From positions 1,011,824-1,043,823 of the forward strand of contig JAWARJ010000001.1 in the NCBI GenBank assembly GCA_038893495.1: a stretch of DNA of 32,000 nt. Reading direction: 5' to 3'. The translations under genes and the position numbers were made by a program. Below the pieces are notes generated by a model. The model searched no databases, had not been told where the DNA came from, and saw only the letters and a list, made by a program, of their open reading frames with translations. Origin of the DNA: Thermoproteus sp. (lineage in GTDB: Archaea > Thermoproteota > Thermoprotei > Thermoproteales > Thermoproteaceae). Below are positions 1-32,000 of the stretch, in pieces; within the stretch, counting starts at the first letter, position 1, and each line of letters starts with the position of its first letter.

Positions 1-791
1 AAGCTATTGCGCCTGGGCACCAACGAGTTGAGCTCGAAGGAGTAGAATACCTTGAGGCCCAGTCTCAACGGCACATATATATTCGCCGTCCTTACAGCCG
101 ACACCACGGCATCTACCTCAAGAGTCCTCTCTTGAAAGCCCTTCTTCCCCAAGTTTACCTTCAGCCGTATCTCGCGGCCATCGCGCTTCTTGACGACAGC
201 GGAGTATATCACCTCTATGCCAAACTTCTCTAAGATGTCCTTCTGCCTTTGGTAGTACTTTACATCACGTAGGTAGGCCGAGTTGTCCGCGACAACGACA
301 TGGTTGCCCCTTCGGGCTAGCGATAAGGCGACTCTGAGGCCCCACTCTGTAGTTCCCCACACCAATAATTTCTTGCCATTTATCTCGCCCGCGAGCGCCT
401 CTGAGGCGAGGACCACGTTGGGAGAGCCGGGCATGGGGAGGTACATCTCGACGCCCCCCGTGTTTAAGACTAGGTGCTTATAGGAGGGCTTGATGCATTT
501 ACTACGCGATATTATCACCTCACCGTCGAAGATACCCCTCTCTGGCTCTAAGGCGTACTTATTGATGTACTCAATAGCGGGCGCTCCCGACGCCGTCAGC
601 TCTCCGTCGAGGGCGTTATGGCCGCCTTTAGGGCCTTCATTAAACACGCCGACCTTAAAGCCGTATTTGGACAGCTCTTGGGCTATCGCCAGTCCGCCAA
701 TCCCAGCGCCGACTACCAATATGTCGTATTTCTCCTCAGAACAAGCGCCCGGCCTCTTGATCTCGCCGCACATCCAAGAATTACAGATCAT
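1..791 (-). CDS. FAD/NAD(P)-dependent pyridine nucleotide-disulfide oxidoreductase family protein (N-terminal part; C-terminus lies beyond the left edge)
   Basis: Absent from the ORF track because it runs off the window. Manual minus-strand translation from the ATG (complement of 789-791) gives MICNSWMCGEIKRPGACSEEKYDILVVGAGIGGLAIAQELSKYGFKVGVFNEG..., open to base 1. VVGAGIGG is a GxGxxG Rossmann motif. A TATA-like TATATTAA (813-820) lies ~25 nt upstream on the minus strand. Confidence 0.7.
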   Translation of the reverse strand, partial: MICNSWMCGEIKRPGACSEEKYDILVVGAGIGGLAIAQELSKYGFKVGVFNEGPKGGHNALDGELTASGAPAIEYINKYALEPERGIFDGEVIISRSKCIKPSYKHLVLNTGGVEMYLPMPGSPNVVLASEALAGEINGKKLLVWGTTEWGLRVALSLARRGNHVVVADNSAYLRDVKYYQRQKDILEKFGIEVIYSAVVKKRDGREIRLKVNLGKKGFQERTLEVDAVVSAVRTANIYVPLRLGLKVFYSFELNSLVPRRNS

Positions 792-820
792 TGCCCCTAC
801 GCGAATATGCCGTTAATATA

Positions 821-1471
821 CTATACGCCTTCGAGCCACCGCCTCAACTCCCCGAGGTCCTTGAAGTTAAGGTCGCCGCGCGTCTTATCGCCAACTATCA
901 CCGTCAAGATCCCCAAGGCCCTGGCGCCCAGATCCACATCGTCGTCGCCAACCATCACCGCCTCTTCAGGCTTGGCGCCAAGCCTCTTCAAGGCGAGGCG
1001 GAACATCAGCCTGTGGGGCTTCCTATATCTAACTATGTCGGAAGTCACCAAGACGTCCACAGAGGCGCCGACCCTCTTCAAGAACTCCTCTATGTAACAC
1101 CTACACGTGATGTTGGAGATTATGGCGGTCTTATACCTACCAGCGGCCCACTTTAAGAACTCAGGCGCGCCGTCTATAGGCGATAGGTGCCTCATCATGG
1201 CGTCGACCAACACCGCGCGTATATCTCGCCAACTCCCTCCCGACAGCGCGGCGATTAGCGCCGCCTGCCCGTCTACAGTTATCTCGGCCCCAGAGGCCTC
1301 CCTGACCGCATTGGCGAGCCTCCTAGCCTCTAGGAAGTACCCTAGGGCCTTCCCAACGTCTACATTCAATACGCGGGAAATGCCGTTAGCGATATCGCTT
1401 AAATAAGAGTCTTCGTCGTCTATTTTGGCGAGAGTGCCGAAGAAGTCTAGAAGCAACGCCTTGATGGCCAT
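821..1471 (-). CDS. HAD-superfamily hydrolase (2-haloacid-dehalogenase-like motif I variant)
   Basis: The track ORF is 821..1540. I trimmed it to the internal ATG at 1471 (MAIKALLLDFFGTL...) because the 23 upstream codons overlap the MMPL gene's 3' end and look non-protein-like. Motif I is DFFGTL (D-x-[YF]-G-T type, lacking the second Asp); motif IV is MVGDDDVD. Confidence 0.75.
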   Translation of the reverse strand: MAIKALLLDFFGTLAKIDDEDSYLSDIANGISRVLNVDVGKALGYFLEARRLANAVREASGAEITVDGQAALIAALSGGSWRDIRAVLVDAMMRHLSPIDGAPEFLKWAAGRYKTAIISNITCRCYIEEFLKRVGASVDVLVTSDIVRYRKPHRLMFRLALKRLGAKPEEAVMVGDDDVDLGARALGILTVIVGDKTRGDLNFKDLGELRRWLEGV

Positions 1472-1512
1472 GTGGCATATATGCCCATTGTTTTTATCAC
1501 TACGGCCGGGGC

Positions 1513-4089
1513 CTAACGTCCGCGGGGCCTGGAGGGCCACCAGTTGTACTTAGCTAGGAGATTCATTATGGCCGGCACTAAGAAAGGCCTCACGATATAG
1601 GCGTCAAAGATTGCCGAAAATGCGACAGTCGCGCCTACTTGTTGGAGGACTGTGAGCTGGGACTGCACTATGGATAGAAAGGCCAGGGCCAGTATGAGCG
1701 CCGCGCCGGTGACTATGGGGCCTGTGGTCACTATGGCGGTCTTTATGGCGGCCCTATCGTCCAATCCTCTCTCTACCTCCTCTCTGATCCTGGTGACTAT
1801 AAATACGTCGTAGTCCGTCCCGACTGCAATCAGCAAACTGGTGAGGACTACCGGCTGGAGCCAGTAGGTGAGCTGGCCCCCTAAGATCTGAAACAATGCG
1901 ATGTTCAACGTGAGCCCCCAAACTAGAGACATCAAGACTGTCGCCACGAGTCTCAACGGCGTCAAGAGGCTCCTAAGCGCCACCATTAAAGTCAATATTA
2001 CAGTTAATAATACTATATATATTTGGAAATTCCAGAAATATAAGTATATATATGTATAATAGACGTGTTTCCAGCCGGCGTCTCCACCTATATACAACAA
2101 GCCGAATTTCCTCAAGGCCGTTAAATTGTTATATACATATAACAATTCATCTGACGTACTTGTTACAGATAACTTTAGTGAAATAATATAATAATTTTCT
2201 CTTGTAAATATAGTATAATTAGTATAGTATGGAAGTTTTGTTATATAGTTTATGACAGTGGAGTTAGGCCTTTGTGTAAAGACTAGATATGTCGTCGAGA
2301 GGGCAGTTACGTTCTTGAAGTAGGTCTGGGCTATATGGAGCGCCTTTTTGCTCTCTATATCTGGCATCGCCGATATGGGATTGGTAGTTATCTTCAAGTG
2401 AGATATAGCGAATAGGGCCAGCGCAAGCGTGGCGACGGTCGCTATCGCTATTATCGTTCTGGACCTCGAAAGGGCGATGTCTACAGCCTTGGCTAAGAAC
2501 TTAGAGCGGCCCTCGTGTAGCCTTATGTCTTCTATCCTTCTGGGCCAAAAAGCCTTGTCGTCTAGGAGGGTCAGCAACGCGGGCGTTGCGGTGAAGGCCG
2601 TCGTTAACACCAACAAGACTGCCAGCGCCAGCGTCAGCCCTATAGTCTGCATGAAGGGCAGTAGCGAAAAGCCGAAGCTACCCAAGGCGAGGCCTGCGAC
2701 TATCGCGCTAGTCAGTATTGCACGCTTGCCGAAACTCAAGACGGTGGAAATCGCCTCGTCGGGCCCCGCCCCTCTATTCCTCTCCTCCGCGTATCTGCCC
2801 AACATCAAGAGGTTGTAGTCCACGCCTAGGGCGAACACTACAGGCGCCGCTATGTAGACCGAAAGGTAGTATGGAGCTATATACGGCGAGATCAAATAGA
2901 CGAGCCCCAGTAGCGCCAGATACGAAAGCCCGACTTCCGCCAAAACCAACAGAGGCGCCACTATCGTGCCGAAGACGAAGAGCAGTATCGCCAACATAAC
3001 TATGGAGGTGGTCTTGTCTATCTCAGGCACTTCTGAAGTCACTATATCCGTAAATTGGGACATAAGCACATCGGTCGACACGGGGACCGCCCAGCTGTAA
3101 TTAAGCCGGGGGGCCCCGCTACCGTTAACTATCACCAATGCGTACTGGTCGCCGTAGAGCAACTGTCTGGCTTGAGTTATTGTGTACATGGTCGGTGGTG
3201 GGTATTCCGTCGTTAAGTTCTGTAGGAGGGCCTCCTTAAACGCGGCGAGGGCCTCGTCGGTCCTATTTACACATAGGATGTAGGGTAGGTAGGGCCTTAG
3301 CTCCGGCGGGAGCTTTGAGGAGAGCTGTAGGAATATGTATTTCTCCACCCCTAGCTCTGTGATGTTTTCGGCGAGACCTATTAGGGACGAATTGAGCCTA
3401 GTGGAGAGAATCCTTTCGGCTATTAGATCTATAGAGCTCTGCGAGGCCCAATTCCTCCATGTTATATTTTGTAGCAACCAACTCAAATTGCCGTATGCCC
3501 TATCTGCGGCTAATCTAATCGCCGTGTCTACGTCGTAGTACCTAGAGTAGTTTCTGTAGTACTCCAAAAAGCGCTCGGTCTGGGGCGTCGATATGTTGAA
3601 TAGGGTGGCTCCATATGTGGCGTATAGGAGCGCCGTCGCGTTGTTACGCGCCGTCTCGTAGGCCTCCTTTAGTTCATCTAGGAGTTTGCACTGAGTATTT
3701 GTAACATTATAAATTCTATTTAAATTATTAAAGAAATAGTTTGTTATATTATTTATTGTATTATTAATTTTATTCCAATATATTTTTTGTGCAGTATATT
3801 GTATAGTGAGTGGCGAAATTATATCATATCCTTCCGAGGACAGCGTTTTGTTCAGCTCGCTTAGTCTGTCCTGTAGGTCGGGACCGTAGACTAATATAAA
3901 TGTTATACTATTATTAGATGTAGATGTATTATTTATTATTTTATTTACTATATTTGGTTTTACATTTTTCGGCATAAGTTTTGATTCTGAATAAACAAGA
4001 ACTCCAAATACTTTGCCCGAATGTATTGCCAGATAGGAGTAGGTAGCCAGCCACAAGGCCAGCAGGGCGTAGGCGAGGAGCTTATTCAC
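1513..4089 (-). CDS. MMPL/RND-superfamily membrane exporter
   Basis: 858-aa ORF with a GTG start. It has an N-terminal TM (LLAYALLALWLATYSYLAI), then a ~330-aa N-X-S/T-rich extracytoplasmic domain, then two multi-TM blocks. Each block carries the MMPL hallmark (GVDYNLLMLGRYAEERNRG; GTDYDVFIVTRIREEVERG). Confidence 0.85.
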   Translation of the reverse strand: MNKLLAYALLALWLATYSYLAIHSGKVFGVLVYSESKLMPKNVKPNIVNKIINNTSTSNNSITFILVYGPDLQDRLSELNKTLSSEGYDIISPLTIQYTAQKIYWNKINNTINNITNYFFNNLNRIYNVTNTQCKLLDELKEAYETARNNATALLYATYGATLFNISTPQTERFLEYYRNYSRYYDVDTAIRLAADRAYGNLSWLLQNITWRNWASQSSIDLIAERILSTRLNSSLIGLAENITELGVEKYIFLQLSSKLPPELRPYLPYILCVNRTDEALAAFKEALLQNLTTEYPPPTMYTITQARQLLYGDQYALVIVNGSGAPRLNYSWAVPVSTDVLMSQFTDIVTSEVPEIDKTTSIVMLAILLFVFGTIVAPLLVLAEVGLSYLALLGLVYLISPYIAPYYLSVYIAAPVVFALGVDYNLLMLGRYAEERNRGAGPDEAISTVLSFGKRAILTSAIVAGLALGSFGFSLLPFMQTIGLTLALAVLLVLTTAFTATPALLTLLDDKAFWPRRIEDIRLHEGRSKFLAKAVDIALSRSRTIIAIATVATLALALFAISHLKITTNPISAMPDIESKKALHIAQTYFKNVTALSTTYLVFTQRPNSTVINYITKLPYYTNYTIFTRENYYIISLKLSVTSTSDELLYVYNNLTALRKFGLLYIGGDAGWKHVYYTYIYLYFWNFQIYIVLLTVILTLMVALRSLLTPLRLVATVLMSLVWGLTLNIALFQILGGQLTYWLQPVVLTSLLIAVGTDYDVFIVTRIREEVERGLDDRAAIKTAIVTTGPIVTGAALILALAFLSIVQSQLTVLQQVGATVAFSAIFDAYIVRPFLVPAIMNLLAKYNWWPSRPRGR

Positions 4090-4095
4090 GAGGCA

Positions 4096-4117
4096 AAAAT
4101 AAGTTAAATAAGTAAAG
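4096..4117. promoter_or_regulatory. Shared AT-rich divergent promoter spacer (MMPL <-> ABC operon)
   Basis: The 34-nt gap contains a tandem AAATAAGT-T-AAATAAGT. It is the only TATA-like sequence available for both divergent genes. Confidence 0.4.
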
Positions 4118-4123
4118 TATGTT

Positions 4124-5260
4124 GTGGCTTACCGCCATATCGCCATGTTGGCGCTCAGCGACTTAAAAGCCAGGAGGACGCGCTATGTGCTTCTGGCCGT
4201 AGTGATAGCCATAGGGGCAGCCTTAATGGTGGCCTTGAGCACCATAAGCGTCGGCGCCAAGATTTATGTACAGGACCAATTATATCAAATATTTCCAGCT
4301 GATATACTTATTTATTCTAACTCTATAGATATACCATATGCATTTATATCTACATTAAGGACATTGCCGTATGTACAAAACGCCGAGCCTGTAGTCATGT
4401 TAACAGGCTCTCTGGGCAATAAGACCGTAACCATATTGGGGGTTCCCCTCAGCGATATCGGCTATTTCGATGTGGAGCTACAAGAGGGGAGGCTACCTCA
4501 CGGCAGTGGCGAAGCCGTCGTGGAGGCTGCTCTCGGCTTACAGCCGGGGCAGACGGCGACCATAGCGGTGTATCAGAGCACCATCGCTCCTCCGACCGAC
4601 CTCAAGGTGACTGTGGTGGGCGTTATGAGCAACTTGTTGAAGGGCTTTATAGGGCCTATGAGCCTCAACCTAGTGGTCGTGCCGCTGGACTGGCTACAAC
4701 AACAATTGGGCCTCGGCGATTTTTACAACATGGTCTTTATAACTCTGAAGGATAAGTCGCTCATACAGCCGTTAGCCCAGGCTCTGAAGGCCAGATTTCC
4801 CCAGGCCGAGGTGTACACCCAACAGAGCGCTCTGTCCACTGTAGACAGGGTGTTCAACATGTTGAATATCTTCTTTTTGGTTATCGAGGTGATAGCGTTT
4901 TTGGCCGGCGCCTTGACTACCTTCACCGTGATGTCGATCACTGTGAGGGAGCGTATGGGGGAGGTGGCGTTGTTGAAGGCGACCGGCATTTCGGGTAGAG
5001 ATATAGCGCTGACCTTCATGTTGGAGGTATTAGTAGTGGGGCTCGTGGGCGGGATCGTCGGCGGCGTGGCCGGCTATTTCGGCGCCATAGGCGTCAAGTA
5101 TTTGTTGATAAAAGCGGGCTATTCCTTCGATGTGCCAATACCCTTCATGCCGTCCTTCTTTGCGCTCGGCGTAGTCCTCTCGTTGTTGGTAGCTCTGGCC
5201 GGCGCCTTGATGCCCATATATAGGGCCGTGTCGTTAAGGCCTCTTGAAATATTGAGATGA
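4124..5260 (+). CDS. ABC transporter permease, FtsX/MacB type
   Basis: 378 aa. TM1 (YVLLAVVIAIGAALMVALSTISV), a ~200-aa extracytoplasmic domain, then three C-terminal TMs (4-TM MacB/LolC/FtsX topology; VRERMGEVALLKATGISGRDI loop). The start is ambiguous: GTG 4124 or ATG 4145 (MLALSDLKARRTRY). It overlaps the downstream ATPase gene by 4 nt. Confidence 0.85.
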   Translation: MAYRHIAMLALSDLKARRTRYVLLAVVIAIGAALMVALSTISVGAKIYVQDQLYQIFPADILIYSNSIDIPYAFISTLRTLPYVQNAEPVVMLTGSLGNKTVTILGVPLSDIGYFDVELQEGRLPHGSGEAVVEAALGLQPGQTATIAVYQSTIAPPTDLKVTVVGVMSNLLKGFIGPMSLNLVVVPLDWLQQQLGLGDFYNMVFITLKDKSLIQPLAQALKARFPQAEVYTQQSALSTVDRVFNMLNIFFLVIEVIAFLAGALTTFTVMSITVRERMGEVALLKATGISGRDIALTFMLEVLVVGLVGGIVGGVAGYFGAIGVKYLLIKAGYSFDVPIPFMPSFFALGVVLSLLVALAGALMPIYRAVSLRPLEILR

Positions 5261-6021
5261 CCGACGCGGTATATCTAGAAAACGTACATAAGGTCTATCG
5301 GACCGCCGCAGGCGAGGTGCATGCGTTGAGGGGAGTTACTCTGAGGATACCTAAAGGCGCCATGGTGGCGTTCATGGGCCCCTCTGGGTCAGGCAAGACG
5401 ACGCTTTTGAATATCATATCGTCTCTCGACAAGCCCACCAGCGGGAAGGTGATAGTACTCGATACGGATGTGACGAAACTAGACGAAAAGAGCCTCGAGA
5501 GGTTCAGACTGCACAAAATAGGGTATTTATTCCAGTCGTACAACTTAGTGCCCTACCTCACGGCCTTGCAGAACGTCGAACTGCCTATGTTGGCCGCCGG
5601 TATGCCTAGAGATCTAGCTAAAGCTAAGGCCAAGTTGTTGTTGAGGCTGGTGGGCCTCGAGGACTCAGCCGACAGGCTCCCCATACAGCTGTCCGGCGGC
5701 ATGCAACAACGCGTAGCTCTGGCCCGCGCGCTCGCCAACAGCCCCGAGCTTTTAATACTAGACGAGCCTACCTCCAATATAGACCTAGACAATGCCTCTA
5801 TTATACTCAGCTTAATTCTGGCTCTCAATAAGATTTGGGGGAGCACAGTGCTGATAGCCACACACGACCCTGACGTGGCGGCCGTAGCGGACAAGGTCTA
5901 TACGGTCAGAGGGGGCTACGTGACGGACGGCGGCGTGCCTAAAGGCGAGATAAAAATCGATGTGGACAAGGCGAAAGAGATTTATGAAAAGATTAGGGCT
6001 ATAGATTCGGCATGGCAATAA
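5257..6021 (+). CDS. ABC transporter ATP-binding protein (MacB/LolD-like)
   Basis: Walker A GPSGSGKTT, signature LSGGMQQR, Walker B LLILDEPT, H-loop IATHD. Confidence 0.95.
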   Translation: MTDAVYLENVHKVYRTAAGEVHALRGVTLRIPKGAMVAFMGPSGSGKTTLLNIISSLDKPTSGKVIVLDTDVTKLDEKSLERFRLHKIGYLFQSYNLVPYLTALQNVELPMLAAGMPRDLAKAKAKLLLRLVGLEDSADRLPIQLSGGMQQRVALARALANSPELLILDEPTSNIDLDNASIILSLILALNKIWGSTVLIATHDPDVAAVADKVYTVRGGYVTDGGVPKGEIKIDVDKAKEIYEKIRAIDSAWQ

Positions 6022-7853
6022 GGGCAGTAATTTTGACGCTACTAATCGCGGCGTTGGCGTGGACCGCCGAGCCCACTCTGCTTATTTCATCTACGGCGTC
6101 CTATAGCGGCTCTATTTCTACTACATATCAATATATGTACTTCGTTGTGAATAATTCATCCAAGCCTCTAGAGTTTTTTGGACATATAGTGCCGCCCTAC
6201 GGAGCAAGTCTCATTTATGTGCCCGTCAACGGATCATATCCCCCTCCAATTGCTATATTCTACAATATAACCTATATTAATTCATCATTAATAAATAATA
6301 TATTGTACTGTAATAATAACTCTATTATAACAATTGATATAAAAATAAAAAATTATATGCCCTTCGAAGTCCCCGTAACTATATTAATCCAAAAGACGTC
6401 TGGCATAGACTTTATCAGCAACACTACGCCGTCGGGAATAGAATCCCTAGGGGGCTCTACGATATACCAATGGACCTTCCTCGTCGCGGACAGCCGCACG
6501 TTTTCGGTGTCCTATAGGATAAGAAATTTCGGCGATTTCGGCGCGGTCAGCCTGCCGCCTGTGGAGATCATATCCACTATAGATCTATCTGGCTATATCG
6601 ACCAGACAGAACAATCTATTGCTTTATTAAATAATACTTATAACTATCTGAATAATTTAACATATGCAGTAAATATATTCAATAATGTAGTATATAACAC
6701 TACAAATAATCTTGATAACCTAGTAAGGCTGTTAAATTTGAGCTCCACGGCATTTAGGGAGGGCGTCAGGGGGCTTAACGCCTCGCAGTATGTAATATAT
6801 GCGTTAAACGCCCAGCTGTCGGCGATGGCCTCCTCGTTAATGGGAGTAGCGTCTACTCTAAATAGAAGCCTCCTATTAGTCCAGTACGAATACGCCTATT
6901 TAGTGACTCTATCCAACGCTCTGGCGGCCCAGGCGACGGCCATAAACGCCTATGAGAATTCGCTCTCGACGACAGTAGCGACGCTTAACTCCATAGAGGG
7001 CAACCTCGCAACTATTTATTCTTCCCTACAAAATATAGAAAATTCTATCAATTCAATTTATTTAAATCTTTTATATCTAAAACAAAAAATTAATCAGATA
7101 AAATCTAATAATACATTAATTGAAAACGCTACTGAGGGACTAAACAGGCAACTAGATTACGCCATAGCGGTGGTACAGAGCGCCCAGTCGACTATAAGCT
7201 CGGCGGAGGCCTCCGTAGGAGCATTGATGAATATAGTCTCCAACACGAAAAACGCGCTTATAAAGATAGGCGGCCAGTTGGGAGAGGTCGAGGGCGTCCT
7301 CAACCAGACGGCCATAGCAACTAAACAGAACGCCACCGCCATGCTCGAAGAACTGCCGCCTGTGATACTTAACGCGTCGAAGGCCTTGACGTATATAGCC
7401 AATAATCTCACCTTGACGGCGAGCCAAGTGGGCCAGATGGCAGGCCCTATAAACAGCGGCGTCAAATACTTAACGTCGGCGGCATCTATGTTGTCGTATA
7501 CGGCCGACGAGATAGAGGCCGTCTCTAGCGCCATGAAGGGCGAACTGCCCTATATAGGTCTAGTAGATTCAATTGTTTCTAATTATAGATATAATATCAC
7601 AAAATCTATCCAAAGGTCTCAATATTTTATTTCTATAGCAAATACCTATAAAAATATATATGGAACTGGCTCTATTAGATATAGTATGACTATAAGCCTT
7701 CCCACAGCCGTAAACCCATCAAAGTTTATGTTTAATATAACCACGCCGGCCGCATCTCAGGGGAGCGGAGGCAATATAAATTCTATATATTTTCTATTAA
7801 TAATTATAATTGGTATATTAGCTACAATTTCTATTATATTGAAAATTAAATAA
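6012..7853 (+). CDS. Secreted, C-terminally membrane-anchored, N-glycosylation-sequon-rich helical-repeat surface protein (function unknown)
   Basis: 613 aa with an N-terminal signal-like segment (AVILTLLIAALAWTA) and a C-terminal TM (IYFLLIIIIGILATISIILKIK). I hand-counted about 20 N-X-S/T sequons. The central region is a long N/Q/S/A/L-rich helical segment. The start overlaps the ATPase stop by 10 nt, suggesting translational coupling. Confidence 0.75.
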   Translation: MAIRAVILTLLIAALAWTAEPTLLISSTASYSGSISTTYQYMYFVVNNSSKPLEFFGHIVPPYGASLIYVPVNGSYPPPIAIFYNITYINSSLINNILYCNNNSIITIDIKIKNYMPFEVPVTILIQKTSGIDFISNTTPSGIESLGGSTIYQWTFLVADSRTFSVSYRIRNFGDFGAVSLPPVEIISTIDLSGYIDQTEQSIALLNNTYNYLNNLTYAVNIFNNVVYNTTNNLDNLVRLLNLSSTAFREGVRGLNASQYVIYALNAQLSAMASSLMGVASTLNRSLLLVQYEYAYLVTLSNALAAQATAINAYENSLSTTVATLNSIEGNLATIYSSLQNIENSINSIYLNLLYLKQKINQIKSNNTLIENATEGLNRQLDYAIAVVQSAQSTISSAEASVGALMNIVSNTKNALIKIGGQLGEVEGVLNQTAIATKQNATAMLEELPPVILNASKALTYIANNLTLTASQVGQMAGPINSGVKYLTSAASMLSYTADEIEAVSSAMKGELPYIGLVDSIVSNYRYNITKSIQRSQYFISIANTYKNIYGTGSIRYSMTISLPTAVNPSKFMFNITTPAASQGSGGNINSIYFLLIIIIGILATISIILKIK

Positions 7854-7854
7854 T

Positions 7855-8037
7855 TCATTTAGTTTTAATTGTAATGTATTTAGCATAAATTGAGCAACCA
7901 GAGCCGCCGTTATTGCAGTACTTCTCCAACTGGCCTCTACTCGCCCTCCACTCTTCCGGCGGCATCAAGATGCACCTCACGCCGTCGGCTGTAGGTCTGT
8001 ACATGGGGCAACGCATGGCTATATATAATGGGGGCAA
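7855..8037 (-). CDS. Small Cys-containing hypothetical protein (uncertain)
   Basis: 60-aa ORF with a TTG start; an alternative ATG at 8016 gives MRCPMYRPTADGVRC...KYCNNGGSGC. It has four Cys and fills an otherwise empty 194-nt gap. There is no recognisable family and no clear promoter. Confidence 0.3.
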   Translation of the reverse strand: MPPLYIAMRCPMYRPTADGVRCILMPPEEWRASRGQLEKYCNNGGSGCSIYAKYITIKTK

Positions 8038-8047
8038 TTAAAGCTTC

Positions 8048-8599
8048 GTGGACGAGTGCGAAAAGGTAAATGAGCACATAGCGGATAGGGGCTTTAAGGT
8101 GGTCGAGAGGAGACGCGACTTCTTATACGCGGCGCTGGGCGGCCTGTACGTATCCTTTTGGTGTCCCGAGAGGAGCCACATATTCGACGTAGATCCCCTG
8201 GAGCTTGCGGAGGGCTTAAAGCTGTCCGCCAGCGATGTGCTAATAGTAGTCGCCTATAGGCCGTATCTGATAATAGACGAACTCCAGAGCGTTGTAGATA
8301 GGATACATAGATGGTATGGGAGGGACTTCGGCGTGAAAATCATAGGCGTTAACGCCTCCGACCTAGAGGCTGGGCTGGAGGAGGCGGTGGGCCACGCCAT
8401 GGCCTATAGGCCTTTCAAGATAGGGCAGGGCGTCGAGACGGGCGAGTTGTGTCCCAACTGTACGAAGTCGCCCCTGAGGATTTACGTCTCCGAGAGGCTC
8501 TTCTCGGCTAAATACAAGTCTATGGTGAGCCACCTGATATTCGCCTGCCCCTCCTGCGGCTTGAGGATCAGGAGAGTTGAAATGCTCAGCCAAATATAG
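8048..8599 (+). CDS. Hypothetical protein with C-terminal zinc ribbon
   Basis: 183 aa with a GTG start ~20-29 nt downstream of the TATA-like CTATATATAAT (8019-8029). The C-terminus has CPNC...CPSC (a four-Cys ribbon). Codon usage looks like the neighbouring genes. Confidence 0.6.
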   Translation: MDECEKVNEHIADRGFKVVERRRDFLYAALGGLYVSFWCPERSHIFDVDPLELAEGLKLSASDVLIVVAYRPYLIIDELQSVVDRIHRWYGRDFGVKIIGVNASDLEAGLEEAVGHAMAYRPFKIGQGVETGELCPNCTKSPLRIYVSERLFSAKYKSMVSHLIFACPSCGLRIRRVEMLSQI

Positions 8600-9515
8600 G
8601 CTCCGCCTTGGGGTCTATTGCGGAGATCACAGAGTCGAGTATGCCTGGGAGCTCCGCCTTGGTGGCCCTCTTCTTAATCACGGTCACCGACGCGCCTCTA
8701 TGGCCCCCGCCGCTTCCGCCTAGAAGCGAGCCTATTCTAGCCGCCATGGCGCCGACATCCACGCGTTGAGACCTATAGACTATCCTGACCTCGTCTTTAT
8801 GGCGCGACGCGACTATCGCCACGTCGCACCCTACAGACACTAACATGGAGGCCACATCGGCCTCGTACGCATCGACATGGGTGGCACAGACGAGGCCAAT
8901 GGAGGTCTTGTAGGCCTTTAATCTAATCAGCGACTTCAGTTTGGCGATCTTCAATGAGGGGTCTTCTTCCTGCCTGCCCACATAACGCTCCAGCGGGCCT
9001 ATTTCCGAGACGGCGTAGGCAAGAGCCCTCAACGTCCTGTCGTCGGCCCTCAGGAGTTTCGCGGTGTCGAAATAGACGCCCAGCGCCGCGGCCACGAGGG
9101 AGTTCTTGCTGGGCTTCACTCCTGCCTCTAGGGCTGTCTCCAGAGCCATCTCGCTACAACTAGGCCTTTCGTCTCTCACCCCTGGAAGCGCATCGCCTAC
9201 GGCGTGGTGGTCGAATAGGAGGACCAAGGCGTCCTTTACCTCCGGGACCTGGGACAGAGAGGCCACGTCGGCTAGAACTACGGCCTCCGTCCCCTGGGGG
9301 ATCTCCTCGCGGCATTCCGCATACGGTCTGGCCTCCTTAGAGGCGCCTTCAGGGCACACCACTACGGCCTCATAGCCGAGGCCCGCCAAGACGTCTTTAA
9401 GCACCTCTGCGCACCCCAAGGCGTCTAGGTCCGCATGTCTGTGAGTCACTATGGCCACCTTACGTCGATTCCCCAAGGCGTCTAAGAGCCTCCTTAAGTA
9501 CACGCCTCTTGTCAT
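8586..9515 (-). CDS. DHH/DHHA1-family phosphoesterase (NrnA/RecJ-like)
   Basis: Motif I THRHADLDALG, an intact DHH motif (LLFDHHAVGD), and the DHHA1 motif GGSGGGHRGA. 309 aa. Confidence 0.85.
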   Translation of the reverse strand: MTRGVYLRRLLDALGNRRKVAIVTHRHADLDALGCAEVLKDVLAGLGYEAVVVCPEGASKEARPYAECREEIPQGTEAVVLADVASLSQVPEVKDALVLLFDHHAVGDALPGVRDERPSCSEMALETALEAGVKPSKNSLVAAALGVYFDTAKLLRADDRTLRALAYAVSEIGPLERYVGRQEEDPSLKIAKLKSLIRLKAYKTSIGLVCATHVDAYEADVASMLVSVGCDVAIVASRHKDEVRIVYRSQRVDVGAMAARIGSLLGGSGGGHRGASVTVIKKRATKAELPGILDSVISAIDPKAEPIFG

Positions 9516-9804
9516 CGCCCGGCTTTATAACGCCTTCTTTAATCATATCGGCAACAACGACGCCCAGCTCGGCGGCCCTCTCCACCACTCGGTTCAGCCT
9601 CTCGTCCTCCACGAGGGGGCTAGCGCCGGCGTCTACCGACACCTCTACCGAGTCGCCCCTAAAGGCCACTTCTATTTCCGCCTCGAAGAAGTCGTCGCCC
9701 AGCTCTCTAGATATGTATTCGTATATTATTTCTGTGATGTATTCAGCTATATCAGCCTCCTCCCTTAGCGGGGGCTGTTGGTTGCGCTCCTCCCGCTCCC
9801 CCAC
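9460..9804 (-). CDS. Small acidic conserved hypothetical protein (possible DUF3194-like superoperon member)
   Basis: 114 aa, with GTG as the only canonical start. It is acidic, with a protein-like alpha/beta pattern. The family assignment rests on position next to pfdB and on memory only. Confidence 0.55.
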   Translation of the reverse strand: MGEREERNQQPPLREEADIAEYITEIIYEYISRELGDDFFEAEIEVAFRGDSVEVSVDAGASPLVEDERLNRVVERAAELGVVVADMIKEGVIKPGDDKRRVLKEALRRLGEST

Positions 9805-10150
9805 CTCTCAACCTTGCGAGCTCTTTATTTATGTCATCTCTCAACTTATCGAGTTGCTCTCTCAACATCGATTCTTGCCGCGATAAGGTCTTTATGTGGA
9901 GCTCCAAGAGCTCCTTCCTTTCCTTCAACTCTTGGAGCGCCACATCCCTACTGGTCTGCAACAGGAAATTGCCTACAGACTTATAGATCTTGGCATCTTG
10001 GGCCAACTTCTCTATTTCACTGAGAGCCTTCTCCACATCTCGAAGCTCCGCCTCGTACTGTTGTTTTCTGAGCAAAACGCTTTGTAGCTGATTCTGCGCC
10101 TGTTGAAACCTATTGACCAGGTCTTGTAGCGATGGAGGGAGTTGTGCCAT
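9752..10150 (-). CDS. pfdB: Prefoldin beta subunit
   Basis: 132 aa with two coiled-coil arms (LVNRFQQAQNQLQSVLLRKQQYEAELRDVEKAL...; ELLELHIKTLSRQESMLREQLDKLRDDI) and a Gly/Ala-rich tail. Sits in the exosome-superoperon context. Confidence 0.85.
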   Translation of the reverse strand: MAQLPPSLQDLVNRFQQAQNQLQSVLLRKQQYEAELRDVEKALSEIEKLAQDAKIYKSVGNFLLQTSRDVALQELKERKELLELHIKTLSRQESMLREQLDKLRDDINKELARLRGGGAGGAQPTAPAKGGG

Positions 10151-10192
10151 GGAGGTAAGACGACCCCCATTAATATGTTTTCCAGGACGCCG

Positions 10193-10414
10193 CTATAGCC
10201 TCCTTACCCCCTCCACGACGTATAGAACTCTAAATATCGTGTTGACGAGACTACGCGCGCTTGTCACATCTGCCGCATACCCCACTATCCTCAATTTGTT
10301 CCCTCTAGCCAAGACTTTAATCCTCCCTCTACGAAACGCCACCTCCCTCTCCAAGGCTTTGAACACCTTCTCTACCACTTCGTCTTTATCTACTTCAACC
10401 GATATCTCGTACAT
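10193..10414 (-). CDS. pcc1: KEOPS subunit Pcc1-like protein
   Basis: 73 aa. The pattern ...KLRIVGYAADVTSARSLVNTIFRVLYVVEGV resembles the Pcc1 'A.D..ALR..vNs.lR.i' C-terminal helix. It sits between the Brix and pfdB genes, as in other archaea. Confidence 0.6.
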   Translation of the reverse strand: MYEISVEVDKDEVVEKVFKALEREVAFRRGRIKVLARGNKLRIVGYAADVTSARSLVNTIFRVLYVVEGVRRL

Positions 10415-10955
10415 GTCTCACAGCCACCCCTCTAACCCTTAAAACAAGCCCGCGAGGGCCTAAGTCCCTCCCGTCTATCAGCTCTACTAGGTATCTGCCG
10501 GGAGCCCCCCTTATGAGGACTATGGTGTCATATCTGCCCCTCATTTTTTCCAGCTCCACCGAGTAGAATAGGGGGTAGCCGAAGACCTCTAGGAATATGT
10601 CAGCGAGCTCGCTGGCGGTGTAGTCCACGATGGCGGCACTTTCGGCTTTGGGCTTCCTAGTTACGTATACCTGTAGGTCTTCCCTCGTCTTCACGCCAGA
10701 TATTACTATCACGTAGGGCGACCACTGCCGCCTCTTTACGTCTATAAAGCCCATAGAGGCCGGATTTCCGCGCCGAGAGCCCACTATTGCCAGATAGTCG
10801 GCCCCCCTAATTACCGCCTCCTCCAGCAGTGCCCTATACGACCGCTTGCCCCTAACTATCTTCTCGACGTTGGGCAGAGAGGTACTCAGCTCGTTAAGGA
10901 ACTCGTTGACCCTCTTGGAGTAGAGCCGCGAGGATGTGGCCAGGATTTTCCTCAT
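10395..10955 (-). CDS. Brix-domain (Imp4-like) ribosome biogenesis protein
   Basis: 186 aa; ILATSSRLYSKRVNEFLNEL...RGKRSYRALLEEAV...IVGSRRGNPASMGF matches the archaeal Brix pattern. Superoperon position. Confidence 0.8.
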   Translation of the reverse strand: MRKILATSSRLYSKRVNEFLNELSTSLPNVEKIVRGKRSYRALLEEAVIRGADYLAIVGSRRGNPASMGFIDVKRRQWSPYVIVISGVKTREDLQVYVTRKPKAESAAIVDYTASELADIFLEVFGYPLFYSVELEKMRGRYDTIVLIRGAPGRYLVELIDGRDLGPRGLVLRVRGVAVRHVRDIG

Positions 10956-11275
10956 TAGGCGGCGCTAGACTCTTGAGAGCCGCCCCTCCACTTGGCCTTC
11001 TGTATCTCTACCTGTTTGAGCTCCTCGGGCGTTAACGTCCTGCCCAATATGGTTTGAGGTATCCAGGCGCCGCCGGCGAAGGTGAAGCCGCACTTGGGGC
11101 ACTGCCATATGCCGAAGGCCAGACGTTTAAGCCTCACTAGAGACCTACAGTTGGGGCAGCGGTGGAGACCTCTCTGTTTGACCTCGATGGTGGTGATCTT
11201 CCTCCTGATGCCCATGCCGTAACGAGCGCCGAAGCGTCCAGCAGGTCCGACGACTTTGGTGTGGCTGTAAGGCAT
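10955..11275 (-). CDS. rpl37ae: 50S ribosomal protein L37Ae (eL43)
   Basis: GARYGMGIRRK... with the zinc ribbon CPNC...CPKC. Confidence 0.9.
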   Translation of the reverse strand: MPYSHTKVVGPAGRFGARYGMGIRRKITTIEVKQRGLHRCPNCRSLVRLKRLAFGIWQCPKCGFTFAGGAWIPQTILGRTLTPEELKQVEIQKAKWRGGSQESSAA

Positions 11276-11295
11276 AGCCCTACGAGTCTCTCGGG

Positions 11296-11307
11296 TTTAA
11301 ATAATTT
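11296..11307 (-). promoter_or_regulatory. Internal TATA box for the rpl37ae-brix-pcc1-pfdB block
   Basis: The minus strand reads AAATTATTTAAA, 21-32 nt upstream of the rpl37ae ATG (11275), in the only 65-nt gap within the superoperon. Confidence 0.45.
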
Positions 11308-11340
11308 CGAGCCGCCGACTTTACGGATCTGATAGTCGAG

Positions 11341-12165
11341 TTACACTAGGCTTTTTATTAAAAGGTCTCTTAGTTTATCTTTCACCAAATACGCCATATC
11401 TACCGCTTGATTCAACTCGGCCTCTGTGAAATAACCGGCTGTCTTCTGTATGGATACTATTGAGTCTTGCGATATGGTGATGGTTATACGCCCGTCGAGG
11501 GACATCTCCTCCTCGAACTCTGGGTCCACTATGAGCTGAGAGTCTATCTTGCCTATAGAGACGGCTATGGGAGCCTTCGAGAGGTCTGAGGAGAGGGCCG
11601 TCTTGTTGTTTCTGTCGAGCTTAAGGGCGCCCGTCTCGTCTTTAACCGCCGCGGGCAACATGGTGGACCTCAAGGCGGCTATTGCGGCAAGGTTAGACGC
11701 ATCCACCAGATTGCCGTCGTCGTTGAGCACGTATAGGTCTACCCAAAGCACGTAGACCTTAGTGGGGTCGATGCTCAACTTCTTGAAGTCTATAAAGCCG
11801 CTGTGGCGTATACCGCGGTCAACAACGCGCGCCAGCTCTATTGCCGTCTCGTCGGGCGGCCCGATCTCACTGTAGGGAGATGCGTGAGGCAAAATCTCCG
11901 CGTTGACTATCAACACGCCTTCATCTGGCGCGTCTTGGAACGGCTGTCCCAGCCCCACCTTGACGCCGGCCACCACTCTGGTCTTTCCCAACAACACCTC
12001 GGCGGAGCCGTCGGCCGTGTTGACCACATTCGTCTTAATGGATATATCGCGTAGCTGATCCGGCTTCCTCCCATCTATACGGACGCCCGAGGCTACAAGC
12101 CGCCTTATTTGGCTACGTCTGAGGTATGAGATGAAGCGCTTGCCGTAGGGACTTATGGAGGCCAT
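11341..12165 (-). CDS. rrp42: Exosome complex protein Rrp42 (RNase PH-like, non-catalytic)
   Basis: 274-aa RNase PH fold, last gene of the rrp4-rrp41-rrp42 order. It overlaps rrp41 by 1 nt. Confidence 0.9.
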   Translation of the reverse strand: MASISPYGKRFISYLRRSQIRRLVASGVRIDGRKPDQLRDISIKTNVVNTADGSAEVLLGKTRVVAGVKVGLGQPFQDAPDEGVLIVNAEILPHASPYSEIGPPDETAIELARVVDRGIRHSGFIDFKKLSIDPTKVYVLWVDLYVLNDDGNLVDASNLAAIAALRSTMLPAAVKDETGALKLDRNNKTALSSDLSKAPIAVSIGKIDSQLIVDPEFEEEMSLDGRITITISQDSIVSIQKTAGYFTEAELNQAVDMAYLVKDKLRDLLIKSLV

Positions 12166-12902
12166 TATTTTGCCACTTCTTCCGCCACTTCGAAGTATTT
12201 AGCCTTAAGCGCCTCGCGGGCCTTGCCGTAGACATATTCGGCGCCCTTTATGGCTAGTTTGATGGCTTCGGCGAACTTCTCTCTAGTCCACGAGCCGTCT
12301 AGCTGTAGGAGAGTTATCCTGCCCAAATTGGGCATATAGCCTATGGGCATATCGCCCTCGCCGTAGTTATCCTCAAGCCCGTTGAGGTCCAAGACTACCG
12401 TGCCGTTGACCAAGCCCACAGATACGCCGATGACTAAATCCCTCATGGGCACTCCAGCGTCTGCGAGCGCCAAAGAGGCCGCAGTCAGAGAGGCCACTCT
12501 AGTGGACCCGTCGGCTTGTACTATCTCCACGAAGACATCTATACGTGAGCGCGGAAACTGCTCTAGGAATATGGCGGGCTCCAGGGCCTCGCGTAGGACC
12601 TTGCTGATCTCTATTTCGCGGCGCGACGGCGCGGGGTTTTTACGTTCGTCTTTAGTCGAGAAGGGGGCCATGTGGTACCTCACCCTCATGACCGCCCGGT
12701 CGGGCAGACTCAAATGGCGCGGATGCATCTCGCGCGGCCCGTACACCGCGGCGACGGCTGTGGTGTTCCCGTAGGACACCATAGCCGAGCCGTCCGCGTT
12801 AGAGACAACTCCTATTGATATCTTCACCTCGCGCATTTGGTCCGGCGCCCTCCCGTCGGACCTCTTCCCCTCTACTAGAAGGGGGACTGGAGGCTGTTTC
12901 AT
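12165..12902 (-). CDS. rrp41: Exosome complex exonuclease Rrp41 (RNase PH-like)
   Basis: 245 aa; RSDGRAPDQMREVKI...GSAMVSYGNT is typical of the RNase PH domain. It overlaps rrp4 by 4 nt. Confidence 0.9.
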   Translation of the reverse strand: MKQPPVPLLVEGKRSDGRAPDQMREVKISIGVVSNADGSAMVSYGNTTAVAAVYGPREMHPRHLSLPDRAVMRVRYHMAPFSTKDERKNPAPSRREIEISKVLREALEPAIFLEQFPRSRIDVFVEIVQADGSTRVASLTAASLALADAGVPMRDLVIGVSVGLVNGTVVLDLNGLEDNYGEGDMPIGYMPNLGRITLLQLDGSWTREKFAEAIKLAIKGAEYVYGKAREALKAKYFEVAEEVAK

Positions 12903-13612
12903 GTCCCGCCAAGCCTCATACTACTTTTATATCTTTCAATAAGCGCCTTGACCCTATCGGTCAGCCCCGCCACGTGGCTCTCCCTATCGATCTTAGCCAG
13001 CACTTGCAGTAGGGCGAACTCCGCATCGCTGTTGGGACATCTGGCCCATATCCTTCCGTTCTGGCCCACTATTATGTCGCAACCCAGCTCCGATATTGTG
13101 GATATCATACTCCCCTTCTTGCCTATAACCCTAGGCACTTTGACCGGCGAGATCTCTACTACAAATCCGCTTTCTATTTTGCCGAGCCTCTCCCCCTCTC
13201 TGAGAGTCAACATGACCGGAAACTCGTCGGTGAGGTCTAGGCCCTTAACTAGAGCTATCACGGCATCGCCTACATTCAACAGACTAGTAAGGCTGGTGCG
13301 CTCTAAGTCTATATATTTCGCCGTAGCCTCGCCCACAGGTAGCCAGGCGGGCAGGGGGGCCCTTATGTCTACCTCCCACCCCGAGGCCAAGACGTCGGTG
13401 ACGTAGCCTATCACTACATCCCCGGGCTTCGGCTTGTAGGAGCCCTCAAGCGGGACCACGACTATTTTGTTCTCTCTGAACTCCACAAGGCCCACTGTAG
13501 ACGCTCTGTACTTCCCGTCGTCTAGGTAGACGCTACCCTCTACGTTTTCGTCGGCAGTGGCCACCAAATCCCCCGGAAATATCAACTGGCGGGGCGTTAC
13601 GTACTTCATCAA
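12899..13612 (-). CDS. rrp4: Exosome RNA-binding subunit Rrp4 (S1 + KH domains)
   Basis: 237 aa with an S1-like segment (PKPGDVVIGYVTDVLASGWEVDI) and a KH segment (VPRVIGKKGSMISTI). Confidence 0.9.
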   Translation of the reverse strand: MMKYVTPRQLIFPGDLVATADENVEGSVYLDDGKYRASTVGLVEFRENKIVVVPLEGSYKPKPGDVVIGYVTDVLASGWEVDIRAPLPAWLPVGEATAKYIDLERTSLTSLLNVGDAVIALVKGLDLTDEFPVMLTLREGERLGKIESGFVVEISPVKVPRVIGKKGSMISTISELGCDIIVGQNGRIWARCPNSDAEFALLQVLAKIDRESHVAGLTDRVKALIERYKSSMRLGGT

Positions 13613-14304
13613 TATACCACCTCCAATATTTTTACGTCGCCCTCCCCGTGAGTTATATCATTAACCCTCCCGATGATCATATCCTGCAGGCCTGCAGGCG
13701 CCTCCACAGTGGCCTCCCAAGACCCGTCGCTCCTAAACCTCTCGTTTATTATCTTGGCGGTCTTCCCCACAAATCCCCTCACCTTCTGGGCGTACTCAGA
13801 GGATATACTCAACGCTATCCTGACCGTGGCGACCTTTATGGGGAGCACCCTCTGTAGCTCCTTCAATATGTGGTTAATCTGCTCCTCGACGGGCTTGAAG
13901 GGGTCTATGGCCGCGCGTATTTGCTCCAACGCGTTCTCCACGCGTTGAGGCGGCACCGGCGTCTTGGTGCGCACGTCGATGCAGTTGCGGGATATCCACT
14001 CCACTATTTGTCTCCTCTTCTCTTCGACCATCTTGCGCCTCTGCTCGGCGGTTATGGGTATTTCGCCTTCCTTTATTATTATCTCGGCCACTTTACGCAC
14101 GTCGGTAGTCCCGAAGGCTTTCCTTAAGGCCTGTTCAGAGGCCCTAAGGCCCTTACGGGCGTCCTTATAGATCTCCTCGTGGACTAACACCTTGTCTAGG
14201 CCTATGTTCTTGCCAGATTTCAACTCCAACGCGGCGTCGGGATCCACCAAGATCTCGAAATGTTCGCCGGCACGTTCGAGCTTAGCTATAGCCACCTTAG
14301 TCAT
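13609..14304 (-). CDS. sdo1: Ribosome maturation protein SBDS/Sdo1
   Basis: 231 aa; AIAKLERAGEHFEILVDPDAALELKSG... is the SBDS N-terminal domain. First gene of the superoperon block. Confidence 0.9.
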   Translation of the reverse strand: MTKVAIAKLERAGEHFEILVDPDAALELKSGKNIGLDKVLVHEEIYKDARKGLRASEQALRKAFGTTDVRKVAEIIIKEGEIPITAEQRRKMVEEKRRQIVEWISRNCIDVRTKTPVPPQRVENALEQIRAAIDPFKPVEEQINHILKELQRVLPIKVATVRIALSISSEYAQKVRGFVGKTAKIINERFRSDGSWEATVEAPAGLQDMIIGRVNDITHGEGDVKILEVVY

Positions 14305-14381
14305 ACCAGCAGATTATAGAGAAGGGGAAATAAATTTACTGGGCGCGCGCTTTATTTTTAAATACGCTATTAACGCCCCTC

Positions 14382-14702
14382 GTGAGCGTATATATAGCAG
14401 AGAGAGGGCCCGTCTACATCGAGTGCGACATGGCCTATACGAAATATAAAGGTGAGGAGGGCTTCTACGTCCCCTGTGAGGTCAAGGGGCCCGTCTCTGT
14501 GGAGTGTATGGCCAAAGGCCTCGGCATCTCGCCTAGAGGCGATTGTGTCGAGGCGGACGCCTTCAAGATATGTAGGGGGGAGGGGGGCCTCTCGATTACG
14601 ATATATCTGGCCAAGTCCACCTCTAGAGGGCTCACTCCAGGCGAGATAGCAAAACAGTTGTTGACGATAGCGGACCTCTGCGCCAGAGGCGTTATTTCTT
14701 GA
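14382..14702 (+). CDS. Cys-rich hypothetical protein
   Basis: 106 aa (GTG 14382; alternative ATG 14430). Codon usage is typical for the window (AGG/AGA, ATA, GAG) and it has six Cys. The TATA-like TTTATTTTTAAATA (14351-14364) sits just upstream. It fills a ~390-nt gap between SBDS and psmA. Confidence 0.5.
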   Translation: MSVYIAERGPVYIECDMAYTKYKGEEGFYVPCEVKGPVSVECMAKGLGISPRGDCVEADAFKICRGEGGLSITIYLAKSTSRGLTPGEIAKQLLTIADLCARGVIS

Positions 14703-15411
14703 TTTTGCTTAGGAGGGGCGCCACCTCGTCTTTGCTCATCTTCCTTATGACTTTGCTCTGCACGTCCCCGTAGGCCACCTCTATCCTATCCACATCTACC
14801 GACTCCATGGCGGAGCCGAGAGCCCTCAGGGCCAGTTCTATACATTGAGACATATCTAGGTCGTATTTGTAGTTCTTCTCGAGGAACTCCACGATGGATG
14901 TAGACTCGGCGCCTATCGCGGTGGCGTAATAGCCTAGATATACCCCGCCTGGATCTGTCTGGAAGAGTCTGGGGCCCTGTCTGTCTATGCCGGCTATGAG
15001 CAGAGCTACGCCGAAGGGCCTCGCGCCGCCGAACTGGGTGTATTGTTGCTTCAAATTGCAGATGTCTTTAGTCAGAACCTCTACGTCTATAGGCTCGTCG
15101 TATAGAAATCTGTGGGTTAACGCCACCGAGCGCGCGTAGTCCACCAAGACCCTAGCGTCCGCCAGAAGGCCCGAGGGGGAGATCGCCACATGGTCGTCGA
15201 CGATATATATCTTCTCTAACGACGAGGGGTCGAAGAGCTGGGATATCTTCCGCTTCTCCGCAGCCAGCACTACCCCTGCGGCGCATTTAACGCCCACAGT
15301 CGGCCAGCCCCTCTTTACGGCCTCGCCGGCATATTCAACCTGATACAGCTTACCTTCAGGCGAGAATATCGTTATTGCCCTATCGTAGCCCGCCATCGAG
15401 GGTGGGAACAT
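14692..15411 (-). CDS. psmA: Proteasome alpha subunit
   Basis: AGYDRAITIFSPEGKLYQVEYA signature; 239 aa. Confidence 0.95.
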   Translation of the reverse strand: MFPPSMAGYDRAITIFSPEGKLYQVEYAGEAVKRGWPTVGVKCAAGVVLAAEKRKISQLFDPSSLEKIYIVDDHVAISPSGLLADARVLVDYARSVALTHRFLYDEPIDVEVLTKDICNLKQQYTQFGGARPFGVALLIAGIDRQGPRLFQTDPGGVYLGYYATAIGAESTSIVEFLEKNYKYDLDMSQCIELALRALGSAMESVDVDRIEVAYGDVQSKVIRKMSKDEVAPLLSKIKK

Positions 15412-15431
15412 TGACTAGGCCGTATATCTCC

Positions 15432-15443
15432 AATTTAAATATT
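15432..15443. promoter_or_regulatory. Bidirectional TATA box (psmA / UPF0201-like gene)
   Basis: AATTTAAATATT is centred ~26 nt from the psmA ATG (15411), consistent with a leaderless mRNA. It also serves the divergent plus-strand gene. Confidence 0.5.
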
Positions 15444-15477
15444 AGTGGGCTCTCTTTTTGTGGACTGCATTGTCAGG

Positions 15478-15921
15478 ATGGTCGAGGCCAGGACGTACTG
15501 TCACGCCACTGAGGACTGCAATAAGGTGGCGAGAGCCCTCTCTAAAGTCGTAGATGGCGAAATCACAATGGAGAGAATTAGAGGACATCACGGCAATGAG
15601 ATAACCGTCATGGCGGCCAGGATAGAGGGCTGTGACGCAACAACTGCCTTAATTAAAATATTAAAATCTCTCGATGATATAGAATTTAATATTCTAATTA
15701 ATTCTATTAATATTTATAAAAATAGAATATTTATTAGACTCAATAAACAAAAGGCGCTAAGAGGCGTTTTGAGGATAGACGAAGGGGACGACGTGATACA
15801 CATAGAGGCGAGGTTGACGCACAACGCGGCAAATAGATTAATAGAGACGTTGAAGGGGCTTCGTGGATCCAGTCGAGGCGATCAGGAAGAGCCTAAAGGA
15901 GGTAGAGGGCTTGGGGGCTAG
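15478..15921 (+). CDS. UPF0201/DUF54-like predicted RNA-binding protein (exosome-neighbourhood family)
   Basis: VEARTYCHATEDCNKVARAL fits the 'v.v.a.v.pTED.eKV' N-terminal pattern. The track ORF starts at GTG 15445, but that abuts the TATA box (15432-15443). GTG 15460 or ATG 15478 is more plausible; the start is uncertain. Confidence 0.65.
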   Translation: MVEARTYCHATEDCNKVARALSKVVDGEITMERIRGHHGNEITVMAARIEGCDATTALIKILKSLDDIEFNILINSINIYKNRIFIRLNKQKALRGVLRIDEGDDVIHIEARLTHNAANRLIETLKGLRGSSRGDQEEPKGGRGLGG

Positions 15922-16069
15922 GGCCATCTTGAATTACGTCCTGTATGAATTCGAGGCGGGCGGGCCGTCCCGCGAAGTCCTAGAAGAGGCCGTCAAAATA
16001 GCGGAGAGAGAAATCCGCGAGCTCCAAAAGGTCTTACAGATACTCAAAGAGCTGGAGGTATACGTATAG
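15863..16069 (+). CDS. Small helical hypothetical protein
   Basis: 68 aa with a GTG start three codons after an in-frame TGA. The sequence is protein-like and helical (AILNYVLYEFEAGGPSREVLEEAVKIAEREIRELQKVLQILKELE). It overlaps the low-complexity tail of the upstream gene by 59 nt. Confidence 0.4.
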   Translation: MDPVEAIRKSLKEVEGLGARAILNYVLYEFEAGGPSREVLEEAVKIAEREIRELQKVLQILKELEVYV

Positions 16070-16078
16070 TATACGTAA

Positions 16079-17014
16079 TCATAGAGAGAGCGAAAGTAGA
16101 GATTTATATTGGACCTTAAAGAGCTCGGCGAGGTCCGGCTTGTGTAGCTCGGCGATGACTTGCCCTCTTGACGCCTGTTCCTCTAGGTATTTAGAGAGGA
16201 TGTCTGTCAACTTTTCATTAAAGCAGTAGTCGAAGTTGTCAAGTAGGAGCAGGTCGGGCCTTGTGGACACGGCCGCGGCTATCGTGAGCGCGGCCTTTAG
16301 GCTACAAGGTAGTCTGGAAATGGGCACTTTAGCCCGTCCTATATATGCCACTCCGGCGAGTAAGCCCCTCTTGGAGAGCCCCACCGCCAGCTTTATGCCC
16401 TTCTTCCTGAAGTCGCCCCTCAGCTTGTCGTAGACGTCGGGGGCCGTCAACGCCAGAGAGGCCAGCACTCCGACTAGATTGCCGCCGTCAGGTCTGAGCG
16501 GCCTCCTGCCCTTCGAGGCGTCGTAGAAAGTCTCGGGGTCTATGTAGGGCCCCAACAACACGGCCCTCAACGAAAAGGCCCTCCTGAATCCATCTACGAA
16601 CTTGTTGACCTCCTCGACCTCCTCCTCGGCGAGGATGGACACGTGTTCAGAAACCTCTATAAACGGCATTACGACGTTGGCGTCTTTAATCGACAGCTCG
16701 AAGGGCTCGACTACCCTATTGAAGACGGAGCCCCTCACAGATCCATATTCGAAGACGACCCTCTTGCTTCCCTCCTCCAGCACCTGTCTGTATATATTTC
16801 CGTTTCTCTGTAGCGAAAAAGTTTTTTCTTTTATCTTTATAGTGATAACAAAATTACTAGAATAAATCTTAGGAATCTTACTTCCAATATTTGATAATAT
16901 TTTGTATATTGAATGTATGAAAAGACTCTTGCCGCTACCTACTAGAAACGTCAATGGGGTCAACTCCGCCGACGCCTTCCGGCCGTCTACCTGTAGCTCC
17001 ACATAGTTAAGCAC
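16079..17014 (-). CDS. ABC/SMC-like ATPase-fold protein with degenerate catalytic motifs
   Basis: The track ORF extends to 17200, but that extension is antisense to the neighbouring gene and looks non-protein-like. GTG 17014 is the first canonical start downstream of the TATA at 17057-17068. P-loop-like LVGSGKS, Walker-B-like LLLLDNFD (Asn in place of the catalytic Glu), and LPCSLKAAL in place of LSGGQ. Confidence 0.6.
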   Translation of the reverse strand: MLNYVELQVDGRKASAELTPLTFLVGSGKSLFIHSIYKILSNIGSKIPKIYSSNFVITIKIKEKTFSLQRNGNIYRQVLEEGSKRVVFEYGSVRGSVFNRVVEPFELSIKDANVVMPFIEVSEHVSILAEEEVEEVNKFVDGFRRAFSLRAVLLGPYIDPETFYDASKGRRPLRPDGGNLVGVLASLALTAPDVYDKLRGDFRKKGIKLAVGLSKRGLLAGVAYIGRAKVPISRLPCSLKAALTIAAAVSTRPDLLLLDNFDYCFNEKLTDILSKYLEEQASRGQVIAELHKPDLAELFKVQYKSLLSLSL

Positions 17015-17042
17015 GTGGACCTGCTCGCCGAGTAATAAGAAG

Positions 17043-17060
17043 ATTTCGGGCGCCTGAAAT
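17043..17060. promoter_or_regulatory. Imperfect palindrome, candidate operator
   Basis: ATTTCGGGCGCCTGAAAT matches its reverse complement at 16 of 18 positions and overlaps the edge of the TATA box. Confidence 0.35.
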
Positions 17061-17068
17061 ATAAATAT
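17057..17068. promoter_or_regulatory. Bidirectional TATA box (ATPase / ThiR-like gene)
   Basis: AAATATAAATAT is centred ~23 nt upstream of GTG 17085 on the plus strand and upstream of GTG 17014 on the minus strand. Confidence 0.5.
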
Positions 17069-17084
17069 GCGAAGCCCATAGGTC

Positions 17085-17978
17085 GTGTTCCCCCTGGAGC
17101 TATTAGCCGAGAGGGTAATACAGCCGCTGAAGGGACTTCTAGCGCACGAACTGGCCTCAAGGGGGTTCTCGCAAGGCAGGATAGGCCAGACCCTAGGCAT
17201 ATCGCAGCCAGCCGTCAGTGCGTATTTGAGGGTGGGGAGAGATCAGTACGAGAAGAGACTTCTAGAGGTGGGCATATCTAGAGAGGAGATCGGCAGGGTT
17301 CTAGACGTAGTGACCACAGCGGTGGAGCAAGGAAATTACGCCGAGGCTGTCGAGTATATTAACGACTTCGCCCTATCGCTGTTGGCCTCTTTGAGACTCT
17401 GCGAGGTGCACAGATCTATAACTCCTCACCTAAAGGACTGCGAGGTATGTAAAAATATAGCTATATCAAATGAAGTAAAAAATAAAATAATGTTAAGTTT
17501 TAATATCCTTAGAAATAATAAGAGCGTAGTTGGGCTGGTTCCGAGAGTCTTAATGAACATCGTAGAGCTAAGCGGGGAGGGGCCTATCGGCTTCCCCGGC
17601 AGGATTTCGGCTGTGGGCAATACTCTAGTGGTCTCGTCGGAGCCGCAGCTATGGGGGAGCCGATTTTTGGGCAGGCTGATATTAGACGTAAATAAGATAT
17701 ATAAGGATATAAAGGCTGTCATAAATATAAAATATAGTAAAGAACTAATAGATTGTTTAAAGAAGATTAATTATAAATATACAGTTGTAGGTCCCAGCAA
17801 TACGGAAGAGGAGAGCATAAAGAACATAGTCTCCGCCATGTCTTCACAGCGATATGACGTAGTCCTCGACGAGGGCGGCGTCGGGATAGAGGCCAACGCA
17901 TATGTGTTCGGCTTCGATGCGCCCGACGTTGCGGCTAAAGTGGTCAGATTGGCTCAATGTGTGTCTGAAGGCCGTTAG
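17085..17978 (+). CDS. HTH + ThiN-domain protein (ThiR-like thiamine-responsive regulator candidate)
   Basis: N-terminal HTH (GFSQGRIGQTLGISQPAVSAYLR). The C-terminal domain matches ThiN-domain patterns (LVPRVLMNIVE, FPGRISAVG, WGSRFLGRLIL, AVINIKYS, DEGGVGIEANAYVFGFDAPDVAAKV). The GTG start lies ~23 nt from the TATA centre. Confidence 0.6.
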   Translation: MFPLELLAERVIQPLKGLLAHELASRGFSQGRIGQTLGISQPAVSAYLRVGRDQYEKRLLEVGISREEIGRVLDVVTTAVEQGNYAEAVEYINDFALSLLASLRLCEVHRSITPHLKDCEVCKNIAISNEVKNKIMLSFNILRNNKSVVGLVPRVLMNIVELSGEGPIGFPGRISAVGNTLVVSSEPQLWGSRFLGRLILDVNKIYKDIKAVINIKYSKELIDCLKKINYKYTVVGPSNTEEESIKNIVSAMSSQRYDVVLDEGGVGIEANAYVFGFDAPDVAAKVVRLAQCVSEGR

Positions 17979-18025
17979 AGCCGGCAACGTCTGGAAAGTT
18001 TTTAAGAGCCCATCTTACCCCCCAC

Positions 18026-19612
18026 GTGACCATTACCTACTCCTACGAGGCGCTTCCTGTAGCTGAATGGTTTAGGAGGAATAAGGAGATAGCGGGCTTC
18101 CAGAACCCCGCCAGGGCGTTGTACCAGACCGTGAGGGAGCTCGTTGAGAACAGCCTGGACGCCACAGAGCCTTACGGCATATTGCCCAACATCACCATAT
18201 CGATAAAGCCGTTTGATGAGTCTAAAAGTTGGTTCTCTATATATGTAGAGGATAATGGCGTCGGGATACCCGGCCACGAGATACCGAACGTCTTCGGGCG
18301 GGTCTTCTACAGCTCTAAGTATAAGATCAAACAGCATAGAGGGGTCTTCGGCCTGGGCCTCAAGATGGTCGTCCTGTACGCACAGAGCACGACTAACAGA
18401 CCCCTCTCGGTCAGATCCGCCACGGTTAAGTCGGACAAAATATATGAATATAAATTGATGATTGATACAACTAAGAATGAACCTATTATAGTAGATGTTA
18501 AAGAATATGATAATAAATATAGATGGCACGGCACTGCGGTCAAAGTCGTCATAGAGGGCAATTGGTTGAACTCCAAGAAGAGGGTGGAGGAGTACCTCAA
18601 GAGGACCGCCATAATTTCTCCCTACGCCGAAATATACTTCAAGGGGCCCGACATGGAGATGTTGTTGAAACGTAGGACTATAAGGATGCCCTCCCCGCCT
18701 AAGGAGGGCCTCCCGCACCCGAAGAGCGTAGACGTCGATACGGTAAAGCAGATGATAGCCGAGAGCCCCAAGTCAACCGTGGCGGAGTTCCTCATGAATA
18801 ACTTCGATGGAGTCGGCGAGGGGCTCGCCAAATCGTTTTCTGAATGGGCCGGCCTAGACCCGAACAGGCCCGTAGGCTCTCTAAGCCAAGAGGAGATAGT
18901 TCTACTCGTGGAGAAGATGAAGGCGTATGAGGGGTGGAGGCGGCCGAGGGCCGAATGGCTCTCCCCCGCCGGCCCTGAGTTGCTCGAGGTGGGAGCCAAG
19001 TCCATATTGAACGCCGAGGCTGTCTTCGCGGTTACGCGGAAGCCGAGTAGCTATTCGGGCCACCCCTTCATAATAGAGGCGGCGATAGCTTGGGGCGGCC
19101 AGATAGTCCCGGTCGAAAAGCCCATTTTGCTTAGATATGCCAACAAGATACCGCTACTCTACGACGAGGGGGCCGACGTGGCCAGGAAAGTGGTCGATGA
19201 GTTCAACTGGCAGAACTACAAGGTGAAGTTCCCCGCACCGCTCGCCGTGATTATACATATATGTTCGACAAAGGTGCCGTACGCCTCTGCGGGGAAGGAG
19301 GCGATAGCCGAAATTCAGGAGATAGAGGACGAGATGAGGCTGGCGTTGAGGGATGCGGCGAGGAAATTGAGGATATACCTCTCCAGAAAGGAGCGGGAGC
19401 TGGAGCTGTTGAATAAATACGTCTCTCTAGCGAAATATGTCGACGAAATCGCGACGGCTCTTAACGGCATAACCAACATAGATAAGGAGAAGATTTCCAA
19501 GTCCCTATATAGGCTTATAGAGAAGAAATTGGGCACCACCGTAGAGGAGATAGCAAAACATGTGGCGTCTATGGCCGTAAGCCAGGAGGGCGTGGAGCAA
19601 CAGGCCGCGTGA
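18026..19612 (+). CDS. top6B: DNA topoisomerase VI subunit B
   Basis: GHKL Bergerat fold (RELVENSLDA, DNGVGIP, GVFGLGLK). 528 aa. It overlaps top6A by 4 nt. Confidence 0.95.
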   Translation: MTITYSYEALPVAEWFRRNKEIAGFQNPARALYQTVRELVENSLDATEPYGILPNITISIKPFDESKSWFSIYVEDNGVGIPGHEIPNVFGRVFYSSKYKIKQHRGVFGLGLKMVVLYAQSTTNRPLSVRSATVKSDKIYEYKLMIDTTKNEPIIVDVKEYDNKYRWHGTAVKVVIEGNWLNSKKRVEEYLKRTAIISPYAEIYFKGPDMEMLLKRRTIRMPSPPKEGLPHPKSVDVDTVKQMIAESPKSTVAEFLMNNFDGVGEGLAKSFSEWAGLDPNRPVGSLSQEEIVLLVEKMKAYEGWRRPRAEWLSPAGPELLEVGAKSILNAEAVFAVTRKPSSYSGHPFIIEAAIAWGGQIVPVEKPILLRYANKIPLLYDEGADVARKVVDEFNWQNYKVKFPAPLAVIIHICSTKVPYASAGKEAIAEIQEIEDEMRLALRDAARKLRIYLSRKERELELLNKYVSLAKYVDEIATALNGITNIDKEKISKSLYRLIEKKLGTTVEEIAKHVASMAVSQEGVEQQAA

Positions 19613-20715
19613 CTATGTCGCGCGCCGAATTCCTCTCTAAGCTCGAGGAGTGGGCCAAGAGCATAACGGAAGATATATTGAGCCTTAGGGAGCCCGTCTT
19701 GGAGATACCGTCCAGGACGCTCTCAAATACAATCTGGGACGAGAAGAACAGGATATTGAAGCTAGGGCCTGAGAAGATACACCGTCGGTTCCTCGACGTA
19801 AAGGAGTCTAGGCGCTTCATGCAGACAATGTTGATGTTGAGACTTATAGTGGACGCCATAAGGGCCGACGTCTATCCGACTATACGTGACCTCTATTATA
19901 ACGGCAAACACACGATTATCTTCAAGGACTTCTTGGGGAGGACCCATAGAGAGAACACTTGGGATGAACAAGCCGAGTCCAACGGAGTTATAGAGGACAT
20001 AGAAGTTGCGACAAACGTTCTTAGGGAGGAGATGGGGATAAGCGCCGACGTCAAGGGCAAGGTCGTGGGCCCCATAGTAGTTAGGTCTCAGGGATATGAA
20101 CTCGACGCCAGTAAGTTCGGCGAGACGGCGTTGAGCCTGCCCGTCAATGTGGACGCCCTCGAGATAGTTAAAGTCGAGGCCGCCTACGTTTTGGTGATAG
20201 AGAAGGACGCTATATTTCAGAGGTTGGTCAGAGAGAAGTTCTGGTCGCAGGAAAACGCGATATTGATAACCGCTAAGGGCATGCCCGACAGAGCCACTAG
20301 GAGGTTCGTCAAGAGGCTTAACGAAGAATATAAACTGCCCGTATACGTGTTGACCGACGGCGATCCCTACGGGATCTATATATATTCAGTATATAAGAGC
20401 GGCTCCATAAAGCTGAGCTATGAAAGCGAGAGGTTGGCGACGCCTAAGGCGAAGTTCTTAGGGGTGGCGCCTCTAGATATAGAGAGGTATAAGATACCGG
20501 ACCAGTTCGTGATCAGGGCGACGGATAGAGACATAAAGAGGGCGCAGGAGCTGTTGAAATATCCGTGGTTCCAAAACGACATATGGAGGAAAGAACTTGA
20601 ATACTTCTTAAAGACCAAGAAGAAGGTAGAAATAGAGGCTCTTTCGGCTCATGGACTGAAGTATTTACATGATTACATTAAAGATAAAATAAAAGGAAAT
20701 AAATTTATTGATTAA
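19609..20715 (+). CDS. top6A: DNA topoisomerase VI subunit A (Spo11 homologue)
   Basis: 368 aa. Toprim region (VLVIEKDAIFQRL, LTDGDPYGIYI) and a 5Y-CAP region (TIRDLYYNG). Confidence 0.95.
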   Translation: MTMSRAEFLSKLEEWAKSITEDILSLREPVLEIPSRTLSNTIWDEKNRILKLGPEKIHRRFLDVKESRRFMQTMLMLRLIVDAIRADVYPTIRDLYYNGKHTIIFKDFLGRTHRENTWDEQAESNGVIEDIEVATNVLREEMGISADVKGKVVGPIVVRSQGYELDASKFGETALSLPVNVDALEIVKVEAAYVLVIEKDAIFQRLVREKFWSQENAILITAKGMPDRATRRFVKRLNEEYKLPVYVLTDGDPYGIYIYSVYKSGSIKLSYESERLATPKAKFLGVAPLDIERYKIPDQFVIRATDRDIKRAQELLKYPWFQNDIWRKELEYFLKTKKKVEIEALSAHGLKYLHDYIKDKIKGNKFID

Positions 20716-20829
20716 AATATTATATTTGTATATAATTCTTATTCATTATAAATATAATAAAAATTTTATATATATCCAGAGGGGCGGTATATGCAATAAA
20801 TAGTTATATATAGGTCTCAAGATAACGTC

Positions 20830-21837
20830 ATGGAAGGCGAGGTCCGTAAGGTTCAGCTCACGGGCGGAGCCACCCTCATAGTCAGCCTCCCTAAGGAGTG
20901 GGCTCGACGAACCAACTTATCGCCGGGAGATGAAGTCCTCATAGTGCCTCAGCCCGACAACACGCTGGTTTTAATACCGCGGAAGTTGGGCAAGCGCGCC
21001 TCTCTGACTGTGGAGTTGAATGTAGACGACAAAATGTCCGTTGAGGAGCTAGAGAAGGTCTTCATGGCGGTCTATATAGCTGGCGCCGAGGTCATATCCG
21101 TTAAGTTCGCCCCTGGGGCTACCCAATATAGGAAGCACCTAAAGGACTTCGTCAGGAGGAGGGTTATAGATATGGAGATAACAGAGGAGTCCAGCGACAG
21201 ACTCGTCATACAGGCGATGGTCTCCGCCACGGAGCTTGCAGTAAAAGACGTCACGGTCAAGATGTTGAAGCTGGCCGACAACATGTTGGCGGACCTCATA
21301 AGAGGTCTAGAGGCCGACAACATGGAGCTCCTAAAGGACGTAGCCGAGAGGGACGACGAGGTAGACAGACTGTACTGGCTTATTGAGCGCCAACTCAAAA
21401 GGGCGGCCATGTCCCGCTACATAATGTTGGAGTTGAAGGTGGAGGATCCCCGCGATCTAGTTGAATACACAATAATAGCCAAATCCATAGAGAGGATTGC
21501 CGACCACATATGTAAAATAGCCTATATCAACCAGGAGGAGAAGATAGACTTGAGGGTCGTCAAGCCCATCTTGGAGAGGGCGATTGAATATATGGGAGCC
21601 GTGCTGGACGCCCTTAGCGGTAGCCTGGACGACGCGAAGCTGACGTGGCTCTACAGGGAGGTGAGCGAGTGGGCGCTAAAAATACGTAAAGAGGGCATAC
21701 CGTCAGATCCGGCTACCTCTCTAGCTAAAGACAGCGCCATAAGGATAAATGAATACATAGGTGACATCTTGGAATCTCTCCTACATATAAGGCTTAAGAC
21801 CTTCCAAAAGTTGGGCGAAGGGGCTCAACTACAATAG
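20830..21837 (+). CDS. AbrB/SpoVT-domain + PhoU-domain phosphate uptake regulator homologue
   Basis: N-terminal swapped-hairpin domain (VQLTGGATLIVSLPKEWARRTNLSPGDEV) and a PhoU-like helical repeat (ERDDEVDRLYWLIERQ; IAKSIERIADHICKIA). Confidence 0.85.
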   Translation: MEGEVRKVQLTGGATLIVSLPKEWARRTNLSPGDEVLIVPQPDNTLVLIPRKLGKRASLTVELNVDDKMSVEELEKVFMAVYIAGAEVISVKFAPGATQYRKHLKDFVRRRVIDMEITEESSDRLVIQAMVSATELAVKDVTVKMLKLADNMLADLIRGLEADNMELLKDVAERDDEVDRLYWLIERQLKRAAMSRYIMLELKVEDPRDLVEYTIIAKSIERIADHICKIAYINQEEKIDLRVVKPILERAIEYMGAVLDALSGSLDDAKLTWLYREVSEWALKIRKEGIPSDPATSLAKDSAIRINEYIGDILESLLHIRLKTFQKLGEGAQLQ

Positions 21838-22318
21838 AGATAATATCCTCAAAGAAGTAATGAAATATTTCTTTATATATAACACGACCCAACACGTTGA
21901 GGGCCTCCTCCACGAAGTCGGCCCTGCCCAAGCTACTAAACGTTAGTACCAACACCTCGGGCCTGTAGGCGGAGGCCCACCTCAACACATTATTAACGAG
22001 ACCGTAGTCGTATATAGCGACGGCCTCCCAATCTGTAGGCGGCTCCTCCGGAGGTAGATACGGGAGGTTGCTCACCACGAGGTCGGCTCTCGATATGGCC
22101 GAAAGCCCGTGGGTGCAGACGACATCATGTCTTTTACATGTAGAACATGCATATGGATTTATGTCTACGGCGACTACCTCCCTACAGAGTTCTCTCAACT
22201 TGTCGGAAAGGATACACGAGCCCGCCCCTACATCAACACATATATTGAAATTTCTATTTAGTTTAGAAAGTACCTTTAAAGTTAATATGCTATCTTCTCC
22301 CGGACTATATATATACAT
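21794..22318 (-). CDS. HemK/Mtq2-like SAM-dependent methyltransferase
   Basis: IYSPGEDSILTL N-terminus, SAM motif VDVGAGSCIL, and NLPY (an NPPY variant). 174 aa. Its 3' end converges on and overlaps the PhoU-like gene by 44 nt. Confidence 0.75.
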   Translation of the reverse strand: MYIYSPGEDSILTLKVLSKLNRNFNICVDVGAGSCILSDKLRELCREVVAVDINPYACSTCKRHDVVCTHGLSAISRADLVVSNLPYLPPEEPPTDWEAVAIYDYGLVNNVLRWASAYRPEVLVLTFSSLGRADFVEEALNVLGRVIYKEIFHYFFEDIISIVVEPLRPTFGRS

Positions 22319-23123
22319 GCAACACTAAATAAATTAATATAGGAAATACAAACATGCCGGATAGATATGCTAGCAACGTAGTTTCGTATTTAGAGCCTAC
22401 GTCGTATGACGTCGTAGTGGCGAGAGTGCCGCACGTCAAGAGCAACAACACGAACTTGAGGGCATAGTCGACGTTGTAGTTCCCTATAGAGGCGGAAATC
22501 GGGGGGTATATCAACAACGGAAATAAGCCTAGGATTGTATGTACTATATCGACTCTTCTACCAGATAGAAAATAAACTAATAATAATATTGATATTAATG
22601 ATATTATAGAGCTAAGAATAATAATAAAAATGTTATTAAACATATCAGTATATATAACGCCCACCAGGGCCTCTCTCGAGAGGTATACAGAGACGATCCA
22701 CGTGGCGAGGAGCAACGCCGCCGTTATTTTCAGATGAGGCGACGCCAACATGGCCACGATGAATGGCCTCAAGCCTAGGACCTCAAGCACTGAGAGCTCT
22801 CTCAGAGGCCCCACCGAGGACAGAATGGAGGCGATCTTGGCGCCTTTATCTGTGAGCTCAACTACGTTGCCGTCCCTCCTCACGAGGCCCAAGGCCTCGA
22901 GCGCCGAGATGTCGAATAGCAGAGCTGACGCCGAAACGCCCAGCCTATCTTTAAGTCTATTCAGCGTGGCGGGGCCCTCGCTGTAGAGCAACAACAAGAC
23001 CTCCCGCCGTCTGCCATAAGCGACTTTATATATTAAATTCTCCACGACGTAGGGGAAGCCCGTGTTTTTAAGGGTATGCCGATTGCCGCCAATGGAGTAA
23101 TCTTTAAAAAAGGGTATTAGCAT
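22305..23123 (-). CDS. Winged-HTH (ArsR-like) domain fused to a polytopic membrane domain
   Basis: RREVLLLLYSEGPATLNRLKDRLGVSASALLFDISALEALGLVRRDG is a wHTH. It is followed by about five hydrophobic helices. The exact start is uncertain because the alba TATA lies within its first codons. Confidence 0.65.
   Translation of the reverse strand: MLIPFFKDYSIGGNRHTLKNTGFPYVVENLIYKVAYGRRREVLLLLYSEGPATLNRLKDRLGVSASALLFDISALEALGLVRRDGNVVELTDKGAKIASILSSVGPLRELSVLEVLGLRPFIVAMLASPHLKITAALLLATWIVSVYLSREALVGVIYTDMFNNIFIIILSSIISLISILLLVYFLSGRRVDIVHTILGLFPLLIYPPISASIGNYNVDYALKFVLLLLTCGTLATTTSYDVGSKYETTLLAYLSGMFVFPILIYLVLHVYI
23102..23113 (+). promoter_or_regulatory. alba TATA box
   Basis: CTTTAAAAAAGG is centred ~25 nt upstream of the alba ATG (23132), suggesting a leaderless mRNA. 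It lies inside the first codons of the divergent ORF 22305..23123. Confidence 0.5.
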
Positions 23124-23131
23124 GGCGGTTC

Positions 23132-23413
23132 ATGGCAGCAACAGAACAAACAATACTGGTGGGCAAAAAACCCACTACGAACTACATAATAGCGACGGTG
23201 ATGGCGTTCAACGCCGGCACTAAGAAGGTCATATTGAAGGCCAGAGGAGCCGCTATTTCGAAGGCGGTGGCGGCTGCTGTCATGGTCCGCGATAGGTTCC
23301 TGCCGGGCAAGGTGCAGATAAAGGACGTCAAACTGCTCAGCGACAAGGTACAGGGCCAGGGCGGTAGGGAGCGCACCGTCGCCGCCGTCGAGGTAGTCCT
23401 CGAAATGGCGTAA
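23132..23413 (+). CDS. albA: DNA/RNA-binding chromatin protein Alba
   Basis: ILVGKKPTTNYIIATVMAFNAGTKKVILKARGAAISKAVAAAVMVRDRF; 93 aa. Confidence 0.95.
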   Translation: MAATEQTILVGKKPTTNYIIATVMAFNAGTKKVILKARGAAISKAVAAAVMVRDRFLPGKVQIKDVKLLSDKVQGQGGRERTVAAVEVVLEMA

Positions 23414-23419
23414 TTTTTT
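23414..23419 (+). terminator. Oligo-T terminator after alba
   Basis: A T6 run follows directly after the TAA stop (23411-23413). Archaeal termination typically occurs at oligo-T tracts. Confidence 0.5.
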
Positions 23420-23430
23420 AGAGAGATATA

Positions 23431-23459
23431 GGCGGGCCGGAGCCATCTCGGCGCCCGCC
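23431..23459 (+). other. GC-rich hairpin in the alba 3' region
   Basis: GGCGGGC...GCCCGCC forms 7 perfect outer base pairs. Inner pairs GAG/CTC surround a CCAT loop. Confidence 0.4.
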
Positions 23460-23511
23460 GCTTGTCTCCACGTTTTGGGATAAGTTTAATTACCGGCAAA
23501 ATGAGAGGGAC

Positions 23512-23847
23512 GTGGTCGTCGTAAAGGGCGTTGTGGTGAGCAAACAGTTGGTGACAGACCCCACGGGCATCCGCTACATCAAGATCGACGTAGTCGAGGA
23601 GAAGGACATCCCGGGCCCCCTCATAATGTCCACGCCGGACGAACAAGCGGCGCAAATGGCTAGAGAAATCATGCCCCTTGTGTCCCAAATAGTTAAGTCC
23701 CTGCCGTTCTCTCTAAACAAAATAGCAGTGCCGCGTTTGACCATATGGCTGACCGACGAAGAGGCCGAATCTCTCGGCGAGATCGACGTAGGCGACAACG
23801 TGGATATAGAGATAGAACAAGGGGCAATAAAGATAAGACCGAGTTGA
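23512..23847 (+). CDS. rkd-1: Arcadin-1 candidate (small protein immediately upstream of crenactin)
   Basis: 111 aa with a GTG start ~25 nt after the TATA-like AAGTTTAATTA, 13 nt upstream of crenactin. The assignment rests on position in the Arcade cluster only, not on sequence recognition. Confidence 0.5.
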
Positions 23848-23851
23848 TTGA

Positions 23852-25775
<1,924 letters not shown>

Positions 25776-25782
25776 CGATGCG

Positions 25783-25790
25783 AATATAAA
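25783..25790 (+). promoter_or_regulatory. TATA-like element upstream of the 58-aa ORF and arcadin-4
   Basis: AATATAAA lies ~23 nt upstream of GTG 25810, in the 34-nt gap after arcadin-2. Confidence 0.4.
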
Positions 25791-25809
25791 CTGCGGTTCA
25801 TATATTGTT

Positions 25810-25986
25810 GTGGATCTCTTTAAGATAGTAGAGGAAGAAGTGAGGAGGGGCCTTGAGGGCTCCGACGTTGAGATAGTCCTGAGCCTAATAGAGGCGTACA
25901 GGTCCTCGGGCCCGAAGGGCGCTAGGGACAAACTGAGAGAAATACTCTCACGATGGGGAGTAGATGTGGGCGATATCGAGGATTAA
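25810..25986 (+). CDS. Untracked 58-aa ORF inside the Arcade cluster
   Basis: Manual translation gives VDLFKIVEEEVRRGLEGSDVEIVLSLIEAYRSSGPKGARDKLREILSRWGVDVGDIED*. The GTG is ~23 nt from the centre of the TATA-like AATATAAA (25783-25790). Codon usage is typical (AGG, ATA, GAG). It overlaps the arcadin-4 start by 23 nt and is below the track's length cut-off. Confidence 0.45.
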   Translation: MDLFKIVEEEVRRGLEGSDVEIVLSLIEAYRSSGPKGARDKLREILSRWGVDVGDIED

Positions 25987-28363
25987 ACTAAAGGACTTCA
26001 AGGTATATTCAGGCGAGTACGAACTCGTATTGTCGCCAGTAACCGCCATAGTGGGTAGAGTCGGCGCCGGCAAGTCCTCTCTACTTCAAGCAATAGAGTT
26101 CGCCCTATTTGGAAGGGAGATGGAGACCAGACAGAGGATAGCGAAGCTCGTCGATTTGATAAACATCAATTCGGACAGCGCCTGGGTCGAGCTGGAACTG
26201 ACCGACGGCACCGAGAAGGCCGTAATTAGGCGGAGCCTAAACAGGAGGGGACGTAGCCGCCTAGAGTTGAGGATAAGGGGAGAGAAGCTTTCGGATCTAG
26301 ACGCCGAGGAGAAGCTCAAAGAGATCTCAGGCATCAGTAGCGAGGACTACGATAGAGTAATATATATATCACACTACGCGCTAGAGGACTTCATCCATGG
26401 CGACAAGATAAGAAGGACCTCGCTAATAGATAAAATACTTCAGATCGATATACTAGACAATATACAAAAGTTAATAAATAAATCTATAAAGAACTTATTA
26501 GAAGAAACTGAAAAAATTAGGATAAAAATAGCATATTATGAAAAGTATAGAGATATATTAGAGAAATATGGAAGCATATCCAAGATAAAAGAAGTAAAGA
26601 CATCTTTAGAGAGAGAATTAGAGGAAATTTCTAGACAAGAAAATAATCTATTAACTAGATATAAACAACTTCTAGAAGATAGAAAAAAATACATCGATAA
26701 AATATCAAGGCTACAAGATAAAATAACGGCGTACTACAAGGCCAAATCGGAGCTAGAACTCCTTGAAGAATATGGATATAGCTACAACACAGAGCTAGCC
26801 CAGATAGACGAACTGAAGGACAGATTTCTCGGAATCTTAGCCGAATTCGAACATATAGTGAGCCCGCAGATAGTAGAGGCTATCTCCAAGGAGTCCGACC
26901 CTGCCAGACTGGCTGAGCTCTTTAACGACGCCTATAAGGAGCTCCTAAAGGCCAAGTCGTCTCTAAGCGAACTTTCCTCCTCAATAGAGGCACAACGAAA
27001 TATGTTGCAAACTAAACTAAATGAGTTAAATATAGAAATATCTAAGGTGAGAGCCAAATTAGAACAACTAGATGTCCTATATAAAAAATTTAAGGACTTA
27101 GAATCTAAATACGGGACTATTGAGGAGGTGAGGAGGAAGTTGGAGGCGGCGAGAAGTAGGGCGCAGGAACTGGAGAGGAAGACGCGCTACATCTCGTCTT
27201 TGAGGTTCATACTGTCTTACGCCCTAGAGGCCGGCGTCGAGACGTGTCCTATTTGTGGATCTAAATTGGATAGGAAGGCCGCGTCGTCTAGGCTTGAAGA
27301 GCTGGAGAGAGAATATTCGCAAGAGCTCGCCCAGTTCGAAGAGGCGAAGGGAGAATTGGAGGCGCTAGAGGGGGCATATAGGGATATGGAGTCTCTGCTG
27401 AGCTCCGTCTCTGAGTACTTAAAGGCCAGGGAGGAGCTAGAGAGGCTGAGCGCCGAGGCCGAAAAGATAAAGACGAAACTGGACCAGGCCGCCAAATCGT
27501 CGGCTCAAATATCTCGCCGCCTCTCGCTCCTCTCGGGCTTCTTGGAAGAGGTCACGCCGGAGGTGGTCGAGGAGGTCGTCAAGAGGTACAATAAGGCCCT
27601 CCGGGTCAAACAGCTCCGCGAGGTCTTGGAGTCGGTAGAGCTCGAGTTGAGAAGTCTTGGCGTAAGCGAGGCCGTTTTGGAGTTAGAGGAGGAGTTCAGA
27701 AGGGTCTCTGAAGATCTGGACAAAATAAGGAGGAGGAAGGCCGATATACATAACGAATTGGCGAGGCTATCGGAGGTGCTGGCCAATGTGGACGAGGAGT
27801 TCGAAACCCTTAAGGCGAAATTAGAGAGATTTATTTATGTCCATAATAGACTCAATGATATTTATAATAAATTAAATGTAATAAAGCAGAATGTAAGATT
27901 GAAGGTAATTCAAGAGATACAAGACGAGTTGTGGAACAACTTCCTCAAGATATATCCCTATAAGGACATCACGGCGGTGCGGCTGGCCCTTAGAGACAAC
28001 GCATATGAGGTAGAGGCCGTTACGGCTGACGGCGCCACTATAGGCATATCGAAGTTGAGCGACGGACAGCGGCTGGCGGTAGCCCTCTCGTTGGTTATAT
28101 CTATGCGTAAGCTGTTAGGCCCCAAGCTGGGCTTTCTGCTACTGGACGACCCCCTGCCGTATGTAGACCCCAATGTGCGCTCGGCGCTGGCCGGCCTGAT
28201 AGCGTCTTTAAGCAAGGAGTACCAAGTGGTGGTGGCGACTCAGACCGAAGACTTGCCCAGAGAGATAGCCTCCAACGGCGTCGACGTAGCTGTAGTGGAG
28301 CTGTCTAGGGCCGGGAACAAGCCCGAAGTGACGACTAAACATATATTTGGGAGAAAAGATTAG
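25964..28363 (+). CDS. rkd-4: Arcadin-4 candidate: SMC/Rad50-like coiled-coil ATPase
   Basis: 799 aa. N-terminal Walker A GRVGAGKSSLLQAIEFALFG, a long K/E/L coiled coil, a central CPICG, and C-terminal signature LSDGQRLAVALSL with Walker B FLLLDDPL. No mre11/herA/nurA genes are adjacent. Confidence 0.75.
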   Translation: MWAISRIKLKDFKVYSGEYELVLSPVTAIVGRVGAGKSSLLQAIEFALFGREMETRQRIAKLVDLININSDSAWVELELTDGTEKAVIRRSLNRRGRSRLELRIRGEKLSDLDAEEKLKEISGISSEDYDRVIYISHYALEDFIHGDKIRRTSLIDKILQIDILDNIQKLINKSIKNLLEETEKIRIKIAYYEKYRDILEKYGSISKIKEVKTSLERELEEISRQENNLLTRYKQLLEDRKKYIDKISRLQDKITAYYKAKSELELLEEYGYSYNTELAQIDELKDRFLGILAEFEHIVSPQIVEAISKESDPARLAELFNDAYKELLKAKSSLSELSSSIEAQRNMLQTKLNELNIEISKVRAKLEQLDVLYKKFKDLESKYGTIEEVRRKLEAARSRAQELERKTRYISSLRFILSYALEAGVETCPICGSKLDRKAASSRLEELEREYSQELAQFEEAKGELEALEGAYRDMESLLSSVSEYLKAREELERLSAEAEKIKTKLDQAAKSSAQISRRLSLLSGFLEEVTPEVVEEVVKRYNKALRVKQLREVLESVELELRSLGVSEAVLELEEEFRRVSEDLDKIRRRKADIHNELARLSEVLANVDEEFETLKAKLERFIYVHNRLNDIYNKLNVIKQNVRLKVIQEIQDELWNNFLKIYPYKDITAVRLALRDNAYEVEAVTADGATIGISKLSDGQRLAVALSLVISMRKLLGPKLGFLLLDDPLPYVDPNVRSALAGLIASLSKEYQVVVATQTEDLPREIASNGVDVAVVELSRAGNKPEVTTKHIFGRKD

Positions 28364-28367
28364 GGCG

Positions 28368-29009
28368 ATGCAAGAATACTGCGGAGTTTTCGTCGTGTCG
28401 GAACTCGGCGAGATTGGCGTCTATAAGGGCGACAATTACGTCGTGGCTAAAGTGGAGCCCTACGGCCTCGCCTTCAACGACTCGGGGAAGGTCCTAGTCC
28501 TGTACGACACCGTCAACCTATATGAGAACTTAATGGAGTTCATATCTAAAGAGTTGAATGGATGTAGAAGGCTGTCGTTAGAACTGGACGCGAGGGAGAT
28601 AAAGGTGGACTCCATAAAGGCCTTGTTCAAGGTGTTCGACTACACGGCGTTGTTGTACCTACTGGCCCTCAAGTCCCGCCCGTCTTTAGTCCACGTGGTC
28701 GGCTATAGGGGACGCCAACGGCGCCCCGCTCAGAGCATAAGTAAAATCATGGCGAGAGCAAGCCCCATACCGCCCGAATACGTGGCTAAGAGGCCGCCGC
28801 CCTTCGCCCTTCCTGTAGACGTCAAGGAGGTCTCCATCGCGGCCAGAAGGACTTCTGGGGAGAGATATAAAGTGCTTGTCAAGATAGAGGGGGCGGCCGT
28901 AATGACCAAATCTAAAGTGGTGGAGACTGAGGACTTCTACAGGCGTGTAGTGGGCGGTTTGGTCTCGTCGTTGCCTCACCTAAGCTGGGTCGAATACGCG
29001 TTCCTCTAG
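28368..29009 (+). CDS. Hypothetical protein coupled to arcadin-4 (possible further arcadin)
   Basis: The ATG lies 5 nt after the arcadin-4 stop (the track ORF begins at TTG 28347). 213 aa with no recognisable motif. Confidence 0.6.
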   Translation: MQEYCGVFVVSELGEIGVYKGDNYVVAKVEPYGLAFNDSGKVLVLYDTVNLYENLMEFISKELNGCRRLSLELDAREIKVDSIKALFKVFDYTALLYLLALKSRPSLVHVVGYRGRQRRPAQSISKIMARASPIPPEYVAKRPPPFALPVDVKEVSIAARRTSGERYKVLVKIEGAAVMTKSKVVETEDFYRRVVGGLVSSLPHLSWVEYAFL

Positions 29010-29066
29010 TCAGTGCTCCAGACCCTCTTCATCGGTCGGCGGGCTCACCAGTGGTCATCACTACGC
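29008..29066 (-). ncRNA. Candidate C/D box sRNA
   Basis: Minus strand reads GUGAUGA-CCACUGGUGAGC-CCGC-CGAC-CGAUGA-AGAGGGUCUGGAGCA-CUGA. The C box (29055-29061) and D box (29010-29013) are perfect and ~52 nt apart, with a C'-like CGAUGA between them. It sits in a 74-nt convergent gap. Weaknesses: the D' box is poor and the D guide spacer is 15 nt rather than ~12. Confidence 0.3.
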
Positions 29067-29083
29067 CTATTGGGGCGCATCTA

Positions 29084-29812
29084 TTAATGCTTACGTATGG
29101 GCTCCGCCTTGTCCCAAAGGTAGTTGAAATAAGTCTTGGCTATATCCAACAGATACCGCTCGTTGCCGTGTATGCCCAACAGACCGTCGCCGTGTTTTAC
29201 GACGAGCACCGCCGAATTGCCGAGGGCCCCTCCGCCGAACATATCGTCTAGCGCTCTGACGTCTATACGCGGAGGCAGATCTATATAGCCGACAAGCCTC
29301 TTGGTGGAGAGAAGCTTCACCTCTATCCTTTTCGATTCCTCCTTTATGGTCTCCATTATGCTCGGCGTGATCAATTCGGGGTAGGGGAGCGCCACGTAGA
29401 CCGCCCCATCGCTGGACTTTATGACCTCCTCTATTAGGTTGTGGACCTTCTCGCCTCTAATCAGCGCTATAAAGGTAGTGGAGGCCCCGCCGTATCTAGC
29501 CTCATAGAGGGCCTGAAGCATATCTATTTGTTCCTTCAGCGCTCTGAGCGCAGTAGACATAAACGAAACCAGGCCCCTATAGACTTCAAGCGGGGGCTTG
29601 GCGGCATATCGGGCGGGGCGCCCCTCCAAACGCTCCACAAAGCCCCACGCCTCCAGTGCATCTAGGTGTTGATATATCTTCGTGTAAGGCGTATTGACCG
29701 CCTCGGCTATTTCTCTAGCCGTAAGCGGCCCGCGCTCAACCAGCAGGGCGTATATCGCGAGGTCGCGGTCGTCGAGGCCCAAGGCCTTAAGCGCCGACTT
29801 TATTCTGTTCAC
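29084..29812 (-). CDS. TrmB-family transcriptional regulator
   Basis: N-terminal TrmB-type wHTH (LGLDDRDLAIYALLVERGPLTAREIAEAVNTPYTKIYQHLDALEAWGFVERLEGRPARYAA). 242 aa, GTG start. Confidence 0.85.
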   Translation of the reverse strand: MNRIKSALKALGLDDRDLAIYALLVERGPLTAREIAEAVNTPYTKIYQHLDALEAWGFVERLEGRPARYAAKPPLEVYRGLVSFMSTALRALKEQIDMLQALYEARYGGASTTFIALIRGEKVHNLIEEVIKSSDGAVYVALPYPELITPSIMETIKEESKRIEVKLLSTKRLVGYIDLPPRIDVRALDDMFGGGALGNSAVLVVKHGDGLLGIHGNERYLLDIAKTYFNYLWDKAEPIRKH

Positions 29813-29816
29813 GCAA

Positions 29817-29834
29817 TTAACGAAATTCCGTTAA
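29817..29834. promoter_or_regulatory. Imperfect palindrome, candidate TrmB-family operator
   Basis: TTAACGAAATTCCGTTAA has perfect TTAACG/CGTTAA arms and matches its reverse complement at 16 of 18 positions overall. It lies between the TATA region and the regulator's own start codon. Confidence 0.4.
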
Positions 29835-29847
29835 AAAATTTTTAAAG
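29831..29847. promoter_or_regulatory. Palindromic bidirectional TATA region (TrmB-like / Tes-like genes)
   Basis: TTAAAAAATTTTTAAAG lies 19-35 nt from GTG 29812 (minus strand) and 21-37 nt from ATG 29868 (plus strand). Confidence 0.5.
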
Positions 29848-29867
29848 CAAAACTCAAGGCGGGCGTA

Positions 29868-31592
29868 ATGAGCAAACAAGTGTTGGAGTTAGCCAAGCCG
29901 GCTCGGCTCGTCGATTTGAGCCGCTTCAACCTGCCCAGCAGATATAAGGCCACCCTCCTCAACGAGGCTTGGCAGAATACTGTTAAGAGACAGTTCGCCT
30001 TGCCCGAACACGTCAGGGTCGTCAAGACCTCGCTCTCGGTCTGTCCTGTTTGCAATAGGCGCATACCCATGGCAGTCTACGAGGAGAACGGCGCCATATG
30101 GCTAAAGAAGGTCTGTCCCGAACACGGCGTATTTGAAGACCTCTATTGGGGCGACGCCGAGATGTACTACTACTTCCTGCAGTGGGACACGCCCGAGTAT
30201 ATAGCTAAAGGCCTCGCCAACCCCTACACGGACCTACAGTTCTATACAGAAATGGGCTCGTGCCCCATGGGTTGCGGGCTGTGCCCCGTCCATAAGTCCG
30301 ACACAGTCTTGGCGATAGTCGACGTGACGAATAGATGCAATATGGCCTGCCCCGTATGTTTCGCCAACGCGGGGGCCGCCGGCTACGTCTACGAGCCTAC
30401 CCTCGAACAGATAGAGTACATGTTGAGGACCTTGAGGGCCCAGAGGCCGTGGCCCCCCAACGCGTTGCAACTCAGCGGCGGCGAGCCCACCTTGAGGGAC
30501 GACCTGCCCGAGATAGTGAGGATGGCCAAAAAGCTCGGCTTCACCCACGTGGAGGTCAACACCAACGGCATAAGGCTCGCCAACGAGCCCGAGTTCTACA
30601 AGGCGCTGTTGGACGCCGGGCTGTCCACATTGTACCTACAATTTGACACGATAGACGAAGGCAACGAGGGGGTGGTGAGACATAGGCTTTACAACCCCAA
30701 GGCCTACGCCGCGGTGAGGCGCAAGCTGTTGGAGGTAGCGCGCAAGTTGGGCCATAGGTCCATAGTGCCTGTCGTCACTTTGGCCAAAGGCTATAACGAC
30801 AAGGACCTAGGTAAGATATTGGACTTCGCCATACAGAATAGAGACGTGATAAGGTGGGTCAACATACAGCCCGTCTCCTTCGCAGGCCGCGCGAGGCTGT
30901 ACAGCAAGGAGGAGTTGAGGAAATTCAGAATAACGATACCCGACACCATCATCGAGATAGAGAGACAGACCGGCGGCCTTATAAGCAGGTGGGACTGGAG
31001 GCCCACCAACTGGCCGGTCGCCGTGGCCAAGATGGTAGAGGCGCTGACGGATTCGCCGAAGCCTCTATTCTCCATGAACCCCGTCTGCGGCGCCGCGACG
31101 TTCATATACTACGACGAGGACGAGAAGAAGATATACCCCATAACGAAGCTGGTTGACGTCGACGCCTTCGAGAGTATCGCCTGGGACGTCTATAAGACAG
31201 CCAAACGCGGAAAGACCGTCTGGAAGGCCGTGGCGGCCACCAAGGCCATGAAGCTCCTCCGCACCGTGAAGCACAGGAAGATAAGAGGGCTGATACAGGA
31301 CTTCCTGCTCAAAAAGGACTACGACAGCTTAGGCCAGTTCTTCTTCAACATAGTGGGTCTGGGCATAATGCACTTCATGGACGTCATGAACTTCGACGTA
31401 GAGAGGATACAGCGTTGCGACATCCACTACGCCACGCCCGACGGCCGCGTCATTCCGTTCTGCACGTATAACAACTTCCACAGGGAGAGAATAGAACAAT
31501 CGTTTAGGGTAGACCCCAAGATGTGGACTAAAATAACGGGCGTCTCGCTGACCGGCTGGAAGAGAGCCGCTACGCCCGGCCACCCCTTCTAA
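29868..31592 (+). CDS. tes: Radical SAM enzyme of the tetraether lipid synthase (Tes/GDGT-MAS) type
   Basis: 574 aa. N-terminal CPVC...CPEH knuckle, an auxiliary-cluster motif CPMGCGLC, then the radical-SAM CNMACPVC (CxxxCxxC) and GGEPTLR. The size and motif order match the MJ0619/Tes family as I recall it. The radical SAM call is firm (~0.9); the Tes assignment is less so (~0.55). Confidence 0.6.
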   Translation: MSKQVLELAKPARLVDLSRFNLPSRYKATLLNEAWQNTVKRQFALPEHVRVVKTSLSVCPVCNRRIPMAVYEENGAIWLKKVCPEHGVFEDLYWGDAEMYYYFLQWDTPEYIAKGLANPYTDLQFYTEMGSCPMGCGLCPVHKSDTVLAIVDVTNRCNMACPVCFANAGAAGYVYEPTLEQIEYMLRTLRAQRPWPPNALQLSGGEPTLRDDLPEIVRMAKKLGFTHVEVNTNGIRLANEPEFYKALLDAGLSTLYLQFDTIDEGNEGVVRHRLYNPKAYAAVRRKLLEVARKLGHRSIVPVVTLAKGYNDKDLGKILDFAIQNRDVIRWVNIQPVSFAGRARLYSKEELRKFRITIPDTIIEIERQTGGLISRWDWRPTNWPVAVAKMVEALTDSPKPLFSMNPVCGAATFIYYDEDEKKIYPITKLVDVDAFESIAWDVYKTAKRGKTVWKAVAATKAMKLLRTVKHRKIRGLIQDFLLKKDYDSLGQFFFNIVGLGIMHFMDVMNFDVERIQRCDIHYATPDGRVIPFCTYNNFHRERIEQSFRVDPKMWTKITGVSLTGWKRAATPGHPF

Positions 31593-31600
31593 CCGACTAA

Positions 31601-31605
31601 TTTTT
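31601..31605 (+). terminator. Oligo-T terminator after the radical SAM gene
   Basis: A T5 run starts 9 nt after the TAA stop (31590-31592) and is followed by the TTAGCTAA palindrome. Confidence 0.4.
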
Positions 31606-31675
31606 AGCTAAACCACGAAAATAATTACGGCAAAAAGCTAACAAAAAAAAATAACTCAAAATTTCGACTCTAAAT

Positions 31676-32000
31676 ATGAAGAAAACCGTGAAAGGTCTCC
31701 TAATAGCTACGTCTGCCCTGATAGCGGTAGTCGCCGCGTTGTCGCTCGCGCCGTTGTTGGGGATACCCGTCGGGGTTAAGACGCACGTGTCGGTTCAAGT
31801 AGTGGGGCCCAACGGGTATGTCTATCCGCCTGGATTCCTGGGCTTCAACTTCGGGCCCGACGGGACCATATTGGTCCAGTTCTCCAACGGTACGGTGATC
31901 AATTTAACGCCTACCTCCAGCGACTTTCAGAAGTACTTCAAGCTATTCGAGGCCCCGTTGAAACAATTCAAGCCGGACTCCCCCCTGATCCCCATACCCA
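31676..32000 (+). CDS. Secreted/membrane-anchored hypothetical protein (partial, continues beyond the right edge)
   Basis: Manual translation gives MKKTVKGLLIATSALIAVVAALSLAPLLGIPVGVKTHVSVQVVGPNGYVYPPGF..., an N-terminal signal/TM. It is open to the window end. An A-rich TATA-like region lies ~25 nt upstream. Confidence 0.6.
   Translation, partial: MKKTVKGLLIATSALIAVVAALSLAPLLGIPVGVKTHVSVQVVGPNGYVYPPGFLGFNFGPDGTILVQFSNGTVINLTPTSSDFQKYFKLFEAPLKQFKPDSPLIPIP

Follow-up and report, generated by a model that had tools for sequence, protein, structure and literature searches.

The window, a stretch of 32,000 nucleotides of Thermoproteus sp. DNA, contains a minus-strand gene for an MMPL-family RND transporter which faces, across a 34-nt spacer, a plus-strand unit encoding in order a permease, an ATPase, and a protein of 613 aa, hereafter the hairpin protein. 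This layout had been described by an earlier sequence-only reading, and the coordinates of the four genes all agree with the list of open reading frames. The two overlaps which it had reported inside the plus-strand unit were also recovered from these coordinates: 4 nt between the permease and ATPase genes (5257-5260) and 10 nt between the ATPase and hairpin genes (6012-6021). Judging from the overlapping genes, the plus-strand unit is presumed to be co-transcribed. The divergent spacer (4090..4123, no strand) had been called AT-rich, and it holds 8 G+C, that is, 76% A+T. It presumably harbors two back-to-back archaeal promoters giving leaderless or near-leaderless transcripts; in orthologous spacers of 32-82 nt, two opposed TATA-like boxes were observed (e.g., loci L004, L005, L006, and L019). 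Some database entries start the permease at an ATG eight codons downstream (4145; 371 aa), a choice with which the spacer would measure 55 nt.

On the other side of the transporter gene, a HAD-family phosphatase gene (821..1540, minus strand; Pfam Hydrolase 8.5e-17, HAD_2 1.2e-13) overlaps its 3′ end by 28 nt and may be co-transcribed with it. This gene adjoins the MMPL gene in Thermoproteus and Pyrobaculum loci and is missing from loci of the L006 type, and it is an uncertain member of the module.

The MMPL transporter and the ABC machine

The MMPL transporter (858 aa; 1513..4089, minus strand) was assigned by matches to Pfam MMPL (2e-63) and TIGR00833 (4e-59), and its nearest solved relatives are MmpL4/MmpL5 (1e-36). 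It has a large outer domain 1 (~aa 23-357) with 18 sequons and a smaller outer domain 2 (~aa 570-680) with 4, an enrichment of z = 6.1. Both Asp-Tyr proton-relay motifs, GVDY (aa 422-425) and GTDYD (aa 757-761), are kept and are invariant in 5 orthologues. A role as supplier of lipid or glycan cargo is purely conjectural.

The first plus-strand gene (4124..5260) encodes a type VII ABC permease of the MacB/LolCE type (378 aa). The sequence-only reading had proposed a 4-TM FtsX/MacB permease with an outside domain of ~200 aa; the 4 TM helices were recovered, and the outer domain, a complete Porter+Sabre domain of the MacB/LolE type, was located at ~aa 57-232. The Pfam match to MacB_PCD (6.7e-16) covers positions 3-206 of the 207 of the profile, the model's full length, and FtsX is also matched (2.3e-14). 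When the AF2 model (pLDDT 81.8) was searched with Foldseek, MacB was found at 6.9e-21, LolE with a TM-score of 0.72, and Spr0694/5 with 0.66-0.67, while FtsX first appeared at rank 50. The second gene (5257..6021, plus strand; 254 aa) is an ABC ATPase, as had been read (ABC_tran 1.9e-35), of the MacB/LolD type; its top NCBIfam matches are MacB (3e-59), LolD (4e-57), and FtsE (2e-55). Its Walker A (GPSGSGKTT), signature (LSGGMQQR), Walker B (LLILDEPT), and H-loop (ATHD) motifs are intact.

Architecture of the hairpin protein

The third gene (6012..7853, plus strand) belongs to an unnamed family. The protein gave no match above threshold in Pfam and NCBIfam, and of 1.84 billion representatives searched exhaustively only 21 matched at E<=1e-3. 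A comparison with MacA/HlyD adaptors and YhgE/Pip had been suggested for it, and no homology to either or to EnvC was found in searches which included Pfam and NCBIfam. The AF2 model, of moderate confidence (mean pLDDT 67.5, pTM 0.40), was built from a 9-sequence alignment of one genus.

Starting from the N-terminus, there is a signal-peptide-like segment at aa 1-20 (MAIRAVILTLLIAALAWTAE; 6012..6071, plus strand), within a hydrophobic stretch covering aa 1-25, and this hydrophobic pattern is kept in the alignment of orthologues; we infer that the signal peptide is cleaved. It is followed by an all-beta, Ig/MG-like sandwich domain (aa 22-191; 6075..6584, plus strand), which AF2 builds of strands only (pLDDT 50-87) and for which Foldseek gave partial matches to AP2 mu2 and complement MG-type sandwiches. 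The ascending arm (aa 192-361; 6585..7094, plus strand) is modelled as a single helix of 170 residues, ~25 nm long, with an unbroken heptad repeat (periodicity power 172 at 3.5 residues versus 12 at 3.6) and hydrophobic residues at positions a, d, and partly e/g. After a 6-residue turn at the tip, placed by AF2 and the alignment (KSNNTL, aa 362-367; 7095..7112, plus strand), the descending arm (aa 368-550; 7113..7661, plus strand) returns as three near-continuous helices with a periodicity of 3.5-3.56. The arms thus comprise 170-183 residues each, ~360 helical residues in total, and the best Foldseek shape matches are chemoreceptor hairpins. A Gly/Ser-rich linker of low AF2 confidence (aa 568-589) precedes the C-terminal transmembrane anchor (aa 585-613; 7764..7850, plus strand), which has a Kyte-Doolittle maximum of 3.01 and an AF2 helix at aa 590-612; the orthologues terminate in a basic tail.

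The 613-aa protein had been described as tail-anchored, sequon-rich, and helical. The helices, the 21 sequons, and the C-terminal hydrophobic helix stand, while the strict tail anchor does not: considering the signal-peptide-like segment, the topology would be type I, and the protein is a candidate type I membrane glycoprotein. The 21 N-x-S/T sequons compare with 11.3 ± 2.9 in shuffles. Strong sequon enrichment (z = 3.3-9.8) is shared by all orthologues of this protein and of the MMPL protein; the outer domain of the permease has 0-1 sequons. Along the ascending arm almost all sequon Asn occupy heptad positions b and c (115/131), save one site at g; the descending arm bears the conserved sequons N431, N440, and N454, and the tip loop sequon is present in 12 of 22 orthologues.

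The length of the protein is constrained to 583-621 aa in 21/21 orthologues (one of 583, the others of 601-621), and 514 residues were aligned with the Pyrobaculum protein at 31% identity with 0 gaps. The best-conserved zones, aa 241-320 and 421-460, lie ~7-19 nm above the base. An outer domain of the MacB type is not expected to extend so far up, and the conserved surface may therefore have another role.

Conservation of the gene block

In nearly all of the ~20 Thermoproteaceae loci, the permease, ATPase, and hairpin genes are contiguous with overlapping junctions; the exception is L013, with no ATPase gene and the hairpin gene directly 3′ of the permease. In Thermoproteus and Pyrobaculum, which are rod-shaped archaea of hot springs, the junctions are -4/-10 and -10/-4, respectively, so that the overlaps are not peculiar to one genome. 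The divergent MMPL gene adjoins the block in all the Thermoproteaceae loci retrieved except P. oguniense. Outside Thermoproteus the identities are 39-48% for the MMPL protein, 46-50% for the permease, 55-60% for the ATPase, and 23-32% for the hairpin protein. In L006, L021, and L025 the block is intact between unrelated flanking genes, and the segment which in Pyrobaculum lies 3′ of the hairpin gene has the inverse orientation in the window, with the breakpoint immediately after the hairpin stop codon. The sequence-only reading had called for a check of synteny, and in the loci examined the hairpin gene stays with the ABC genes, L013 alone lacking the ATPase.

We also compared distant homologues of the same architecture (E about 1e-6). 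In L029 the MMPL gene is divergent from an ATPase and a hairpin gene, without FtsX; L030/L031 have FtsX, ATPase, and hairpin genes; and in Thermocladium (L035/L032) ATPase and hairpin genes overlap by 47 nt with neither FtsX nor MMPL nearby. The best match of all these ATPases is MacB or LolD. No MMPL gene adjoins in P. oguniense, Thermocladium, or the L030 lineage, and in L033 and L034 no ATPase gene lies directly upstream of the hairpin gene. Given L013, P. oguniense, Thermocladium, L033, and L034, the module is not an obligatory unit.

These data bear on whether the two transporters could be independent MacB-type and MMPL exporters for efflux or detoxification, with the hairpin protein an unrelated spacer, adhesin, or virus-facing protein sharing the operon. 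The hairpin protein does evolve much faster than the pumps (23-32% versus 46-60% identity), like exposed proteins, and the arrangement of L033 and L034 would agree with such a surface protein. However, its link to a MacB/LolD-type ATPase extends from Thermoproteus to Thermocladium and two other deep lineages, the start/stop overlaps are conserved, the block outlasts rearrangements on both sides, and chance sharing of an operon is not expected to persist at 23% identity. We consider this explanation unlikely.

Known systems and the proposed role

The hairpin protein is probably the outside partner of the MacB-type machine and the lipid-type RND exporter, and we tentatively propose that the MMPL, permease, ATPase, and hairpin genes together constitute a single envelope module conserved in the Thermoproteaceae, with the hairpin as an extracytoplasmic stalk or adaptor. 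That it might be a driven extracytoplasmic partner had been put forward from the sequence alone; the gene context and the EnvC-like hairpin shape agree with this, and the physical contact is a supposition. The same reading knew of no archaeal system with such an architecture, and our literature search likewise found no description of one.

Among bacterial systems, MacAB(-TolC) and the Gram-positive MacB-like pumps with a membrane-fusion protein (Spr0693-0694-0695, YknXYZ) likewise have a type VII permease with Porter+Sabre and a separate MacB/LolD-type ATPase. Their operons also encode a membrane-anchored partner, whose beta domain lies close to the membrane and whose alpha-helical hairpin points outward. 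In contrast to MacA, which is anchored N-terminally, the hairpin protein has its anchor at the C-terminus, lacks lipoyl or beta-barrel domains, and shows no kinship to HlyD/MacA by sequence or Pfam; its hairpin is roughly 2.5 times as long as that of MacA, and the host, with only an S-layer, has neither outer membrane nor TolC. Mce/PqiB/LetB also combine an ABC machine, a beta domain, and a long helical projection across the envelope space for hydrophobic cargo, but the hairpin protein has no MCE domain and the permease is type VII, not of the MlaE/YrbE type. Matches to Mce4_CUP1 in 5/7 members of the hairpin family were all below the Pfam threshold and are probably compositional.

The mycobacterial MmpL4/MmpL5-MmpS4/MmpS5 consist of MMPL pumps with a long projecting coiled-coil hairpin and a single-TM Ig-like protein, and the MmpL5 coiled coil is a 13-nm tube stabilized by the TM and Ig-like MmpS5 (PMC12501195). 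In MmpL5 the transporter itself carries the hairpin as an insert, whereas here a ~25-nm hairpin and an Ig-like domain are joined in a separate protein, whose gene belongs to the divergently oriented ABC operon. The hairpin protein showed no homology to either MmpS or the coiled coil of MmpL5. SlaB, the S-layer anchor of the Sulfolobales, likewise has a signal peptide, beta-sandwich domain(s), a long coiled coil, and a C-terminal TM helix, in an envelope which is also of Thermoproteota with a wide space beneath the S-layer (bioRxiv 10.64898/2026.08.21.746120). Along the stalk, however, the domains follow one another in a different order, the gene partner here is an ABC pump and not an S-layer lattice gene, and the Pyrobaculum S-layer protein anchors itself. 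Besides, the hairpin here is two-armed and its base returns to the beta domain, whereas the coiled coil of SlaB is a single helix running into the anchor.

In FtsEX (EnvC, PcsB, CwlO, RipC), ATP-driven motion of a type VII ABC machine is conveyed to an extracytoplasmic antiparallel coiled-coil hairpin, which in EnvC is gripped by two FtsX outer domains, and the characterized partners are all antiparallel coiled coils with an a/d/e heptad pattern (PMC7668044), resembling that of the first arm. An analogous regulator, in which the ABC complex would flex the hairpin without moving any substrate and signal outward, for instance for opening or remodelling of the rigid S-layer lattice in growth or division of these rod-shaped cells, would also suit the conserved zone high on the hairpin, where S-layer stalks rather than a pump would meet it, and the distance of no more than ~5 kb which, in Pyrobaculum and Thermoproteus sp. 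AZ2, separates the module from the crenactin/arcadin shape cluster. That cluster is no longer near in L006 and in the window, though, and the outer domain of the permease is of the full MacB/LolE type and not of the reduced FtsX type. The hairpin protein, unlike the FtsEX partners, is membrane-anchored and has no LytM, CHAP, or NlpC/P60 enzyme or activator domain, in a host without peptidoglycan. A regulator of this kind would also leave the conserved MMPL neighbor unexplained. Taken together, a pure regulator seems quite improbable. A role of the hairpin protein as cargo, its anchor being extracted in a LolCDE-like manner for release or hand-over to the S-layer, is very improbable: LolE is the closest likeness of the permease, the tight coupling in translation would be fitting for a dedicated substrate, and the anchor is a single helix behind a flexible linker, but the orthologue alignment has no conserved sorting motif ahead of the anchor, a basic cytoplasmic tail is typically found in stably anchored proteins, the link to MMPL in L029 would be left unexplained, and we know of no type VII ABC machine which pulls a complete transmembrane helix out of the membrane.

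In the stalk or adaptor model that we prefer, ATP hydrolysis by a dimeric MacB/LolCE-type machine would move its outer Porter/Sabre domains, and the co-translated, membrane-anchored, N-glycosylated hairpin protein would be its extracytoplasmic partner. The beta-sandwich base would lie beside the membrane and the antiparallel coiled coil would reach into the space between membrane and S-layer. Besides the high position of the best-conserved zones, the orientation of the hairpin speaks against this model: in FtsEX-EnvC it is the tip that enters the permease, and the hairpin protein has its tip at the greatest distance from the anchor. Taking into account that in Pyrobaculum the S-layer stands ~37 nm out from the membrane (bioRxiv 10.64898/2026.08.21.746120), an object of ~25-30 nm fits in the space beneath. 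Hydrophobic or lipid-linked material would be extracted from the outer leaflet by the ABC machine and, alongside it, by the MMPL transporter, which is driven by protons. The hairpin protein, probably oligomeric, would receive or guide this material, by analogy with the barrel of MacA hairpins, the coiled-coil tube which is part of MmpL5, and the needles of Mce/Pqi in bacteria.

Layout and conservation of the gene cluster

The cluster is formed by four genes. The MMPL gene (1513-4089, minus strand, 858 aa; Pfam MMPL, 2e-63) is separated by a divergent spacer of 34 nt (4090-4123, 76% A+T) from three plus-strand genes. These are the permease gene (4124-5260, 378 aa), with MacB_PCD and FtsX domains, the gene of an ABC ATPase (5257-6021, 254 aa) whose best models were MacB, LolD and FtsE, and the gene of the protein that we call the hairpin protein (6012-7853, 613 aa), which had no Pfam or NCBIfam match above the curated thresholds. 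The plus-strand reading frames overlap by 4 nt (permease/ATPase) and 10 nt (ATPase/hairpin gene), and the permease has a possible alternative ATG start eight codons downstream. These coordinates, obtained from the ORF list, were exactly those of the earlier sequence-only reading. The nearest database proteins were from Thermoproteus (100% and 89% identity), so the window comes from a species of this genus. A HAD-family phosphatase gene (821-1540, minus strand) runs 28 nt into the MMPL gene at the latter's 3′ end and might be cotranscribed with it; it adjoins MMPL in Thermoproteus and in Pyrobaculum, where a 60-aa ORF separates the two, and not in the Thermoproteaceae lineage represented by locus L006.

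About 20 distinct Thermoproteaceae loci were retrieved through the hairpin protein, through the permease and by scanning a genome collection with the permease alignment. The permease, ATPase and hairpin genes were contiguous in every sufficiently long locus with the exception of L013, from an uncultured Thermoproteales genome, in which the hairpin gene follows the permease directly with a 4-nt overlap (6995-9939) and no ATPase gene is present. MMPL was adjacent and divergent in all of them except P. oguniense TE7 (L017), where no MMPL gene was found within 7 kb upstream. Outside the genus, MMPL proteins were 39-48% identical to that of the window, permeases 46-50%, ATPases 55-60% and hairpin proteins 23-32%. 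In one lineage (L006, L021, and L025) the block is kept and the flanking genes are entirely different, and therefore the cluster is not merely part of a frozen neighbourhood. The junction overlaps are conserved, at −4/−10 in Thermoproteus and −10/−4 in Pyrobaculum, and the divergent spacers carry two opposed TATA-like boxes. The cluster is real and nonrandom.

The surroundings of the cluster have been rearranged. In Pyrobaculum and Thermoproteus sp. AZ2 (L002, L004, and L005) the hairpin gene is followed by radical-SAM/HMPTM, TrmB and SMC-like genes and the crenactin/arcadin cluster. The same radical-SAM/TrmB/SMC-like/crenactin segment lies in the window at 23861-31592, in the opposite orientation and some 16-24 kb from the hairpin gene, which indicates an inversion of about 22 kb, one breakpoint of which falls immediately behind the hairpin stop codon. 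Downstream of the hairpin gene there is a 183-aa ORF (8048-8599, plus strand), kept in this place only in the closest Thermoproteus genomes; it has two CxxC pairs near its C-terminus (CPNC...CPSC), resembling a zinc ribbon, and matched nothing in Pfam or NCBIfam. Another ORF, of 335 aa (20830-21837, plus strand), has a MazE/AbrB-type domain at its N-terminus as well as a PhoU domain and adjoins the topoisomerase VI A/B genes (18026-20715).

The two pumps

The permease has hydrophobic segments at aa 18-47, 242-272, 293-324, and 337-371. An AlphaFold2 model built from 38 orthologues (pLDDT 81.8) placed helices at 18-56, 233-276, 291-330, and 343-370 and, between TM1 and TM2, a domain of mixed alpha/beta structure (aa 61-232); four long transmembrane helices and a large extracytoplasmic domain after the first are the layout of type VII ABC permeases. 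Pfam MacB_PCD spans profile positions 3-206 of 207, and Foldseek aligned the isolated outer domains of MacB, LolE, and YknZ with the model across some 205-215 columns, at TM-scores of 0.5-0.6 when normalised to the target. With the model as query, Foldseek gave MacB (6.9e-21), LolE (TM-score 0.72) and the pneumococcal MacB-like Spr0694/5 (0.66-0.67), and FtsX ranked no higher than 50. From these neighbours the protein is a type VII ABC permease with a complete Porter and Sabre outer domain. This domain, of some 190 residues, carries 0-1 sequons (N-glycosylation sites, N-x-S/T) in 23 of 23 orthologues (L001-L024), perhaps because it needs to stay bare; in the two surface-exposed proteins encoded next to it, sequons are 2-7-fold enriched.

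The cognate ATPase matched the NCBIfam models of MacB (3e-59), LolD (4e-57), and FtsE (2e-55), and its Walker A, Walker B, signature and H-loop motifs, read from the sequence, are all intact.

The MMPL protein is matched by the Pfam model in two stretches, corresponding to the two halves of an RND pump. HAE-2-like RND transporters have two homologous halves, each of about 6 transmembrane helices, with outer domains following TM1 and TM7. In line with this plan, the hydrophobic clusters of the MMPL protein (aa 357-567 and 681-816) are each preceded by an outer segment (23-357 and ~570-680), and its nearest solved relatives are MmpL4 and MmpL5 (1e-36). Among 5 orthologues, with identities as low as 34%, the motifs G422-V-D424-Y425 and G757-T-D759-Y760-D761 did not vary; we equate them with the Asp-Tyr pairs that relay protons in TM4 and TM10 of MmpL3. 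Judging by motifs and folds, both pumps look functional. The outer domains of MMPL are enriched in sequons in every orthologue (z = 3.6-8.5). Cysteines 134 and 273 of the large first outer domain, unchanged in five orthologues down to 34% identity, may form a disulfide in a helical insert of ~200 residues (aa ~95-300).

The hairpin protein

AlphaFold2 modelling of the hairpin protein with 9 Thermoproteus sequences gave a mean pLDDT of 67.5, with ~65-87 in the ordered parts. The model comprises a beta-only domain (aa 22-191), one continuous ascending helix (aa 192-361, arm 1), a six-residue turn between aa 361 and 368, a near-continuous helix running back (aa 368-550), a pair of short strands, a Gly/Ser linker without order and a transmembrane helix (aa 590-612). 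The sequence-only reading had described the protein as tail-anchored, and the C-terminal helix agrees with this; the N-terminus is signal-peptide-like too, so the protein is a type I membrane protein and not strictly tail-anchored. A C-terminal signal of sortase or archaeosortase type was considered and discarded, no conserved motif being found before the anchor.

Averaged over 22 orthologues, the hydrophobicity of arm 1 follows an unbroken period of 3.5 residues (power 172 versus 12 at 3.6), and the top Foldseek shape matches of the model were long antiparallel chemoreceptor hairpins; both results support reading the structure as an antiparallel coiled-coil hairpin. The 170 residues of arm 1, at ~0.15 nm per residue, amount to ~25 nm. 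Going by the model, the hairpin would be extended over its full length, and the C-terminal strands would return to the beta domain.

Sequons are enriched in every orthologue (z = 3.3-9.8). In arm 1 the sequon Asn occupies heptad position b or c in 115 of 131 occurrences and never position e, and this confinement leaves one stripe of the helix without predicted glycans. Conservation is highest midway along the hairpin, at aa 241-320 and 421-460, and the most conserved sequons are there too, with N256 and N440 present in 22/22 orthologues and N242, N284, N431, and N454 in 20/22. Conservation is lowest in the third next to the tip, which has almost no sequons apart from one at the tip itself in 12/22.

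The family is small. An exhaustive profile search over 1.84 billion representative proteins yielded 21 matches at E ≤ 1e-3, and a word-indexed search returned the same 10 Thermoproteus proteins with either the 613-aa query or a 7-sequence cross-genus alignment. The 21 Thermoproteaceae orthologues are 583-621 aa long (one of 583, the other twenty of 601-621), and the BLAST alignment of the window protein with that of P. ferrireducens had 0 gaps over 514 residues at 31% identity. This pattern of substitutions tolerated and insertions or deletions not tolerated suggests that the length of the hairpin matters. The JGI labels of some homologues ("archaellum component FlaC", "prefoldin subunit 5") look like coiled-coil misannotations.

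Distant relatives, known systems and possible role

Homologues at E ~1e-6 share the architecture of signal peptide, beta domain, long sequon-rich helices and C-terminal anchor. Beside them, the cluster appears in parts: MMPL divergent from the ATPase and hairpin genes with FtsX absent (L029); FtsX, ATPase and hairpin genes with MMPL absent (L030 and L031); and, in Thermocladium (L032 and L035), ATPase and hairpin genes with a 47-nt overlap and no FtsX or MMPL nearby. Locus L033 has only a partial, convergent ABC gene, downstream, and in L034 the upstream gene encodes a membrane protein in place of the ATPase. The ATPases beside these distant homologues all had MacB or LolD as best match. The Thermocladium homologues, paired with the ATPase only, are longer, with 684-702 aa (L035, 7205-10088; P0105, P0109, and P0095). 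The tightest recurring partner of the hairpin protein is thus a MacB/LolD-type ATPase, which the permease and MMPL join in different lineages, and the form with all four genes is specific to Thermoproteaceae. Such a pattern is not easily accounted for if the proteins do not act together. We consider it rather unlikely that the cluster brings together unrelated pumps and a passenger surface protein. A weakness of the partner reading, as far as the model goes, is that the conserved mid-hairpin zone would lie higher than the permease should reach.

Comparison with known systems was largely negative. The sequence-only reading had named MacA/HlyD adaptors and YhgE/Pip helical repeats for comparison, and no relationship to either was found. 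None of 7 members of the hairpin family matched HlyD or MacA even at E ≤ 1, and in a search of PDB sequences with the family profile at E ≤ 1 the best 60 of 86 matches comprised designed or generic coiled coils and no adaptor. The topology is also different, since those adaptors have an N-terminal anchor and a hairpin inside a lipoyl domain and the hairpin protein has a C-terminal anchor and a hairpin rising from a beta-sandwich. No YhgE/Pip model was matched by the family even at E ≤ 1; YhgE, Pip, and EsaA begin with a transmembrane helix, which is followed by a helical outer domain and, towards the C-terminus, by several more transmembrane helices, whereas the hairpin protein has a single C-terminal one after its signal peptide. 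Mce and PqiB proteins combine an MCE beta-barrel with a helical needle, and the hairpin family has no MCE domain, nor any match to one at E ≤ 1. The only recurrent match was the helical model Mce4_CUP1 (5 of 7 members, best E 0.0014, sub-threshold), for which the window protein scored 16.5 bits against a cut-off of 32.6. The fold search of the PDB with the hairpin model returned generic long coiled coils (chemoreceptors, SMC/Rad50, and dynein stalks) and beta-sandwiches, with no adaptor, EnvC, EsaA, or Mce protein among them. Literature searches, including the genome paper of T. tenax, did not find an archaeal MacB/MMPL/coiled-coil system.

The nearest precedents in function and shape are EnvC, the MacA-type adaptors acting on MacB, and MmpL5. 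In EnvC an antiparallel coiled-coil hairpin is gripped by two FtsX outer domains that relay ATP-driven motion (PMC7668044). The FtsEX partners EnvC, PcsB, and CwlO share such a hairpin with our moderate-confidence model, but the LytM, CHAP, or NlpC/P60 domain that they carry was found neither in the hairpin protein with Pfam or NCBIfam nor in any family member examined, even at E ≤ 1, and the tip of EnvC enters the permease, a geometry from which the hairpin protein departs. In MmpL5 the coiled-coil hairpins belong to the pump itself and assemble into a tube of 13 nm; this tube is stabilised by MmpS5, which has a transmembrane and an Ig-like part (PMC12501195); the MmpL5 hairpin is about half as long, and in the archaeal protein an Ig-like base, hairpin and C-terminal anchor are united in one separate polypeptide. 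The S-layer of Pyrobaculum reaches ~37 nm from the membrane on pillars formed by a self-anchored 292-kDa protein that has homologues in Thermoproteus (bioRxiv 10.64898/2026.08.21.746120). At this distance a rod of 25-30 nm would nearly span the space under the lattice. An EnvC-like relay of force from the ABC machine to the S-layer seems to us improbable. A role of the hairpin protein as S-layer protein or SlaB-like anchor was excluded, because the Pyrobaculum S-layer protein is a different one and anchors itself.

In the best-supported reading, the cluster is a conserved module of the envelope, where the hairpin protein serves a MacB/LolCE-type ABC machine as extracytoplasmic partner and is tied in function to the MMPL exporter. 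The idea of a driven partner, already put forward in the sequence-only reading, is supported in part: it is in accord with synteny and folds, and the part of it that looked to known adaptors finds no homology to rest on. As a rule, MacB-type and MMPL pumps draw their hydrophobic or lipid-linked molecules out of the outer leaflet. Since both pump families handle such molecules, export or delivery is favoured: hydrophobic or lipid-linked material would be exported or delivered along or through a stalk of oligomeric hairpin proteins. That the hairpin protein is instead the cargo of the ABC machine we hold to be very unlikely. The partner reading can be extended to hairpin oligomers forming a glycosylated stalk or conduit of ~25-30 nm that joins the ATP-driven and proton-driven pumps to the underside of the S-layer, with the hairpin length matching the space beneath it and an origin independent of the bacterial tripartite pumps, the Mce needles and the MmpL5 tube; in this full form we regard it as a long shot. 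If true, such a stalk or conduit would be the first trans-envelope machine for transport or force transmission described in an archaeon with only an S-layer.

What is understood of type VII ABC machines and MMPL pumps comes almost wholly from bacteria; there, their partners receive cargo or force in a periplasm that a wall or an outer membrane encloses. Little has been established on the use that archaea make of the wide space below the S-layer. The cluster provides a defined and conserved three- or four-protein candidate for a system in that space, in organisms whose S-layer geometry has been newly solved, and the size of its unnamed partner protein matches the space. Even if no complex is formed, the hairpin protein would still represent a new lineage-restricted family of putative archaeal surface glycoproteins. 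If the complex does form, a pump with a long helical projection would have arisen again in archaea, and the cluster would be a concrete target for cryo-ET and genetics.

Follow-up and report, generated by a model that had tools for sequence, protein, structure and literature searches.

The window analysed here, the whole stretch of 32,000 nt at positions 1,011,824-1,043,823 of contig JAWARJ010000001.1, is part of the 1.995 Mb genome of a Thermoproteus sp. (GCA_038893495.1, hereafter G000). Pfam confirms genes for an MMPL transporter, a MacB/FtsX-type permease, a PF01877 protein, a ThiN-domain protein, Topo VI-B, Topo VI-A, an SMC_N-like protein, an actin-like protein and a radical SAM protein, and a search of the whole window at Rfam gathering thresholds returned no match to a structured RNA gene. 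The 100-nt G+C profile of this region falls sharply to 0.13-0.33 at the places where a first-pass annotation, made by eye, had listed short AT-rich islands. A log-odds segmenter (AT 0.78 versus 0.44, score at least 12) called 24 islands with a G+C of 0.09-0.25 (Table 1), recovering all 22 of those listed with edges within a few bases, apart from two left edges at 16791 (formerly 16815) and 22507 (formerly 22561), and adding the islands at 21827-21882 and 31598-31685. The reading frame stays open across the islands in every host ORF, as had been claimed, and the description of the islands as in-frame and within genes mostly holds, but those at 20659-20775 and 7773-7891 extend past the 3' end of the gene into the spacer. 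The interval 7892-15648, the actin-like gene and the radical SAM gene all came out of the segmentation free of islands, in agreement with the earlier remark that the exosome/proteasome stretch at 8.0-15.6 kb, the crenactin gene and the radical SAM gene are island-free.

Table 1. AT-rich islands of the window, with the G+C of the aligned segments in three other Thermoproteus genomes (G005, G007, G002).
Island	Strand	Location	G+C	GC3, island vs rest of gene	G005	G007	G002
1985-2061	-	MMPL transporter gene (1513-4089)	0.16	0.20 vs 0.58	0.35	0.21	
2121-2253	-	MMPL gene	0.20	0.14 vs 0.60	0.21	0.20	
3696-3829	-	MMPL gene	0.16	0.11 vs 0.60	0.21	0.24	
3892-4014	-	MMPL gene, N-terminal part	0.20	0.05 vs 0.60	0.24	0.27	
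4259-4358	+	MacB/FtsX-type permease gene (4124-5260)	0.24	0.12 vs 0.70	0.20	0.26	
6248-6358	+	Envelope-like gene 6012-7853 (no Pfam hit)	0.14	0.16 vs 0.48	0.14	0.15	
6610-6739	+	Gene 6012-7853	0.21	0.16 vs 0.48	0.18	0.18	
7010-7126	+	Gene 6012-7853	0.15	0.08 vs 0.48	0.25	0.17	
7551-7695	+	Gene 6012-7853	0.23	0.12 vs 0.49	0.27	0.31	
7773-7891	+	3' end of gene 6012-7853 and 38 nt of spacer	0.13		0.13	0.49	
15649-15752	+	PF01877 (UPF0201-type) gene 15445-15921	0.12	0.06 vs 0.59	0.12	0.12	0.12
16791-16923	-	ORF 16079-17200	0.22	0.20 vs 0.70	0.17	0.16	
17446-17521	+	ThiN-domain gene	0.14	0.08 vs 0.57	0.17	0.11	0.12
17679-17789	+	ThiN-domain gene	0.19	0.19 vs 0.58	0.14	0.20	0.12
18437-18524	+	Topo VI-B gene (18026-19612)	0.18	0.10 vs 0.72			0.36 (intermediate)
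20659-20775	+	Last 57 nt of Topo VI-A gene and spacer upstream of gene 20830	0.09		0.12	0.13	0.14
21827-21882	-	Short; 3' end of gene 21794-22318, overlapping end of gene 20830-21837	0.20		0.23	0.46	0.33
22229-22355	-	Spans junction of genes 21794-22318 and 22305-23123	0.24		0.32	0.29	0.28
22507-22657	-	HTH membrane protein gene 22305-23123	0.22	0.18 vs 0.66	0.19	0.13	0.19
25257-25324	+	Gene 25155-25775	0.25		0.21	0.44	0.19
26424-26726	+	Long; SMC_N-like gene 25964-28363	0.23	0.18 vs 0.63	0.22	0.40	0.28
26998-27111	+	SMC_N-like gene	0.25		0.25	0.58	
27818-27922	+	SMC_N-like gene	0.22		0.30	0.21	
31598-31685	.	Almost entirely intergenic, between radical SAM gene end (31592) and ORF start (31676); composition as in coding islands	0.24				

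This fine-scale, two-state base composition is real. Across the whole genome the segmenter found 528 islands, where a globally shuffled sequence yielded 5 and one shuffled in 1-kb blocks yielded 99; all coding sequences together held 271, against about 48 when synonymous codons were resampled from the genome pool and about 156 when they were shuffled within each gene. The coding sequences of the window hold 24 islands; redrawing synonymous codons from genome usage gives an expectation of 5.9 (at most 11 in 200 trials), and the within-gene shuffle one of 15.2 (at most 20 in 200 trials). The first-pass annotation had regarded a profile no more heterogeneous than codon-shuffled controls as fatal to its claim; the observed profile is far more heterogeneous. 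Its further assertion that the signal lies at the nucleotide level stands, with the reservation that the amino-acid sequence alone predicts about 6 of the 24 window islands, roughly a quarter.

The compositional shift extends to every class of site. GC1, GC2 and GC3 are 0.29, 0.21 and 0.20 in islands compared with 0.57, 0.43 and 0.72 outside, while four-fold degenerate sites have a G+C of 0.20 inside and 0.75 outside. The reported switch in synonymous codons is borne out by the frequencies inside and outside islands (TTA 0.46 and 0.07, AAA 0.74 and 0.26, GAA 0.75 and 0.20, AGA 0.67 and 0.19), as is the accompanying shift in amino acids, with N, I, Y and K increased 2-3.4 fold and F 1.5 fold; the synonymous sites of the islands thus differ strongly from those of their flanks, the opposite of the second outcome that had been set against the claim. 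Coding islands (G+C 0.229) and non-coding islands (0.227) have the same composition, whereas non-island non-coding DNA stands at 0.547 and the genome background at 0.55-0.57. The relation between the codon positions is switch-like: in windows of 25 codons GC3 is about 0.7 where GC12 exceeds 0.4, falls to 0.16-0.36 where GC12 is below 0.30, and is bimodal between. At the four-fold sites of the coding strand A exceeds T in islands, unlike what simple C>T and G>A change from the flank composition would give.

The islands were followed in the closest relative (G005, a sister species with a multi-contig assembly), in two more distant Thermoproteus genomes (G007 and G002) and in a Pyrobaculum (G010). 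All 47 alignable islands are AT-rich in G005, and the orthologous segment is also called an island in 30 of 47 cases in G007 and 37 of 56 in G002; for about a third of the islands the state differs between congeners. In the Pyrobaculum only 3 of 58 orthologous segments are AT-rich, with a GC3 of 0.57 and a GC12 of 0.39 at those positions, and samples from Pyrobaculum, Vulcanisaeta and Caldivirga, genera whose orthologues had been proposed as a check, contain peptide segments of the AT-codon type without the collapse of GC3. For the Topo VI-B island, for example, orthologues of the genus Pyrobaculum have a clearly homologous, gap-free peptide written in GC-richer codons. Differences in state are also apparent within the window. 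The island at 7773-7891 is AT-rich in G005 but GC-normal in G007, so that its state differs between species; for that at 25257-25324 the peptide is largely conserved and the change of state in G007 is therefore mostly synonymous; and the G007 counterpart of 26998-27111 is a homologous peptide with K/R, N/D and I/V swaps in GC-rich codons. Alignments of orthologues across islands contain 1-7% gaps, and amino-acid identity in the island and in the rest of the gene is 0.71 and 0.75, 0.61 and 0.65, and 0.44 and 0.49 in three comparisons. The islands are parts of ordinary genes and spacers that have passed down by vertical descent, with about 22% G+C against a background of about 56%.

How such stretches evolve can be read from the substitutions. 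With islands defined only in the outgroup G007, divergence between G000 and G005 at third positions is 0.244 in islands versus 0.262 in flanks and at all sites 0.119 versus 0.119, so that no locally raised substitution rate, as in a hypermutation patch, is seen in this comparison. Between G000 and G007 third positions in the flanks are about 80% saturated (0.599 differences per A/T site, with a GC3 there of 0.75); despite this near-saturation most islands hold a GC3 of 0.1-0.3 in both genomes, and the distribution among orthologues is bimodal. Changes from A/T to T/A amount to 0.121 for each A/T site in islands, double the 0.058 found outside. In lineage-specific islands the net flux from G/C to A/T comprises about 70% transitions and 30% transversions, the same as in flanks, and a search for a deamination signature or a strand- or base-specific spectrum in these islands found none, C>T and G>A both contributing. 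Per-site rates from G/C to A/T are about twofold up and those from A/T to G/C about twofold down only on the assumption of stationary composition; these changes are absent from parsimony-polarised counts, a mismatch which we provisionally attribute to the common-to-rare parsimony artefact and to regression to the mean. On the same assumption, and in view of the bimodal retention of islands at near-saturated divergence, substitution inside islands would tend to an equilibrium G+C different from that outside. Taken together, the comparisons show that islands originate in place through directional change from G/C to A/T affecting each of the three codon positions, that this origin is favoured where the peptide permits AT-rich codons and in weakly constrained genes, and that established islands hold their composition while their sequence turns over at a normal rate.

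Coding islands have a preferred length, and some classes of gene carry more islands than others. The pooled coding islands (n = 348) are most often 110-130 bp long, with a tail that declines roughly exponentially and a sharp drop above about 150 bp, and intergenic islands form a separate mode at 40-60 bp. The peaked length is an ambiguous observation, being equally expected if the islands were footprints of selected elements. The chance that a G000 window holds an island is 0% where the GC12 of its G010 orthologue exceeds 0.6 and climbs to 12% where it is below 0.35. Islands occur more often in genes of low GC3 (36% versus 9%), in less conserved genes (34% versus 12%) and in membrane proteins (31% versus 15%), they avoid conserved operons, and they are clustered, with 130 gaps shorter than 300 nt where 40 are expected. 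No motif, 10-bp periodicity or positional preference along genes was found in them.

Whether islands are present at all depends on the lineage. A 400-kb sample of G002 has low-GC segments in its coding sequence at a density of 19 per 100 kb, compared with about one coding island per 100 kb in a Vulcanisaeta sample and one Thermofilum sample (G038), and none in 100-kb samples of putative Aeropyrum pernix, Pyrolobus fumarii, two Pyrobaculum and a second Thermofilum (G039). Since other high-GC hyperthermophiles have no or nearly no islands in these samples, heat and high G+C are insufficient and a lineage-specific factor is needed.

One physical property that may single out the islands is duplex stability. 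A nearest-neighbour bubble estimate for naked, relaxed DNA, with literature parameters and supercoiling, polyamines and chromatin left aside, gives a predicted critical length for duplex opening of 76-146 bp at 86-90 °C in 0.3 M salt. At 88 °C, 1% of islands of 40-70 bp are predicted to be open, as against 76-89% of those of at least 100 bp, and for length-matched controls of normal G+C the predicted open fraction is 0% throughout 86-90 °C in every salt condition tried. For naked relaxed DNA the predicted open fraction of islands spans 2%-99% over 86-90 °C and 0.15-0.6 M salt, and on this model the islands would sit at the threshold of duplex opening near 86-90 °C.

The reading that we favour, if tentatively, is that the islands represent a second compositional state of the DNA itself, which arises in place, maintains itself, is specific to a lineage and is possibly coupled to local duplex stability. 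The force that holds the remainder of the genome GC-rich would cease to act within an island, and AT-biased substitution would reach an equilibrium of its own. The switch between the states may be tied to duplex stability at the growth temperature, such that, near 86-90 °C, breathing or opening is predicted once a patch exceeds a critical length of about 80-150 bp, and this would alter the regime of damage, repair or recombination, locking in the AT-rich state by positive feedback.

Several other explanations have to be set against this. That the islands are artefacts of assembly or sequencing is suggested by lengths close to those of short reads and has a negligible probability; it is refuted by open frames and by the same islands at orthologous positions in four separate assemblies (G000, G005, G007 and G002). 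Gene conversion, in which short patches are copied from a donor of very low G+C, would account for the sharp edges, for a length of about 100 bp resembling that of conversion tracts and for the islands that differ between congeners. This suggestion of the first-pass annotation is nevertheless highly improbable and largely refuted, because the islands lack indels, their amino-acid identity is only 4-5 points below that in the remainder of the gene, their synonymous sites show no excess divergence from the closest relative, and they are inherited across the genus, all alignable ones being shared with G005 and most with G007 and G002; in addition the peptide of the Topo VI-B island agrees with orthologues from within the family. 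No thermophile is known to have coding DNA of such low G+C (9-25%), and the islands fall below any known thermophilic donor. They are also mutually dissimilar (10 of 139,128 pairs similar at E<1e-4), which, with the absence of indels relative to orthologues, gives no sign of a mobile element, MITE or repeat family. The earlier proposal of rare-codon pause clusters, which would here be under selection to slow the ribosome, for instance to help proteins fold or enter the membrane during synthesis, and would have the amino-acid shift as a secondary effect, fits the use of the genome's minority synonymous codons, the enrichment in membrane proteins and the conservation of positions within the genus, but is very unlikely. 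Non-coding islands share the composition and the lineage-specific pattern, the shift at codon positions 1 and 2 equals that at position 3 in strength, islands cross gene junctions and spacers, and Pyrobaculum orthologues have similar peptides without the codon switch, while ARAGORN, in a noisy prediction, finds tRNAs for the A-ending codons (Leu-UAA, Arg-UCU, Glu-UUC and Gln-UUG).

There remain functions exerted by the DNA. A role as promoters, whether internal, antisense or serving a downstream gene from within the 3' end of the upstream gene, is unlikely to explain the islands as a whole. Among 224 coding islands, 41 end no more than 60 nt from the gene end and 29 begin no more than 60 nt from the gene start, against an estimated 18 or so each under uniform placement; the intergenic islands have their own 40-60 bp mode with TTTAAA and TAATTA in mild excess; and the islands at 20659-20775 and 7773-7891 lie directly upstream of the next gene, a position which suggests that the former includes that gene's promoter. 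Against this, internal islands, evenly spread along genes, make up about 70% of the coding ones, coding islands show no enrichment of an oriented motif, and the islands are three to four times longer than the archaeal BRE/TATA core promoter. For the short intergenic mode and the islands at gene ends a promoter reading is plausible from sequence and position. A serious alternative, though less likely than not, is that the islands are selected DNA-level elements of about 120 bp superimposed on coding sequence and held in place by selection for AT-richness, for example sites that open with heat to unwind the duplex or buffer supercoils, chromatin boundaries, histone-free sites, or tracts read by their composition by a lineage-specific nucleoid protein. 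Such elements would fit the peaked length of coding islands with its sharp fall above about 150 bp, the positions kept across the genus while the sequence turns over, the equal composition of coding and non-coding islands, the predicted opening threshold and, if the reader is a lineage-specific protein, the restricted taxonomic spread. However, the islands are clustered and not spaced, show no motif, 10-bp periodicity or positional preference along genes, differ in state between congeners in about a third of cases, and are biased to less conserved, low-GC3 and membrane-protein genes while avoiding conserved operons, a bias which resembles tolerance and not placement; nor do we know of a protein that binds them. 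The DNA-level hypothesis of the first-pass annotation survives by elimination, with some support from the preferred length and the opening estimate, and with no specific function (promoter, chromatin or topoisomerase loading) shown.

We agree with the earlier judgement that no standard type of feature explains the islands, and found no published description of two-state patches of about 120 bases. The nearest formal parallel is the isochore: Fryxell and Zuckerkandl reportedly proposed in 2000 a feedback between melting and deamination for compositional domains of this type. As there, two states are seen equally in all codon positions and in non-coding DNA, amino-acid usage follows DNA composition, and the proposed feedback links AT-richness, duplex breathing and G/C-to-A/T change. 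The scale is different, isochores extending over at least 100 kb and the islands over about 120 bp inside single genes; domains of tens to hundreds of kb are not what we observe, the mode being that given above with few islands longer than 150 bp. The islands furthermore belong to a prokaryotic hyperthermophile, have edges sharp to about 10 nt and show no transition-specific signature. Rare-codon clusters likewise consist of consecutive minority synonymous codons whose positions are shared by close relatives, whereas the islands shift codon positions 1 and 2 and non-coding DNA as well, run for 30-45 codons and leave no shift at orthologous positions in the sister genus. DNA unwinding elements and nucleosome-depleted AT-rich regions of archaea, which occur at origins and promoters, are also short AT-rich tracts in which composition and easy opening would count for more than a motif, and the islands are about the size of a few histone-dimer footprints; they differ in being mostly intragenic, present in hundreds and clustered in weakly constrained genes.

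Acquired AT-rich islands subject to xenogeneic silencing by H-NS, Lsr2, MvaT or Rok, as described for example in PMC3923964 and PMC4466236, similarly carry AT-rich, promoter-like strings in a GC-richer genome, for which tolerance or silencing would be needed. These targets are foreign and kilobases long, while the islands are about 0.1 kb, in-frame and in vertically inherited core genes (Topo VI-B, ThiN, SMC-like), without indels or excess divergence. We know of no archaeal silencer for such islands. Within the genus itself, the genome of Thermoproteus tenax has three long stretches where G+C is low (<47%), a heterogeneity which also lacks evidence of a single low-GC donor, but these stretches are multi-gene and moderate in G+C, and intragenic patches of about 100 bp and about 20% G+C are not mentioned (PMC3189178).

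If the islands are indeed a second, self-maintaining state of the DNA, a factor specific to Thermoproteus and some Pyrobaculum would have to decide whether switching occurs. Since composition is held despite the turnover of sequence, the genome is a two-state mosaic, in which the state belongs to the DNA and not to translation.

The G+C profile of the window (100 nt) falls repeatedly from 0.5-0.6 to 0.13-0.33 where the first-pass annotation had placed 22 AT-rich islands by eye, and a log-odds segmenter (AT 0.78 inside versus 0.44 outside, score at least 12) resolves 24 islands there, with G+C of 0.09-0.25. All 22 are recovered, their edges agreeing within a few bases except for two left edges, and two further islands lie at 21827-21882 and 31598-31685. 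As had been maintained, every host frame stays open through every island; the gene identities proposed from the sequence agree with Pfam for MMPL, MacB/FtsX, PF01877, ThiN, Topo VI-B and Topo VI-A, as well as for the SMC_N-like, actin-like and radical SAM genes; and the regions described as free of islands (7.9-15.6 kb, the actin-like gene and the radical SAM gene) contain none according to the segmenter. The crenactin/arcadin-type cluster named in the first-pass annotation corresponds to 23861-28363 of the window: the actin-like gene (23861-25168), itself free of islands, precedes a 206-aa ORF without Pfam match and then a 799-aa SMC_N-like ORF, and these two downstream genes carry four islands. 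The ThiN gene was missed by a simple gene caller because of its 5' overlap with the opposite-strand ORF 16079-17200. The 5' ends of this ORF (minus strand) and of the one at 17085-17978 (plus strand) share about 115 nt, and in at least one of the two ORFs an N-terminal extension is probably over-called.

The window occupies positions 1,011,824-1,043,823 of a single contig of 1,995,394 bp (G+C 0.56), and the whole genome (hereafter G000) contains 528 islands, as against 5 after a global shuffle and 99 after shuffling in 1-kb blocks. In all coding sequence 271 islands compare with about 48 when synonymous codons are redrawn from genome usage and about 156 when they are shuffled within each gene. 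The excess likewise persists in the coding sequence of the window under the codon-shuffled null that the first-pass annotation had proposed, 24 islands standing against 5.9 expected with the genome-usage redraw (maximum 11 in 200 trials) and 15.2 with the within-gene shuffle (maximum 20 in 200 trials). The density of islands along the genome is very uneven, with 26-38 per 50 kb in some bins and 2-8 in others; island-dense 50-kb bins occur at about 0.70, 1.00, 1.40, 1.65 and 1.95 Mb.

The compositional change affects all codon positions, GC1/GC2/GC3 being 0.29/0.21/0.20 in islands versus 0.57/0.43/0.72 outside, and G+C at four-fold sites being 0.20 versus 0.75. The switch in codon choice reported earlier is general, since within islands all synonymous families move to A- or T-ending codons. 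When 25-codon windows are picked on positions 1+2 alone, such that third positions are excluded from the choice, GC3 remains at about 0.7 down to a GC12 (G+C at positions 1+2) of about 0.4, is 0.16-0.36 below a GC12 of 0.30, and is bimodal between. Of the 528 islands, 224 lie wholly within coding sequence and 196 are intergenic, the other 108 being mixed; the G+C of coding islands is 0.229 and that of non-coding islands 0.227, with 0.547 for non-coding DNA outside islands, and the transition at island edges is abrupt, taking about 10 nt. The two-state composition is a property of the DNA. On the coding strand, four-fold sites of islands genome-wide favour A (0.45) over T (0.35), and those of the flanks C (0.43) over G (0.32); this asymmetry between strands is not what simple transitions starting from the flank composition would give.

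Orthologues were taken as reciprocal best hits and compared by pairwise protein alignments. G005, the closest relative, matches G000 at about 88% identity and is collinear across the whole window, and all 47 of the alignable G000 islands are AT-rich there (G+C at most 0.35). In the more distant Thermoproteus-type genomes G007 and G002 and in G010, from the sister genus (see table), gaps of 1-7% indicate that the islands are not insertions, a point which the first-pass annotation had left to orthologue alignment. GC3 of the orthologous segments is bimodal in G007 and G002; in G010 it is 0.57, with a GC12 of 0.39. The peptide encoded by the Topo VI-B island has a clear gap-free homologue in orthologues of the Pyrobaculum genus, written in GC-richer codons. 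Similarly, the peptide of 25257-25324 is almost unchanged among the relatives, GC-ending codons being used in G007 (0.52) and AT-ending ones in G000, G005 and G002 (0.24-0.32), while at 26998-27111 the difference between G007 (0.61) and G000/G005 (0.30-0.31) consists of synonymous changes together with K/R, N/D and I/V swaps. The islands are therefore homologous, vertically inherited sequence in another compositional state, one in which congeners can differ. In G002:C1:643835-645397 and G043:C1:1223903-1225438 the six-frame matches to Topo VI-B each read through one TAG, probably where the match overruns the stop codon.

With respect to the substitution regime, islands were defined in the outgroup G007 alone, a choice that favours neither G000 nor G005 when these two are compared. 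The divergence at all sites is 0.119 in both islands and flanks, and at third positions 0.244 in islands versus 0.262 in flanks; since islands diverge as their flanks do, there has been neither hypermutation nor recent import. Under the assumption of stationary composition, G/C-to-A/T changes per G/C site are about twice as frequent inside (0.348) as outside (0.165), A/T-to-G/C changes per A/T site about half as frequent (0.156 versus 0.352), and non-coding islands follow the same pattern as coding ones; these two ratios are not independent measurements, because they follow from equal flux and differing composition. A/T-to-T/A changes per A/T site are twice as frequent inside islands. Between G000 and G007 the third positions of the flanks have reached about 80% saturation, with 0.599 differences per A/T site at a GC3 of 0.75; most islands nevertheless have a GC3 of 0.1-0.3 in both genomes, the rest lying near the flank value and not in between. 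We take this retention across near-saturated flanks, together with the raised A/T-to-T/A frequency, to be independent evidence of maintenance. In lineage-specific islands about 70% of the net G/C-to-A/T flux consists of transitions, the same as in flanks. Parsimony-polarised counts give similar per-site rates inside and outside islands, with an apparent excess of A/T-to-G/C changes inside and of G/C-to-A/T changes outside; we read these counts as biased by common-to-rare misinference and regression to the mean, and they remain a weakness of the maintenance case.

The length of coding islands, pooled from three Thermoproteus-type genomes (348 islands) and robust to the drop-off setting of the segmenter, is peaked, with its main mode at 110-130 bp and a minor one at 50-60 bp; islands longer than 150 bp are few. 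Three AT-rich segments of G000 (455, 545 and 802 bp) fall outside this main distribution and may be something different, for example whole small genes or spacers. Within genes, islands show no favoured position apart from a modest surplus at gene ends, and they are clustered, 130 gaps being shorter than 300 nt where 40 are expected. The chance of a G000 window being an island rises steadily from 0% where the GC12 of the G010 orthologue exceeds 0.6 to 12% where it is below 0.35. Islands also occur more often in genes whose background GC3 is low (36% versus 9%), in less conserved genes (34% versus 12%) and in multi-pass membrane proteins (31% versus 15%). They do not constitute a repeat family, just 10 pairs among 139,128 being alike. 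A search of 6-mers and 8-mers against a second-order Markov model gave weak excesses and no strong motif, AA/TT autocorrelation gave no 10-bp signal, 30-bp quantisation of island lengths or gaps was not evident, and sense-strand T-runs were not avoided beyond what composition predicts.

The distribution among lineages was surveyed as 75-nt coding segments of at most 25% G+C, the expectation being derived from the amino-acid sequence.

Low-G+C coding segments per 100 kb of coding sequence, and orthologues of G000 islands. G000 was surveyed over its whole genome, G007, G002 and G010 over 400 kb each and the others over 100 kb, for which densities are rough; species names are presumed.
Genome	Observed	Expected	Gaps	Amino-acid identity, island / rest of gene	Also island
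G000, holding the window	9.6	0.6
G007, T. uzoniensis	10.2	0.2	4%	0.71 / 0.75	30/47
G002, T. tenax	19.1	1.4	1%	0.61 / 0.65	37/56
G010, Pyrobaculum arsenaticum	2.0	0	7%	0.44 / 0.49	3/58
P. calidifontis	9.1	0
P. islandicum	11.5	4.6
P. neutrophilum	0	0
P. aerophilum	0	0.2
Vulcanisaeta	1.1	0
Caldivirga	4.6	4.1
Thermofilum-type G038	1.2	0.2
Thermofilum-type G039	0	0
Aeropyrum pernix, G+C 0.60	0	0
Pyrolobus fumarii, G+C 0.59	0	0

High G+C combined with extreme heat is clearly not sufficient for islands, and in samples without them peptide segments of AT-rich-codon type retain a normal GC3. A sample (300-400 kb) of G099, a genome of family f32 (1,394,664 bp, G+C 0.47), yielded 4.8 segments per 100 kb of coding sequence versus 0 expected, such that the phenomenon may be sporadic outside the Thermoproteus family. 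Two candidate lineage factors were rejected. DprA (PF02481), flagged together with ComF as unusual for archaea in the T. tenax genome paper (PMC3189178), was found by a family-wide search in G002, G008 and 4 of the 15 Pyrobaculum-genus genomes and not in the island-bearing G000 or G007, and thus bears no relation to islands. NucS/EndoMS (PF01939) matches strongly in almost every family member searched, G000 and G007 included; G002, which has the highest island density, gives a sub-cut-off match alone (E 6e-4), and this exception does not track island density.

The islands are real features of the DNA that arose in place, are inherited and are very probably maintained; they are also specific to the lineage, of a preferred size, and placed by preference where the protein tolerates them. 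Their recurrence at orthologous positions in four assemblies excludes an assembly artefact, and the lack of gaps against orthologues and of island-island similarity excludes insertions or mobile elements. RNA genes find no Rfam match in the window, within islands or elsewhere, conversion from a low-GC donor is contradicted by divergence and amino-acid identity, hypermutation by the flank-like divergence and pure protein-level selection by direct test. Promoter function is plausible for the gene-end minority and the short intergenic class alone.

Bubble opening was estimated by a nearest-neighbour calculation with literature parameters for SantaLucia stacking and for the Poland-Scheraga loop cost. 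At Thermoproteus growth temperatures islands are predicted to lie at the threshold of opening (86-90 °C), from 2% to 99% being open over 0.15-0.6 M salt, an estimate for naked, relaxed DNA which may not match the cell; length-matched GC-normal controls are all predicted to stay closed over those temperatures, whatever the salt condition used. The critical length for island-like composition is estimated at 76-146 bp, and the predicted open fraction at 88 °C in 0.3 M salt is 1% for islands of 40-70 bp versus 76-89% for those of at least 100 bp. The likeliest mechanism, we infer, would be a local escape of the islands from whatever keeps the genome GC-rich; past a critical patch length, a feedback from duplex stability would lock in the AT-rich state. 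The main rival is that the AT patches are themselves selected elements of about 120 bp, a reading which the peaked length and long conservation fit as well as they fit local escape; the clustering in weakly constrained genes favours local escape. That the islands form a selected, composition-defined class which opens at growth temperature, is laid over coding sequence and serves chromosome mechanics in Thermoproteus and some Pyrobaculum, for instance as sinks for supercoils, as sites where reverse gyrase or topoisomerase loads, or as chromatin boundaries, would be in keeping with the predicted opening and seems to us rather unlikely.

A full-text literature search, whose coverage is incomplete and does not prove novelty, returned no description of intragenic patches of about 100 bp in these organisms, and the low-G+C reports of the T. 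tenax genome paper are limited to three multi-gene regions below 47% (PMC3189178). The nearest concept is that of isochore-like domains with a melting-deamination feedback; the islands, however, are three orders of magnitude smaller, lie inside genes and occur in a prokaryote. In these genomes they will distort codon-adaptation indices and dN/dS estimates, and will mislead gene finders as well as detectors of horizontal transfer that rely on composition. Should they be selected openable elements, they would give archaeal chromosomes a dual-use sequence of a new kind and amount to a second, physical code constraining codon and amino-acid choice in hundreds of genes. A DNA-level force can override synonymous and amino-acid choice over about 40 codons at once, even in the essential Topo VI-B, and can do so for as long as the genus has existed. 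With hundreds of matched on/off patches, and congeners that differ in state at the same site, the islands provide a natural experiment that bears on the old question of what sets G+C in hyperthermophiles, and on a possible feedback from duplex stability to mutation, repair or recombination.

Follow-up and report, generated by a model that had tools for sequence, protein, structure and literature searches.

Local AT-rich DNA that opens inside the cell has been described in Thermococcus kodakarensis: in cells lacking reverse gyrase, AT-rich regions melt in vivo, and the Thermococcus enzyme peaks at sharp AT-rich sites (bioRxiv 10.64898/2025.12.08.692931). It can use bubbles down to 38 nt (bioRxiv 10.64898/2025.12.08.692931; 10.64898/2025.12.08.692955) and is active just upstream of gene starts and after stops (bioRxiv 10.64898/2025.12.08.692955). 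In Thermoproteus tenax, three many-gene regions of less than 47% G+C, with glycosyltransferase and ABC-transporter clusters, were described without evidence of a low-GC donor (PMC3189178). We analyzed a 32,000-nucleotide stretch of Thermoproteus DNA, called the window here, in which low G+C takes a different form.

AT-rich islands in the window and across the genome

A first-pass annotation of the window had claimed about 20 sharp AT-rich islands and listed 22. We called islands with a two-state HMM over the whole genome (1.995 Mb, 56% G+C) and recovered all 22, with coordinates within a few bases and near identity in cases such as 1985-2061, 3696-3829, 15649-15752 and 18437-18524; the 100-nt G+C profile dips to 0.13-0.26 where they had been placed. 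Two more that had been missed, 21827-21882 and 31598-31685, brought the number in the window to 24 (Table 1). Most are inside open frames, and four extend to a gene end or into intergenic DNA (7773-7891, 20659-20812, 21827-21882 and 22240-22355).

Table 1. AT-rich islands of the window, with their G+C content, location and the analyses in which they appear.
Start	End	Strand	G+C (%)	Location	Evidence
1985	2061	-	16	In frame, MMPL transporter gene (1513-4089, minus), second extracytoplasmic loop	HMM; Pfam MMPL; conserved in six Thermoproteus orthologues
2121	2253	-	20	MMPL gene (1513-4089)	HMM; orthologue alignment
3696	3829	-	16	MMPL gene, first extracytoplasmic loop	HMM; alignment; spanned by independent metagenome contig
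3892	4014	-	20	MMPL gene, directly past TM1	HMM; orthologue alignment
4278	4358	+	21	FtsX/MacB-type permease gene (4124-5260)	HMM; Pfam; spanned by contigs from 2 metagenome runs (one RNA-labelled)
6248	6358	+	14	613-aa envelope protein gene (6012-7853)	HMM
6610	6739	+	21	613-aa envelope protein gene	HMM; spanned by metagenome contig
7010	7126	+	15	613-aa envelope protein gene	HMM
7551	7695	+	23	613-aa envelope protein gene	HMM
7773	7891	+	13	3' end of 613-aa envelope protein gene (stop 7853) and 38 nt past it	HMM
15649	15752	+	12	UPF0201/RNA_binding gene (15445-15921)	HMM; Pfam; cross-species GC3
16816	16923	-	19	373-aa gene without family assignment (16079-17200)	HMM; cross-species
17446	17521	+	14	ThiN-domain regulator gene (17085-17978), junction of N-terminal part and ThiN domain	HMM; Pfam; cross-species
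17679	17781	+	17	Within ThiN domain of regulator gene (17085-17978)	HMM; cross-species
18437	18524	+	18	Topo VI subunit B (18026-19612)	Alignments; cross-species
20659	20812	+	16	Last 19 codons of Topo VI subunit A (stop 20715) and spacer to PhoU-domain gene (start 20830)	HMM
21827	21882	.	20	Overlapping 3' ends of convergent genes (20830-21837 plus; 21794-22318 minus)	HMM
22240	22355	-	23	Junction of HTH regulator gene 3' end and methyltransferase gene 5' end	HMM
22534	22657	-	19	272-aa HTH regulator gene (22305-23123)	HMM; cross-species
25257	25324	+	25	206-aa gene downstream of actin-family gene; recent	HMM; cross-species
26424	26726	+	23	Coiled coil of SMC-like 799-aa protein (25964-28363); longest, 303 bp; recent	HMM; cross-species
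26998	27111	+	25	SMC-like 799-aa protein gene	Cross-species
27818	27922	+	22	SMC-like 799-aa protein gene	HMM; cross-species
31598	31685	.	24	Almost entirely intergenic, between radical SAM gene and next gene	HMM

Genome-wide, the HMM found 491 islands covering 2.9% of the sequence, with a median length of 102 bp and ~21% G+C against ~57% in the rest of the genome; they are 75-88% A+T across 55-303 bp (elsewhere, 43% A+T), and the lengths of genic islands peak at 100-140 bp. They are clustered without regular spacing, and their density differs ~10-fold among genome regions, the window ranking within the top 2%; of the genome's 20-kb windows, only 5.3% hold none. The superoperon said to be free of them is indeed empty by HMM from 7891 to 15649, as are the actin-family gene (23861-25168) and the radical SAM gene (29868-31592), and the most conserved operons lack islands as well. 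Domain matches (Pfam MMPL and others) also bore out that the hosts comprise envelope proteins and cytoplasmic proteins (Topo VI-B and the ThiN, UPF0201-type and SMC-like proteins), and hosts that are not membrane proteins also include TGT and a V-type ATPase subunit. A TM-like segment is found in 45% of island genes versus 30%, and most island genes do not encode membrane proteins.

Within genes, islands are spread uniformly. Occupancy is maximal at -50 to 0 of gene starts, at 10.5% versus ~1.4% in gene bodies, and is 5.9% directly past stops, an enrichment of ~7-fold just upstream of starts and ~4-fold just after stops. The 137 intergenic islands resemble the genic ones in size class and composition (0.25 versus 0.23 G+C).

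In the parts that they cover, contigs from three other hot-spring metagenome runs span islands with zero differences; one run is RNA-labelled, may contain DNA, and says nothing on transcription. These runs represent essentially the window strain, with ~20 differences per 20 kb, all transitions and none in islands, which are too few for use as polymorphism. Because independent contigs cross the islands and other Thermoproteus genomes share their positions, they are not an assembly artefact.

Composition at the nucleotide level

The proposal that the signal lies in the nucleotides and goes beyond the protein was upheld by synonymous sites and by shuffles. GC3 drops for every amino acid, from ~0.7 outside to 0.1-0.3 inside islands, and the G+C content of four-fold sites is 0.205 inside, 0.651 in flanks and 0.748 elsewhere. 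The synonymous switches that had been described are all present: among Leu codons, the share of TTA is 45% inside versus 9% outside, among Arg codons that of AGA is 62% versus 23%, and the move to GAA and AAA appears as a GC3 of 0.11 versus 0.76 for Glu and 0.29 versus 0.68 for Lys. Islands thus hold a local excess of rare synonymous codons beyond amino-acid demand. In genes with at least 50% G+C, 70 real islands compare with 1-4 after codon shuffling and 12-15 after synonymous shuffling (~5 to 20 times fewer in shuffles); for all genes, the numbers are 266 real, 154-162 synonymous-shuffled and 81-103 codon-shuffled.

The edges are as sharp as claimed. Both GC3 and GC12 step within 12 nt at most (6-12 nt or less), GC12 going from 0.46 to 0.25, and flanks in host genes have a GC3 of 0.55-0.78. 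Frames do stay open across islands, with no in-frame stop in the 6,831 codons of 185 fully genic islands versus 3.9-14 stops per 100 codons in their other five frames. GC3 is flat at 0.70-0.76 where GC12 is at least 0.35, collapsed where GC12 is below 0.25, and bimodal at 0.25-0.30: at equal local GC12, a segment is in one of two alternative states, GC3-high or GC3-collapsed.

Rare-codon translational pause clusters had been put forward as one explanation; on this reading, runs of A/U-ending, all-weak codons would slow the ribosome for folding or membrane insertion. Island codons are the rare ones of this genome, orthologues within the genus have islands at the same positions, and membrane proteins are enriched among the hosts. 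However, codon positions 1 and 2 and the amino acids are shifted too, as in an MMPL TM helix recoded from A/V/T/L to I/L/F/N in the orthologue alignment; islands of the same kind occur in non-coding DNA and cross gene ends; most hosts (Topo VI-B, TGT and the V-type ATPase subunit among them) are not membrane proteins; and no consistent relation to domain borders is seen. Since the amino acids are AT-driven and equal islands are intergenic, pausing is insufficient as the whole story, and we consider it quite improbable.

Searches for sequence content gave little. All-against-all blastn of the 491 islands yielded 144 weak, mostly short matches versus 66 for shuffled sequences and no family; the islands are not alike, which rules out a repeat or mobile element. 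TRF reported two weak hits only, no Rfam match at the gathering threshold and no tRNA was found, and there was neither AA/TT periodicity nor an A-tract excess that would indicate helical phasing. N-glycosylation sequons occur at 1.06 per 100 aa versus 0.83 expected from island composition, a minor effect; this small excess, and the cytoplasmic location of most island proteins, led us to reject a role in glycosylation.

The TATA-like strings seen in the islands had suggested internal or antisense promoters. Taken with other transcription signals, this reading has TATA/BRE-like sites inside genes serving downstream genes or antisense RNAs, or T-runs stopping transcription. Each island does hold many matches to the local BRE/TATA matrix, occupancy peaks ahead of starts and past stops, and some window islands lie 3' in a gene ahead of the next start (7551-7891, 20659-20812 and 22240-22355). 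Nevertheless, motifs are not enriched beyond composition: across 111 islands deep inside genes, sense hits number 845 (908±38 in dinucleotide shuffles) and antisense hits 660 (724±25), slightly below expectation on both strands, by only ~2.6 SD for antisense hits. T-runs are neither enriched nor depleted in islands, and we found no orientation bias. The uniform positions along genes also speak against promoters, as does the compactness of the genome's own, with AAA at -32 to -30 and TTTAAA at -27 to -21 in surroundings of ~50% A+T. Transcription signals are therefore an improbable explanation in our judgment.

Inheritance and substitution patterns

The host genes belong to the core set and keep their synteny across the loci compared, five from Thermoproteus and six from Pyrobaculum. 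Alignment with orthologues, at loci mapped with blastn, showed that islands are homologous segments replaced base for base and not insertions. Indels are absent at islands except for one of 2 residues in one MMPL island; with no length variation relative to orthologues beyond these 2 residues and only two weak tandem-repeat hits, low-complexity insertions find no support.

Six window islands are common to all five Thermoproteus species sampled, and their Pyrobaculum counterparts are GC-normal. The UPF0201 island has a GC3 of 0.03-0.18 in the five Thermoproteus, 0.47-0.72 in GC-rich Pyrobaculum species and 0.34 in a 41% G+C Pyrobaculum MAG. In the Topo VI-B segment, GC12 is 0.19-0.28 in all species compared and the peptide is conserved across genera; its GC3 ranges over 0.10-0.24 among five Thermoproteus and over 0.48-0.79 among five Pyrobaculum species, and is 0.24 in the 41% G+C MAG, whose flanks, at 0.39, are low too. 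Between species that share ~70% DNA identity, islands keep their positions and lengths.

Four other window islands are of recent origin out of GC-normal sequence. Sister-species GC3 is 0.82 at island 25257-25324, and the segment orthologous to 26998-27111 has a GC3 of 0.76-0.87 and a GC12 of 0.50-0.54 in two sister species. Island 21827-21882 occurs in the window genome and in its nearest relative only. At the protein level, five old islands have amino-acid identities of 0.16-0.34 to Pyrobaculum WP30 versus 0.37-0.56 for their flanks, and the Topo VI-B island 0.72 versus 0.83. Within Thermoproteus, four old islands are conserved as much as their own flanks, and the Topo VI-B island (0.83 versus 0.94) and that of the 272-aa HTH regulator (0.44 versus 0.69) less so. 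These comparisons suggest that islands arise in bursts and then persist by descent.

A very low-GC donor, such as a relative, virus or plasmid, that contributed short patches by gene conversion or recombination would account for the sharp, patch-like edges, and Thermoproteaceae of 33-38% G+C are present in metagenomes. Yet, of the window islands, only that in Topo VI-B has an orthologue in the low-GC MAG loci compared, and it is 0.59-0.72 identical to low-GC relatives versus 0.60-0.68 for its flanks, no better than shared composition predicts, and its amino-acid identity equals that of the flanks. Islands are dissimilar to one another, are inherited vertically, and diverge at third positions like the remainder of the gene. 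To our knowledge, at 12-25% G+C across all codon positions they lie below the coding DNA of any archaeon. The absence of a donor signal and the equal-length, homologous replacement largely refute this idea, which we hold to be very improbable. A horizontally acquired AT-rich genomic island was likewise rejected, given the 102-bp median, edges inside genes, syntenic core hosts and the lack of a donor signal at the loci compared.

We counted substitutions relative to the nearest relative, which is 88% identical. Third positions have diverged by 0.21 inside islands and 0.27 outside, which argues for neither hypermutation nor extra conservation inside; at first and second positions, divergence is 1.7 times faster inside. 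By arithmetic, per-site S>W rates are ~3 times higher and W>S rates ~3 times lower inside than outside, close to a model with a bias of ~2.4 (4Nes units) outside islands and none within them. The outside/inside ratio of transition divergence is 1.09 ± ~0.11, and does not separate neutrality inside (0.96 predicted) from AT being favoured inside (1.21 predicted). Recent islands carry 63 S>W versus 13 W>S changes, and transitions make up 79% of the S>W changes; since the flanks have a similar share (73%), island birth bears no special mutational signature. We rejected polarisation with 74%-identity outgroups as biased, because the outgroup state at saturated sites mirrors local composition.

Explanations of the islands and their relation to known systems

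Thermoproteus grows optimally at ~85-90 °C. By nearest-neighbour calculation at 0.3 M salt, the temperature at which stacking free energy is zero is 76-83 °C for islands and 93-99 °C for most flanks (window median, 94.6 °C), and at 88 °C islands stand at +10 to +37 kcal/mol. For naked, relaxed DNA, with supercoiling, polyamines and chromatin proteins left aside, islands are thus predicted to lose stability below growth temperature and most flanks only above it. Of the DNA-level ideas in the first-pass annotation, thermal melting fits best, by this calculation and by the Thermococcus experiments, with a role in vivo that would follow by analogy; promoters did not hold up. Its statement that no known feature type explains the islands stands, as no catalogued type fits, and in the literature that we searched, short in-frame AT-rich islands are not described for Thermoproteus or Pyrobaculum.

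The explanation that we tentatively place first, while giving it somewhat less than even chances, is that islands are 60-300 bp patches outside the regime that maintains G+C, near an AT-biased mutational equilibrium and limited only by protein function. They would not be elements with a sequence-specific function. Outside them, a pressure for G/C would act at free sites (GC4 0.75), with selection or biased repair or conversion as candidates; inside, it would be absent, free sites would sit near the mutational equilibrium of ~0.2 G+C, and weakly constrained residues would drift to AT-only codons (I, K, N, Y, F and TTA-Leu). Purifying selection would keep the frame open, and the peptide once an initial burst of change is over. 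Duplex stability at growth temperature may couple the sites of a patch: in a ~100-bp cooperative unit that is unstable at ~85-90 °C, single G:C pairs would cease to matter, so that the patch would decay and sharpen its own edges. Reverse gyrase and ssDNA-binding proteins would have to hold such patches closed or tolerate them. Several points go against this release from G/C pressure, among them the rate ratio, which also allows for AT being favoured inside, and the naked-DNA basis of the stability calculation. Some recent islands fell from a GC12 of 0.50-0.54 and a GC3 of 0.76-0.87, which a passive threshold does not easily permit, and islands persist across the genus although some cost is expected, because each holds several promoter-like sites and T-runs are not depleted.

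Alternatively, islands may be selected DNA-level elements, thermolabile patches kept AT-rich for the cell's use as entry or sensing sites for reverse gyrase, torsional-stress sinks or chromosome-folding boundaries; we find this unlikely, if less so than the other alternatives. Only composition and length would matter, and therefore no motif is expected. The conserved positions and lengths, the length peak of genic islands, births from GC-normal sequence in which many amino-acid changes were accepted, the calculated stability and the enrichment at gene starts and stops, where Thermococcus reverse gyrase acts, are in keeping with it, as is the binding of that enzyme to sharp AT-rich peaks. However, the irregular spacing, the variation in density and the absence from the most conserved operons are not, GC4 inside has the value that mutation bias alone would give and not a lower one, and synonymous turnover inside is about as fast as outside. 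Against both this and the passive reading, two other GC-rich Thermoproteota genomes of hyperthermophile size (54% and 57.6% G+C) had no islands in samples of 2 × 20 kb, and in one of the two, low-GC12 windows show no collapse of GC3. These 40 kb per genome are the sampling beyond the family and islands are clustered, so other samples leave presence or absence undecided. Since both genomes were sampled without islands, and so few 20-kb windows of the Thermoproteus genome are free of them, high temperature and high G+C are insufficient, and a lineage factor is needed.

In its full form, the selected reading has Thermoproteaceae DNA existing in two heritable ~100-bp compositional states, the collapsed one being a selected thermolabile-bubble device, which seems doubtful to us. 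That the cell would maintain bubbles even in essential genes, at the cost of recoded proteins, is similarly hard to credit. By analogy, such bubbles might serve entry or sensing by reverse gyrase or ThermoDBP, or buffer torsion at 85-95 °C, a proposal that we also regard as rather unlikely.

If the passive reading is true, islands expose the raw mutational equilibrium (~20% G+C) beside sequence with a GC4 of 0.75, provide a within-gene control for what keeps prokaryotic genomes GC-rich, and imply that the GC-keeping force works on whole blocks and not site by site. If they are selected, they represent a new class of composition-only DNA element, and high-temperature DNA physics dictates protein sequence, residues being recoded so that the DNA melts. 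On either reading, they are precise targets for maps of melting or reverse gyrase in hyperthermophiles in vivo. They also call for caution with gene finders, codon-usage models and detectors of horizontal transfer on such genomes.

The islands share with the T. kodakarensis regions a local A+T excess in a hyperthermophile and a melting point predicted to lie close to growth temperature or under it. Sites of this kind include promoters and terminators, and reverse gyrase in Thermococcus recognises the denatured state and not a motif. Those regions are mostly kilobase-scale, horizontally acquired genes of 55-75% A+T in a 52% G+C genome (bioRxiv 10.64898/2025.12.08.692931; 10.64898/2025.12.08.692955). 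In contrast, the Thermoproteus patches are ~100 bp, 75-88% A+T, in frame in vertically inherited core genes and bounded by step edges. Within the genus, the ABC-transporter region of T. tenax resembles the 4.1-7.9 kb cluster of the window; that report describes no mosaic of ~100-bp collapsed patches and no patches in genes like Topo VI-B (PMC3189178).

Like conserved rare-codon clusters, islands string together rare synonymous codons at places that orthologues share, but amino-acid composition and non-coding DNA are equally affected, and the unit is therefore DNA composition and not codon choice. With blocks of AT-rich directional mutation (fungal RIP and the A+T bias of prokaryotes) they share G:C to A:T changes, mostly transitions, and a low equilibrium; RIP acts on duplicated DNA at the kilobase scale and destroys genes, whereas islands are single-copy, ~100 bp long and keep their frames. 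Finally, they recall the Asn/Lys-rich inserts of Plasmodium, N/K/I/Y-rich stretches in conserved proteins that are driven by DNA composition. Those inserts vary in length and are often repetitive, whereas the islands are homologous, equal in length and non-repetitive, and lie in a GC-rich genome.

Detection and genomic placement of the islands

G+C content dipped repeatedly to 13 to 26% across the window in a 100-nt profile. We called these AT-rich islands with a two-state hidden Markov model (HMM) over the whole genome that holds the window, a single contig of 1,995,394 bp with 56.0% G+C derived from a hot-spring metagenome; the window spans positions 1,011,824 to 1,043,823 of this contig. 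The HMM returned 491 islands amounting to 2.9% of the sequence, with a median length of 102 bp (interquartile range, 65 to 135) and a median G+C of 0.21, versus 0.57 for the rest of the genome. All 22 islands listed by eye in the first-pass annotation were recovered with coordinates that differ by no more than a few bases; two additional calls brought the total in the window to 24 (table). Ranked by these counts among the 32-kb windows of its own genome, the window reaches the 98th percentile for island density.

An assembly error was rejected, as contigs of three other metagenome runs span several islands with zero differences and separately sequenced genomes have islands at matching positions. 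Between positions 3606 and 21396, contigs of four other runs showed 20 single-base differences from the window, all of them transitions and none in an island, which is too few for a test. A library (X5) with the label "seawater metagenome, TRANSCRIPTOMIC RNA-Seq PolyA" includes contigs 99 to 100% identical to the Thermoproteus genome (window 1901 to 21900). This match looks like cross-contamination or mislabelling and is unusable as evidence of transcription.

Genome-wide, 215 islands lie within genes, another 139 cross the end of a gene, and the remaining 137 lie between genes. Occupancy is 10.5% in the last 50 nt ahead of a start codon, 5.9% just past stops, and approximately 1.4% in gene bodies. 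Genic islands are uniformly positioned along the gene, with a length peak at 100 to 140 bp, and island density varies approximately 10-fold among 50-kb bins. Membrane proteins are moderately enriched among island-bearing genes (45% versus 30%). Nevertheless varied in function, the hosts include Topo VI-B, the ThiN regulator, the UPF0201-type and SMC-like proteins, a V-type ATPase subunit, a tRNA-guanine transglycosylase, and a protein kinase. The cluster at 4124 to 7853, encoding an FtsX-type permease, an ABC ATPase, and a 613-residue envelope protein, contains six islands. Two divergent host ORFs, 16079 to 17200 (minus strand) and 17085 to 17978 (plus strand), overlap at their listed 5′ ends by 115 nt, and the true start of one or both is probably further downstream.

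The conserved-gene block at 8000 to 15600, read in the first-pass annotation as an exosome/proteasome superoperon devoid of islands, is indeed free of them, the HMM calling none between 7891 and 15649. In addition, G+C at 4-fold degenerate sites (GC4) is 0.65 in the flanks within island-bearing genes versus 0.75 for the genome. Together, these two observations suggest that islands avoid the genes under the strongest GC-favoring pressure.

Islands of the window with a distinct history or detection status (window coordinates; rows with an empty host cell give the island only)
Host	Host gene	Island	Status
UPF0201-type protein	15445-15921		Old
373-residue protein	16079-17200 (minus)		Old
ThiN regulator	17085-17978 (plus)		Old (two islands)
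Topo VI-B	18026-19612		Old
HTH regulator (272 residues)	22305-23123		Old
SMC-like protein (799 residues)	25964-28363	27818-27922	Collapsed in one more distant Thermoproteus as well
		21827-21882	Recent; missed in the first-pass annotation, called by HMM
		25257-25324	Recent
		26424-26726	Recent
		26998-27111	Recent
		31598-31685	Missed in the first-pass annotation, called by HMM

A switch-like state at the nucleotide level

The proposal that the signal lies at the nucleotide level withstood comparison with shuffled controls. Genes with at least 50% G+C contain 70 islands, versus 12 to 15 when synonymous codons were shuffled within each gene and 1 to 4 when codons were shuffled; for all genes, the numbers are 266, 154 to 162, and 81 to 103, respectively. 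G+C at third codon positions (GC3) is lower in islands for every amino acid (e.g., from 0.76 to 0.11 for Glu, 0.68 to 0.29 for Lys, and 0.78 to 0.24 for Ala). The codon switch that had been noticed by eye is borne out: TTA accounts for 45% of Leu codons inside islands versus 9% outside, and the AGA share of Arg codons is 62% versus 23%. GC4 is 0.205 in islands, 0.651 within 150 nt outside them, and 0.748 elsewhere. On the coding strand, 4-fold sites genome-wide favor C (0.43) over G (0.32) outside islands and A (0.45) over T (0.35) inside; hence, transitions applied to the outside composition do not yield that of the islands.

Both GC3 and G+C at positions 1 and 2 (GC12) change in a step at island edges, within 6 to 12 nt or less (mean of 271 intragenic edges). 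Measured in 30-codon windows (n = 36,024), GC3 stays level at 0.70 to 0.76 as long as GC12 is at least 0.35, is bimodal at GC12 values of 0.25 to 0.30, and 0.14 to 0.27 where GC12 is below 0.25. The relation of GC3 to GC12 is switch-like. Their frames stay open, as first described: the 6,831 codons of 185 fully genic islands include no in-frame stop, and the other five frames have 3.9 to 14 stops per 100 codons. At that density a frame of approximately 35 codons would remain open by chance with a probability of approximately 1%, showing that islands are maintained as coding sequence. These results support a heritable state of DNA that is block-wise and composition-only and that disregards coding status apart from the upkeep of open frames.

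Several known types of element were considered. The 491 islands share no repeat family, and searches of the islands ruled out tandem repeats and RNA genes. Alignments of the MMPL and Topo VI-B proteins show residue-for-residue replacement of homologous segments, which argues against insertions. Neither helical AA/TT periodicity nor an excess of A-tracts was found in islands. The genome's own promoters are compact, with AAA at -32 to -30, TTTAAA at -27 to -21, and approximately 50% A+T around them. Upstream regions genome-wide have a leaderless layout, with AAA (BRE) and TTTAAA (TATA) placed relative to the start codon and no Shine-Dalgarno-like signal between. Internal or antisense promoters had been proposed to account for the islands; a matrix of the genome's own promoters scored slightly fewer matches in deep intragenic islands than in dinucleotide shuffles, and runs of five or more T residues were not depleted there.

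Birth and inheritance of islands

Alignment with orthologues, the check proposed in the first-pass annotation, was informative in the 8- to 30-kb syntenic block. There, five of five Thermoproteus genomes have six islands in the collapsed state that are GC-normal in GC-rich Pyrobaculum species ("old" in the table); a Pyrobaculum metagenome-assembled genome (MAG) with 41% G+C is low at two of these as well, and so are its flanks. Four others are collapsed only in the genome of the window and its closest relative ("recent"), and the same segments in two sister species have GC3 values of 0.43 to 0.87 and GC12 values of up to 0.54. It follows that islands arise from normal sequence and are passed on by descent thereafter.

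Amino acid identity to Pyrobaculum sp. WP30 is 0.16 to 0.34 in five of the six old islands versus 0.37 to 0.56 in their flanks, and 0.72 versus 0.83 for Topo VI-B. Within Thermoproteus, four old islands are conserved to the same degree as their flanks, and those of Topo VI-B (0.83 versus 0.94) and the HTH regulator (0.44 versus 0.69) less so. In these alignments, the history of an island is a burst of change and then stasis. Recent islands were built by 63 changes from G or C to A or T (S>W) versus 13 in the opposite direction (W>S). Transitions make up 79% of the S>W changes, similar to the flanks (73%), and by this measure no special mutational signature was seen.

The cleanest two-state case is Topo VI-B, whose amino acid sequence also assigns the genome of the window to the genus Thermoproteus (95% identity to a Thermoproteus MAG). 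Its residues 138 to 166 (IYEYKLMIDTTKNEPIIVDVKEYDNKY) form a peptide conserved in Pyrobaculum, with a GC12 of 0.19 to 0.28 in every species compared. GC3 of this segment is 0.10 to 0.24 in five Thermoproteus species versus 0.48 to 0.79 in five Pyrobaculum species, where it resembles that of its own flanks; the Pyrobaculum MAG with 41% G+C has a value of 0.24 and low flanks as well (0.39). One in-frame TAG is reported in each of two Topo VI-B matches in other genomes (G002:C1:643835-645397 and G040:C1:1223903-1225438). In one striking case, transmembrane helix 7 of MMPL reads SRSRTIIAIATVATLALALFAISHLKITT with GC-normal codons in the genome of the window, and YSKILLILFVIITLILIIFIINNIRITT or similar with AT-only codons at the same 28 positions in four other Thermoproteus species.

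Gene conversion from a low-GC donor had also been suggested, and no donor was visible. Nucleotide identity of Topo VI-B to Thermoproteaceae MAGs with 33 to 38% G+C is 0.59 to 0.72 in the island versus 0.60 to 0.68 in the flanks, and amino acid identity is equal in the two.

Substitution rates, lineage distribution, and duplex stability

Rates come from a comparison with the closest relative, to which 21.6 kb align at 88% identity. Divergence at third positions is 0.212 inside islands versus 0.266 outside, divergence at first and second positions is 1.7-fold faster in islands, and the transition:transversion ratio is 5.7 inside versus 2.8 outside. By our arithmetic on the counts, islands have a per-site S>W rate approximately 3 times that of the outside and a W>S rate approximately one-third of it. 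Mutation alone, for instance through extra deamination in islands, leaves the lower W>S rate unexplained. A two-parameter model, with a single AT-biased mutation process (equilibrium G+C of approximately 0.17) and a fixation bias toward G/C of approximately 2.4 (4Nes units) outside and none inside, predicts near-equal W<>S flux (outside/inside ratio, 0.96). Milder mutation bias combined with selection for A/T inside predicts 1.21, and the observed transition-divergence ratio of 1.09 is compatible with either model.

Of the readings considered, we tentatively favor the one in which islands are patches that escaped from a GC-maintaining pressure and sit at mutational equilibrium. Duplex stability at the growth temperature could then couple the sites of a patch and make the state self-reinforcing. 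A selected function that depends on composition only is in our view less likely but still has some weight, given the birth of islands from clearly GC-normal sequence, their persistence despite likely costs, and their restriction to a lineage. The promoter, donor, and translational pause-cluster explanations rank below both.

Similar islands occur in two further Thermoproteus and seven Pyrobaculum genomes (1 to 4.3 low-GC segments per 10 kb in 60- to 200-kb samples), often in dense mosaics. One mosaic of Pyrobaculum sp. WP30 (L070:8938-17786; genome, approximately 908.9 to 917.8 kb) has 18 islands of approximately 100 to 130 bp in 9 kb, and another Pyrobaculum mosaic (L035:4248-12948) has 11 in 9 kb, alternating with GC-normal sequence. 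A 58.5% G+C genome of another family of the class has few islands. In 40-kb samples of other Thermoproteota, eight islands were counted in a 1,669,696-bp genome, and 10 and 16 in two members of a further family; none was found in those of two genomes of 1,843,267 bp (54% G+C) and 1,297,538 bp (57.6% G+C), the second of which keeps a GC3 of 0.73 even where GC12 is low. As only 5.3% of 20-kb windows of the genome of the window are free of islands, these two zero samples are meaningful, whereas the others are too small to be decisive. A 50-kb sample of E. coli K-12 (51% G+C) has three short islands (52 to 63 bp), all intergenic. The island-free GC-rich Thermoproteota samples argue that high G+C and high temperature are insufficient and that some lineage factor matters. 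A candidate lead for this factor is ThermoDBP, which is reported to have replaced the canonical SSB in Thermoproteales (PMC4041433). The genome of the window (G000) has a ThermoDBP-family gene (G000:C1:1912023-1912235, stretch L114; PF10015, 92 bits). The T. tenax genome paper describes only three extended low-G+C regions (PMC3189178), and no account of short in-frame islands turned up in a full-text literature search; within the literature covered, the phenomenon is undescribed.

Thermoproteus grows optimally at approximately 85 to 90°C. We calculated duplex stability for naked, relaxed DNA with SantaLucia nearest-neighbor parameters at 0.3 M salt. The calculation leaves out positive supercoiling, polyamines, and chromatin proteins and therefore gives a rank order rather than the state in the cell. 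Calculated stacking free energy reaches zero at 76 to 83°C for islands and at 93 to 99°C for most left flanks, or 84 to 92°C where these abut another island or are GC-poor; the median over the window is 94.6°C. At 88°C, the island duplex is predicted to be unfavorable by +10 to +37 kcal/mol, and all left flanks but two favorable by 0 to 37 kcal/mol. By analogy, the premise of melting has in vivo support from Thermococcus kodakarensis. In that archaeon, loss of reverse gyrase leads to recruitment of RPA to AT-rich regions, i.e., to melting, and the enzyme itself has its occupancy peaks on sharp AT-rich sites and accepts bubbles of 38 nt (bioRxiv 10.64898/2025.12.08.692931), acting locally at promoters and terminators (bioRxiv 10.64898/2025.12.08.692955).
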